Below, in pieces: positions 1 to 64,000 of a stretch of 64,000 nt of DNA. The position numbers and the translations under genes are program-made. Source of the stretch: Chiloscyllium plagiosum. Taxonomy: Eukaryota. The notes under the pieces are model-generated. The model did no database searches and had not been told where the DNA came from. It was given only the letters and a program-made list of their open reading frames with translations. The stretch spans positions 1,514,023-1,578,022 of the forward strand of contig NC_057753.1 in the NCBI RefSeq assembly GCF_004010195.1, given 5' to 3'. The stretch's first letter is position 1, and every line of letters starts with the position of its first letter.

Positions 1-318
1 GTGTGTGTGTTCTCAGTGACAGTGCACTGTTTCAGCAGTTCCTAGTGTGCGTGTTCTCAGTGACAGTGCACTGTTTCAGCAGTTCCTAGTGTGCGTGTTC
101 TCAGTGACAGTGCACTGTTTCAGCAGTTCCTAGTGTGCGTGTTCTCAGTGACAGTGCACTGTTTCAGCAGTTCCTAGTGTGCGTGTTCTCAGTGACAGTG
201 CACTGTTTCAGCAGTTCCTAGTGTGCGTGTTCTCAGTGACAGTGCACTGTTTCAGCAGTTCCGAGTTGTGTGAGTGTGTTCTCAGTAACAGTGCACTATT
301 TCAGCAGTTCCGAGATAT
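1..318. repeat. 44-bp minisatellite, ~7 copies (last degenerate), runs off the window start
   Basis: Unit gtgtgcgtgttctcagtgacagtgcactgtttcagcagttccta starts at 1, 45, 89, 133, 177 and 221, with a degenerate copy to ~315; no spacers. Confidence 0.95.
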
Positions 319-328
319 GTGTGTGTGT

Positions 329-910
329 GTTGCAGTTGTATAAGACTCTGGTGCGGCCGCATCTGGAATATTGTGTGCAGTTTTGGTCGCCATACTATTG
401 GAAGGATGTGGAGGCACTGGAACGGGTGCAGAGGAGGTTTACCAGGATGTTGCCTGGTATGGAAGGAAGATCGTATGAGGAAAGACTGAGACACTTGGGG
501 CTGTTTTCATTAGAGAAAAGAAGGTTTAGGGGTGACTTGATTGAGGTGTACAAGATGATTAGGGGGTTAGATAGGGTTGACAGTGTGAACCTTTTCCCGC
601 GTATGGAGTCGGGTATTACAAGGGGGCATAGTTTTAAATTAAGGGGGGGTAGATATAGGATTGAAGTTAGGGGTAGGTTCTTCACTCAGCGAGTCGTAAG
701 TTCATGGAATGCCCTGCCAGTAGCAGTGGTGGACTCTCCCTCTTTATGGGCATTTAAACGGGCATTGGATAGGTATATGGAGGATAGTGGGTTAGTATAG
801 GTTAGGTGGGCTTGGATCGGCGCAACATCGAGGGCCAAAGGGCCTGTACTGCGCTGTATTCTTCTATGTATCTATGTATCTATGTATCTATGTACCTATG
901 TACCTATGAC
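329..910 (+). mobile_element. CR1-clade (HER1-like) LINE, 5'-truncated 3' end with 8-bp repeat tail
   Basis: Translates as LQLYKTLVRPHLEYCVQFWSP...RGDLIEVYK...FFTQRVV..WN.LP (typical CR1 ORF2 C-terminus), then a 3' UTR and a (TATCTATG)n-type tail at ~864-908. Confidence 0.93.
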
Positions 911-2202
911 CTGTGCAGCTGGACTGCCCCTCCAACCTCCAGCTTTCATGAGCTTTGCACCTCATTACACATTTCTGCTCCAATTACAGGCGTTGATAGG
1001 CTCGCCAAAACTTCTGTTCAATCTCCTACCTTTCTCTGATTGGGTGTCACAATGATCGAATTTTCTTAAAAAGTCCATTGGTTTCAGTGATGAATTTGCA
1101 TTCTGCCATGTGCTAGACTGTTGCAGATCAGTTGTAATAATAGGGTGACTTTTTAAATCCTGCTGGTTGATCTTTGGTCACTTTGATTGTCATATTGATT
1201 GTCATAACCTATGATCCCCTGCACTTTTGGAATCACATCGTTATAATTAATCTGAAGAGTCTCTTCCGATTGGCTTAATCAGTTGAAAATTAAGCGTAAA
1301 TGGCTTTCCTACAAAACGTTGCATCGCTCATGTAGTAAACGTCCATGTGCGCAACAGACTATGAAGTCTTAGAGGAGACACCTGCAGATCTCTGAAAGAC
1401 GTCAGAAGCAATTAAAAAAAAGCATCACTGTTGTGAACTTAACCACAATCTGGTCAACTGTTCATGATGTCTTCCTCCAGGTATCAGCAGATTTGAGTAC
1501 AAAGATTCAAGTAAGTCTGAGCCTCCTGAGACAGAGTTTGCTGAGACATATCCAGAAAGCTGATCCTCAATCATGTATATTATACTGGGGCATATTACCT
1601 TCAGTAAGTTCGAGCTGTGTTCTTATCCCTCCTTGGTGAGCAATGATGCTAGTAATTTTGATGTCAGTGTTGCTCAACTAGTTCTTAATCAGAAGTCCAC
1701 ACGAGAACTGCAGGAGGGGCTCCCATGCCTCCGAGAAGTACAGGCAAAGTAAAACAAAGTTCCAAAATGACACTGGAGATTTTAAAGTAAGCTCTAAAGC
1801 AATTAAATTAACCCACTGAACAAGACCTGTGAGCAAAATCTATGAACTTGTTTCAATATTTCGAAGGCTTTCTCATCTGAATTCCAAACCCCCTTGATGC
1901 TTGTATAGCGCATCCCCGTGGTGACCCTGGTGAGTTTCAGATACACCTGGACTAAAGCAGTTTGACCCAGAATGCAGTTTATTGGTTCAGTTGATTGCGC
2001 TTTGTCATCCCAATTCAAATATGCCGGCACTATTCGACTAGCAACCCTTAAAACATACATTCGTTAATGATTTTGTCAGAAGGTCGACAAGCTGCAACTT
2101 TACCTTCCTGAACTCCTAACACATACCATTCTATTATCTACTATTATAAATTGTTGTCTCCACATTTATAATGAAACTGACCTCGTTGACTTGTTTTTTT
2201 TT

Positions 2203-2503
2203 AGATTAGATTACTTACAGTGTGGAAACAGGCCCTTCGGCCCAACAAGTCCATACCGACCCTCCAAAGAGCAACCTACCCAGACCAATTCCTCTACATT
2301 TACCCCTTCACCTAACGCTATGCAATTTAGCATGAGCCAATTCACCTAACCTGCAGGTTTTTGGATTGTGGGAGGAAACCGGAGCAAACCCACGCAGACC
2401 CGGGGAGAATGTGCAAACTCCACACAGGCAGTTGCCTGAGGCAGGAATTGAACCCAGGTCTTTGGTGCTGTGAGGCAGCAGGGTGAACCACTGTGCCACC
2501 CAC
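2203..2503 (-). mobile_element. HE1-like tRNA-derived SINE
   Basis: On the minus strand: GGCACAGTGGTT A-box-like head, GGTTCAATTCC B box, core gtggagtttgcacattctccc, and CR1-like tail ...gggcctgtttccacactgtaagtaatctaatct. Confidence 0.88.
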
Positions 2504-3059
2504 ACTGCAAGTACACACTGCTTCCACTGGAGGCACTGCCAAACCTTAGTTTTCCTTCAAACAAAGACAGAATTTATCCAAAAAAGTGATCATTCTTCAA
2601 TAATAAGTTATACATTACCGAGCTCATCTGCTTGTGCAGCATAGAACATTAACTAAGACCATCGCTAATTAATTTGGTGATGTTGTACAGTTTTCACTGT
2701 ACTCTTGTACCCTTACTTGAGTACACATGACAATTAGTCCCATATCTAAATGCAGATATTTCTATAGAAGCATTGAAGTAATATTAAGTCAAAAATATGA
2801 CCATAAGGTCGGAATTAATGACTTTGAAACGTAATGAAATATATCTGCATTAAAGATGCAGTTATCCCCATTGGCTTCAACTGCAGACTGGAGTTGTTTT
2901 TTTACTCCAGGTATGCAATGATATATTAGCTTATAAAAACGCACAAATTTGCACTACAAGTAACATAAAAGGAACCGCTGAAGTCTGAGAAAGAAGAAAA
3001 GAACAGTCAGAGGAACAATGGGACCAATTTGGAACGAAAATAATTTGATGGAAACATTA

Positions 3060-3345
3060 GACATAACTCAGCAACTGGAGTAGCCTCAAAGCGTCAGGGG
3101 CCGAGCTTGCCTCCATCCTCTGATGCCTGCGTGGAGTTTGCATGTTCTCTCTGCATCTGCACGAGTTTCCTCTGGGTGCTCCCGTTCCCTCCAATCGTTT
3201 AAAATTGTGCAGGTCAGGTGGGTTAACCATCAGGAATGCAGGGTTAAAGGGATATTGAAGTGGGTCTGGTTGGGATGCTTTCCAGAGCGTTTGTGTGGAC
3301 CCGATGGACCGAATGCCATGCTTCCACAGTGTAGGAATTCTATGA
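3060..3345 (+). mobile_element. Degenerate HE1-like SINE
   Basis: Contains gcgtggagtttgcatgttctc...tgtgcaggtcaggtgg and a tail cttccacagtgtaggaattcta. Confidence 0.7.
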
Positions 3346-3689
3346 ATTGAATGAACACTCTGGCTCTGTGTTCGTGAATTAAAAATATTGGTAACTTTAT
3401 AATAAAGAAGTAGCTTCTAATACAGACAAATTGGATAATAACAAAGTATATAAGAAGAAATAAATGATTGGTACAGCTCGAAGTAGTCAGATAGGTACAG
3501 CTAGTTTGATGAGTAGAAGCAAGGATAGAAATATGAGAGTCGAGTTACAATCTTTCAACTCTCCTTCAATGCTGGTGTCTTGACAGATGATTGAAGCATT
3601 GAATACATCATACATTTGAAGATAAAATTAAGAAATAAAATAAGGAATCATGGGCCAATCTCCAAAATGCCACAATTGGGGGCGGAGGT

Positions 3690-4720
3690 TGGGGTTTTTG
3701 GAAGGGGCTTGGGATGGAAAACATGATCATGATAGAAATAATTTTCACTCAGAAAATCATGAGGTAATAAATGGCAGCTTACATGGCTTTGTTAAAGACA
3801 AAACCTGGCAAAATTTGATTGAGTTGATGAGTCAAATGAACAATGAAGGCACTCCTGTTTATATTATATATGTGGATTTAATAAGATGTCTCTTACCACT
3901 CTTACATTTAGCAAAATTGAAGCCCATTAGATTAACAAGTCCTGGCTGTCACAGTGTTGGTACAAAATTAGCTATGGGACAGAAAAGAGAAAATGATGGT
4001 GAAGGGATAATTTACAGATTGAAGGGACGTATGGTGTGGTGTCCTTTGGGTATTCAGATGCTCTTTTAATGTGGGTACAATTTCAAAGTTTGCAGGTGAC
4101 ACACACCGTACAAATATAGGAAACGGTGGGATAGATAATAGCAAACTTCGGAAGGACATAAACTGCAGAAATTTGCAGATATACAAAAAGTCTGAGAAGC
4201 ATGGAAATGCATTTTGGAAGGAAGACTGAGAACAGGTGATTTAAACTAAACGGTGCACTATGTATGCCTTAAATGCTATTACCTTAATAAAAACCGCACA
4301 AATTTTGAGAAATTTTTTTTTGTAATCATGTTGGTTCTTGGGTAATGTTGCAGAACAGGAGCTCAGGTGCATAATTCTTTGAAATTTGCCTTATAGGTCG
4401 ACAGGGTGGTTAAGAAGGCATTTGCCATGCTGGTATTCATTGCTCAGAATTTTGAGTATCGGAGTTGAGGCGTCATGTTGAGGTTTACAGGGGGTTGGTG
4501 AGTTGTCTTGTGGAATACTGTGTGTGGTTCTGGTCGCTTTCTTATAAGAAGAATACTATTAAACTGCAGAGGCTTCAGAAGAGATTTTTCAGGACGTTGC
4601 TAGGAATGAAGGGTTTGATTATAAAGAGAGGCTGGATTGGCGGGGACATTTTTCACGGTTGAGAGCTTTATAAAATCATGACGGGCATAGATAAGGTAAA
4701 TAGTGGATTTCTTTTCCCTA
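3690..4720 (+). mobile_element. Old degenerate CR1 LINE RT/C-terminal fragment(s)
   Basis: Relics HGFVKDK, VYIIYVD, VEYCVWFWS..YKK..IKLQRLQKRF.R with many stops and frameshifts. Confidence 0.75.
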
Positions 4721-5030
4721 CAGTCATCGAGTCATCTAGATTTAGAGCACAGAAACCGACCCTTTTGTACAACTCGTCCGTGCAGACCACATATCCAAAA
4801 TTAATCGAGTCTGATTTACCAGCATTTGGCCCATATCCCTCTAAAACCTTCCTATTCATATTCCCATCCAGATGTCTTTTAAATTATAATTGTACCACCC
4901 TCCACCACTTACTCTGGCAGCTGATTCCATGCACGGCACCACCCTCTCGTGAAATGATTGCCGTTAGGTCCCTTCTAAAGCTTTTCCCTCTCAACGTCAA
5001 CCTCTGCTCTCAGTTTTAGACTCTCCTGAT
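4720..5030 (-). mobile_element. CR1 LINE 3' end (antisense); paralogs ~23360-23660 and ~46740-47040
   Basis: Minus strand reads YMNRKVLEGYGPNAGK plus the CR1 3' UTR and tail. Confidence 0.8.
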
Positions 5031-6199
5031 CCGGGAAAAGGATCCTAAAGTATGGGAGTGCAAAGCAAGGGAGCAGATGTCAAAAGTGAGAATAGAAAGT
5101 TTTAAGAAGGACGAGGAGCAAATTTCGCTGGCAGAGAAATTGATTAGTGTGCTGTTAAGTTGAAATCCCACCAACCACCATGGTGGAACGTGACCGAGGA
5201 ACCCGAAAACATTACCTGGGTCTCTGTAGATTGCAACACCACTTAAGAATTTTTTCGCCCTCAGCCTGGTGCAACAACATGTCCGAGAAGTTCAGGCGAT
5301 TGACTGCTAATTTAGCATATTGTTCGCACGTTGGTTTAAATCGCACTTTCGTCACTATTTCCTTAAATGTATAACTCAATGTTATTGCGATGTGTTTGCG
5401 TAGCTTTTGAAAGAGCTAGAAGCTTCTTGTTGACCTATCACACTGGAGAGCGTGTTCTTTAGTGAAAAATCGAGCAAGGATTGGAAACCATGTTCTAAAC
5501 TTTAATGAAAAGTGGATTCAATTATAGTAATGAAAGGCAACAAGAATCTCTTTCTTTCCCTGTCTACCTTCTACGAGTGCGTTCTGCACAATCCAATGTA
5601 AGATCACCAAGAACGACCTCGAACTAGAGAGCAGAAGCAAAGGTTTATCATGTAGAATGTTTTTGGTTGGCTTTTTTCAAAGACTGGATGAGTGAGAAAT
5701 AGAATCCACCGAGGCTGCACATCCTTGGACTATGGAAAACGCCAGACCACCAGGAAACCCACACAGATATGGCGAGCACATGCAAACTTCACATAGGCAG
5801 TCTCCCTCGTAGGATTGAACCTGGGCCCCTGGCGCAAGAGAGCTAAGCACTGTGTCCCTTATCGCAGGTTTCATTCAACAGTGAGATCAGAGACTTTGCT
5901 ACTAATCACATCTCGGCTTGAAATATTTTCATTTTGACAGTTGTGATTGGCCTTAATCTATAGCTGGGACGTGCTGTGGATTTTGGCAATCGGTTTGCTG
6001 CATTTTATAACCTTCCTCCAAATGAAGTGCTTTTCTTCATGTTGTCCTCATGGTTTTGCGAGATTACAGTAAACAATGATTCATTTACACTTTTTGCATT
6101 TTAATTACAGTCCTCAATGTTCACAAGACAGTCTGCGCTTTATTGGGAGTGCAAACATAGATTTGGTCATTACTTTGTAGAACAACATAAAATTGAGTC

Positions 6200-6385
6200 T
6201 GAAAACTGGACCCTAAGCTTCTGGTCATTTATCATTTTGATTTTCTGCCACTCCCACTCTGACCTTGGTCTCGTGCAACATGCTCCAAGGAAACTGAATG
6301 GGAGCTCGAGGAACAGCAGCTTGTGTTTCAGTTCAACACTCTCCAAGCTTCCAGATTCAACACGGAGTTCAGCAGTTTCTGCATC
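6200..6385 (+). mobile_element. Ancient Penelope-like GIY-YIG endonuclease C-terminal remnant; paralogs ~24790-24965 and ~48235-48390
   Basis: Translates in pieces as HSHSDLGL...ELEEQQLVFQFNTLQASRFNTEFSSF, resembling the PLE end motif HSxxD...KLEEQHLIFRLGTLxPxGLNxEF. Confidence 0.6.
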
Positions 6386-6749
6386 ACGGGATTGTTGTGA
6401 GGATGGAGACCGCTTGCCCTGAAGAGAAGCTGGAACTTAACGCCATTAGATTGTGCCTGCTATGTTTAGATTATGCCTGCTCATCCGTTGTTTCCCACCC
6501 AATGGAAATAGCTCTTGTATCGCTCCCTCATCAGTTACCAATCAATCTCAAAATCCTTGATGAAAACTCCTAGTTCGCAGGTTGGCACAACATCGAGGGC
6601 GGAAGGCCTTGTTTTGCTTTGCAGTGTTCTATGTTCAGTGTTCTAAAACCACCACTTAATTTTTGAATTCCAGGCAATATCTCCCTCAACACATTGTGAT
6701 GTATTTTTAGCAGAAGGAATAGCGAGACAATGGTACAATTCTAAAGTGT

Positions 6750-7000
6750 ATGCAGGGATTAAGGACATGTTTGAGTGCACACATCTTTGAAGACAGTGGA
6801 TGTATTCGTCATAAGCAAAGCAAATTCGATCTCGAGCTTGATAGATATTGGTATTGTCAATTAACATGGGGCAAGTAATATTGTACATTTATAAAGCTTT
6901 CATTCGACCACGAGTCTTCTGTCCAATTCTGGTAATCACCTTTTGTGAAGGTTGTGAGTGTGCTCGGCAGCAGGCAGGGGAGTTTTCTCAGAATGGATTC
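6750..7000 (+). mobile_element. Ancient CR1 fragment; paralogs ~25250-25450 and ~48670-48900
   Basis: gtaatattgtacatttataaagctttcattcgaccac...gtccaattctgg corresponds to V.L.LYK.L.RP..EYCVQFW of CR1 ORF2. Confidence 0.6.
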
Positions 7001-7299
7001 AGCAAAGCAGGTTGAGAGATTTGACTGTGTCACAAATTGTACAACGTACTTAAATGAGGCAGAGAAATGCAAAGCATTCCCATGAACTGATTATGCAGAG
7101 ATTATGTATAGATTGACATTTTTCAGAAAGAAACAGTGGGGAGATGGGATAAGAACACTTTCACGTGGTGATGTTCTTGAACTTGCAGGCTCTGACGGTG
7201 TTTGCAAAAGGTCACAGTAATTGGTTTGAAAACGAACACCATTTGAGAGAAAGATCACGCCAAGATAGAACAGGTGAATGTGTGTGACCTGACTGCTGT

Positions 7300-7427
7300 A
7301 GTTAAAAATCACAGGACACCAGGTTATATGCCAACTGGTGCTTTTAAATGAAATGTTGAACTGTAACCTGGTGTAGTGTGATTTTTAACTTTGTCCTCCC
7401 CAGTCAAACACCAGCTCCTCCACATTC
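7300..7427. mobile_element. Old inverted Penelope-type terminal-repeat remnant, shared by all three units (also ~25755-25882, ~49225-49352)
   Basis: gttaaaaatcaca...accaggttata / taacctggtg..gtgatttttaac inverted arms; same family as 12811-13041 and 44790-44923, but without the ribozyme-like centre. Confidence 0.7.
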
Positions 7428-8386
7428 TTACTGTTGTAGATAGCAAGCATGAAGTCAATGGGTTGAATGGCTACTCTGTTCCGTAAGGACTCTCACTCTT
7501 TGGTATAACCTCTCCTTGTATTCTAAACCTTGGAATTCAATTGTCACTCATTCCAAGGCTATTGGATCATTTATTTTATTTGTCAGAATTGAATACAGCT
7601 CTGCAAGCATAATATCAGTATAGTTTGGTCATCTTGGTGCATTTCTATTCTCACTGATAGCTGAAAGAACAGATGAACCTTAATCCTTCAAATTTAGATG
7701 GTGATGACATTGAGGCCCTAATGAATCGAATGCCTTCTGATGTAATGTTTGATCTGAGTTTCCTGTGTGTTAAAGCTCTGCCGTCACTGTCCCACAAGTT
7801 TATGAAATCCATTAATGTCAGCCCCTCACAGAAATTCAGAAGAGACAAACATTTCTCCTGGTTTGCTTTTGCCGAGTAGGAATCCTCTCCGTCTAACACT
7901 TTGAAAAAAGATGTTCACATACTGTCTCCTTCTTGCAGGAAAATGTTGGAATGAATGTGAAGGAGCATCAGAGAGCCAGCATGGGCTGAAACCCAAGAGT
8001 TGTATTGAGGAATAGTAGGGTGCCCTTTCATAAGATTCAGTGTCACTGAGAACATTGGGAATCATGATAATGTCACTTTTTTTTAAACAATTCTCATATC
8101 CCAGATCATCAAAATATTTTGAGGTATGATTATTCACAAGATTGACGTGCTGAGACCAGACATAACTTGGTTTTCACCATATTTTCTTGCTTGAATCACT
8201 TTTTGCCCCTTTAATTCCACGTGTTTGTACGAGCAAGTGTTGGTTCATCTCCAGGGACTGCTGATCACCATACATAAGATAAAGCAGGAAAATTTCAAGA
8301 GCACAGTCTAATCGAGATGACATACATATGAACTTGAAAAATGATGGAAAATCTACATTGCTGAACTCAAATAGCATTTACTGTGA

Positions 8387-9297
8387 TCACGACTTAAATA
8401 ATTTAAACACTAGTGACAGGGGAAATTTGAACAATTTCTTCAGTTGCTGTCTGAATTTATTCTGGGTTCCTGCATAAATAAATGGGTTGATGCAGGAGCT
8501 CAAAAGCTGAAGCATAAACCCACCTTCCTCAAGAATAAAATTTGAATCATTGTAATTCGAACCTGAGAAATACCTGACGTTCAAAATTTGAACATTGAGG
8601 AAAGTCAGTAGAACCAACAAATAGGAGAGGAGGAAACTGCCCGAAATGGTGAAGAGTAAAACAATGGACTTCTTCCGTTTTTCCATCTCTGGATCACTCT
8701 GATTCTCTCCATTGCTCCTGGCCCGAAGTCTTTTGCGGGCTCTACTGGCCAATACAATGTGCCTGACAGTGAGGGCATTTAGCAGCAAAATCATAATAAA
8801 TGGAAGACAAGGATTTAAAATTGCTATTATCCAGTCAAATGCAACCCAACTGGGTGAAGTATAGTATATTGGTTTGGTATTGCAATACCAAGGTACATTG
8901 TTCATGATGAAGGAAGGATCATACGTAAAGTACAAGGGGATGTTTCTAATGCAGCTCAGAGTGCAGACAGTTGCTATAATCACAGCCGCAACCTTTTCAG
9001 TGCAATATTTTCTTTTCAGTTTCTGGCAACAAATGGCAATGTATCGATCCAAAGTGAAAGCGACAGTTACCCAGACAGAGGAATCTCTGACTCCATAAAG
9101 TAATGCAAGAGTGGCACTACAGACTGGGGTGATGGACAGGAATGTCATTGTGAAATAAATGCGCACAAGCCGGTTTAATATCACAGCTGTGATAATGACC
9201 AGGAGATCCGTCACTGCCATGGAAACCAGGTAATATGCAATGCATTTGGAAAGGCCACAACTCTCTCTTGACAGGATAACAATCACTGAAATGTTAG
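8387..9297 (-). CDS. GPR139/GPR142-like class A GPCR, copy 1, coding exon 2 (TM1 end to TM7 and C-tail)
   Basis: Open 911-nt exon after the acceptor ccctttttta-tag|CT; motifs YLVSMAVTDL (TM2), PVC (TM3 Cys), TLDRYIAIC, WYC (ECL2 Cys), LPF..ILLLNALT (TM5), SSCINPFIY (TM7); ends at TGA 8387-8389. Confidence 0.92.
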
Positions 9298-10834
9298 CTA
9301 TAAAAAAGGGATATAATGAGTGAATGCATGATATTGATCAATGTAGATGTAGCCAAAGGAAGGCACAAACTAACATTTTGAAATGCACAACTTCCTGGAA
9401 ACAATTACAAAACAGGAATGGGTCCATATTTTGCACTGAAACTGTTTCTATTTATCATCTGTAATTGGCAGCGAACTGTCAGTAGTGTGTAATATGGGCA
9501 ATATTATCAGTTTTGACATTTTCTCTTTACAATTCAGTCGCAGGAAATGCAGTCCATGCTGCCTTTGGAAAATTTGTACAGAGGAACAAAAGCAAAAGTA
9601 ATCCAAAGCATTGGTAGATTGGAAGAAGCAGCATTAGTATATGTTCACCAAGGAAATGGCCATAAAGAATCAGATGACATTGAATGTAAAGAAATCATAA
9701 GAGTTTCACATTGGTGCAGATAAATAGGAAGAGGTCACTCTAGGAGAAATGAATACTCATTTCAAAACAGAAGGAAACCCGAGATTGTACTTGGTGATGA
9801 TCTTAAACTAATCCAATATTGTTTAGTGACAGACCCTAAAGCAATAGAATAGATGAAGACCAGGTGTAGCTCTGTTGGCAATGTTCTCTCTTTTTATTCC
9901 AATGATTTTGGCTTCAAATCCGACTGCAAGACATCAGTACTGACTGAGTATTGCAGTGCTCAGGGTGTTGCGTTTGTGCCAACCCAATAAATGGAAGATG
10001 TGAGGAATAAGAGTCAAATAGAAAATCTAACTGAACTATTAAGAAGCTGCTGTTAGTATTCCATCAGATGCACTAAGCAGTGCCCCAAAGTAAAACTGAG
10101 CAACCTCATTACCTGTGCAGGCTGAAAAAAAACAATTTTGCAGTGTGATAAATAATTGACAGTTATAATGCTCAAAACACAATCGAAGTGCAATTAAATA
10201 GTCGTACCACTGAGATAATTCATGCAGATTAACGGCATTAGGAACACAACAATGCACCATTTCTGAGTTTTGATGCTAACAATAAACCATAGAAAGTAGG
10301 TTAGGCGGGAATTGATTCTGCTCAAAGAAAAGGATTTCATGATCAACGTAAACAAGTTATGCAATTGAAAATGACACTGTTAATGAAGAGAAAATAAGAT
10401 AGAAATTCATTGGACACATTTTGTTGGTGAAATGGAACTTTAATGCCCTTGAAAGGGCGGGAGATATTTTAACCCAACGAATGTAAAATAGCCATACCCC
10501 TATTGGACCGATTGGGCTGTTCTTTCAATGAAGAGAGAGACGACTCATAATGATTTAACCTGAAGGTCATTAGTCTAAAGGCAACAAAAAAGGCTGAGAA
10601 GGAGTCCTCCATGGTACACACAGCCAGTGCAGGTACTGAAGTGAAAACCCACGGTCCAGCCAACTGCGTTAACTGACTCTGTCAAAGTTGCGTATCCAAA
10701 TTGACAATTCCACAGATTATCACCAAAGTGCTGGACTAAATACCAAATAGACTATTAGTTTATTGGAACTGCAGTATTGATAACTGAGAGAATGTATTAA
10801 AAATCCTATTTAATAAATAAAGAATATCCTTTAC

Positions 10835-10904
10835 CTGGAACTCCAATAGTTGCTAGGATTGCATAGTAAATAACAAACACCAGCCCTTTCGGTAATCCAT
10901 GCAT
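10835..10904 (-). CDS. GPCR copy 1, coding exon 1 (MHGLPKGLVFVIYYAILATIGVP, phase-1 intron)
   Basis: ATG at 10904, 70 nt to the donor CCAG|GTAAAG; splices in frame to exon 2 giving GVP-ANISVIVIL and a 326-aa protein. Confidence 0.88.
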
Positions 10905-10955
10905 TTCTGTCTCAAGCTGCAGCAGTGGTTATCACTACAGTGATAGATAACCACA

Positions 10956-10961
10956 TTTATA
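10956..10961 (-). promoter_or_regulatory. Putative TATA box of GPCR copy 1
   Basis: TATAAA 52 bp upstream of the ATG, positionally conserved in copies 2 and 3. Confidence 0.55.
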
Positions 10962-11940
10962 CCTGATGCCAGGCTCCTGGGACACAATCAAATGCATTAG
11001 GTGTTTGCAATGATTACTCCAGTTGAAAGAATCAGATTAGAGATTCTTGTTCCGAGCTCATCTTCAATTTTGATGGATACAAATTTTATTCCTGGGCACT
11101 GATACTGCTCCAAAGCACTACAGGATGTAATCTCCCTAATGAAAAAAAAAGAAACAGGCTGTTACAAATGTGCAGGAGAACATTTTGCGTGAAATACCCT
11201 TGTCTGTGAAAAAGATATCTTTGACCTGAGGTAGTCTGTTTGATTGGAATATGCTGCCTTGTTTCCTCTCGTGATCATTATTCAGTCCATGCAATTAGTG
11301 ATTAGGGTACAAGGCGGGTTCAAGTACTTCTGAAAATCTATAAGTACACCAAAGCAACAGTCTATGCACGGATTATGGGCATGTCCGTTATATTTCACGA
11401 TGCGTTCAGAATGTCGGTTAGTTTTTGCAGTGCAGATTGGACCACGTGGGAATCGTTATTTTATATTCTGACACGTCAAGAACATCCTGATTGGATTGAA
11501 TTCAACATGAGCCGGTTCAAATCAGCAGTTATATCAGAACTGATATTTCCAGCTTTCTGCCTGTTCATTCATAGTGGGTAAAGTCTGTTCAGTGTGATTA
11601 TATTTAACATAAGTTGTTCCAGTGCATACTTTTGCAATCTGTCCGCATAGGGCCGTGTCATTTTAGCTATTCATTGAAGAGGTAGGGACTAGTCCAGTTT
11701 CATAAGGTTAACTTGAGCATAGACAGGCTCAATCAAAACGCTCCGATTGCAAAAGGACAGATCCATGTCTTCCGCAGGGTGCATTTAGACAGCGCTGAAA
11801 CATGCAGATGAGCACAATTCATCTCATTGTAGAAAGAAGCGTATCAAAAATTAATGTCTTTGTGAAATTTGGCTATTAGCACAGTGAAAGCAGCTAGTTG
11901 TGAATATTTACATTCAGTGATGAAAATTCCCATTACGTTC

Positions 11941-12680
11941 TCAACGCAGTATCCCTAGTCTCTGAACCGTTCTTGTAGTCACTGTGTATATGTGGTGAGT
12001 CCAGTTGAGTTTCTGGTCAATAGTAACCCCAAGGATGTTGACAGTAGGGGATTCAGTGATGGTAATACCGTTGAATGAAAAGGGGCGGTTGTTAGAGTGT
12101 CTATCATTGGTGCTGGTCTTTGTCTGGCATTTGTGTGGCGTGCATGTTACTTGCCACTTGTAGGGATATTGTCCAGATCTTGTTGCATTTGAACACGACT
12201 GCTTCAGTATCTGAGGATTCACAAATGGTGCTGAACACTGTGCAATCATGGGCGAACATTATGACATGATGAAACGTCATTGATGAAACAGCTGAAGATT
12301 GTTGGTTCTGGACAATACCCTGAGGGACAGCTGCAGAGATGTCCTGGAGCTGAGACAATTGATCCTCCACAAACACAGCCACCGTCCTTTGTGCCAGGTA
12401 TGACTCTAACCAGTGGAATGTTTGCCTCCGATACCCATAGATTTCAGTTTTACCATACTTGATGTCATACTTGGTTATCTGAGTCCTTGATGTCAAGGGC
12501 TGTCACTCTCACCTCACCTCCGGAATTCCACTCTTTTGTCTATGTTTGCACCAAGGCTATAATGAGATCAGGAGCTGAGTGACCCGGGCGAAACTCAAAC
12601 TAGGCGTCACTGAGCAGGTTGTTGCTGAGCAGGTGGTGTTTAATAACACTGTTGATGACTCCTTGCATCCCCTTACATAA
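11941..12680 (-). mobile_element. Non-LTR retrotransposon RT fragment (clade uncertain, RTE-X-like or CR1 group), truncated by deletion
   Basis: WLESYLAQR...VPQG...MFAHDCTVFSTI...KWQVT..PHKCQ...NILGVTIDQKLNW; orthologous to 53660-55000. Confidence 0.8.
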
Positions 12681-12810
12681 ATCCACTGAGTGCTACACAA
12701 TTTAATGTAATCATGGTTGATCTGCGTATTCTTAACGCCAATCTCCTGCCTTTTGTCCAGAACCCTTGACTCTTACGAACTAAAAATCGATCTCAGCCTT
12801 GAAGATGCTT

Positions 12811-13041
12811 GATTCGGAGATGCCGGTGTTGGACTGGGGTGTCCAAAGTTAAAAATCACACAACACCAGGTTATAGTCCAACAGGTTTAATTGGAAGCAC
12901 TAGCTTTCGGAGCGACGCTCCTTCATCAGGTGATTGTCAGGTGATCAGAAAACACTATCACCTGATGAAGGAGCGTCGCTCGGAAAGCTAGTGCTTCCAA
13001 TTAAACCTGTTGGACTATAACCTGGTGTGTGATTTTTAACT
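12811..13041. mobile_element. Penelope-type inverted terminal-repeat insertion with 12-bp TSD and two hammerhead-like cores
   Basis: ~88-bp inverted arms (12846-12933 / 12957-13043); TSD ttgaagatgctt at 12799-12810 and 13042-13053; same sequence family as the 3' end of the Penelope element at 44790-44923. Confidence 0.82.
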
Positions 13042-13504
13042 TTGAAGATGCTTAGTGGCATTATCTCTGCAGGTCTCTGTGGTAATGAACTCCACAAATT
13101 CATAACCCTCTGACAGAAGAAATTCTTACTTGTTTCTATCTTAAATGTGGAGTGTCTTACTCTGAGAGTATGCCCTCAAAGTGAAACTACCTCTCAGTAC
13201 CTACCCCGTCAAGCCCTCTATGAAACATACATGTACCAATACGGCTGCCTTTCATTCTTCTTCTTGCATCAATACAGTTATCAACATTGTGATGTTATTT
13301 TTTCATGGATGATGAGTGAAGTTTTAATATTATTTGTCTGGAACTGTGATGTAAATTAGTGAAATGATTAATCTGCAACTACAATTAAATGACAACTGAC
13401 AATGAACTTGATAATTAATTTAATTTCAGAAGATATAAAAGACCAATCACGAATGGAGATCTTTACATGAATTACTAATGCAGCCAGTCAGTTCTGTTGG
13501 CATT

Positions 13505-13830
13505 TCATAGAATCCCTACAGAGTGGGAACTGGCCACTTGTCCCAACAAGTCCACACCAACTCTTCAAGGAGTCACCTCCCAGACGCGTTGCCTTACCTG
13601 ACATGTCTCCTGACTAATGCATTTAATTTACACATCGCTGTACACTATGCACAATTTAGCGTGACCAATTCACCTAACCTGCACATCTTTCAACAGTGAG
13701 AGGAAACCGGAGTAAACCCATACACGGGGAGAATATACAACCCCCTCACACACCGTCGCCCGAAGCTGGGTTTGAACTCACATCCCTGGTGCCATGAGGC
13801 AGCAGTTCTAACCAGTGACCCACCATACCG
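13505..13830 (-). mobile_element. HE1-like SINE (ortholog at ~40435-40773)
   Basis: SINE head, core and tail motifs as at 2203-2503; same flanks in unit 2. Confidence 0.8.
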
Positions 13831-15292
13831 CTCTATATGGAAATTGTTTTGTAGAACTGAAAACACCGTGGATGTCTAAAATTTGGAATATGAGGAGGAA
13901 ATTCTGGAGGCGCTCAAATGTGCTAACAGATTCCATGGAGACAGAGATTGGTTCAAGTTTCACATCTAAGAGCAAGTAAGAATGGCGAAGAAGTTGATAT
14001 GGGGCAGACGAGGGAAGATGAACAAAAGGAGCAGTCTATAGAAGTTGTGAAATCAATGACAACAGTCAAGATACAGAAGATGAGGTGTAAATAGAAGTCT
14101 CAAATGCAAAAATGATCATAGAGGACAAGAACAGAAAACAAAGTCAGAAATCAAATCACACAATCCTTCAACTTCTACACCTGAAGGCTGAATATTGCCT
14201 CCTATTACTTCTCAGTTCAGATGAAAGGCGACAGATCTGCTGACTTTGCTTATTCCCTCCCCAGCCATGCAGCTTAGATCAGGAGATCACGTCCCCACAC
14301 TCCACTCCCTGGCTCCACAGAGACTGACGTTTGACCCTCCCACTGCTGGGGAGCGCTGGGTAAAGAGTCAGGAACCTGCTAGCTCGTTGTAAGTTTCTAC
14401 TCATCAAGTACTAGATGACAGACAAATCAGGGATGTGATGTGAGTGGAAGTTCTGGCATTTACACATGCCTGCAATGCTTGTCTATCTAAATGGTTAGGG
14501 TGAAGCTATACGGACTTTGTCCAACTCTGGTCCAGTTATATGTATATTAAATCCTTCATCCCTGCCTCTTCCTTACCACTCCATCTCCTTCCGTTGGTTG
14601 TAAGTACTAACTGGTTCCCTTCCCTGAAGGACACCAGTGAACTTGTTTAATGAATAATGACAATTCAGCGGCTTCGATGGTCGCTTTGCACCTCTCAGTG
14701 TCAGCTCCACGATTTGACAACTAGTCTCTGTTTTAGTGCATTGCCTGTCACTCTAACGTTTTTCTTCAGTAATATATCAGGTTCACAGCAAATTAGAGGA
14801 AGTGGATTTGCAGTCAGGAAACTCGATGTAACTATTAAGGAACAGCAGAATGACTGTCACACTCTCTCTTTCATGCAGAAAAGTGTTGGAATGAATTGAA
14901 GAGAGCAGTGCAAAGCCAGTATGGCCTGCAGGCTAAGAGTTTAAGGAAAATAGGAACCTCTTTCAAGACATTTAGTGTCACTGAGAACATTGGGAATCGT
15001 CAAAAGGTCCTATTTTGTACAATTCTCAAATCCTAGATCTTCATAATATTTTGACGTGAGTATATTCAATGTTGAGATGGTGAGACAGGACATATCTTCC
15101 TTTTCACCACATTATCCTTCTTGAATCACTTCTTGCCCTTATAATTCCATATGTTTGTGCAAACAAGTAGCGGTGTATCTCCGGGGACTGCCAATCACAT
15201 TACAGAAGATAAAAAGGTGAATTCAACCACATAGCCAAATCAAGATGACGTAACAATGAGCATAAGAAGGGTAGATAATGATATTGAATTCA

Positions 15293-17580
15293 CATATAGA
15301 TCACATCCTACGCTCTGCCCTCATCAATGCTCTTTGTTACTTCCTCAAAGAACTCAATCAATTTTGTGAGACATGATTTCCCACGCACAAAACCATGTTG
15401 ACTATCCCTAATCTGTCCTTGCCTTTACAAATACATGTACATCCTCTCCCTCAGGATTCCCTCCAACAACTTGCCCACCACCAACGTCAGGCTCACTGGT
15501 CTATAGTTCCCCGGTTTGTCCTCACCACCCTTCTGAAACAGTGGCACCACGTTAGGCAACCTCCAGTCTTCTGCCACCTCACCTGTGACTATCGATGATA
15601 CAAATATCTCAGCAAGAGGCCCAGCAATCACTTCCCTAGCTTCCCACAGAGTTCTCGAGTACACCTGATCAGGTCCTGGGGGCCTTTTATGCGTTTCAAG
15701 ACATCCAGCACTTCCTCCTCTGTAATCTGGACATTTTGCAAGATGTCACCATCTATTTCCCTACAGTCTATATCTTCCATATCCTTTTCCACAGTAAATA
15801 CTGATGCAAAATACTCATTTAGTATCTCCCTCATTTTCTGCGGCTCCACACAAAGGCCGACTTGCTGATCTTTGAGGGGCCCTATTCTCTCCCTAGTTAC
15901 CTTTTTGTCTTTAATGTATTTATAAAAACACTTTGGATTCTCCTTGACCCTATCTGCCAAAACTATCTCATGTCCCCCTTTTGCCCTCCTGATTTCCCTC
16001 CTACTTCCTTTATACTCTTCTAAGGATTCACTCGATCTATCCTGTCTATACCTTACATATGCTTCCTTCTTTTTCTTAACCAAACTCTCAATTTCATTAG
16101 TCATCCAGCATTCCCTATACCGGAATGTTTTTTTTACCTAGCATTCCCTATACCTACCAGCCTTTCCTTTCACCCGAACAGGAATATATTTTCTCTGGAT
16201 TCTCTGGGTATCTCATTTCTGAAGGCTTCCCATTTTCCAGCCGTCCCTTTACCTACGAATATCTGCCCCCAATCAGCTTTCGAAAGTGCTTGCCTAATAC
16301 CGTCAAAATTGACCTTTCTCCAATTTAGAACTTCAACTTTTAGATCTGGTCTATCATTTTCCATAATTATTTTAAATATAATAGAATATGGTCGCTGGCC
16401 CCAAAGTGCTCCCCCACTGATACCTTCGTCACCTGCCCTGCCTTAATTCCCAAGAGTAGGTCAGATTTTGCACCTTCTCGAATAGGTACATCCACATACT
16501 GAATGAGAAAATTGTCTTGTGCACCCTTAGCAAATTCCTCTCCACCTAAACCCTTAACCTATGGCAGTCCCAGTCTATGTTTGGAAAGTTAAAATCCCCT
16601 ACTATAACCACCCTATTATTCTTACAGATAGCTGAGATCTCCTTACAAGTTTGTTTCTCAATTTCCCTCTGAATACTAGGAGATATCCCAATAAGGTGAT
16701 CATCCCTTTCTTATTTCTCAGTTCCACCCAAATAACTTCCCTGGATGTATTTCTGGGAATATAATCCCTCAGCACCGCTGTAATGCTACCCTTATCAAAA
16801 ATGCCACTCCCCATCCTCTCTTGCCTCCCTTTCTATCCTTCCTGTCGCATTTGATTTCTGGAACATTAAGCTGCCAGTCCTGCCCATCCCTGAGCCATGT
16901 TTCTGTAATTGCTATGATATCCCAGTCCCATGTTCCTAATCATGCCGTGAGTTCATCTGTTAGGCCGCTTGCATTGAAATAAATGTAGTTTAATTTATTA
17001 GCCCTACCTTGTCCCTGCCTGCCCAGACTGTTTGACTCGCTTCTGTTCTCAACTGTACCAGTCTCAGATTGATCTCTTTCCTCACTATCTCCCTGGGTCC
17101 CACTCCCCCACCTTACTAGTTTAAAATCTCCAGAGCAGCTCTAGCAAATTTCCCTGCCAGTATATTAGTCCCCTTCCAATTTAGATGCAAGCCATCCTTC
17201 TTGTGCAGGTCACTACTACCTCAAAAGAGATTCCAATGATCCAAAAATGTGAATCCTTCCTCCATACACTAGCTCCTCAGCCATGCATTCATCTGCTCTA
17301 TCCTCCTATTCCTGCCCTCACTAGCTCGTAGCACCGGGAGTAATCCAGATATTACTACCCTTGAGGACCTCCTTTTTAAATTCCTGCCTAACTCTCTGTA
17401 ATCTCCCTTCAGAATCTCAACCTTTTCCCTTCCTATGTCGTTGGTTCCAATGTTGACAATGACGTCTTTCTGGCCCCTCTCCCCCGTGAGAGCATTCTGT
17501 ACCTTCTCTGAGATGTCCTTGATCCTGGCACCAGGGAAGCAACACACCATTCTGAGTTTTCGCTACGGGCCACAGAAACA
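15293..17580 (-). mobile_element. CR1 LINE 5'/internal part (ORF1 esterase, APE endonuclease, start of RT), inverted relative to its 3' end
   Basis: ORF1 VCCFPGARI...VIVNIGTNDIG (SGNH-esterase-like, 17269-17570); endonuclease EVIWVELRNKKG; RT start GEV.EDWR..NVVPLF.KG..DKPGNYRPVSLT..VGKLLE and HGF...LIEFFEEVTK.IDEGRA.DVIY ending at ~15293. Confidence 0.9.
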
Positions 17581-18228
17581 TCGGAGTCCAGAACTAGTGG
17601 GCATAGGTTTAGGGTGAGAGGGGAAAGATATAAAAGAGACCTACGGGGCAACTTTTTCACACAGAGGGTGGTACGTGTATGAAATGAGCTGCCAGAGGAA
17701 GTGGTGGAGACTGGTAGGAAACATGTTTCCTGCCTCCAGAGTGTCCAATCCTTTAATAATCTTATATGTCTCAATCAGATCCCCTCTAAGTCTTCTAAAC
17801 TCAAGGGTATATAAGCCCAGTCACTCCAGTCTTTCAGCGTAAGGTAATCCCGCCATTCCAGGAATTGACCTCGTGAACCTATGCTGCACTCCCTGAACAG
17901 CCAGAATGTCTTTCCTCAAATTTGGAGCCCAGAACTGCACACAGTACTCCAGGTGTGGTCTCACCAGGGCCCTGTACAGCTGCAGAAGAACCTCTTTGCT
18001 TCCATACTCAATCCCTCTTGTTATGAAGGCCAGCATACTATTAGCTTTCTTCACTACTTGCTGTACCTGCATGCTTAAAAGGCATCTGGATGGGTATATG
18101 AATAGAAAGGGTTTGCAGGGATATGGCCGGTGCTGGCAGGTGGGACTAGATTGGGTTGGGATATCTGTTCGGCATGGACGGATTGCACTGAAAAGTCTGT
18201 TTCCATGCTGTACATCTCTATGACTCTA
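17581..18228 (+). mobile_element. CR1 LINE 3' end (sense), interrupted by an antisense CR1 fragment at ~17716-18075
   Basis: ESRTSGHRFRVRG...FFTQRVVRV.NELPEEVVE, then LKRHLDGYMNRKG, 3' UTR and tail ctctatgactcta; the nested minus fragment reads KANSMLAFITRGIEY...RPHLEYCVQFWAP. Confidence 0.85.
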
Positions 18229-18266
18229 AACTGCATTTTATTATGATTGATGTGATTTTTGTATGA

Positions 18267-19167
18267 TCACAATTCAATTTTTTTAAACACTAGTTTCAGG
18301 GGAAGTTTTTGCCAATTTCTTTAACTGCTCTCTGAATTTACTTTGGGTCCCTGCATAAGTAAATGTATTGATGTGTGAACTAAAAGCTGAAGCATATAAC
18401 GTATTCATCAAGAATACAATTTGATTCGCTGTAATCTGAACCTGAGAAGAAAGTGACATTCGCAGTTTGAACATAGAGGAATGTCAGGAGAACCAAGACT
18501 ACGACAGGAGGAAACTGCTTGTGATAACGAAGAGTAAAACAATGGACTTCCTCCGTTTCTCCATTCCTGTGTCACTCTGATTCTGTCCCTATCTCCTGGT
18601 ATTGAGTCTCCTGAGGGCTCCACTTGCCATTATAATGTGTCTGACATTTAAGGCATTGAACTGAAAGTTAGAGTGAATGGAAGAAAAGGATATGAAATTG
18701 CAATTATCCAGACAAGCACAAATCAACAGGGTGAGGTATTATATATTGGTTTGAGGCTGCAATACCAAGGTACATTGTCAGTTTAAAATGAGGGGACATA
18801 CACAATGTATAGGGATGTTTCTGATACAGCTCAGTGCAGGCAGTCGCCTGAACCACTAATGCTACTTTCTTGGTGCAATATTTCATTTTCTTCTTCTGGC
18901 AACAAATGGCAATGAATCGATCAAAGGTGAAACTGATAGTTACCCAGACAAAAGAATCTCTGACTGCATAAGTTAATGCAAGACTGGCACGACAGTGCGT
19001 AGTGATGGACAGGAATGTCATTGTGGAGTAAACAGGCATAATCCAGTTTAATATCCAGTTTAATAATAATCAAGAAACCTGTCACCGCCATGGACACCAG
19101 ATGATACACGATCCATTTGAAACACTGCATTTTTCCTACCACAGCATAACAATCACTGAAGAGATAT
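18267..19167 (-). pseudogene. GPR139-like GPCR pseudogene, paralog B (exon 2 only; no exon 1 found)
   Basis: Homologous to exon 2 (SVIVMLW*, WIVYHLVSMAVT, FTFDRFIAICCQK, INTFTYAGTQSKFREQLKKL) with an in-frame TAG and several frameshifts; acceptor ctctttttcaaag retained. Confidence 0.88.
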
Positions 19168-19445
19168 CTTTGAAAAAGAGATATTTAAGAGTGATAACGT
19201 GATATCGACAAATGAAGATGCAGCCAAAGAAAGATAAAAACAGACATTTAGTTCTGCTCAGTTTTCTGGAAGCCATTACCAAGAGGGAAAATAGTCCAAA
19301 TTTTATACAGAAAATATTTTTCTTCAACTGCAGAAAACAATCTTTAATTGACATTATGTTATAGTTGCAATAGGAGATATTGTCAGTTTTGCAACTAATG
19401 TTGACATTCCTTCCTGAGGATTCGCTTGCAGGAAATGCACTCTGT

Positions 19446-19757
19446 TCCTGAAGAAGGGCTTATGCCCGAAACGTCGATTCTCCTGTTCCCTGGATGCTGC
19501 CTGACCTGCTGCGCTTTTCCAGCAACACATTTTCAGCTCTGATCTCCAGAGATCTCTGATCTCTGATCTCCAGCATCTGCAGACCTCACTTTCTCCTCAA
19601 AGATTTCAACCTACTGCGAATCCTCTTACAAGGATGCCTTCCTTGAAGAAGCTCTCTTCCTCCATTCCTGAAGAAGGGCTTATGCCCGAAACGTCGATTC
19701 TCCTGTTCCCTGGATGCTGCCTGACCTGCTGCGCTTTTCCAGCAACACATTTTCAGC
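19446..19757 (+). mobile_element. Penelope-type partial tandem terminal repeats (second family), 11-bp TSD, two hammerhead-like cores
   Basis: Direct repeat ttcctgaagaagggcttatgcccgaaacgtcgattc...cagcaacacattttcagc at 19445 and 19665; TSD gcactctgttc at 19437-19447 and 19756-19766; empty site at ~42030-42050. Confidence 0.8.
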
Positions 19758-19879
19758 ACTCTGTTCTGTTCTTGGCAATTTGTACAGAAGAAAAGCAGCA
19801 AAAATAGTGTCAAACTTTGATAATATTGAGGAAACAATAATATTATATGGACCAATGAAACGGGTATAAAGAAGCTACA

Positions 19880-20560
19880 TCACAAAGGTATTTGGGGATC
19901 CTGGTGCAAAAATAACCAAACAACTAGTATACAGGTTTAACAAATAATAAGGAAGGAAACTGGAATACTAGTCTTTATCTCAGGAAATGGAGTCTAGAAA
20001 CAGGGACGTCTTGCGAAAATTGTACAAGGTATCAATTAGACCTCACCTAGAATAATCTCAACAGTTGTGGCGTTGTGGCCTCCTTATCTATGGAAAGACA
20101 TCATTCCTCTGAAGGCTGTCGAGAGAAGGTTCGTTGATCCCAGGTGTGGAGGGATTTTCTGATGAGATGAGGTCAAGTTGCGTTGCAAACATTAGAGTTT
20201 AAACGAATGAGAAGTGACCTTATTGGAACATTTATAAATGTGGAGGGTTTGACAAGGTATATGCTGAGTATTTGTTTATCTTTGTGGGAGATTCTGGGAC
20301 TAGACGGTATAATCTCAGAATAAAAGTTTGTGACTTTAAGACAGACACAAGGAGGAATTTATTCTGTCAGAGAGTTGTGAACTTTGTGGCTTTCATTTCC
20401 GCAGAGAGCTTGTACAGGCTGTGTCAATAAGTGTGCTCAACGGCTGAGATAGATTTTTCTGGATCAGTAAGAGAGTCAAGGAGTTCCCGGAGAAGGCAGG
20501 AAAATGAGACTGAGGATTATTATCAGGTCACCCGTGATCTCACTGAATGGTGGAGCAGGC
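19880..20560 (+). mobile_element. Old CR1 fragment (ortholog ~42160-42800)
   Basis: Degenerate LYKVSIRPHLE, RMRSDLIG, and 3' UTR gatctcactgaatggtggagcaggc. Confidence 0.7.
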
Positions 20561-20751
20561 AGTGGGTTTCTATATGGAATACAATTTATTTTAGTCCTTG
20601 CCAGATATGATTCGAAAAAGATAGTCAAAATCCTTAATAATCACTATTGCTCAATTGACCCTAAGTCTAATGTACAGAAGGGCGAGAGTGGGGGGAGCGT
20701 TGGGGGCATGAATTTGGTGCAACATCTAAATTGGCATAAGAGAACAGGCAT

Positions 20752-20908
20752 AGAGTCATAGAATCATAGAGATGTACAGCATGGAAACAGACCCTTCGGT
20801 CCAACCCGTCCATGCCGACCAGATATCCCAACCCAATCTAGTCCCATCTGCCAACACCCGGCCCATATCCCTCCAAACCCTTCCTATTCATATACCCATC
20901 CAAATGCC
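20752..20908 (-). mobile_element. Young short CR1 3' tail insertion, unit 1 only
   Basis: catagagtcatagaatcatagagatgtacagcatggaaacagacccttcgg...; absent at the orthologous position ~42960. Confidence 0.8.
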
Positions 20909-22880
20909 TACTTTTTTCCCCAAAGTTCCAAAACAATGCAACACAGGATAAAGAGTAGGCCATGGAGCCCCTCAGCGACTACTCCAAAATTCAATAAGAT
21001 CTTGCTTGATCTGTAGTTTAATTCCACATAGCTGCCTTTGGCCAATATTTCTTAACATTATTGCTTAATAAAAAGCTGTTCATCTCAGATTAAAATTTAA
21101 TATTGGAATTAACATCAAGCACCATTCGAGGAAGGAGTTTCCAAGCCCCACTGCTCGTGAGTTCTAACGAAACTCGAGAATGGCCTGGTCCTAATTCTCA
21201 GACTATGACCCCAGTTCTATAATCTTCAAACAGTGGAAACAGTTTATCTTTATCTCACCTGCCATTCCCTATTAATATCTTCAATACCTCGATTAGCTCA
21301 CTCCATAACATTACAAATTGTAAGGAATAAAGCCTAATTTGTGTATCTATTCGTTCAACTTAGCTCCTGAAGTGCAGGTATCATCCTCGAAAACCTGCAT
21401 TGAGCACCATCCAGGGCTAAAGCATCCTCCCGCGAGTGAGGTGCCCAGACCTGCTCCTAGCATTCTAAGAAGGGTCCCAACTGGATTTTATATAACTGCA
21501 GCATAACATTTGCATGCTAATACTGCAACACTTTAGATATGAAAGCCAGCATTCCGAGAGCCATCTTGACGATTTACTGCACGTATTCATGGCATGTTAA
21601 AGAGCCATGCACCTGAACCCCCAAATCACTCTGTACATCCACTGCATTTAATATTTTTCCTTTGGTAAAATATACAGATCCATGCAAAAGTTAGGAATAA
21701 ATATTTATGAAAAGAAAACGAAAGAAAAGTAATCACACTGAACTGAAAGGGTGAAGCCATAGGTAACCTGTTACATGACATTCATTACATCTCAGTGATA
21801 AACATTATGTGATGCTTTGCGATACAATAATGCATTAAATTAAATTTTCATTGAAGAAAGCAGTTCAGTATTAAATTATTCAGTGAAGACAGCATTTATT
21901 GCATGAGCATCCATTACATTCCCCTCAGCTGGTAGCTTCTGATCTCCGGTAGCTCTGGGCCACAGATTTCACATTCATATCCAAGGAATTCACTATCAAC
22001 ATTTTGCTGGCTCTCGTTTCCTTTTTGAGGGGTCTGCAAATACTCTCTTCTCTGAGCAACCTCGCTCCAGCTTTACAACCTTCCCACATTTTGCGACCCA
22101 AGTTCCCTCCTCTGTAACTCCTGTCTCTCATTGCATTAACATTCCCAACTTTATGGTTTTCGAACCTCCTGGCCTGCCAGCCTTTGTTTTGCCTTGCAGC
22201 CCAGCGACCTTTGCAGCTTGACTGCCCCCTAACCCACAGCTTTCATGACTTTTGCATCTCAGCTGCACACTGCTGTTCCACTGGAGGCTGCTAGTTCCAC
22301 ATACTTGCTGTTGATAGGCTTCCCAAAGATAATCTCCATTTTCCAACCTTTCTCTGATTGGTTGTCATGATGATTGAATTTTCTTGGGGTTTCAGTGATG
22401 AATTTACGTACTGCTGTCCTGTGTTTGACTGTTGCAGGCTAGTTGTATTAATGAATTAACTTGTTAAATCATGCTAGCTGATCTTTGGTCACTTTGATTA
22501 TCATATTGATGGAACCTAAGTCATCCTGCACTTTTGGAATCACATTGTTATCACTAATCTGAAGGATGTCTTGTTCTAAGGTGCTTCATCAGTTTAATAT
22601 TAAACATAAATAGCATTCCTACAAAACGTGTCATTGTTCATGTGGGAAACGTCCATGTGAGCAACAGATTATGAAGTCTTACAGGCGATACATGCAGATC
22701 GCTGAAAGGATGCAGAAGTAATGCAATGCAGCGCTGTTGTGATGTTTACCACAATGTGGTCAATTATGCATGATGTCTTCTTACAGTTGACTGCAGACTT
22801 GAAGGCAAACATTCAAAAAGTCTGAGCCTCCAAAGGCACAGTTGCCTAGACACACCCAGAAGGCTGACACTCATTCAGTG

Positions 22881-23113
22881 TATTAAAATGTGTTGCTGGA
22901 AAAGCGCAGCAGGTCAGGCAGCATCAAAGGAGCAGGAGAATCGACGTTTCGGGCAAAAGCCCTTCTTCAGGAATCCTTCTTCAGGGTTCCTGAAGAAGGG
23001 CTTATGCCCGAAACGTTGATTCTCCTGCTCCTTTGATGCTGCCTGACCTGCTGTGCTTTTCCAGCAACACATTTTTAAGCTCTGATCTCCAGCATCTGCA
23101 GTCCTCACTTTCT
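22881..23113. mobile_element. Penelope-type inverted terminal-repeat insertion (second family), 12-bp TSD
   Basis: Inverted arms ~22885-22973 / 22987-23075; TSD actcattcagtg at 22869-22880 and 23114-23125; empty site at ~46495. Confidence 0.82.
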
Positions 23114-26100
23114 ACTCATTCAGTGCAGATCGTGTTGAGGGATATTGACTTCAGTGAGTTCGAGCTCTGTGATCATGTCCCTCCTTGTTGAGCAATGATG
23201 CTGGTAATTTTGTTGTCAGTGTTGCTTAACTGATTCCTAAGCAGAAGTCCACATCAGAACTGCAGAAGCTGCTCCCATGCCTCTGACAAGGCTAATAGCT
23301 GTGAAGTACAGGTAAAGCATAACAAAATTCCAAATTGATACCTAAGATTTCTTTCCCCGACAGTGATCGTGCCATCTAGATTTGCAACACAGAAACATGG
23401 TCTGGCTCGTCCATGCAGACCAGATATCCAAAATTAATCCAGTCCGAATTGCTAGCAGTTGGCATGTATTCCTCAAGACCCTTCCTATCCATTTCCCCAT
23501 CCAGATGCCTTTTAAATTATCAGTGTACCAGCCTCTACTACCTGTTCTGACAGCTCAGTCCATACACGTACCACATTCTCATGCAGTCACGTCCCTTTTA
23601 AATCTTTTCCCTCTCAACTTCAACCTATGTGCTGAGTTTTCAACTCTCCCGTCCGAGGAAAACGACCCTAAAGAATTGGAGTGTAAAGCTAGGGAGCATT
23701 TGTTTAAAGTGAGATGGGAAGATTTTAAGGAGGACCTGAGGAGCCAAGTTTATTGACAGAGAAATTGGTTAGTGTGCTATTAAATTGAAATCCTAACAAC
23801 CACCATGGAGGGACTTGAATGAGGAATCCGAAAACATCACCTGGGTCTCTGCAGATTGCAACACCACTTAAGAAAGTTTTCGCCCCCAGCCTGGTGCAAC
23901 AACGTGTCAGAGAGTTTAAGATGATTGATTGCTAATTTAGTATATTATTCACATGTGGGTTCAAATCGGACTGTCGTCCGTAAATGTATAACTCAATGTT
24001 ATTGCTGTCGACCTGCCAAACGTTTGAAAGAGTTAGAAGTGTCTTGTCAATTTCTCACGCACTTCAGTGAAAGCTCGTACAAGGATTTGAAACCATGTTC
24101 CAAACTTTCATGCAAAGTGGTTTCAATTATCATAATGAAGAGGAACAAGAATTCCTGTCTTTCCATGTTTGTCATCTACGAGTACATTCTGTACAATCCA
24201 ATGCAAGATAAACATGAACGACCAAGGACAAGAAAGCAGAAGCATCGGTTTATCATGTAGAATGTATTTATTTGCCTATTTTCAAAGAGTAGATGAGTGA
24301 TAAATAGGATCCGAAGAAGCTGCATATACTTGGATTGTGGAAAGGCCAGAGCACCAGGAAACCCATGCGGACATTAGCAAACACATGGAAACTCCACTCC
24401 TGAGGTTAGAATGGAACATGGGCCCCTGGCTCAGTAGAACTAACTACTGTATCCCTTATCCCAGGTTTCATTCAACGTGCTGTAAAGCCAGTGAGGTCAA
24501 AGACGTTGCTGATAATCACATCTCGGCCTGAAATGTTTTCATTCCGACAGTTGTGATTGGTGTTAATCTGTAGCTGGGATGCGATTTAATGATTGGCAAT
24601 CGGTTTGCTGCATTTTATAACCTTCATTCAAATGAACTGCCTTTATTCAGGTTGTCCTCATGGAGATGAAAGTAAACAATAATTCATTTACACGTTTACA
24701 TTTTAATTACTGTCCTCAATGTTCAGAAACTTGGATTTGGTAATCATTTTGTGGAACAATGTAAAATTGAGTCTGAAAACTGGACCCTGAGCTTCTGGTG
24801 ATTTATGAGTATAACTTTGTGCCCACTCCCACTCTGACCTTGACCTCCTGTAAAATACTCCAAGGAAACTGAATAGGAGCTCGAGGAACAGCAGCTTGTT
24901 TTTTTTTCAATTCAGCAAACTCCAAGCTTCCAGACTCAACACGGATTTGAGCAGTTTCTGCATCACAGGATTGCTGTGAGGACGGAGACCACTTGACCCG
25001 AAAAGAAGCTGGAACTTGATGCTATGTTTAGATTGTGCCTACTATGTTTAGACTGTATCTGCTCTTATTTCAATGGAAATAGCTGTTACCTTACTCTCCT
25101 ATCAGTTACCAATCAATGTCAAAATCATTGGTCAAAGCCACCACTGAAAGTTTGAATTCCAGGAATATCTCCCTCGTTATATGGTGATTTATTTTTAGCA
25201 GAAGGAATAGGGAGGCAATACGGAATTAATGATACAATTCTAAAGTGTGTGCAACTAATCAGGGCATGTTTGATGTGCACACATCTTTGAAGATAGTGGA
25301 TGTATTCGTCTTCAGTAAAGCAAATTCGATCTCGACCTTCAGAGATATTAATATTTTCAACAAACATCGGGCAAGTAATGTTGTTCATTTATAAAGCTCT
25401 CAGGAGACCCAGAATTTTCTGTCCACTTGTGGTCATCACCTTTTGCTGCAGAGGACATGTATCAAAATGGATTCAGCAAAGCAGGTTGAGACAGCATTTA
25501 CAACATATTTAAATAAGATGGAGAAATGCAAAGCATTCCTGTCAACTGATTAGGAACAGATTGACGCTTCTCAGAATGAAACAGAGGGGAGATGGGATAA
25601 GAACATTTTCACATGGTGATGTTCTGGAACTTGCTGACTCTGATGATGGTTGGAAAATGACACAGTAATTGGTTTGAAAACGAAATTGTTCAGCATTTGA
25701 GCATTGGTTCGTGCAAAGGTAGAACTGGGGAATGGATGTGACTTGATTGTTGCAGTTAAAAATCACACAACACCAAGTTGTAGTCCAACAGGTGCTTCCA
25801 AATAAACCTGTTGGATTATATTCTGGTGTTGTGTAATTTTTAACTTTGCTCATCCCAATCCAACACCAGCTTCTCCACATCCTGATTGTTGTAGATAGCA
25901 AGCGTTGAGTCAAATGGGTCGAATGGCCTACTCTGTTGCATAAGGAGTCTGCCTCTTTGGTGTAACCTCCTCTTCAATTTTAATTCCTGGAATTCAGTTG
26001 TCACTCTTTCCAAGTCTATTGGATCATTTATTTGGGTGCAGCCCAGAACAGAATGCAGCTCTGCAAGCATAATGTAAGCATATTTTGGTTATCTTGGTGC

Positions 26101-26853
26101 ATTTCTGGTCTCACTGACAACTGAAATTTTCACCCACCGAAAGAACCAATGAACCTTCATCCTTCACATTAAGATCGTTATGTTATTCGGGACCTCATGA
26201 ATCAAAACCCTCCTGATGCAATGTTTGATTTGTGTTTCCTGCGTGTTAAAGCTCTGCTGTCACTGTCCCACAAGGTTACGGAAATCCACCAAAGTCTGCT
26301 CATGACAGAAATTCAGAAGAGACAAATATTTCTCTTGGTTTGCCTTTGCTTACTATGAATCCTCCCTGTCTGACACTTTGATAAAGGATGTTCACATACT
26401 TTGACCTTCTTGCAGGAAAATATTGGAATTAATTTAAGGAAGCATCACAGAGCCAGCATGGGCTGCAACCCAATAGTTGTATTGAGGGTTAGTGAAATCC
26501 CATTTCATAAGATTTCGTAGCACTGAGAACTTTGGAAATCATGATAATTTCCTTTTTTTAAAATATAGTTTTCATATCCCAGATCATCATAATATTCTGA
26601 CGCGCGATTATACGCAAGATTGAAGTGGTGAGACAAGACTTATCTTGACTTTCACCATATTTTCCTTATTGAATCACCTTTTGCCCCTTTAATTCCACGT
26701 GCTTGCAGGAACAAGTCCTGGTTTATCTCTAGAGACTGCTGATCACGATACAGAAGATAATGCAGGAAAATTGAAGAGCACAGCCGAATCAAAATAAACA
26801 TGAAAAGCGATTTATAATATATACTGCTGAACTCAAATTGTGTTTTACGGTGA

Positions 26854-27761
26854 TCACGACTCATATCATTTAAACACTGGAGACGGGAAATTTGAACAAT
26901 TTCTTCAGTTGCTGTCTGAATTTATTCTGGGTCCCTGCATAAATAAATGGGTGACGCAGGAACTCAAAAGCTGAAGCATAAACCCACCTTCCTCAAGAAT
27001 AAAATTTGAATCATTGTAATTCGAACCTGAGAAATACCCAACGTTCAAAATTTGAACATTGAGAAAAGTCAGTAGAACCAACAAATAGGAGAGGAGGAAA
27101 CTGCCTGAAATGGTGAAGAGTAAAACAATGGACTTCTTCCGTTTTTCCATCTCTGGATCACTCTGATTCTGTCCATTGTTGCTGTCGCGGAGTCTCCTGC
27201 GGGCTCTACTGGCCAATACAATGTGCCTGACAGTGAGGGCATTCAGTAGCAAAATCATCATGAATGGAAGACAAGGGTTTAAAACTGCTATTATCCAGTC
27301 GAATGCAACCCAACTGGGTGAGGTATAGTATATTGGTTTGGTGCTGCAATACCAAGGTACATTGTTCATGATAAAGGAAGGCTCATAAGCAAAGTACAAG
27401 GGCATGTTTCTTATACAGCTCAGAGTGCAGACAGTTGCTATAACCACAGCCGCCACTTTTTCAGTGCAATATTTTCTTTTTAGCTTCTGGCAACAAATGG
27501 CAATGAATCGATCCAGAGTGAAAGCAACAGTTACCCAGACAGAGGAATCTCTGACTCCATAAAGTAACACAAGACTGGCACTACAGACTGGGGTGATGGA
27601 CAGGAATGTCATTGTGAAATAAATGCCCACAAGTCGGTTTAATATCACAGCTGTAATAATGACTAGGAGATCCGTCACCGCCATGGAAACCAGGTAATAT
27701 GCAATGCATTTGGAAAGACCACACCTCTCTCTTGACAGGATTACCATCACTGAGAGGTTAG
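26854..27761 (-). pseudogene. GPR139-like GPCR copy 2, exon 2, frameshifted in TM7 (premature TGA at 26905-26907)
   Basis: Near-identical to copies 1 and 3 until SSC; a 1-nt deletion (gggttga to gggtga, ~26951) turns INPFIY into VTHLFMQ; a further 2-nt deletion lies near 26885; the ancestral stop is at 26854-26856. Confidence 0.75.
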
Positions 27762-28742
27762 CTATGAAAAAGGGATATAATGAGTAAATACATGATATTG
27801 ACCAAATTAGATGTAGCCAAAAAAAGATACAGAAAGACATTTGGAAATGCACAACTTCCTGGAAATAGTTAGAAAAGAGAAAGACGTCTTTCTTTTGTCC
27901 TGAAAATATTTCTATGTAACTGCAGAAAAACATCTCTAATTGGCAGCGAACTGTCAGTAGTATTAAATAGTGGCAATGTGCATATATTATCAGTGTTGAC
28001 ATTTTTTCTTTAAGATTTAGTTACGGGAAATGCAATCTATTCTGCTGTTGGGAAATTTGCACAGAGGAACTAAAGCAGAAGTAATCTGAAGCATTGTTAG
28101 ATTGAAGATGCAGTAACATTATATTCAGCAAGGCAATAGTCATAAAGAAACAGACAACATTGAATGTTAGGAAATCACAAAAGTTTGACATTAACACAGA
28201 TATCTAGGAAGCGACACTTAAAGAGAAATGAAAACTCACTTCTAACCAGAAAGAAACCCGACATTGCACCTGATAATGATCTTAAGCTTATGCAACATAG
28301 TTTTGTGGCAAATAATAAATAACAGAATAGACGAAGTCCAGGTGTAACTCTGTTGGCAATGTTCTCTCTTTTGATCAGAATAGTTTTGCCTTCAAATTCT
28401 ACTGCAGAATATCAGTGTTGACTGAGTATTGCACTGCTGAGGGTGTTGCATTTGTGCCAAGCCAATAAATGGAAGATGTGAGGATTAAGAGTCGAATAGA
28501 AAATCTAACTGAACTATTAAGAAGCTCCTGTTGGTATTCCATCAGATACACCGAGCAGTGCCCCATAATAAAACTGAGCAATCTCAGCACCTGTGCAGAC
28601 TAAAAAAGCGTTTGCAGTATGGCAATTAATTGATATTTGCAGTGATCAAAACACAATCGAAGTACAATTAAATATTCGTGCCACCAGAGCAGCCGAAGGA
28701 AACCCACGCATACCTATTTAATAACTACCGAATATCATTTAC

Positions 28743-28812
28743 CTGGAACCCCAATAGTTGCTAAGATTGTATAGTAAATAGCAAACACGAGTCCATTTGG
28801 TAATCCATGCAT
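28743..28812 (-). CDS. GPCR copy 2, exon 1 (MHGLPNGLVFAIYYTILATIGVP)
   Basis: ATG at 28812, donor CCAG|GTAAAT; in frame with the acceptor ttttcatag|CT at 27761. Confidence 0.8.
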
Positions 28813-28862
28813 TTTGTCTCAAGCTGCGGTTGCGTTTATCACTACAGTGAATGTTAACCATG

Positions 28863-28868
28863 TTTATA
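28863..28868 (-). promoter_or_regulatory. Putative TATA box of GPCR copy 2
   Basis: TATAAA 51 bp upstream of the ATG. Confidence 0.55.
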
Positions 28869-30341
28869 CCTGAGGCCGGACTCCAGGGATACAATTAAAT
28901 GCTTTGGGCGTTTGCAGTCATTACTCCAATTAAAACAATCAGATTAGAGATTATTGTTCCGAGCTTATCTTCAATTTTGATGGATAGGAGTGGTATTCCT
29001 GGGCACTGGCACTTCCCCAAGTGAAGTACGGCGGGATGTCATCTCCATGATGGACAAAAATTGAACTATGAAACAGGCCGTTGAAAATGTGCACGAAATT
29101 TTGCATGAAATACCTTTATCTGTGAAAAAACTTTGACCTGAGATAGTTTATTTTATTGGATCTTGCTGCCATGTTTTCTCTCCCGATTATGATGCATTCC
29201 ATGCAATCAATGATTAGGTCCAGGGTGGGTTCATGTCCCTCTGAAACTCTATAAGCACCTTAAAGTATATGCACGGATTATGGGCATGTCCATTATATTT
29301 CATGCTGCGTTCAGTGTCAGTTATCTTTGCAGAACAGTCTGGACCACGTGGGAGCAATTGTATTATATCCCAACGCATCAAGAAAACATCTTGATCAAAT
29401 TCAATTCAACATGAGCATGTTCAATTCAGCATTTATATCAGAATTGATATTTGCAGCCTTCTGCCTATGCATTTATAATGGGTAAAATCTGTTCAGTGTG
29501 ATTACGTTCAGCATGAACTATGTTCATTATAAACTTGCTCAGTGCATACTATTGCAATCTGTCCGCACAGGACCATGTCACTGTGGTTGTTTTTACCCAG
29601 GAACATCTGTGGGGCAGGGTGGGGTTAAATCTATTCATTAGACAGGGAGTGGTCCAGTTTCACCAGGTTAAATTAAGCATAGACAGTCTCATTCAGTACT
29701 CTCTGATTCCAAAAGACAGATCCATGTCCTCCACTGGGTGCATGCAGATGATCACAATTCATCCCGTAGAGAGAAGCATATCATCAATTAATGTCTTTGT
29801 GGGATTGTCCCAACGAATTTGGTTATTAGCACAGTAAAAACAACTAATTGTGAATGTTTACATTCAGAGATGAAAATTCCCATTCCGTTGTGAATACAGT
29901 TACATTCACTGTACATGGGTTCAGTTTAGCAGTTATATTCCACGCACGTAGGATCGATCGAGGACACTTGTCTTCATTGTGCCGGGTCTATGTCATCAGC
30001 GTGACCTTCGGCTTTTGAACAAGAACTATTGCATGGTCAGGAGCAGGTGAGCCTACTGAGCTTCAAATGATGAGTCGAAATGTGTTAACATGGCAAGGGT
30101 TGTTTTTTTCTGTCTTTGCGATAAGCCGTTGTTTCTGTTGAGTGCCTGGTACCTGGTAAAAATCTGAGGAGAGAGCTCGCAAAGGGTGGAAATATATAGT
30201 AATCTATAGATAAACCCACTGAGTGCTGCAATATCCAATGCGATCTTGGTTGATCTGAATATTCTTAACTGCATTCTCCTGCCTTTTGCGTAGAACCCTT
30301 GACTGTCTTAGTAATTAAAAATCTATCTCAGCCTTGAATAT

Positions 30342-31322
30342 TGTTATGACACGGCGTAAACCCTCCTGCTCAATTTAACCCAGCAATTTATCCCATGCAG
30401 TAATCTGTTAAAATTCGATAGGCCAAAAACCTATTGAAGTAAAAATTAACAACTTTATTTCTTAAAGTATAACAGAGAATAATTAAATAAAAATTATTTG
30501 CAACTCCTTCCTCGAACCTATCTTTTACCTTCCCTTCCATAGTACTAGTCCGATAAAACTCCCTATTAAGATTTACAAAACAAAGCTTCGTATTTAAAAA
30601 AAAAAACAGGCATCGTAGATTAGATTACTTACAGCGTGGAAACAGGCCCTTCGGCCCAACAAGTCCACACCGACCCGCCGAAGCGCAACCCATCCATGCC
30701 CCTATATTTACCCCTTACCTGACACTATGGGCAAGTTAGCATGGCCAATTCACCTGACCTGCACATCTTTGGACTGTGGGAGGAAACCGGAGTACCCGGA
30801 GGAAACCCTCGCAGACACGGGGAGAACGTACAAACTCCACACAGTCAGTCGCCTTAGGCGGGAATTGAACCCACGTCTGCTGGCGCTGCGAGGTAGTAGT
30901 GCTAACCACTGTACCCACTACTTTGGGTTCTTCTCTGTATTCCTATATCCTTTTTTTCTTCTTGGGATTCTGCTTCACAGGTACCTTGAAGAGAGATATT
31001 TTCGGGCAGTCTTTCCATGCGGGTAGCTTGGCACTTATCGTATCAACTGTCTCATCCTCCCCGGTCTTATACCCCCAAAGCATTGGATTTTAAGACTGTC
31101 AATATACTCAATTCTAACTTGATTGGAATTTGGTATAACTTTTGGGGGTATAATTTAAACTGATTGGCCTAATTCGAATCTGTTGTTGTCTCCAGGCAAC
31201 GAGTTACCCTAACTGCTGGACCAAAAGGTTACATTATATCTTTGTTCAGAATACTTGTTGCTGTTAGGTAGATCTGTTGCTTTTAACTCTTAAAGTTACA
31301 GTACACCCACATCTTTATGACA
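30342..31322 (-). repeat. 3' LTR of the Gypsy element, containing an HE1-like SINE at ~30618-30917
   Basis: tgttatgacacgg...gtacacccacatctttatgaca; matches 36534-37546. Confidence 0.9.
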
Positions 31323-31986
31323 TCTCCCCCCTTTAGAAAAAATGAACCATCATAACGAAAAGATGGCTTCATTTGGTGTTCTTTTTTAAAAAGATATTAC
31401 CCTCATACACAGATAAATAAGCTCACCTTACCTTCTTTCTATATCTCTTTCTCTCTGTATGACATTAAATAAATGCAAATCTTACTTAAACTTTATGAGT
31501 TAAATCAGCGATAACGCATCTGCGATTACATTCTTACGACCAGCAACATGCATTAGTTTTAAATTAAAAGTCTGTAACATAAGACTCCAACGAAATAGTC
31601 TCATATTCCTGTTTTTAAAGCGTTCTAAGAATGTAAGCGGGTTGTGATCCGTGTACACAACCGTCTCCAACACATTGTTTGTGACATACACTTTAAAATA
31701 TTGTAAGGCCAGTGCTCAAACTCAATTGTCATTTCCTATAGTGGATGTTGATCTTCTTCGGAAAGTTACCAACTGGCAGTTCAATCCCATCCTTATCTTC
31801 CTGTAGGAGTACAGCTCCAACTCCCTATGTCATTAGCATCAATGTGACTTTAAAAGATTTTGAAAGTTTGGTGTAGCTAAAACTGATTTGATTGTTAATA
31901 TTGATTTCAAATGGTCGAATGTCTCTTGGCATGGTTCTGTACTGCAAAACTTCGTGTTCTTCGGTTAATGGTGCCACTGCACTGCT

Positions 31987-32290
31987 GATTAGATTAGCTT
32001 ACTTACAGTGGGGAAGCAGGCCCTTCGGCCCTACAAGTCCACACCGACCTTCCGAAGAGCAACCCACCCAGACCCATTCCCCTACATTTACCACTTCACC
32101 TAACACTACCGGCAATTTAGCATGGCCAATACACCTAACCTGCACATGTTTAGACTGTGGGAGGAAACCGGAGCAAACCCACGCAGACACGGGGAGAATG
32201 TGTAAACTCCACACTGACAGTTGCCCGAGGCGGGATTTGAACCCAGGTCTCTGGCCCTGTAAGGCAGCAGTGCTAGCCACTGTGCCGCCC
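31987..32290 (-). mobile_element. HE1-like SINE inserted in the Gypsy pol region
   Basis: GGCGGCACAGTGGCTAGCACTGCTGCC head, GGTTCAAATCC B box, tail ...cactgtaagtaagctaatctaatc. Confidence 0.88.
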
Positions 32291-35200
32291 AATGTTTGGA
32301 ACAAACTTCTAATAGAATCTGCTGAGTCCTAAGGATCAAAGTACCTCTTTCTTCGAGGTTGGTCGTGGAATTCCTCGATGGCCTTCATTTTTGTGTTCCA
32401 TGGGGTCAACCTTCCATAACCGATGCTATGTCCCGAGAACGTCATCTCTGCTTTCGCAAATTCAGTTTTATTTATATTTGTCACCAGTTTTGCTTCTCGT
32501 AATCATTCAAAGAGCTCTGCCACTGTACCATGTGATCTTTCCAGGACTTACTAAAGATCACTACATCGTCCAAGTAGACTGCACAGTTTGTTAATCCAGC
32601 CACAACTCTGTTCATGAGTCTTTGGAATGTGGCGGGTGCGTTCTTCATTTAAACTGATATAGCCCTTTTGGGGTTAAAATGCAGAAATTTCTTTTGCTTT
32701 CTCTGATAAAGGTACCTGCCAGTAACCACGCATTATGTCCAACTTGGCGAAGTAACTGGCTTGTCCGACTTTCTCAACACAGTCCTCCAATATAGCAATT
32801 GGATATGAGTCTGAATTTGTAACGGCATTGACCTTCCAATATTTCATGCAGAATTGTTGACTCCCATCCGGTTTGGGAATAAGATGATCAGCGAACTCCA
32901 CTCACTCTGGCTTGTTTCAGTGATGTCCTTTTCACGCATGTCCTCCAGCTCCACCAGGAACTGTCTGGTTTGAAAGGATTAGGCTGATAGGGGTGCTGTT
33001 TTAGCGAAGCAGTATTCTCTAGGTCTACTTCATGCACAATAGCATTAGTCCTCCCCATCTGATTCTTAAATATGTCCTTATACTGCAGGAACAAATCGTT
33101 CAACTGCGTTCTATGCCCCTGAGGCAGACAGCTTACTAACCTATCCCACTCCTGAAGGGCGTCTTCATTTTAAAATCTATTTTGAGGCAAATCAAAATCC
33201 ACATTACGTGGATTTGATTCCTCACTCAGCGAGGCAGTAACTAATTCCTGTTTCTCCTGTTCTTTCTCTCGTGTTTCAACATGTTCACATGACATACTCG
33301 GTACCTTTTTTATTGCCATCTGGGATCCTTACTAAATAGTTAACCTGACTCAACTTTTTCTTAATTTGATAGGGACCACGACACCTGGCTTTGAAGGGAT
33401 CTCCTATCACTGGTAACAGTATTAACACAGTATCCCCTTGGGAAAACGTCCCATTCTCAGAGCATTTATCTGCCACCTGTTTCATTCTATACAGTGCCAT
33501 CTGTAGGTGCTGTTTAGCTAACTGACCTACTCGATTTAATCTCTCCCTCACATCCGATACAAAGTCGAAGTGTGAGATCTTTGACTTTGGTCCTGTTCAA
33601 TTTTCTTTAATTAATATCAAAGGGCCTCTCACTTCATTACCGAACATTAACTCAAAGGGAGCAAACTGAGTAGAGACGTTTGGGGCATATCTCATTGCAA
33701 ATAATACGAATAGGATACCTTTATCCCAATCATTCGGGTAATCCTGACAGTCTGCTGTTACCATGATCTTCAACGTCTGATACCATCTTTCTAAAGCTTC
33801 CTTGAATTCAGGATGATACGCACTGGATTTAAAGTGCTGTATACCTAAGGTGTCCATAACCTCCTTAAACAGCGTAGCAGTAAAATTTGAACCTTGGTTC
33901 CTACTGAATCTCTCTGGGTATCCCGTACCGTGTGACGAATGCTACTAAGTCCTCTGCTACCTTTTTGCCTTGGTACTCTGTAATGGAATTCCCTCTGGAA
34001 ATCTGATGGATGCATCCATTATGGTTAACAAGTACTGGTTCGCATTTTTAGTTCTCGGCTGGGAACCTACACAACCAATTATAACCCACGTGAAAGGTTC
34101 TTCAAATGCGGGAATTGGCAAGAAAAGTGCTGGTTTTACTACTGCCTGTGGCTTACTTACCAATTGGCATGTATGGCACGCACGGCAAAAGTTGACCACA
34201 TCCTTGTGTATTCCAGAACAAATTAAAACGTTTTTGTACCTTAGCCTGTGTCTGTTGTACCCCTAGGTCACCTCCTACAGACAGTTCATGTGCTACCCTC
34301 CTGTCTCTATGCTACCGACAACACAATCCGGTGCACGTCAGCCCATTTCTCCTCTGCGCTAACCTGCTGCGGTGTTCATTTATGCCTTAGGATTCCATCT
34401 TTCGAATAATAACCCTTCAGAATATTCTTTTCCTCCTTTTCAGAGTACGCATTCACATATCTATCTTTTATTGTCTTGTCTTGCTCTTGCATTCCTTTAG
34501 CCATTCCGCACGAAACATTTCAATCTGACCCTCTGCCTGTTCATGTTTTTTCTGCACCATTACCTCAAACAGGGTATCAGCTAACTGAATATCAAGTCCT
34601 TCATCTTTCGTTTTACTTTTTGCTTCGTGCTGTGACTTCTGATAGTGGGATCTGGTGACCACACAGTCTGGGAAAATACGAGGATGTTTCTGTTTTAACA
34701 TCTCAGTTTCTTTGTCTTCCTTGGCCTTCTCCACAACAAGGGGTGTCACTCCCAACTTGGATCCTGCCAAATCATCCCCAAGAACAAACTGAATTCCTGG
34801 AAATGACACTCTGTCAGTCACTCCCACTGTAATATCCCCAGTCTTGACTTGGCACTCTAAACTGATCTTACACAGGGGAACGCTATGTTTCTGTCCATCT
34901 ATCCCACAAATTACCATACTCTCGGTAACAGATCAGAGAGAGTGTATATTCGCTCATTTCCTGCTATCAGCGACTGGTCAGATCCTGTATTTCTCAAAAC
35001 GATAAGTTCTGGTCCTTTTCCCCCGGTCTCCATGAGTAAACTTTACCCTCAGAAGCTAATTCTTCGTGGAGATCAGGTACTCCATACCCAGCCACTGCTT
35101 AGGCTGTGCAAAGGCCTGCAGCTCCTAAGTCCTTCTTGGGGTCTCCTTTATTACCTGCATTAATGCTTTGATTCTATTACCACATCTTTTCCCACAGCGC

Positions 35201-36533
35201 CTTTCTTTAGTGACCAGCACTGAGTTTCATTTGCAACTTTATCACAGTGGAAACACCTGAGGCCTTTTACCTTCTTTCCACCCTCTTGGGCTTCTTTTTT
35301 ATCCTGTGGTAAATTCTGACCAGTGCTCTCTCCTCTTTGTTTCGGAGTGTAGAATCTCCCATTCTGCCAACTTCTATCCCTCACAGGACGAAATTCTAGC
35401 CGGAAGCTTGTCTTAAGCACCAACATGTATTCATCTGCTAATTTTGCTGCCCTTCTCACTTCGTGAACTTCCTGTTCCTCCACGTGAATTCTTCCCATCT
35501 CTGGAAGTGAGTTTTTATACTCCCCCAACAGAATAATCTTGCTTAGAGCCTCAAGTATGTTTATCTATTTTCAAAGCACGTACCCATCGATCAAATGACT
35601 CTGTTTAAATCTTTCGAACTCAACATAAGTCTGACCTGGTTCCTTCTTTGTGTTTCTGAACCGCTGTCTATATGCTTCTGGTACCAATTCATAAGCACTT
35701 AAAATAGCCTGTTTAACCTCTTCGTAATCTCTTGACACCTCATCTGACAGTGCGGCAAATACCTCACTGGCTCAGTTTGCCAGTTTAGTCTGAACTAACA
35801 TTACCCATAAATCCTCGGGTCAATCTATCTGGCAAGCTAATGTTTCAAATTGAATAAATAAAAGTTCAACATCTTTCTCATCAAAATGTGGCAGAGTTTT
35901 GACATATTTATATAAACCACTAATTTCTGTTCTAATCGCTATCCTGTTAACTTGACTTTGCTGACTAAGTCGCAACTTCTGACGTTGAAATTCTCTCTCT
36001 TTTTGTCTCTCCCTCTCTTCCCTCACTCTTTGCTCAGCTAAGAACCTTCTCTCTCTTTTCCCTCAATCTTTCCCTTTCTCTCTCCCTCTCTGTCTATTTA
36101 TTTTCTAACTCCATTTTCCTCAATTCTAATGTAAGTTATTCTACCTCGACTGCACTTGTCTGCTTCTCTGACATACTTATGTATTTGAGTAACTGCCTTA
36201 CAATTTCAGCTTTACTTTTGTCTTTGATTAAACCCAAATCTAACTTATTTGTTAATTCTAAAAGTATGGTGTTTTTCTTTTCTTCTAAACGTTTTTGGCA
36301 AATCTGAGAATTATCTTCAGTCCCAGAACCTCTTTAGCAATTTTAAGAGCAACTTCTCTCACTTTTAATTTAATCAACTACGTGCCACAGAAACTAAACA
36401 CGTTGTCTCATGTAAGTTTTATTTAAAGGGCTAGGACACTAACCTGGAAGTGTTTAAATCTGCTGGGATTTTCATATCCCCAAATCTATTCCAATCTGTC
36501 TAAACCAGTACAAATCACGGACCCGAGCCAAAC

Positions 36534-37546
36534 TGTTATGACACGGGGTAAACCCTCCTGCTGAATTTAACCCAGCAACACAGAAAAGATTTATCCCATG
36601 CAGTAATCCGTGAAAATTCGAAAGGTCAAGAAGTAGTTAAAATAAACACTTGCTTTTTTAAGGTATAACAGAGAATAATTAACTAACAGGTATTTACAAT
36701 TCCTTCCTTTAATCTAACTTTTACGTGGGTGGCATGGTGGCTCAGTGGTTGGCACTGCTTCCTCCCAACGCCAGGAACCTGTGTTCGATTCCAGCCTCGC
36801 GCAACTGTCTGTGTAGTGTTTGCACATTCTCCCTGTGTCTGCGCGGGTTTCCTCTGGGTGCTCCGGTTTCCTCCCACAATCCAAAGGTGAATTGGCCATA
36901 TTAAATTGCCCATAGTGTTAGGAGCATTAGTCAGGGTAGATCTGGGTGGGTTACTTTTCGGAGGGTTGGTGTGCACTTGCTGAGCCGAAGGGCCCGTGCC
37001 TATACTGTAGGTAACGTAATCTAATCAAACCTTCCCTTCTATAATATTCGTCTGATAAAATGCCCGATTAAAATTTACAACACAAAACTTGTTATCACAA
37101 AAGAAATCAGGTTGCTTTCAGTTCTTCTCTGTATTCCTATCTTCTTTTCTTCTTCTTGGGGATTCTGCTTCACAGATTACTGATCAAGAAAGGTACTTTG
37201 AAGAGAGCTATTTTTCAGGCAGTCTTTACATGCTGGTAGGTTGGCAGTTCATCTCTCAACTGTCCAATCTTCCCTGATCTTAGACCTCCAAAGCATTGGA
37301 TTGTGTCATTGGCTTTTAAAGTTTCAATATACTCAATTCAAACTTGATTGGAATTTGCTATGCATTTTGGGTATAATTTAAACCGATTGACCTAACTCGA
37401 ATGTGTTTTTGTCTTCAGGCAACGAGCTACCCTAACTGCTAGACCAAAAGGTTAAATTATACCTGTTTTTCAGAACACTTGTTGCTGTTGGGAGGTTTGT
37501 TGCTTTTAATTCTCTTAAAGTTACAGTACACCACACCTGCATGACA
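36534..37546 (-). repeat. 5' LTR of the Gypsy element, containing a plus-strand HE1-like SINE at ~36727-37027
   Basis: tgttatgacacggggtaaaccctcctgct...gtacaccacacctgcatgaca. Confidence 0.9.
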
Positions 37547-39004
37547 ATATGCTCAGTGGCATGTCCTCGAACAGCTCTCTGCTGTAATGAACTCCACAAA
37601 TTCGTAACCCATGACAGAAGAAATTCTTACTTGTTTCTGTCTTAAATGTGGCACATCTTTCTCTGAAATTATGCTCTCAAAGCGAAACAAACTCTCAGCA
37701 TCAACCCTGTCAAGCCAACTGCGAAACCTGCATGTGCCAATACGGTCACCTTTCGTTCTTCTGAACTGCAATGCTTACAACTCAATCTACTTGACCTCTC
37801 CCCATGAAAAAATCCTCGGTGCCTGGAATCGGTGAATCCTCTCTAGACTGTCTCCATTGGCATTGTATCATATCTTAGATAGGGGGAAATCAAAATTCTT
37901 CATTTTATTCATGGTGTTGTCTAAGTAATACCATGTATAGTGTTCACAAGACACCCCTATTTCTATATTACATTCCCTGAGATAAAGATTAATATTTCAG
38001 TTACCTTCCTTATTATCTCCTGAGCCTCTTTTTCATTTATGCACGGAGACCTCCACATGCATTTGTGCTGCAGCTTCCTGGAGTCTTTTTAGATGATAGC
38101 ACCTCCACAAAACCTCATTTTCTACACTATATTGCTTCTACCAAATTTTTGGCGCGCACTTAATCTGTCTATATTTCTCTGCAGTTGTTTTGTGTCATCC
38201 TGACCAGTTATCTTCTCACTAGTTTTTCTGATTATACATTCACGTGCCTCATTTATAGCATAAATATATATTGTAAATAATTGTAGTCGCTATACTGATT
38301 GCTGTGATACTCCACTCGTTGCGGATTGCCATCTGGAAAACGTCTCTCCTTACCTAACCCCGTCTTCTATTCACTACCCAATTCTCAAACAATGGAAATA
38401 TACAACCGCCCACGATGGGGTCTTGTGAAGCAATGCATTGTTCATGACCTAATCAAACACCTTTTGGAAATTCAGATGTGTTACATTTATTGGTTTCCCC
38501 TTTATTGTCCTGTTTGCTGGCTCTCCAGAGAAGTATCATCGATTTGACCAGCATGGTTTCTCTTTTGATAAAGCTGCATTGAATCAACTTGATTAGATAA
38601 CGCAGTTCAAAAAATAAGCTATTGTATCATTTGTAACAGATCTAAGGTTTATCTAACGCAAATTATAATCTAACTTACCATATTTTATGTCTCCCGCTGT
38701 GTTTTCCCATCCTTTGAGACTTTTGCAGCAACTAAAGAGTGTTGGAAGTTTGCTGCCATGCATCCATTGTCTCTTTACTTAATTTCTTTGACATCCTAGG
38801 ACACAGCCCACCAGGTGCAGGTGACTTATCGCATTTTAGCCACAATAATTTTCCTAATAAGTTTTTGAGTGATAATTATTGCATTTATTTCCTCCCCTCC
38901 TAGTGCCCCTAGAGTATTTAGTACGTTAGGAATTCACTTCGTGGTTAATTCAATGCAAAGCTCAATTCCAACCAACACCTCGCCTCACCCAAAACAAGGC
39001 CTCT

Positions 39005-39660
39005 TAGAGACATAGAGACATAGATTTCTACAGCACGGAAACAGATCCTTTGGTCCAATTCATCCATGTCAACCAGATATCCGAACCTAATCTAGTCCCA
39101 TTTGCTAGCACTTGGTCCATATCCCTCTAAATCTTCTTGTTCATATATCCATCAAGATGTCTTTTCAATGTTGCAAATGTACCAGCCTCCGACACTTTTC
39201 TGGCAACTCATTCCATACATGCAACACCCTCTGCGTGAAAGAATTGCCCATTAGATCACTTTTATACTTCTCCCCTCTCACACCAGACCTCTCGTTCTGA
39301 ACGCCCTGACCCCAGGAAAACGGGGAAATGACCTTGTCTATTTATACTATCCATATCCCTCATGATTATATAAATCCCTATAACGTAACCCCTCAGCCTC
39401 CAATGCTCCCATGGGAAAGCAGTCCCAGCCTATTCAGCCTCTCCCCAGAGCTCAAATCCCCCAACTCTGGCAACCCTTTGAAGTTTCACAACATTCTCCC
39501 GACAAGAAGGAGACCGGAATTGCACACAATATTCCAAACGTGGCCTAATCTATTTCCTGTAGAGCCGCAACATGACTTCCCAAGTATTATACTCAATGCT
39601 CTGATAAATAAAGGAAAGTATACGAAACGCCTCCTTCACTATCCTATCTACCTTCACTAA
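39005..39660 (-). mobile_element. CR1 LINE 3' fragment
   Basis: Antisense CR1 tail gacatagagacatagatttctacagcacggaaacag, and LEYCVQFRSP relic. Confidence 0.8.
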
Positions 39661-41319
39661 ACCTATCTATACTCTCTATCTTGAGAAATATGATTATTTA
39701 TCAATGTCTTCACCGATTCTCACTTCACTGTAATTGGGATTACATCTGTGGGGAGGATGTGATAGCTCTGGGTTAGGCCACAAATTCTAAATAAATCGTC
39801 ACTGGGCCTGTGTTTGCAGCTCCAGGATGATTTCGTTTTCCCTGGGATCATTGCAGGTTTGCAGCTGCCATCATTGCTTCATAGGGTTCACAATGTATGC
39901 CCAATTGTCTCAGTTGTAAATCTATTTCTTGTTATTCTCATCATAATTCACAAAGAAAGACTACCAAACTTTTGGAAATCTTGGGATGGTGCCTTGTTCA
40001 TAAGGTCAAAGCCAGTCATGCACATCGGGAACAACCCGCAGACATCCTGAAGTAACCCTCCTCTAGTCCAAAATATAACTGTTAATGATGCCTATGTTAT
40101 GCCAATCATTTCAAACATTTCACGTCAATGTTGCTACTGTCACTTTTATTTCATTAACTCCAGTGCTTTGCCAGACCATTATGGAACAAATTATTAAATA
40201 CTTATCTACATGTTGATTACATCAATATGGTTATCAACATTCTGAGGTTAAGTGTTAATATCATTTGTCAGAAACTATAGTGTAAATTAGTGAAGTGATT
40301 AAGTTTCAACTACAATTAAATGACAACTGACAATGAACTTGATAATCAATTAAATTTCAGAAGATATGAACGACCAACCAATGGAGACCTCTACATGAAT
40401 TACAAATGCAGACCAGTCAGTTCATTTGGTATTGTATAGAATCCCTACAGTGTGGAAACAGGCCAGTTGGTCCAACAAGTACACAGCAACCCTACGAAGA
40501 ATAACTCACCCAAACTCTTTCCTTTCCCCTACATGTCTCCTGACTAATACAACCATCTAACACATCCCTGAACACTATGCGCAATTTAGCATGGCCAATT
40601 CACCGAACCTGCACATCTTCGGACAGTGAGAAGAGACCAGAGCACCCGGAGTAAACCCACGCATACATGGGGAGAATATGCAAACTCCACACACACTGTC
40701 GCCCTCGGCTGGATTTGAACCTGCATCCCCTGAGTCGTGAGGCAGCAGTTCTAACCACTGACCCACTACGCCCCCGTATATGGAAATTGTATTATAAAAC
40801 TGAAAAACACAGTGAATGTCTAAAATTTGGAATATGAGGAGGAAATTCTGGAGGCGAAAAAATGCGCTAACCAATTTCATGGAGACAGAAATTGGTTCAA
40901 GTTTCACGTCTGTGAGCAAGTAAGAGGGGACAAGAAGTGGATGTGGGGCAGAAGTGGGAAGATGAACGAAAGGAACAGTCTATAGAAGTTGTGAAGTCAA
41001 TGACAACAGTCAAGGCACTGAAGATGTACCTGTATGAGGTGCAAATAGAAGCCTCGAATGCAAAAAAGATCATAGAAGATCGAGAACAGAAAACAAAGTC
41101 AGAAATCAAATCACACATTCCTTCAACTTCTACGTCTGAAGGCTGAATATTGCCTCCCATTACTCCTCAGTTCAGATTAAAAAACATAGAACTTACTTAT
41201 TCCCTCTCCAGCTGTGCAGCACGGATGAGGAGATTATGTCCCCACAATCGACTCCCCAGCTCCACAGGGACTCACATTGGAAAATCCCACTTCTGGGCAG
41301 CGCTGGGTAAAGAGTCAGG

Positions 41320-41762
41320 GTGAGGTATTATATATTGATTTGAGGCTGCAATACCAAGGTACATTGTCGGTTTAGAAGGAAGTCTCATAAGCAAAGATGA
41401 AGGGCATGTCACTGATAAAGCTCAGTGCAGGCAGTTGCCTATAACCTCAGCTGCTACTTTCTTGGTGCAATATGTCATTTTCTGCTTCTGGGACCAAATA
41501 GCATTGGATCGATCAAAGATGAAACTGATAGTTACCCAGACAAAAGAATATCTGACTGCACCAGTTCACACAACACTGGCACTACAGACCAGAGTGATGG
41601 ACAGCAGTGTCATTGTGAAATAAACACTCATAATCCAGTTTAATATCACAGCTATGATAATAATCAAAACACCTGTCGCCGCCATGGATAGCAGATAATA
41701 CACGATCCATTTAGAAACACAACACTTTTCCCATCACAAGATAACAATCACCGAAAGTTTAT
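41320..41762 (-). pseudogene. Truncated GPR139-like paralog-B pseudogene (5' half of exon 2)
   Basis: KLSVIVIL*WEKCCVSKWIVYYLLSMAATG...FIFDRSNAIW..YCTKKVAA; acceptor AG mutated to AA; 3' half deleted at 41316-41319. Confidence 0.85.
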
Positions 41763-44147
41763 TTTTGCAAAAGAGATATTTAAGAGTGAATACATGATAT
41801 CGACAAATGAAGATACAGTCAAACTAAGATAAAAAACAAACATTTGGTCATGCTCAATTTTCTGTAACCAATTACAAAGAGGGAAAATAGTCTAAATTTT
41901 GGACTGAAAATATTTCTCTTGAACTGTAGAAAACAACATTTAATTCACGTTATGTTATAGCTGCAATAGAAAGATATTCTCAGCTTTGCAGTCAACATTG
42001 ACGTTCTTTCGCTAGGATACACTTGCAGAAAATTCACTTAGTTTTGCTCTTGGCAATTTGTACAGAAGAAAAGCAGCAAAAATAATCTCAAACCCTGATA
42101 AATTATGGAAACCAAAATATTTCATGTCTCAATGAAACGGGTATAAAGAAAGTACATCACAAAGGCATTTGGGGATCTTTTTTCAGAAAGCACCAAAAAC
42201 TAGTATACTGGTTAATAAGGAAGGAAACTGGGGAATCTCAGGGAATGGAGTCTGGAAATGGTGACGTCTTGTGAAAACTACTTAAGGTATCAATTAGGTT
42301 TCACCTAGAATAATATGAACAGTTTTGGCCACCATATGTGTGGAAACATATAATATTTCTGAGGACTGTCTGGAGAAGATTCGCTGATCCCACGTGTGGA
42401 GGGACTTTCTGAAGAGATGAGGTTAAGTTACATTGTAAACATTGGAGATTAAAAGAATGAGAAGTGACTTTTTTTGGAACATTTATAGTGTAGAGGGCTT
42501 GACAAGGTATATGCTGAGCGTTTGTTTCTCTTTGTGGCAGAATCTGGGACGGGAGGGTATAATAGGTTGCGATTTTAATACAGACACAAGGAAGAATTTC
42601 TTCTGTTAGAGTTTTGTGAATTTGTGGAGTTCATTTCCACAGAGAAGTTGTAGAGGCTATGTCAATAAGTATTTCAAGGCTGAGATTGATGTTTCTGAAT
42701 CAGTAAGAGATGCAAAGGTTCCAGGAGAAGGCAGGAAAACGAGGCTGAGGATTATCTGCTTGCCCGTGATCTCACTGAACGGTGGAGCAGGCAGTGGGTT
42801 TCTGTATGGAATATTATTTATGTTTGTCCTTCCCAGATATGATTAGAAAAAAGATCATCAAAATCTTTAATTATGATTACTGGTCCATTGACCTTAAGTC
42901 TAAAATACAGAAGAGGGGTATGAATTTGGTGCGGCATTTAAATTGGCACTTGAGAACAGGCATAGGATAAGGAGTAGGCCATTGACCCCTCGAGACTGCT
43001 TCAATATTCTATAAGATCATGCTTCATCTGTCAGTTAATTCAACATATCTGCCTTGGACCGATATTTCTTAATGTTGTTTAATAAAAATTTGTCTATCTC
43101 AGATTGAAACTTAACATTGGAATTGGCACCAAGCACCATTTGAGGAAAAGAGTTTCAAAAACTCCACTGCTGGTGATTTCTAACGTCTCTCGTGAATGGC
43201 CTGTCCCTAATTCTCAGATTATGCCCCCAGTTCTATAATCTTCAACCAGTGGAAATAGTTTACCTTTCCCTCACCTGCCTTTTCCTATTAATATCTTCAA
43301 TACCTTGATTAGATCACCCCACAAGCCCAACGCATACACCGGATCTGCTCAGATGAGGAGGAACGTGACGGACACCCGGAAGTACTCAAGGATGCCCTCA
43401 CAAGAACGGGGTACAATGCCCAACTCATCGACCGTCAGTTCCGACGTGCCACAGCAAGGAACTGTAATGACCTCCTCAGGAGACAGACACGTGCTGCAAC
43501 CGACAGGGTACCCTTCGTCGTTCAGTATTTCCCAGGAGCTGAAAAATTACGCCATGTTCTTCGAGATCTGCAACACATTATCAATGAGGATGAACACCTC
43601 ACCAAGACCTTCCCCACACCTCCACTACTTGCCTTTAAACAATCACCAAACCTCAAAGAGATCGTTGTTCGTAGCAAGCTGCCCGACTCTCAGGACAACT
43701 CCATACAACCCTGTCACGGTAGACGCTGCAAGACGTGTCAGAGTGTGGACATAGATACCACCATTACGCGTGGGGACACCCCCCCCCCACCTTGTATATG
43801 GCATGTACTCATGTGACTCAGCCAACGTTGTCTATCTTATACGTTGCAGCAAGGATGCCCGGAGGCATGGTACATTGGGGAAACCAAGCAAAGTCTACGA
43901 CAATGGATGAATGGGCACCACACAGCAAACAACAGCCAGGAGGGTTCCCTCTCAGTTGGGGAACACTTCAGTGGTCCAGGACATTCAGCCTCGGATCTTC
44001 GGGTGACCATCCTCAAAGGTGGACTTCGAGACAGGCAGCAGAGAAAAGTGGCCGAGCAGAGGCTGATAGCTACGTTCAGTACCCATAGGGAGGGCCTCAA
44101 CCGGGACCTTGGGTTCATGTAACATTACAGGTGACCACCATTGCACT

Positions 44148-44430
44148 ATACACACACACAGATACTCCTACACACACACACTCTCACACACACACACAGG
44201 CACTCCTATACACACGTACACATGGACATACATATACACAGACGTGCACACAGACACCCACACACACTCTTCAGACACACACGCTCCCACACTCACACAT
44301 GCACCCCCTCACAGACTTAAGACACTCTGCACTCTCTCTACACACACACATACACTTTCTCACACTCACAACCCCCAACCCAGACAGATGCACACACACA
44401 GGCAGACAAAGACCCACATGCACACATATA
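44148..44430. repeat. (CA)n-rich low-complexity tract within the Penelope 3' region
   Basis: Imperfect cacacaca runs. Confidence 0.9.
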
Positions 44431-44799
44431 TTTTGTGGGGTGAATTTGTACTTGTGGGGTTACATTGTACTTTGCTCAAAAACTACATTCGTTCATGCAG
44501 AACTCTGAGCTCAAAAACTGCATGAATTTATGTAAAACTCCGTCATCTCACATTTTAGAGTAGAATCAATCTAAACATCATGGCATAGACAGAGAACACA
44601 GGGGGCCAACACCTCCAACATATTGAAAATGCAACTTAACAAAAAAAGTTTTTGTGATTTACACATGAAAGAAGTTAAACTATCACTGTATTCGAACAGA
44701 TGAAAGGCTTAAAAGACAATCAAGTTTTCAATGTATAATTTAGGTTACATCACACTAAATTTTTGCTATAAATTCTGTTAGGATTGAGCCCTCTACTAT

Positions 44800-44834
44800 C
44801 ACCTGATGAAGGAGCGTCGCTCCGAAAGCTAGTG
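44800..44834 (+). ncRNA. Minimal type I hammerhead ribozyme-like motif in the Penelope terminal repeat
   Basis: CAC-CUGAUGA-A-GGAGC(GUC)GCUCC-GAAA-G-CUA-GUG: 3-bp stem I, 5-bp stem II, palindromic AGCU stem III, NUH = CUA. Confidence 0.6.
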
Positions 44835-47800
44835 TGCTTCCAATTAAACCTGTTGGACTATAACCTGGTGTTGTATGATTTTTATCTTTGTACACCCCAG
44901 TCCAACACTGGCATCTCCAAATCCATAAAGTTACACATTGTAGGGAATAAACACTTAATTTGTCTAATCTGTTCGTTTAACTTAAACCCTGAAGTGCAGG
45001 TATCGTCCTCGAAAACCTGCATTGAGCACCTCCAGGGCTAAAACATTCTCCCGAGAGTGTACTGCCTAGACCTGTTCCCAGCATTCTAAGTGGGATCTAA
45101 ACAGGATTTTGTATAATTGCAGCATAGTATTTGCATCCCGATATTGCAGCCCTTTAGATAGGAAAGCCGTCATTCCGTGAGTCTTCTTGACGATTTTCTG
45201 CACGTATTCATGGCAATTTAAAGATCTATGCACCTGAACCCCCAAGTCACTTTGGACATCAATGGCTTTTGATATTTTGCCTTCGGTAAATTATCCAGAT
45301 CCAAGCAATTGTTAGGAATAAATGCTTTATGAAATGAAAACTAATAAAAAAGTAATTACTCTGAGCACATGTTCCCTGAAAGGGTGAGGTCCTAGTTAAT
45401 CTGTCACATGACCTTCATTACATCTCAAGTGATAGACATTACGTGATGCTTTGAGATGTAATAACACATTAAATGATATCTTCGTTAAAGAAAACAGTTC
45501 AGTATTAAATTATCCAGTGAAGACAGCATTCATTACATGAGCATCCATTACAATTCCCTCCACATAGTAGCTTTTATCTCCAGTAGACCTGGCTACAGAT
45601 TCCACATTCATATGCAAGGAACTCATTACCGACATTTTGCTGGTTCCCATTTCGCTTTTGAGGGGTCTGAAAATATCTCTTCGCAGATCAGCCCCTCTCC
45701 AGCTATACAACCTTCCCAGCTTTTGCCGCCCAGCGACCTTTGCAGGTTCTCTGTAACTCCTGTCTCCAATTGCGTTCACTTTCCCAACATTGTGGTTTTC
45801 GATCCTCCTGGCTGGCTGGCCTCTGTTTCGCCTTGCAGCCCAGCGACCTTTGCAGGTTGAATCCCTATCAGCCTGCAGCCTTCATAACTTTTGCATGTCA
45901 GATACACACTGCTGCTCCAATTAGAGGTTGCTTGTTCCACATGTTTGCTTTGATAGGCTCGTCAAAGATTATGTCCATTCTACTACCTTTCTCTGATTGG
46001 TTGTCACAATGACTGAATTTTCTTGGGGTTTTAGTGATGAAATTGCGTACTGCTGCTTAGCGTTTGAGTGTTGCAGACTAGTTGTAATAATAAGATGACT
46101 TGTTAAATGCTGCTGGTTGATCTTTGATCACTTTGCTTAACATATTGACGGAACCTATGACATCCTGCACTTTTGGAATCACATCGTTTTCGTTAATCTG
46201 AAGAGTGTCTTGTTCTGAGGTGCTCCATCAGTTGAACATTAGACATAAATGGCTTTCTTACAAAACGTGTCATCCCTCATGTGGGAAAAGATTATGAAGT
46301 CTTGCAGGAGACACACGCAGATCCCTGACAGGATGCAGAAACAATGAAATGCAGCGCTGTTGTGATGTTTACCACAATGTGGTCAACTATGCATGATGTC
46401 TTCTTACAGGTGACAGCAAATTTGAAGGCAAACATTCAATAAAGTCTGAGCCTCCGAAGGCAAGGTTGCCTCGACACATTCAAAAACCTGATCGTCACTC
46501 AGTGTAGATTGTGTTGGGGGATTGTCTTCAGTGAGTTCGAGCTCTGTGTTCGTGTGCTTCCTTGTTGAGCAATGATGCTGGTAATTTTGGTGACTGTGCT
46601 GCTCAACTAGCTCCCAATCAGAAGTCCACACCAGATCTGCAAGAAGCCGCTCCCATGCCTCTGAGAAGGCCAACAGCTGTGAAGTCCAGGTAAAGTAAAA
46701 CAACGTTCCAAATTGACAACTAAGATTTATTTTACCTGCAGTCATAGTGTCATCTAGATCTACAGCACAGGAACATGGTGCGACTCATCCATGCAGACCA
46801 GACATCCAAACTTAATCTAGTCCCATTTGTCAGCATTTGGCCTGTATCCCTCTCGACCTTTCCTGTTCATTTCCCCATCCAGGTGCCTTTTAAATTGTCA
46901 TTGTACCAACCTCCACGACTTGCTCTGGCAGCTCATTCCATACATGTAGCAACTTCTCGTGAAAAGGTTGTGGTTAGGTCCCTTTTAAATCTTTTCCCTC
47001 TCAGCTTCAACCTACGTCATTAGTTTTAGACTCTCCCTTCCCGGGAAAGGGACCTTAAAGAATGGGAGTGCAAAGTTAGGGACGATATGTTTAAACTGAG
47101 ATGAGAAAGTTTTAAAGAGGACATGAGGAGCAACTTTTGTTGACAGAGAAAGTGGTTAGTGTGCTATTAAATTGAAATCCCACCAACCACCATGGCGGGA
47201 CGTGACTGAGAAACCCGAAAACATCACCTGAGTCTGTGTAGATTGCAACTCCACTTAAGAAACTTTTCGTCCTCAGCCTGATGCAACAACGTTCCCAAGA
47301 GTTTAAGGTGATTGACTGCTAACTTAGTATATTATTTACGCGTTGGTTTAAGTCGGACTGTCGTCATCATTTCAGTAAATGTATAACTCAATGTTATTGC
47401 TGTACACTTGCCGAGCTTTTGAAAGAGCTAAAAGCTTCTGATCAACTTATCACACTGGAGAGGGCGCACTTCAGTGAAAGATTGTACAAAGATTTGAACC
47501 CATATTCCAAACTTTCATGTAAAGTGGATTCATTTATCATAACGAAGAGGAACAAGAATGTCTGTATTTCCATGTTTGTCATCTACGATTGTATTCTGTA
47601 CAATCCAATGCAAGATAAACATAAACGACCAGAAACAAGAGAGTAGAAGCATCGGTTTATCATGTAGAATGTATTTATTTGCCTATTTTCAAAGAGTATA
47701 TGAGTGAGAAATAGAATCCACCGAAGCTGCATATCCTTGGATTGTGGGAAAAAACAGAGCACCAGGAAATCCACGCAGACATAAGCGAGCACATGCATAC

Positions 47801-50329
47801 TCCACTCCTGAGGTTAGAATAGAACCTGGGCCCCAAGCGCTGTAGAGCTAACTACTGTGTCCCTTACCTCAGGTTTCATTCAACGTGCGGCAAAGCCAGT
47901 GAGATCAGAGACTTTGCTGCTTGTCACATCTCGGCCTGAAATGTTTTCATTCCGACATATGTGATTGGTCTTAATCTATAGCTGGGATATGATTTAACGT
48001 TTGGCAATCGGTTTTGTGCATTTTACAACCTACCTCCAAATGAAATGTCTTTCTTCAGATTGTCCTCATGGTTTTGTGAGATGAAAATAAACAATAATTC
48101 ATTTACACTTTTAACATTTTAATTATTGTCCCCAATGTTCACCAAGGGGTCTGCGCTACATTTGGAGTGCAAACATCGATTTGGTAATCAATTTGTGGAA
48201 CAATATAAAATTCAGTCTGAAAACTGGACCCTGAGCTTCCGCTGATTTATCAGTTTAATTCTGTGCCCATTTCCGCCTCTTGTAAATTGCCCCAAGGAAA
48301 CTGAATGGGAGCTCGAGGAACAGCAGCTTGTTTTTCAATTCAACACTCTTCAAGCTTCCAGACTCAACAAGGATTTGAGCAGTTTCTGCATCACAGGTTT
48401 GCTGTGTGGACGGAAACCACTTGCCCTGAAAGCCTTGATTGTGCCTCCCATATTTAGACTTTGCCTGCTCTTATTTAATTTCCATTCCAATGGAAATAGC
48501 CATTATCTTACTCCCCCAACAGTTACCAATCAATGTCAAAATCATTGATCAAAGCCACCACTTAAGGTTTGAATTCCAGGGAATATCTCCCTCATTACAT
48601 GGTGATGCACTTTTAGCAGAAGGAATAGGGAGGCAATACGGAATTAATAATATAATTCTGAAGTGTATGCAAGGATTAAGGGCATATTCGATGTGCACAC
48701 ATCTTTGAAGATAGTTGATGTATTCGTCGTCAGTAAAGCAAATTCGATCTCGACCTTCAGTAATATTAGTATTGTCAACAAAATGGGGAAAGTAATATTG
48801 TACATTTATAAAGCTCTCAGGAGACCACGTGCTTTCTATCCACTTCTGATCATCACCTTTTGTAAAGACTGTGAGGGTGCTCGGAAGCGTGTAGAGGATA
48901 TTTATCAAAGTAGATTCAGCAAAGCAGGTTGAGACGAGATTTGGCTGAGTCACAAAATTTACAACATCTTTAAATAAGATAGAGAAATACAAAGCATTCC
49001 CGTTAACTGACTGAACTGTGATTAGGAACGGATTGACGTTTCTCAGAATAAAACAGAGGGGGGATGGGATAAGAACATTTTCACATGGTGATGCTGTGGA
49101 ACATGCTGACTCTGATGATGGTTGGAAAATGACACAGTAACTGGTTTGTAAACGAAATTGTTCAGCATTTGAGTGTTAGTTCATGCAAAGGTGGAACTGG
49201 GGAATGGATGTGACCTGATTATTGCAGTTGAAAACGACACAACACCAAGTTGTAGTCCAACAGGTGCTACCAAGTAAACCTATTGGATTATAATCTAGTG
49301 CTGTGTGATTTTTAGCTTCGTTCATCCTAATCCAACACCGGCTTCTCCACATCCTGATTATTGTAGGTAGCATGCTCGGAGTCAATGGGTCGAATGGCCT
49401 GCTCTGTTGCATAAGTAGTCTGCCTCTTTGGTGTAACCTCCCCTTCTATTCTCAACCTTTGAATTCACTTGTCACTAAATTCAAGTCTATTGGATCATTT
49501 ATTTGTGTGCAGTCCAGAACTGAATGCAGCTCTGCAAGCGTAATGTAAGCATAGTTTGGTTATCTTGGTGCATTTCTAGTCTCACTGACAGCTGAAATTT
49601 CCTCCCACTGAAAGAGCAAATGAACCTTAATCTTTCACATTTAGATGGCTATGTTACTCAGGGCCTCATGAATCGAAAGCCTCCTGATGCAGTGTTTGAC
49701 GTGAGTTTCCTGTGTGTTCATGCTCTGCTGTCACTGTCCCACATGTTTACGATATCTATCAACGTCAGCCCATTACAGCAATTCAGACGAGACAAATATA
49801 TGTATTGGTTTGCTTTTGCTGACTATAAGTCGTCCCAGTCTGACAATTTCAAAAAGGATGTCCTCATATTCTCTCCTTCTTGCAGGAAAATATTGGAATT
49901 AATTTAAGGGAGCATCACAGAGCCAGCATGGGCTGAAACCCAAGAGTTGTAGTGAGGGAGAGTAGAATCCCCTTTCATGAGATTTAGTTTCACTGAGACA
50001 ATTGGAAGCATGATGACTTTCTGTTTTTTACAACTGTCATGTCTCAAATAATCATAAAATTTTGGACACGCGTTTATGTACAATATTGAGGTGGCGAGAT
50101 CAGACATATTTTGGTTTTCACCATTTTTTTTTCTTGATTCACTTTTTGCCCATTTAATTCCACGTGTTTGTACGAACAAGTACTGGTTCATCTCCAGAAA
50201 CTGCTGATCACGATACATAAGATCAAACAGGAGAATTGAAGAGCATGGCCTAATCAATATGATGTATAAGTGAACATGAAAAGCAATGTATAATCTATAT
50301 TGCTGAACTCACATTGCAGTTTACTGTGA

Positions 50330-51240
50330 TCACGACTTAAAACATTTAAACACTAGTGACTGGGGAAATTTGAACAATTTCTTCAGTTGCTGTCTGAATG
50401 AATTCTGGGTCCCTGCATAAATAAATGGATTGATGCAGGAACTCAAAAGCTGAAGCATAAAACCACCTTCCTCAAGAATAAAATTTGATTCGTTGTAATT
50501 CGAACCTGAGAAATACCCGACGTTCAAAATTTGAACATTGAGGAAAGTCAGTAGAACCAACAAATAGGAGAGGAGGAAACTGCCCGAAATGGTGAAGAGT
50601 AAAACAATGGACTTCTTCCGTTTTTCCATCTCTGGATCACTCTGATTCTCTCCATTGCTCCTGGCCCGAAGTCTCCTGCGGGCTCTACTGGCCAATACAA
50701 TGTGCCTGACAGTGAGGGCATTTAGCAGCAAAATCATAATAAATGGAAGACAAGGATTTAAAATTGCTATTATCCAGTCAAATGCAATCCAACTGGGTGA
50801 GGTATAGTATATCGGTTTGGTATTGCAATACCAAGGTACATTGTTCATGATGAAGGAAGGGTCATAAGCAAAGTACAAGGGGATGTTTCTGATACAGCTC
50901 AATGTGCAGGCGGTTATTATAATCACAGCTGCAACGTTTTCATTGCAATATTTTCTTTTCAGTTTCTGGCAACAAATGGCAATGTATCGATCCAAAGTGA
51001 AAGCGACAGTTACCCAGACAGAGGAATCTCTGACTCCATAAAGTAATGCAAGAGTGGCACTACAGACTGGGGTGATGGACAGGAATGTCATTGTGAAATA
51101 AATGCGCACAAGCCGGTTTAATATCACAGCTGTGATAATGACCAGGAGATCCGTCACCGCCATGGAAACCAGGTAATAAGCAATGCATTTGGAAAGACCG
51201 CACCTCTGTCTTGCAAGGATAACAATCACTGAAAGGTTTG
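50330..51240 (-). CDS. GPR139/GPR142-like class A GPCR, copy 3, coding exon 2
   Basis: Open 911-nt exon after the acceptor tttctcatag|CA; DRY, NPFIY and both disulfide cysteines are intact. Confidence 0.92.
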
Positions 51241-52157
51241 CTATGAGAAAGGGATACATGAGATCATCCAAGATTGATGTAGATGAGGAATACACAAACT
51301 AACATTTGGAAATGCACATTTTTTTCGAAACAATTACAAAACAGAAAGAAGTCCACATTTTGCACTGAAAATGTTTCGATTCAACTGCAGAAAAACATCT
51401 TTAACTGGCAGCGAGCAGTCAATTTGTCAGTGTGGCAATACGGACATATTATCAGTTTTGACATTCTTTCCGATTCAATTGCAGTAAACGCAGTCTATTC
51501 TACTTTTGGGAAATTTGCACAGAAAAACGAAAGCAAACATAGCATTAGCAACACAACAGTACAAAATTTCTGAGTTCTGGTGATAATAATAAACCATAAA
51601 AATAGGTGGGATGTGGAGTTGAGAGAGAATTGATGCTGCTCCATGAAAATCATTGCACTAGCAATGTAAACAAGCCATGCATTTGAAAAGGAGAAATGAC
51701 ACTGTCAAAGTGGAGAAAATAAGATAAAAATTAATTGGAAACATTTTGTTGGTGAAATGTAATATTAATGCCATTGAAAGGAAGGGAGATATTCTTACCC
51801 AATGCAATACACTTACCTGACCATAGGGCTGTTCTTTCAATAGAGAAAGAGAGACGACTTATAATGATTTAACCCGAAGGTCATTACGCTTTAGGCAACA
51901 AGAAATGTTGAGAAGGAGAGTCCTTCTTGGTAAACGCAGCTAGTGCAGGTACTGAAGTAAAAACACGCGGTCCAGCCAACTGAGCTAACTGACTCTTTCA
52001 AAATTGCGTACCCCAAATAGACAATTCCAAAGAATTTCACCAAAGTTTATCGGAACTGCAGTATTGATAACTGAGACAAGGGTTAAACTGAGATTAACAA
52101 ATTAAAGAAGATATTAAAAAATACATTCCTATTTAATAACTACTGAATATCCTTTAC

Positions 52158-52227
52158 CTGGAACCCCAATAGCTGCTAGGATTGAATAGTAAATAGAAAA
52201 CACGAGCCCTTTCGGTAATCCATGCAT
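52158..52227 (-). CDS. GPCR copy 3, coding exon 1 (MHGLPKGLVFSIYYSILAAIGVP)
   Basis: ATG at 52227, donor CCAG|GTAAAG; spliced product 326 aa. Confidence 0.88.
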
Positions 52228-52278
52228 TTCTGTGTAAAGCTGCGGTTGCATTTATCACTACAGTAAATTGTAACCACA

Positions 52279-52284
52279 TTTATA
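52279..52284 (-). promoter_or_regulatory. Putative TATA box of GPCR copy 3
   Basis: TATAAA 52 bp upstream of the ATG. Confidence 0.55.
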
Positions 52285-52791
52285 ACTGATTCCAGGCTCC
52301 AGGGATACAATTAAATGCATTGCATGTTTGTAATAATTACTCCAATTGAAACAATCAGGTTAGAGAGTCTTATTCTGAGTTCATCGTCAATTTTTATGGA
52401 TAGAAATTTTATTCCTGGGCTCTGGCACTGCTTCAAAGTCAAGTACTACAAGATGTCATCTCCCTGATGCAAAGAAAATGTAATACAAAATAGGCCATTG
52501 CAAATGCCCACGAGGATACTTTGCGTGAAATACCCTTGTCTTTAAAAAATATATCTTTGACCTGAGATAGTCTATTTTGAAGGAATAAGCTGCCACGTTT
52601 CCTCTCCTGATCATTATTCAGTCCGTGCAATCAGTGATTCGTTCCAAGGTGGGTTCAAGTCCCTCTGAAAGTGTATAAGCACGCTAAAGCAAAGTGTATG
52701 CATGGATTGTGGGCACACCCATTATATTTCCTGCTGCGTTCAAATTGTCAGTTATTTTTGCAGTGAAGACTGGACTACTTGGGAACTGTTA

Positions 52792-52918
52792 TATTATAGG
52801 TATTATAGGTATTATAGGTATATTCCTGATGAAGGGCTTTTGCCCGAAACGTCGATTTTCCTGCTCCTCGGATGCTGCCTGACCTGCTGTGCTTTTCCAG
52901 CACCACTCTAATCCAGAA
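52792..52918 (+). mobile_element. Solo Penelope-type terminal repeat (second family) with hammerhead-like core, preceded by (TATTATAGG)3
   Basis: ttcctgatgaagggcttttgcccgaaacgtcgattttcctgctcctcggatgctgcctgacctgctg; absent from the orthologous promoters at ~11455 and ~29360. Confidence 0.8.
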
Positions 52919-53659
52919 ACGTATATTATATTCCGACATGTCAAGAATATCTTGGTCGGATTCAATTCAGCATGAGCAGGTTAAATTCAGCAGTTGTATC
53001 AGAATTGGTATTTCTTGCTTTCTGCCTATGCATTTATAGTGGGTAAAGGCTGTTCAATGTGATTACATTTAACATAAACTGGTCCAATGCATCTATTGCA
53101 ATCTGTCTGCACAGGCTCATTCTGTAATCTCTTTTTGCAAAAGGACAGAGCCACATCCTCCACAGAGTGCATTTAGTCAGGGCTGAAACATGCAGATGAG
53201 CACAATTCATCTTAATGTCGACAGAAGCGGATCCACAAATTAGTGTCATTGTGACATTATCCAAGTGAAATTGGTTATTAGCATAGTCAAAGCAACTACT
53301 TGTGAATATTTACATTCAGTGATGAAAATTCCAATTCAGTTCTGAAAACAGTTGTATTTGGTGTACACAGGTTCAGTTCAGCATAGCTATATTCCGTGCA
53401 CATAGGGTCAATCGAGTGCACTGTCCTTCATTGTGCTGGATCCACGTCATCAGCGTGACCTTTGGCTTTTGAACAAGATCTATAGCACGGTCAGGAGCAG
53501 GTGAGAGCACTGAGTTTCAAATGATGAGGTGAAATGTGGAGAATTCGCAATGGTTGCATTTTCAACATTTGCAATATGGTGTTTCATTTGAGTGCCTGAA
53601 ATGTACCTGGTAAAGATCTGAGGAGAGAGATGTGAAGGATGGAAATAATAATGTTTTAT

Positions 53660-55000
53660 AATTCGTTTGTGATACTTGGGAATAGCTGGCTGGCCAGCAT
53701 TGATAGCGCATCCTTATTTGCTGTTGAGAAGGTAGTGGTGAGCTTCCTTCTTGAATCGCTACAATCCACTTGACCCACAATGCCGGGAGATGGAGGGGAG
53801 GGGGTGGGTGGGCAATGGATATTCCAGGATTTTGAGCCAACGACTGTGAAGGAACAGTAGTATATTTCTAGTTCAGGGTGGTGAGTGGTTTGGAGGGGAA
53901 ACCGCAGTTGGTGGTGTTCACATGTAGCTGCTGCCCTTGTCCTTCTCGGTGGAAGTCTTCCTGGGTTTGGAAGGTGCTGTGTAAAGACCTTTGGTGAATT
54001 TCTGCAGTGCATCTTGTAGATAGTACACACTGCTGCTACTGAGCGCCGATGTGGAGGGATTGAAGATTTGTAGATGTGGTGCCAGTCAAGTGGTTTGCTT
54101 TGACCTGCATGGTGTCGTGCTTCTTGGATGCTGTTGGTGCTGCACCTATCCAGGAAAGTGGGGAGTATTCCATCATACTCCTGACATATGCCTTGTCGAT
54201 GCTGGATAGACTTTGGGGTGTCAGGAGATGAGTTACTCGCCACAGTATCCCTAGTTTCTGACCTGCTCTTGTCGCCACTGTGTTTATGTAGTGAGTCCAG
54301 TTGAGTTTCTGGTCAATGGTAAACCCAAGGATGTTAACCGTGGGGCATTCAATGATGGCGATACTGTTGAATATCAAGGCACGGTGTTTAGATTGTGTCT
54401 TATTGGTGATGGTCATTGACTAACATTTGTGTCGCACGAATGTTACTTGCCACACATTGGCCCAAGCCTGGATATTGTCTAAAAATTGTTGTATTTGAGC
54501 ACGGACTGTTTCAGTAGCTGAGGAGTTGCGAATGGTGCTGAACATTGTGCAATCATCAGTGAACATCCCTACTTCTGACCTTGACAGAGAGAAGGTAATT
54601 GATGAAGCAGCTGAAGATTGTTGTGCCTGGGACACTACCCTGAGGAATTCTTGCAGAGATGTCCTGGAGCTGAGATGGCTGACCCTCCACAACCCCAACC
54701 ATCTTCTTATGTGCCAGGTCTGACTTTAACCAGCTGAGTGTTTTCCCCCGTTGCCCGTCGATTCCAGATTTGCTGGGTCTCCTTGATGCAATACTTGGTC
54801 AAATGTGGTCTTGACGTCAAGAGTTGTCACTCTCACCTCACTTCTGGAATTCATCTTTTTTTGTCCATGCTTGAAAACAAATCTGTATTGAGATCACGAG
54901 CTGAGTGACCGTGGCGAAACTCAAACTGGGCGTCACTGAGCAGTTTGTTGCTGAGCAGTTGCTGCTTAATAGCACTGTTGATGACTCCTTCCATCACTTT
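53660..55000 (-). mobile_element. Non-LTR retrotransposon RT/3' fragment (RTE-X-like or CR1 group)
   Basis: SEVGMFTDDCTMFSTI...WQVTFVRHKC...NILGFTIDQKLNW...KAYVRSMMEYSPLSW...HRRSVAAVCTIYKMH. Confidence 0.85.
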
Positions 55001-56564
55001 AGGTAAATCCACTGGGTGCTACCCAATTCAGTGCACTCACGATTGATCTGAGCATTGTTATCTTCATTATCCTGCCTTTTGCCCAGAACCCTTGAGCCTC
55101 TTACCAATTAAAAATCTATCTCAGCCTTGAATATGCTTAGTGACACCCCCTTTGCAGCTCTCTGCGGTAATGCACTCCACAAACTCATCACCCTCTGACA
55201 GAAGAAGTTCTTACTTGTTTCTGTCTGAAATGTGGAATATCTTACGCTGAGATTATGTCTTCAAAGGGAAACAACCTCACAACATTTATTCTGTCAATCC
55301 CTCCACGAAAAATACATGTGCTAACACGTTTGCCTTTCATGCTTCTAAACTCCAATGCTTACAGTGCAACCCACTTGACTCTCCTCATGAAACAATTTCT
55401 CCTTGCCTAGAGTCATTGAGTCCTCTCTGGACTGCCTCCAATGGTATTATATCTTACCTTAGATAAATGGACCAAAACTATTCATTTTATTCTCGGTGCA
55501 GTCTAACTAATACCTAATATAGTTTTCACAACACATCCTTATTTCTACTTTCCATTCCCTGAGATAAAAATTAATATTCCAGTTACCTTCCTTATGATGT
55601 CCTGAGCCTTTTTTGATTTATGCACGGAGACCCACAAATGCATTTGTGCTGCAGCTTCCTGGAGTCTTTTTAGATAATAGCATCTCTATTTCTTTGCAAA
55701 ATTTAACTTTCTACACATTTTCCCTCTGCCAAATTTTTGTCGCTCACGTAACCTCTTTGTATTTCTCTGCAGATGTTTTGCGTTAACCCATCGCAAGTTA
55801 TTTTCTCGCTAGTTTTCCTGATAACACTTGCCTCGTTTATAAATACACATTGTAAATAATTGCAGTCGTAGTACTGCTCGCTGTGATACTCCGCTGGGTG
55901 TGGATTGCCATCTGGAAAATATTTCTCCTTACCTAACTCCGTGTTCTATTAACTAGCCAGTTCTCCAACCATATAAATATCCAATCCGCCCACGATGGGC
56001 TCTTGTGAAGTAATTCTATGCTCATGACCATATCAAACACTTCTTGGAAATTCAGAAACATTACATCTATTGGTTCCCCTTTATCCTCCTGCTTGCTGCC
56101 TCCTTAAAGAATTATAATACATTTGATGGGCATGGTATCTATTTTGAAAAAGCCACATTGAATCAACTTGATTATATTATGCATTTCTAAATATTCTGCT
56201 ATTGCATCATTTGTAACAGACTTTAAGATTTATCTAATGACAAATTTTAAGCTAACTGACCTGTTTCTTTCTCTCCCGTTGTGTTTTCCACTCCAAGGAG
56301 TCTTGGAAGTTTGCTTCCATGCATCTATTGTCTCTTTAGTTATGCCTCTGAGTTCCTTGGTTACAACCCATAAGTTGCAGGGGGCCTATCGGATTTCAGC
56401 CCCAATAACTTTTCTGGTGATAATTATTGCATTTATTTCCTCCCCTCCTATTCTCCCTGATGTATTTAGTACTTTAGGAATTCGGTTCATGGTTAATTAC
56501 ATGAAAAGGTGAATTCCGACCCCCTCCCACCCTCCCTGACAACCGTATACCAGGTCTCTTTGTG

Positions 56565-57240
56565 TCATTGAGTCATAGACAGGTGCAGCACGGAAACAGA
56601 CCCTTCGGTCCGTTTGTGCATGCCGACTAGATATCTTAACCTAATGTAATCCCATTTGCCAACACTTGGCCCATACCCCTCTAAACGTTCATATTACTAT
56701 ATCCATCCAGATACTTTTAAAATGCTGTAATTGTAACAGCCTCCATCACTTCCTCTGGCAGCTCAATCCATACACGCACCACCTTCTGCATGAAAACTTT
56801 GCCCCTTAGTTCCCTTTTATATCTTTCCTCTCACACCCTAAACTATGCCTTCTAGTTCTGGACTCTCCCAACCCAGGGGAAAAGTCTTGTCTATTTACCT
56901 TATCCATGCCCCTTATGATTTTATATACCTCTATAAGGTAACCCCTCAGTCTCAGATGCTCCAGGGAAAACAGCTCCTGCCTATTCAGCCTCTCCCGATA
57001 GCTCAAGTCCTCCAACTCTGGCAACATCCTTGTAAATATTTCCTGAACCCTTTCAATTTTCACAACATCCCTCCGATAGGAAGGAGATTACAATTGCACA
57101 CCATATTCAAAAAGTAACCTAACCATAGTGCTGCACAGCTGCAATATGACCTCCTAACCCTGACACTCAGTGCACTGACCAATACAGGAAAGCATACCAA
57201 ACGCCTTCTTGACCAACCTATCTACCTTTGACTCTATCGT
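56565..57240 (-). mobile_element. CR1 LINE 3' fragment
   Basis: KIERVQEIFTRMLPELEDLSYRERL...RGYLIEVYKIIRGMDKV plus tail. Confidence 0.85.
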
Positions 57241-57339
57241 CATAGCCTCATAGAGATGTTCTACATTTTCAGAAGACCCCTTTTCATTCTCACCACTCCT
57301 TCATTTGATGATACATTATTGTAGTAATAATACACCTAC

Positions 57340-60100
57340 ATTTGTGTTACCAAAAGGGCAATTTGGACTCTTGCAAAAGCATGATTATAAAAACAACACA
57401 TCAAAATCCTTAATAATGATCAATGTTCTGTTGACATTAAATGTGAAATAGAGAAGGCAAGCATTAATTCAGTGCAGCCTTTAAAGCAGCACAAGTGAAC
57501 AGGCAAAGGATCGGGAGTAGATCATTCAACCCCTCAAGCCTTTTCGACCATTCAATAAGATCATGTTTGAACTTCATGCCTGCATATCTAACTTCATATG
57601 CCTGCCTTTGGCCAATATGTCTAAATATTATCGGCGAATATAAAAAAATGTCCATCTTGGATGTAAATCCCACAATGAACTTAGCATTGAACACCATTTG
57701 AGGAAGAGAGTTCCAATCTCACTGCTACTCCTTGCATGTAGAAGTGCTTTTTGGCATCTGTCCTGAATGGTCTGGCCTTATTTCTCATCGTTTAGTTCGA
57801 GAGTCTTCAAACAGTGTGAATAGCTTATCTTTATTTATTGTGTCTTTCCCTGTAAATATTTTGGAAACCCTGATGAGATCAGTCCTTAACCTTCTCCATT
57901 TTATGGAGTGAAGACCTAACTTGATTGATGTCTGATCTTAACTGCTGAAGTCTAGGTATCATCTTTGTATGCCTATGGTGAACGCCGTTCAAGCCCAAAA
58001 TATCCTTCCTAAGGCGCAGTGCCCAGATCTACTCACAGTACCCCAAGTGGGGTCAAACTAGGGTTTTGTATAACTGTATCATAACGTCTGAACACCTGTA
58101 GCAATTTAGATATTAAAACTCACATTCTATTGGCGTTTTCGCTATTTTCTGCACCTGTTCATGGGATTTTCAGAGCTATGCCCTTAAAACCCTAAATCTC
58201 AATGGTTATCCACTACATTCATTTTTGTGCCTTGTAAAAGATATCCTGATCTATTTAAAAGTCAGAAATAAATCCGTTTTATAAAGAAAACTAACACATA
58301 CTTCCATCGAGAAAACGTCATCACCCTAAACAGAGGTTCCATGAAGCATGAGGTCATAAGTAATCTGTTGTGTGTTTGTCTCCAACTGTCATTGCATCTC
58401 ACGTGATAGGTGTTATGTGTGATCCGTTGAGATGTTGTAATAACACATTAATTGATATCTTAATGAAATAAAACTGTTCAAGATAAAATAATTCAGTGAA
58501 CAAAGCATTCACTACCCATTATCCATGTCATTTTCCTCCACAGAGTAGCTTGTGCACTCCTGTAGCCTTCAGCTACAGATTTCACGTTCACATGCAAGGA
58601 AGTTATGACCCAGGTTTTTCTAGGTCCCATGTGGCCGTTGAGGAGTATCAAAATGTTCTCTTCTCTCAGCAACCTCTCTCTCACTTTTCAGCATTTCCAA
58701 CCTTTGCAGCCCAGCTTCCCACCTTTGTAATTCCTGCATCACTTTGTTCTGACTTGCTGAATTTTCTGGCTTTCCTGCAAGGTCTGTTTCTCATTCTACC
58801 CCAGCTATCTCTGAACTTTGACCGCCCGACAATCTTCAACGTTCCAGACTGTTGCTCCTTATCTTCGCACTTCATCTCCAATTGCAGGCTGCTTATTTCT
58901 CATTTTGTTTTCTGCTGATAAGCTCGTCAATGATGCTGTCCGTTCTACTACTCTTCTGTTTCTTGTTGTCGTTGTGATTAAATTTTAAATCGAGTTTTGG
59001 TAGTTTTCAAAGTTGAATTTGCCCATCCCTGGAATGAGTTTTCATTGTTGTATTAATAAGGTGAATTCTGTTGTTTGACAATGGATCACCTTGATTGTCA
59101 CGTTGGCTTAATCTGTTGGTCCCAACACTTTTAGACTCAAATCGTTACAGAAAATCTAAGGGCTTTCTTATTCTGATCGGTTTCAGAAGTTGAAAATTGA
59201 ACATAAATGCATTCCCTACAAAACGTGGTTCTACTCATGTGGGACATATCCATGTGTACAGCAGACTGTTAAATCTTGAAGGAGACGTCCACTGTTTCCT
59301 TAACGGAGTCAGAAGCAAAGAAATGCCGAACTGCTGTGATATTAACCACAACCTGGCCTACTGTGCATGATGTCTTCCCACACATGACAGTGGATGCCAG
59401 TACAAATATTCAACAGATGCTGAGCCACCTGAGGCATAGTCGCATTGTGTCATGGACCAGGCCAGACCCCTCAAAATATGTTAAGAAGGTAGTCCAGACC
59501 TTAACCTTATTTTACAGGCAGACATGAAGTGAGGGTTCCACGTGTGATGCAACTGGTGAAACTGCTCGGTGTTAAGCAAAACAGACTTTATTTAAACACT
59601 GTAGTTGAAACATCAACAAAAGAAAACTGAATTTAGAACAACTAAACTGCAGAAAATAACAGACATACAAGTCGGAGAAGCGTGGAACTGCATTTTGGAA
59701 CGAAGATTGAGATTAGACAATTTTAACTGAATAGTACCTTATGTTTGCCTTAAATGCTAAGAGATTAACAAAAATCGTGCAACTTTTAGAGAGAATTGAA
59801 TAATTTTATTCTGCATTATGTTGGGTTTTGGGTAGTGTTGTCGAACAGAGATACCTAGTGGTTCAGGTACATAAATGTTTGAAATTTGCGTCCTAAACAG
59901 ATAGGCTGGTTAACAGCACATTTGCCATGCTTACTTTTATTGCTCAGATCCTTGATTATAGGAGTTGGAACGTCTTGTTGAGATTGTGCAGAACGTCTTG
60001 TGGAATACTGTGTGTCGTTCTGGTCGCCCTGTTATAAGAAGGATGTTATTAATATTACCACGATGTTAACAGAAATAGAAGGTTTGAGTATTAGGAAAAG
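57340..60100. repeat. More diverged partial copy of the cluster unit
   Basis: 57360-59450 parallels 20590-22860 and 42830-46480; 59660-60100 parallels 4190-4640. Confidence 0.65.
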
Positions 60101-60239
60101 CTGGATATGGAGAACAAAAGACAATTCAGCACCGGAATTGGTCCTTTGGCCCTCCGTGCCTGCGCAGACACATTTTTAACTTCTATACTAAAACTGTATT
60201 TACTCATAGCATCCTTATCTAGCTGTTCCCTTTCTATTA

Positions 60240-62475
60240 GAATCATAGAGTCCTGGAAAACGGAGAAAGCTCCTTTAGCCCAACTTGGTCCATACCAATC
60301 AAAATATCCATGAACGTAACCATGAAAGATTTCTATCCATGTACTCGTCTAAATGCCTTCTAAATGTTGTTAATGTATTCACCTCAAGCACTTCTGGCAA
60401 CTCATTCCACATTCTACCATAGGTGAAAAAAAAGTTGCCCACAGTGTTCCCTTTTATTCTTTCCCCATCAACCTTAAAGTGATGCCCCCCGGTCCTGGAT
60501 TCCATGCATCTAACAATCTTATTCACTTCTATATGATCCTCCCTCTGTCTCCTACATTCTGAAGAATAAAATTACCTAGCTTCAGCAACTACTCCCTCTA
60601 ACTCAGAGCCTTGAGTCCTGGCAGCATCCTTGTAAATTTGTTTTATACACCTTTCAGTTTAATAACATCCTTCCCATAGTAAGGTGACCAAAACCGAATA
60701 TAATACTCCTAGTGCGGCCTCACGAACGTCCTCTACAACTGCAACATAACTTGACAACTTCTATACTCAATGCCCTGATGGATAAAGGCCAGTGTGCCAA
60801 AAGCCTTTTTTTACTGTCCTGCGCACCTGTGACTCCACTTTCAGACAACTGCGCAGCTGATCTCCAACGCTCCTGGTTTCCAATTCATTCTTTAGAACCA
60901 TAACATTCACCAGGAAAATCCTGCCTTGATTTAACCTTCCAAAATGCAGGACCTCATGCATACAGGGTCCATATCCCGGGATTCATTTTCTATTCATGTA
61001 GTTGTCAACGTGCTTCTTGAATGCTACTACTATGCCTGCTTCCACCACCTACTCTGCCAGCGCGTTCTATGCACTCATCACACTGCGTGAAAATCTTGCC
61101 TCGCACATCTCCTTTAAATGTCCTCCCCTGCATCTTGAACCTGTGTCCCTAGTAATTGATTCCTCCACCCTACGAAAAGGCTCATACTTTCTACGTTATC
61201 CATGTCATTGATCATCTTATAGACTTCGATCAGGTCGCCCCTTCACCTCCCGGGTTCCAATGAACGCAAACACAGTCTATCCAACCTTTCGTCATCGCTA
61301 AAATTCCCTTATAGCACACAATATCTTACTAATCCTTTGCTATACCCTTCTGGTAGTGTGATGATCAGAACAATACCCAACATTCCAAGTGTGGCTGCAC
61401 TAAAGTTTGGTTATATTAGATTCTCCACAGTGTGGAAACAGGCCCTTCGGCCCAACTAAGCCCACACCGACCCTCCGAAGAGTAACCCACTGATGCACCT
61501 AACACTATGGACAATTTAGCATGGCCAATTCGCCTGACCGGCACATCTTTGGACTGTGGGAGGAGACCGGAGCACCCGAAGGAAACCCACGCAGACATGG
61601 GGAGAACGTGCAAACTCCACACAGACAGTCGCCCAATGCTGGAATCGAACCTGGGACCCTGGCGCTGTGAGACAGCAGTGCTAACCATTGAGCCACCGTG
61701 CCGCCCCAAGAACTTGCCTGACCTTTTCCTCAATGTCCTTCCAATGAAGGCAAACATGCCAGAAGCCTTTTCCACCACATTATCTATCTGTTATGCCACC
61801 TTCAGTGATCTGTGACCTGCACACTCAGCTCGCTGTGCATATCAATCCTCCTAAGCATTCTGCCATTCACTATACAATTTCCACATGTACTTGACTTTTC
61901 AAAACGCATCATCTCACATGTGTTTGGATTGAATTTTACCTGTCAATTTTCTGCTCATGCCTCTAACTGATCTCTATCCTGCTGTAGTTTGACTTTCCTC
62001 CTCTCTATCCGCAACTCCATCAATCATTGTATCATCTGCAAACCTACTAATGAGACAGTTACATTTTCCTTCAAATCATTGGTGTAGAACACGAACAGCA
62101 GAGGTGCCAGCATTGATCCCTGTTGTACACCACTCGTCACAATCCTCCGTTCCGCAAAGCGTCCTTCCTTTGCTACCCACTGTGTCCAACGACAAAGCCA
62201 ACTCTATATCCATCTTACCAGCTCACCCGTGATATCATGGAACTTCACCTTTTTGTACCAGGCTGCCACGAGGGAACTTGTGAAAGGCGTTGCTGAAGTC
62301 CAGGTAGACAACATCAACTATTTCTCCATCATCAGCCATATTCGTTGCCTCCTCAAAAAACTCGCTGAATTCAGTGAGGCACGACCTTCCGTGCACGAAA
62401 CCATTCTGTCTATCGCTAATACGCCCCTTTGCTTCTAAAAGCGTGTAGGTATTATTCATGAGAATCTTTTCCAAA
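60240..62475 (-). mobile_element. Nested antisense CR1 fragments
   Basis: NGFVHGRSCLTEF.EFFEE...DVVYLDFSNAF (62235-62474), EVLHFGRLNQ, WNELPEV and tails. Confidence 0.8.
61417..61706 (-). mobile_element. HE1-like SINE inserted in CR1
   Basis: GGCGGCACGGTGGCTCAATGGTTAGCACTG head, GGTTCGATTCC B box, tail gggcctgtttccacactgtggagaatcta. Confidence 0.88.
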
Positions 62476-62489
62476 TCAGATCTCTACCA

Positions 62490-62890
62490 TTGGGATAATC
62501 TGGGACGTTTTTCCCTGAAATGTAGGTGCTTGAGGCATGACCTTGTAGACGTGTATAAAATCATGAGGTGCGTAGGTAAGGTAAACAATAGAGCTCTTTT
62601 CCTGAATATGAGGGAGTTCAAAGCTGGGGAGGTTGTTTTTATTGCGAGATGAGAAAGATTTTAAAAGGACATGAGCGGCAGTATTTTTACAGAGAGTGTG
62701 TGGAATGAACTGCCAAAGGAAGTGGTGGATGCAGGTTCAGTTATAACTTCTACAACAATTGGATAGGTGCATAGGAAATGTTTGGACGGATTTGGGAATA
62801 ACGCAGGCAGGTGGAATTAGCTTAGTTTGGGAACATGATCAGTGTGGCCTAGTTGAACTGAAGGGCTTGTTTCCATGCTGTATGATTCTT
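62490..62890 (+). mobile_element. CR1 LINE 3' fragment
   Basis: LGRFSL..RCLRHDLVDVYKIMR, WNELPKEVV, 3' UTR gggcttgtttccatgctgtatgattc. Confidence 0.75.
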
Positions 62891-64000
62891 TGTGACAAAG
62901 GGCAAACGTTTGCACGTACCAGCATCCGTACTTCCAGTTGGTAGAAATCAGTTTGGTTAAGACAGAAATTCTCCAGTGTGTTTGTAAATTCGGAGAGGAG
63001 CAAAAAGGCTGTTAGTCTGAAGCAAACATTGACTGAGCTTTAAGTTTTGCATGTCTTTTTGGAAGTGCAGTATACATACTGTATGAAAGACCGAATTGAC
63101 AACGTTTATGACATTCCCCGTGAAAGAAACTCTTACATTCCACTATCACGCTGAAATTCCACCACAATTAACTAGATGAGAAAGAATGTGGTACCTGAGT
63201 CACTTCCATTTCTTTTGTTGTTGAATTAAGGAGAAAGAAGGTGTTTCACCAGAGCCGCATATGCCTCACTTTATTAGCCTCCCTGTTTAGATTTTCCTGC
63301 TGGTCTATTATAGAAAGAAACAAAAAGGATTCAAAGTGATTTAGTAGCTTTTCTGTCATTTTCACAGTTTCAGTTAAAGTTTCGCTTAAGTCTATCTTTT
63401 GGAGCACACATCAATTTCAGTGACTCCATAAGAGACCTAAACACTCGGTTGATCTGCTTTGTAAATCTGTTCAATCCTGTTTTTGACTGGATGAGCTACT
63501 AATGGGTCCGGCCGCTTTAAAACGCAAATGTATTGCATTTGAAGATGAATGCAGCTCCATTTCAAATCATTGTTTAAAGTGAGCAACTAAATTTGAGGAA
63601 AGATGTACAGTTCAAGCTTTTTTTTTTAGTATACTTTAACTGAATGTACTTTCATACAGACGCATGGCATTTGTTTCTCATTGTGTGTCAAAAGGCATTC
63701 AGGTGATCTATTTTTGGCTTTTTGATCTGTTGGGAAAATTAATGTTGGGCGTGGAGATCCCCAATCACTAAATTATATGTTGAATAAGATCGAAGGTCTA
63801 TTGCTTACTCATGAGGTCTATTGCTGCGCCTTGTCTCATGCTATACTGTTGTATCAATGCCCGTGGCAGCCATCATTTATTAGACTTATTTTATTAGTTC
63901 ACAGGACGGTCCCGGGCTCAGTCAGGTTTTGTAGCCCATTTAAAAGCAATTGCTGTGCGTTTGGAGTCACTTGTAGAACAGACCAAGTAAAAACAGCAGT

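Follow-up and report, generated by a model that had tools for sequence, protein, structure and literature searches.

A tandem cluster of orphan receptors in Chiloscyllium plagiosum belongs to an expanded shark and ray family that may be chemosensory

Five tandem receptor copies in Chiloscyllium plagiosum belong to a lineage-expanded, birth-and-death G-protein-coupled receptor family, as the initial annotation had supposed and as the distribution of homologs bears out for sharks and rays. The family is a large orphan receptor repertoire that public annotations carry under a misleading GPR139 label, and this holds even if it is not olfactory. Judging from sequence, we consider on balance that it constitutes a chemosensory repertoire, undescribed so far and diverse in its ligands, which is most likely deployed in olfactory neurons. 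Published work credits cartilaginous fishes with very few olfactory receptors (PMC10116579) and a comparatively small number of GPCRs (PMC8455134). A family counting 79 or more distinct members in a single shark, with a sensory-like turnover of the pocket and an odorant-receptor-like promoter, would reopen the few-receptor question. Should it prove to be an olfactory receptor family in its own right, sharks could no longer be regarded as smelling with very few receptors, and vertebrates would have a counterpart to the expansion of srw in nematodes. We found no description of the family in the literature searched.

Among the 120 best homologs, the 119 that are named are all shark, ray or skate proteins and one is unnamed. 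The horn shark supplies 79 of the 120, on five contigs with 54 on a single one (hand count), and all 79 remain distinct at 97% core identity; as it was taken from the 120 best homologs, this number is a lower bound. Deep subfamilies in the tree contain shark together with ray members. NCBI labels most members 'probable GPR139', and the matches in the atlas merely carry the same automatic names. One sequence run gave 442 contigs on positions 7400-11400, 365 of them less than 95% alike, which fits many paralogs and is not a measure of copy number.

The window, meaning the whole 64-kb stretch of DNA analysed (64,000 nucleotides of NC_057753.1), contains five minus-strand receptor copies identified by tblastn. 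Their initial description as two intact genes, one frameshifted gene and two decayed copies on the same strand is accurate. The intact copies, A1 and A3, each consist of two exons encoding a 326 aa protein. For A1, the 70 nt coding part of exon 1 lies at 10835..10904, a single phase-1 coding intron with GT..AG ends at 9298..10834 and an intact exon 2, running from the end of TM1 to the stop, at 8387..9297. The corresponding parts of A3 lie at 52158..52227 (coding part of exon 1), 51241-52157 (intron) and 50330..51240 (intact exon 2). The phase-1 intron after the IGVP codons, with GT..AG splicing, is thus present in both genes as first noted. Human GPR139 carries a single coding intron in a comparable position. 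In A2 the coding part of exon 1 (28743..28812) and the intron (27762-28742) precede a frameshifted exon 2 (~26854..27761). In the assembly sequence this exon is 1 bp short near 26952, where TM7 has its NP codons, and 2 bp short near 26884; its reading frame meets a stop at codon 309. B1 (~18264..19167) is a decayed exon 2 pseudogene that is still 77% identical to A1 but is broken by 4 stops in register and by indels at 11 internal sites. B2 (~41318..41762) is a truncated pseudogene that retains only the 5' half of exon 2, with 3 stops and the 3' half gone. A search of the window with 272 proteins identified no sixth copy and no exon 1 for B1 or B2. No protein-coding gene other than the cluster copies was seen in the window, and Rfam gave 0 matches. 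The N-terminal features originally described also stand. A1 and A3 lack an N-terminal sequon, which is absent too from the first 12 residues of all relatives starting MH (0/83), and the stretch before TM1 is very short, the first helix being predicted to begin at residue 8 in a model of a whale-shark relative.

The cluster arose by tandem segmental duplication (4706..57228, no strand assigned), in which the A and B copies were copied together with their flanks. The duplicated units are 18-23 kb long (offsets of about 18.5 kb from A1 to A2 and about 23.4 kb from A2 to A3), and their flanks are 14-25% diverged. B1 and B2 have two lesions in common, a 2-bp deletion and a premature stop in codon 154. 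These shared lesions rule out independent deaths and, on the sequence, identify B1 and B2 as descendants of one older pseudogene, which died once and was then duplicated along with the rest of the unit. The cluster thus holds one family member in three recent copies and, beside it, a dead gene in two. The window copies are under purifying selection, with dN/dS of 0.17-0.27 and no value above 1. The initial annotation had listed differences between paralogs in TM1, the extracellular loops and the top of TM3. The differences it named are real, but the list is selective, since 35 positions vary; 14 of them face the cytoplasm, and a single one (3.28, T/S) lies within a 31-position pocket set. These differences do not bear reading as a sign of ligand diversification; with purifying selection (dN/dS 0.17-0.23) and a single pocket change, ligand tuning among the window copies is rejected. 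The three A copies in the window probably share nearly one specificity.

Scores of 78 and 75.5 bits against Pfam 7tm_1 (cut-off 30.5) assign the receptors to class A (rhodopsin-like), and A1 and A3 possess the D2.50, DRY and NPxxY motifs. An earlier structure model was poor (pLDDT 56) and was set aside; the model of the whale-shark relative P0003 (pLDDT 87) has seven helices, and every match listed in a fold search with it is a class A GPCR, GPR139 ranking only 7th. When 40 members were scanned with Pfam (E 0.01), 40 matched 7tm_1, 4 Srx and 1 DUF7535; none of the 40 matched an olfactory, vomeronasal or taste receptor model.

The copies had been described as GPR139/GPR142-like, and this is correct insofar as no solved receptor comes nearer than human GPR139, which the family profile scores at 53.2 bits and TRHR at 49.8, a margin of 3.4. 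With a profile of the wider group, GPR139 is clearly best (146.8 against 106.8 bits). For A1 on its own, GPR139 reaches 27.9 bits and ranks below CCK and angiotensin receptors. A reading of the copies as GPR139/142 paralogs likely to sense Trp or Phe is not supported, as identity is low and the pocket is not kept. In GPR139 the Trp/Phe pocket comprises F109, H187, W241, R244 and N271 (PMC5430874), which are Y, I, Y, V and F in A1; by profile alignment and column counts none of F3.33, H5.43, W6.48, R6.51 and N7.38 is retained in A1. The family profile scores a salamander protein at 203 bits, coelacanth at 183 and amphioxus at 126, against 53 for GPR139, so that the family stands nearer to the salamander gene and to a separate conserved vertebrate clade than to GPR139; scores of 118-203 bits are reached by lineages resembling GPR139 that occur in coelacanth, teleosts, amphibians and reptiles. 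In a tree that took in no true GPR139/142 protein, because three homolog searches had none among the matches listed, the expanded family is sister to the salamander gene and apart from a conserved GPR139-like clade. One of the homolog searches gave 11 matches, all amphioxus or the query; another gave the best 120 of 190. The conserved clade contains its own shark orthologs, and we reject the possibility that the expanded family is simply what the GPR139-like gene of coelacanth and teleosts became in sharks.

Diversification of the ligand pocket, which cannot be read from the window copies, is borne out at the level of the family. We compared 79 horn-shark paralogs with a conserved single-gene control clade of 119 sequences, using the 31 positions mentioned above as a presumed pocket, not one read from a structure. 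In the horn-shark paralogs the relative rate of change is 1.59 at this predicted pocket, 1.25 at other outer transmembrane positions and 0.68 in the inner half; the control clade gives 0.67, 1.22 and 0.98. The log2 ratio is 1.55 versus 0.20 in the control (p=3e-4, with columns and sequences that are non-independent) and drops to <=0.45 if the pocket positions are displaced by 1-2 residues. Within the horn shark alone, the contrast between the 31 positions and other outer ones is marginal (p=0.056 for rate, p=0.018 for entropy and p=0.23 for radical changes). The most variable transmembrane sites include 3.29, 3.32, 3.36, 4.60, 5.42, 5.43 and 6.51.

A candidate promoter block precedes exon 1 of all three A copies on the minus strand. 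It combines a homeodomain-like hexamer, an Ebf/O-E-like site and a TATA box, at -86, -78 and -57 from the ATG in A1 (10956..10990), at -85, -77 and -56 in A2 (28863..28897) and at -86, -78 and -57 in A3 (52279..52313). The hexamer has a TAAT core in A2 and A3 and is a TGAT-core variant, with no TAAT core, in A1. The probability of a chance occurrence per 150 bp is 0.0003 (strict) to 0.02 (loose), for a motif noticed post hoc in three copies that represent one ancestral event. The horn-shark gene model P0052 reads through a matching block, seen as translation only, at an equal distance from the ATG. Here 10/14 codons are identical, compared with 3/16 in the UTR and 0-1/14 upstream, and the block scores 88, the highest of 1060 shuffled scores being 66; one of 53 N-terminal extensions contains such a block. 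A metagenome scan for the end of exon 1 returned 14 loci, none of them the family exon. The spacer between the homeodomain and Ebf sites is 2 nt here versus 1 in the mouse composite probe, and on this spacing the rigid mouse composite motif is rejected. Ebf and LIM-homeodomain factors are also active in B cells and other neurons. O/E-like and homeodomain sites are found in most odorant-receptor promoters (PMC3247230, PMC5608512).

Size, clustering, pseudogenes and pocket turnover would fit equally well a ligand-diverse sentinel repertoire outside the nose, in immune, skin, gill or gut cells that sense microbial or tissue-derived compounds, by analogy with the MRGPR and FPR families. EBF1 is a B-cell factor, which counts towards such a role. 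Catshark expresses or1 and or4 specifically in the spleen, and rectal gland or testis is where some of its v2r genes are enriched (PMC11979771). What argues against a sentinel repertoire is that a homeodomain-like site and an Ebf-like site stand side by side close to a TATA box, as has been described for odorant-receptor promoters, and we regard this alternative as unlikely. A different reading would invoke genomic drift, with an easily duplicating, repeat-rich region whose copies were kept for dosage or by chance and a pocket that varies under relaxed constraint. Whole 18-23 kb units copied with a dead gene inside, homogenisation of A1 and A3 by gene conversion, a frameshift in 1/3 A copies and the absence of dN/dS above 1 all agree with drift. 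The low dN/dS of the window copies (0.17-0.27) speaks against it, as do the grouping of shark and ray members in deep subfamilies and the distribution of change, which is slower than average in the inner transmembrane half (0.68) and fastest at the pocket, in helical register; drift is distinctly unlikely as an explanation.

The family might instead be GPR139/GPR142-type receptors for aromatic amino acids or endogenous peptides that multiplied in sharks with their ligand class kept. GPR139 is the best solved match with both profiles, the N5.58 residue and the TM3 SxWxxV stretch are in common, Y3.33 and Y6.48 are still aromatic, and 47/79 horn-shark paralogs have His at the H187 position. Yet R6.51, N7.38 and E3.32 are not retained, and few sites vary as much as 6.51, whereas the control clade retains R6.51 in 118/119 sequences. 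The family also has a C3.25/ECL2 cysteine pair, which GPR139 lacks in the profile alignment, and the family-profile margin over TRHR is a mere 3.4 bits. We consider conservation of the GPR139 ligand class quite improbable.

We favour a chemosensory repertoire in which each family member would bind a different waterborne compound. The ligands may be peptides or small molecules of a polar kind, with no particular restriction to Trp or Phe. The promoter block would be expected to bind Lhx2-type and Ebf-type factors, driving expression in olfactory neurons, and the conserved cytoplasmic face could give all members one G-protein pathway; Go/Gq-PLC-TRPC2 signalling would fit shark microvillous neurons. 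It is possible, though we stop short of calling it probable, that sharks and rays possess in this family a fifth set of olfactory receptors, derived from the GPR139/FMRFamide-receptor lineage, driven by the homeodomain/Ebf promoter logic of odorant receptors and in some species exceeding the V2R repertoire. Catshark OR-like genes are expressed outside the nose, and a catshark brain-plus-olfactory-epithelium library has no GPCR among its top 50 genes (PMC11979771). In RNA runs of unknown tissue, of which 2-6% of two raw runs was read, positions 7400-11400 drew 0 reads from X7 and 13 partial reads from X6; 11 of these 13 fall on one 43-base match inside unrelated sequence that was seen in X1 too, which leaves no usable read.

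Several known systems resemble the family in part. Human GPR139 and GPR142 are likewise class A 7TM receptors, with N5.58 and the TM3 tryptophan motif common to the family; unlike them the family is multi-copy and possesses C3.25, and unlike GPR139 it lacks P6.50 in A1 and in 68/79 horn-shark paralogs. Rinne et al. 2019 (PMC6504862) described the orphans GPR210A/B, which coelacanth, gar and fishes have as three sets of genes next to GPR139/142. The GPR139-like lineages found here in coelacanth and teleosts may correspond to these, a matching by description, but the passage describing them names no shark and no expansion, and the coelacanth/teleost clade, with its own shark orthologs, is separate from the expanded family. 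GPR139 has been tied to the FMRFamide/myosuppressin receptor group (PMC12208981). Caenorhabditis srw, a birth-and-death family related to FMRFamide/myosuppressin receptors, has been proposed to sense environmental peptides, a sensory role that is itself speculative (PMC2576165). Both srw and the shark and ray family are large and clustered with high duplication and loss, but they expanded independently, and 0/40 family members match the Pfam 7TM_GPCR_Srw model. That model does match a few control-clade proteins. There is a further parallel in organisation with the OR, TAAR, V1R/ORA and V2R/OlfC families, which are also clustered multigene families with pseudogenes, very short N-termini and variable pockets, and OR promoters carry O/E-like and homeodomain sites resembling the putative ones before the A copies. 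Unlike these chemoreceptors, family members match 7tm_1 and no chemoreceptor Pfam model (40/40). Catshark has 34 v2r genes and 4-9 genes in each other olfactory family (PMC10116579), and its 34 v2r genes are fewer than the 79 family members seen in a different species, the horn shark.

The cluster in this window is locally ordinary, yet it leads to a large, apparently undescribed family of elasmobranch receptors with the features of a sensory repertoire. On the minus strand, tblastn finds a class A GPCR gene in five copies at 8387-52227, confirming the five-copy tandem array of the initial annotation; a search of 272 proteins against the window found no sixth. A1 and A3 are intact: a single phase-1 GT..AG intron divides the coding sequence of each into exons of 70 and 911 nt (326 aa). 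A2 has the same layout and is frameshifted, with one base lost in the TM7 NP codons, two more further on, and a reading frame that ends at codon 309. B1 and B2 (77% and 76% identity to A1) are decayed exon 2 copies, with no exon 1 detectable in the window. Self-comparison shows that units of 18-23 kb were duplicated whole, A and B together, and since B1 and B2 have the same stop at codon 154 and the same 2-bp deletion, B was already dead before the units were copied.

Between the end of B1 and its former 3' flank (14858-15252) lie about 3 kb (15252-18264) with reverse-transcriptase-like fragments, likely a LINE insertion. B2 ends abruptly at 41318, abutting sequence that matches 13316-14372, and a deletion thus took its 3' half and flank. 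A tandem repeat (44-bp unit, 7 copies, 96% matches) occupies 1-311 and extends past the window start. A dispersed SINE-like repeat of about 300 bp was found by self-comparison in both orientations (2201-2500, 30616-30921, 31986-32291, 36727-37033, 40437-40775, 61402-61706). The window has no Rfam matches.

Over codons 1-292, dN/dS is 0.23 for A1-A3, 0.17 for A1-A2 and 0.20 for A2-A3. The extracellular paralog differences listed in the initial annotation proved a selective sample, because 14 of the 35 variable positions among the A copies lie on the cytoplasmic side and one falls in the pocket set (3.28, Thr/Ser). Between A1 and A3, whose flanks differ by 18-23%, stretches of 214, 156 and 111 nt are identical, and the longest exceeds permutation expectation (p=0.0002; other pairs 0.20 and 0.33); together these indicate that gene conversion is likely. 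The tracts span A1 CDS 154-367 and 524-792, join copies 42 kb apart and skip A2. The three A copies probably share nearly one specificity.

A protein search with A1 exon 2 matched 1823 of 5705 candidate proteins at E 0.001. The best 120 of these include 119 named proteins from sharks, rays or skates, and the top identities among matches listed are to whale shark and zebra shark (82-84%). Horn shark contributes 79 of these 120, on five contigs (54, 11, 10, 2 and 2 by hand count), a lower bound on its family members in which some gene models may be flawed; at 97% core identity all 79 stay separate, at 90% they fall into 70 groups, and 50 of them are complete and begin with MH. Searching representatives clustered at 50% identity with a family profile gave 134 matches at E 1e-30, many of which were fragments. 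Thirty of 150 listed profile matches were checked for species and included 19 from sharks, rays or skates, one salamander, one coelacanth, two teleosts, one frog and three amphioxus (one assigned by similarity); no chimaera protein occurred among those 30, which does not imply absence. Family proteins are already present in public annotations under automatic names. A literature search, with most subscription papers outside its reach, found no published description of the family.

The initial annotation called the copies GPR139/GPR142-like; that they are GPR139/GPR142 paralogs likely to sense Trp/Phe was not supported. A1 alone scores 27.9 bits against human GPR139, below the CCK and angiotensin receptors. 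A 40-member family profile places GPR139 first by a small margin (53.2 bits vs 49.8 for TRHR), and a 135-member profile with bony-vertebrate and amphioxus relatives places it clearly first (146.8 vs 106.8). The 40-member profile scores salamander, coelacanth and amphioxus proteins at 203, 183 and 126 bits. In a maximum-likelihood tree of 59 rows, built without true GPR139 and GPR142, one clade (95/87) unites 39 rows, including 36 named elasmobranch proteins, A1 and A3. Its sister group is three salamander proteins (100/99), whose long branch makes this placement less sure. A separate clade (100/98) contains coelacanth, sturgeon, teleost, amphibian and reptile proteins with three from sharks. 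Activation of GPR139 by Trp/Phe needs F109, H187, W241 and N271, and the modelled pocket also includes R244 (PMC5430874, available portion); in A1 these five are Y, I, Y, F and V. C3.25 is retained in the family together with an ECL2 cysteine, whereas in the profile alignment GPR139 lacks a cysteine at 3.25. On this evidence the family is best read as one branch of a broader GPR139 group rather than as GPR139 or GPR142 multiplied.

P0228 and its companions (P0312, P0350, P0367, P0395) represent a GPR139-like gene conserved in sharks, bony fishes, amphibians and reptiles, with R6.51 and D7.36 retained; no bird or mammal appears among the 120 of 190 matches listed. Since two entries carry TMEM183A isoform names, the gene may lie in or beside TMEM183A. 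Among matches listed, the nearest non-shark relatives of the expanded family are P0219, P0273 and P0276, from three salamanders only, possibly a relict ortholog that most bony vertebrates have lost. Several GPR139-like proteins occur in amphioxus (P0254, P0264, P0296-P0303), and one of them reaches 100.8 bits against human GPR139 and 126 against the shark profile.

The 79 horn-shark paralogs (average identity 76%) were set against a control of 119 sequences from a separate conserved GPR139-like vertebrate clade (61%; mostly one entry per species, ten members confirmed as one clade by tree), with 31 generic class A positions standing for the pocket. For pocket, other outer TM and inner half, entropy is 1.25, 0.92 and 0.48 in the paralogs against 0.71, 1.18 and 0.93 in the control; tree-counted changes are 1.59, 1.25 and 0.68 against 0.67, 1.22 and 0.98. 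The paralog/control log2 ratio is 1.55 for the pocket vs 0.20 (p=3e-4), in tests that treat columns as independent. The 50 full-length paralogs alone give the same result (p=1e-4), and shifting the pocket set by one or two residues gives ratios of 0.45, 0.42, -0.17 and -0.43. When only the horn-shark paralogs are considered, the full 31-position pocket shows a marginal excess (p=0.056), and a 16-position core picked after a first look reaches p=0.004. Radical changes show no pocket excess in these paralogs (p=0.23).

Upstream of each exon 1 is a homeodomain-like hexamer (-86/-85), followed after a 2-nt spacer by an Ebf/O-E-like site (-78/-77) and then by a TATA box (-57/-56). In the 64 kb, the strict homeodomain/Ebf pair occurs only at A2 and A3 (expected 0.0003 per 150 bp); the TAAT core is broken in intact A1, and a loose pattern that also takes A1 is expected at 0.02 per 150 bp. 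One of 53 N-terminal extensions of relatives reads through the block, that of the horn-shark paralog P0052 (65% identity to A1), at the same distance from the ATG. Its codons match those of the window at 10/14 in the block, 3/16 in the UTR and 0-1/14 upstream, for a motif spotted after the fact that represents one ancestral event and one echo seen as translation. Further homeodomain-like hexamers lie 35-45 bases upstream of the block at A2 (28927-28941) and A3 (52352-52357). In mouse, O/E-like and homeodomain sites are present in most odorant-receptor promoters (PMC3247230, PMC5608512, both in part); the shark spacer is one base longer than that of the mouse composite probe (PMC5608512). The block hints at olfactory expression without proving it.

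Intact members are compact, nearly lack an N-terminus and have a TM3-ECL2 cysteine pair, with ECL2 forming a hairpin (whale-shark relative model, pLDDT 87); an ECL3 sequon is found in 91 of 120 relatives. We propose that each subfamily would bind a different external compound in a TM3/5/6/7 pocket and that members would signal through a shared G protein. The pocket pattern is what would be expected of receptors for many ligands that share one signalling route. On this sequence evidence a chemosensory role, mostly olfactory, is somewhat favoured. Nearly all catshark olfactory neurons express Go and TRPC2 (PMC10116579, in part), and such neurons would suit a receptor of this kind. That the family is a fifth olfactory receptor family is a more tentative reading.

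The pocket pattern fits positive selection and relaxed constraint alike. Homeodomain and Ebf-type factors also act in other cells, and the family could instead be an immune or barrier sentinel, which we regard as unlikely. Genomic drift is less probable again. GPR139-like sensing of Trp/Phe, or of an endogenous peptide, is the least probable.

The available text of a whale shark paper describes cartilaginous fishes as relatively poor in GPCRs and gives a GPR142 orthogroup of 70 proteins in 35 taxa (PMC8455134). The term 'gpr' is absent from the accessible main text of the catshark genome paper (PMC11979771), as is the word 'shark' from that of a GPR139 review (PMC12208981). In coelacanth, gar and fishes, Rinne et al. 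named GPR210A/B alongside GPR139/142 (PMC6504862, in excerpt). The nearest analogy is the nematode srw family (PMC2576165, in excerpt), of which the shark family is not a member by Pfam.
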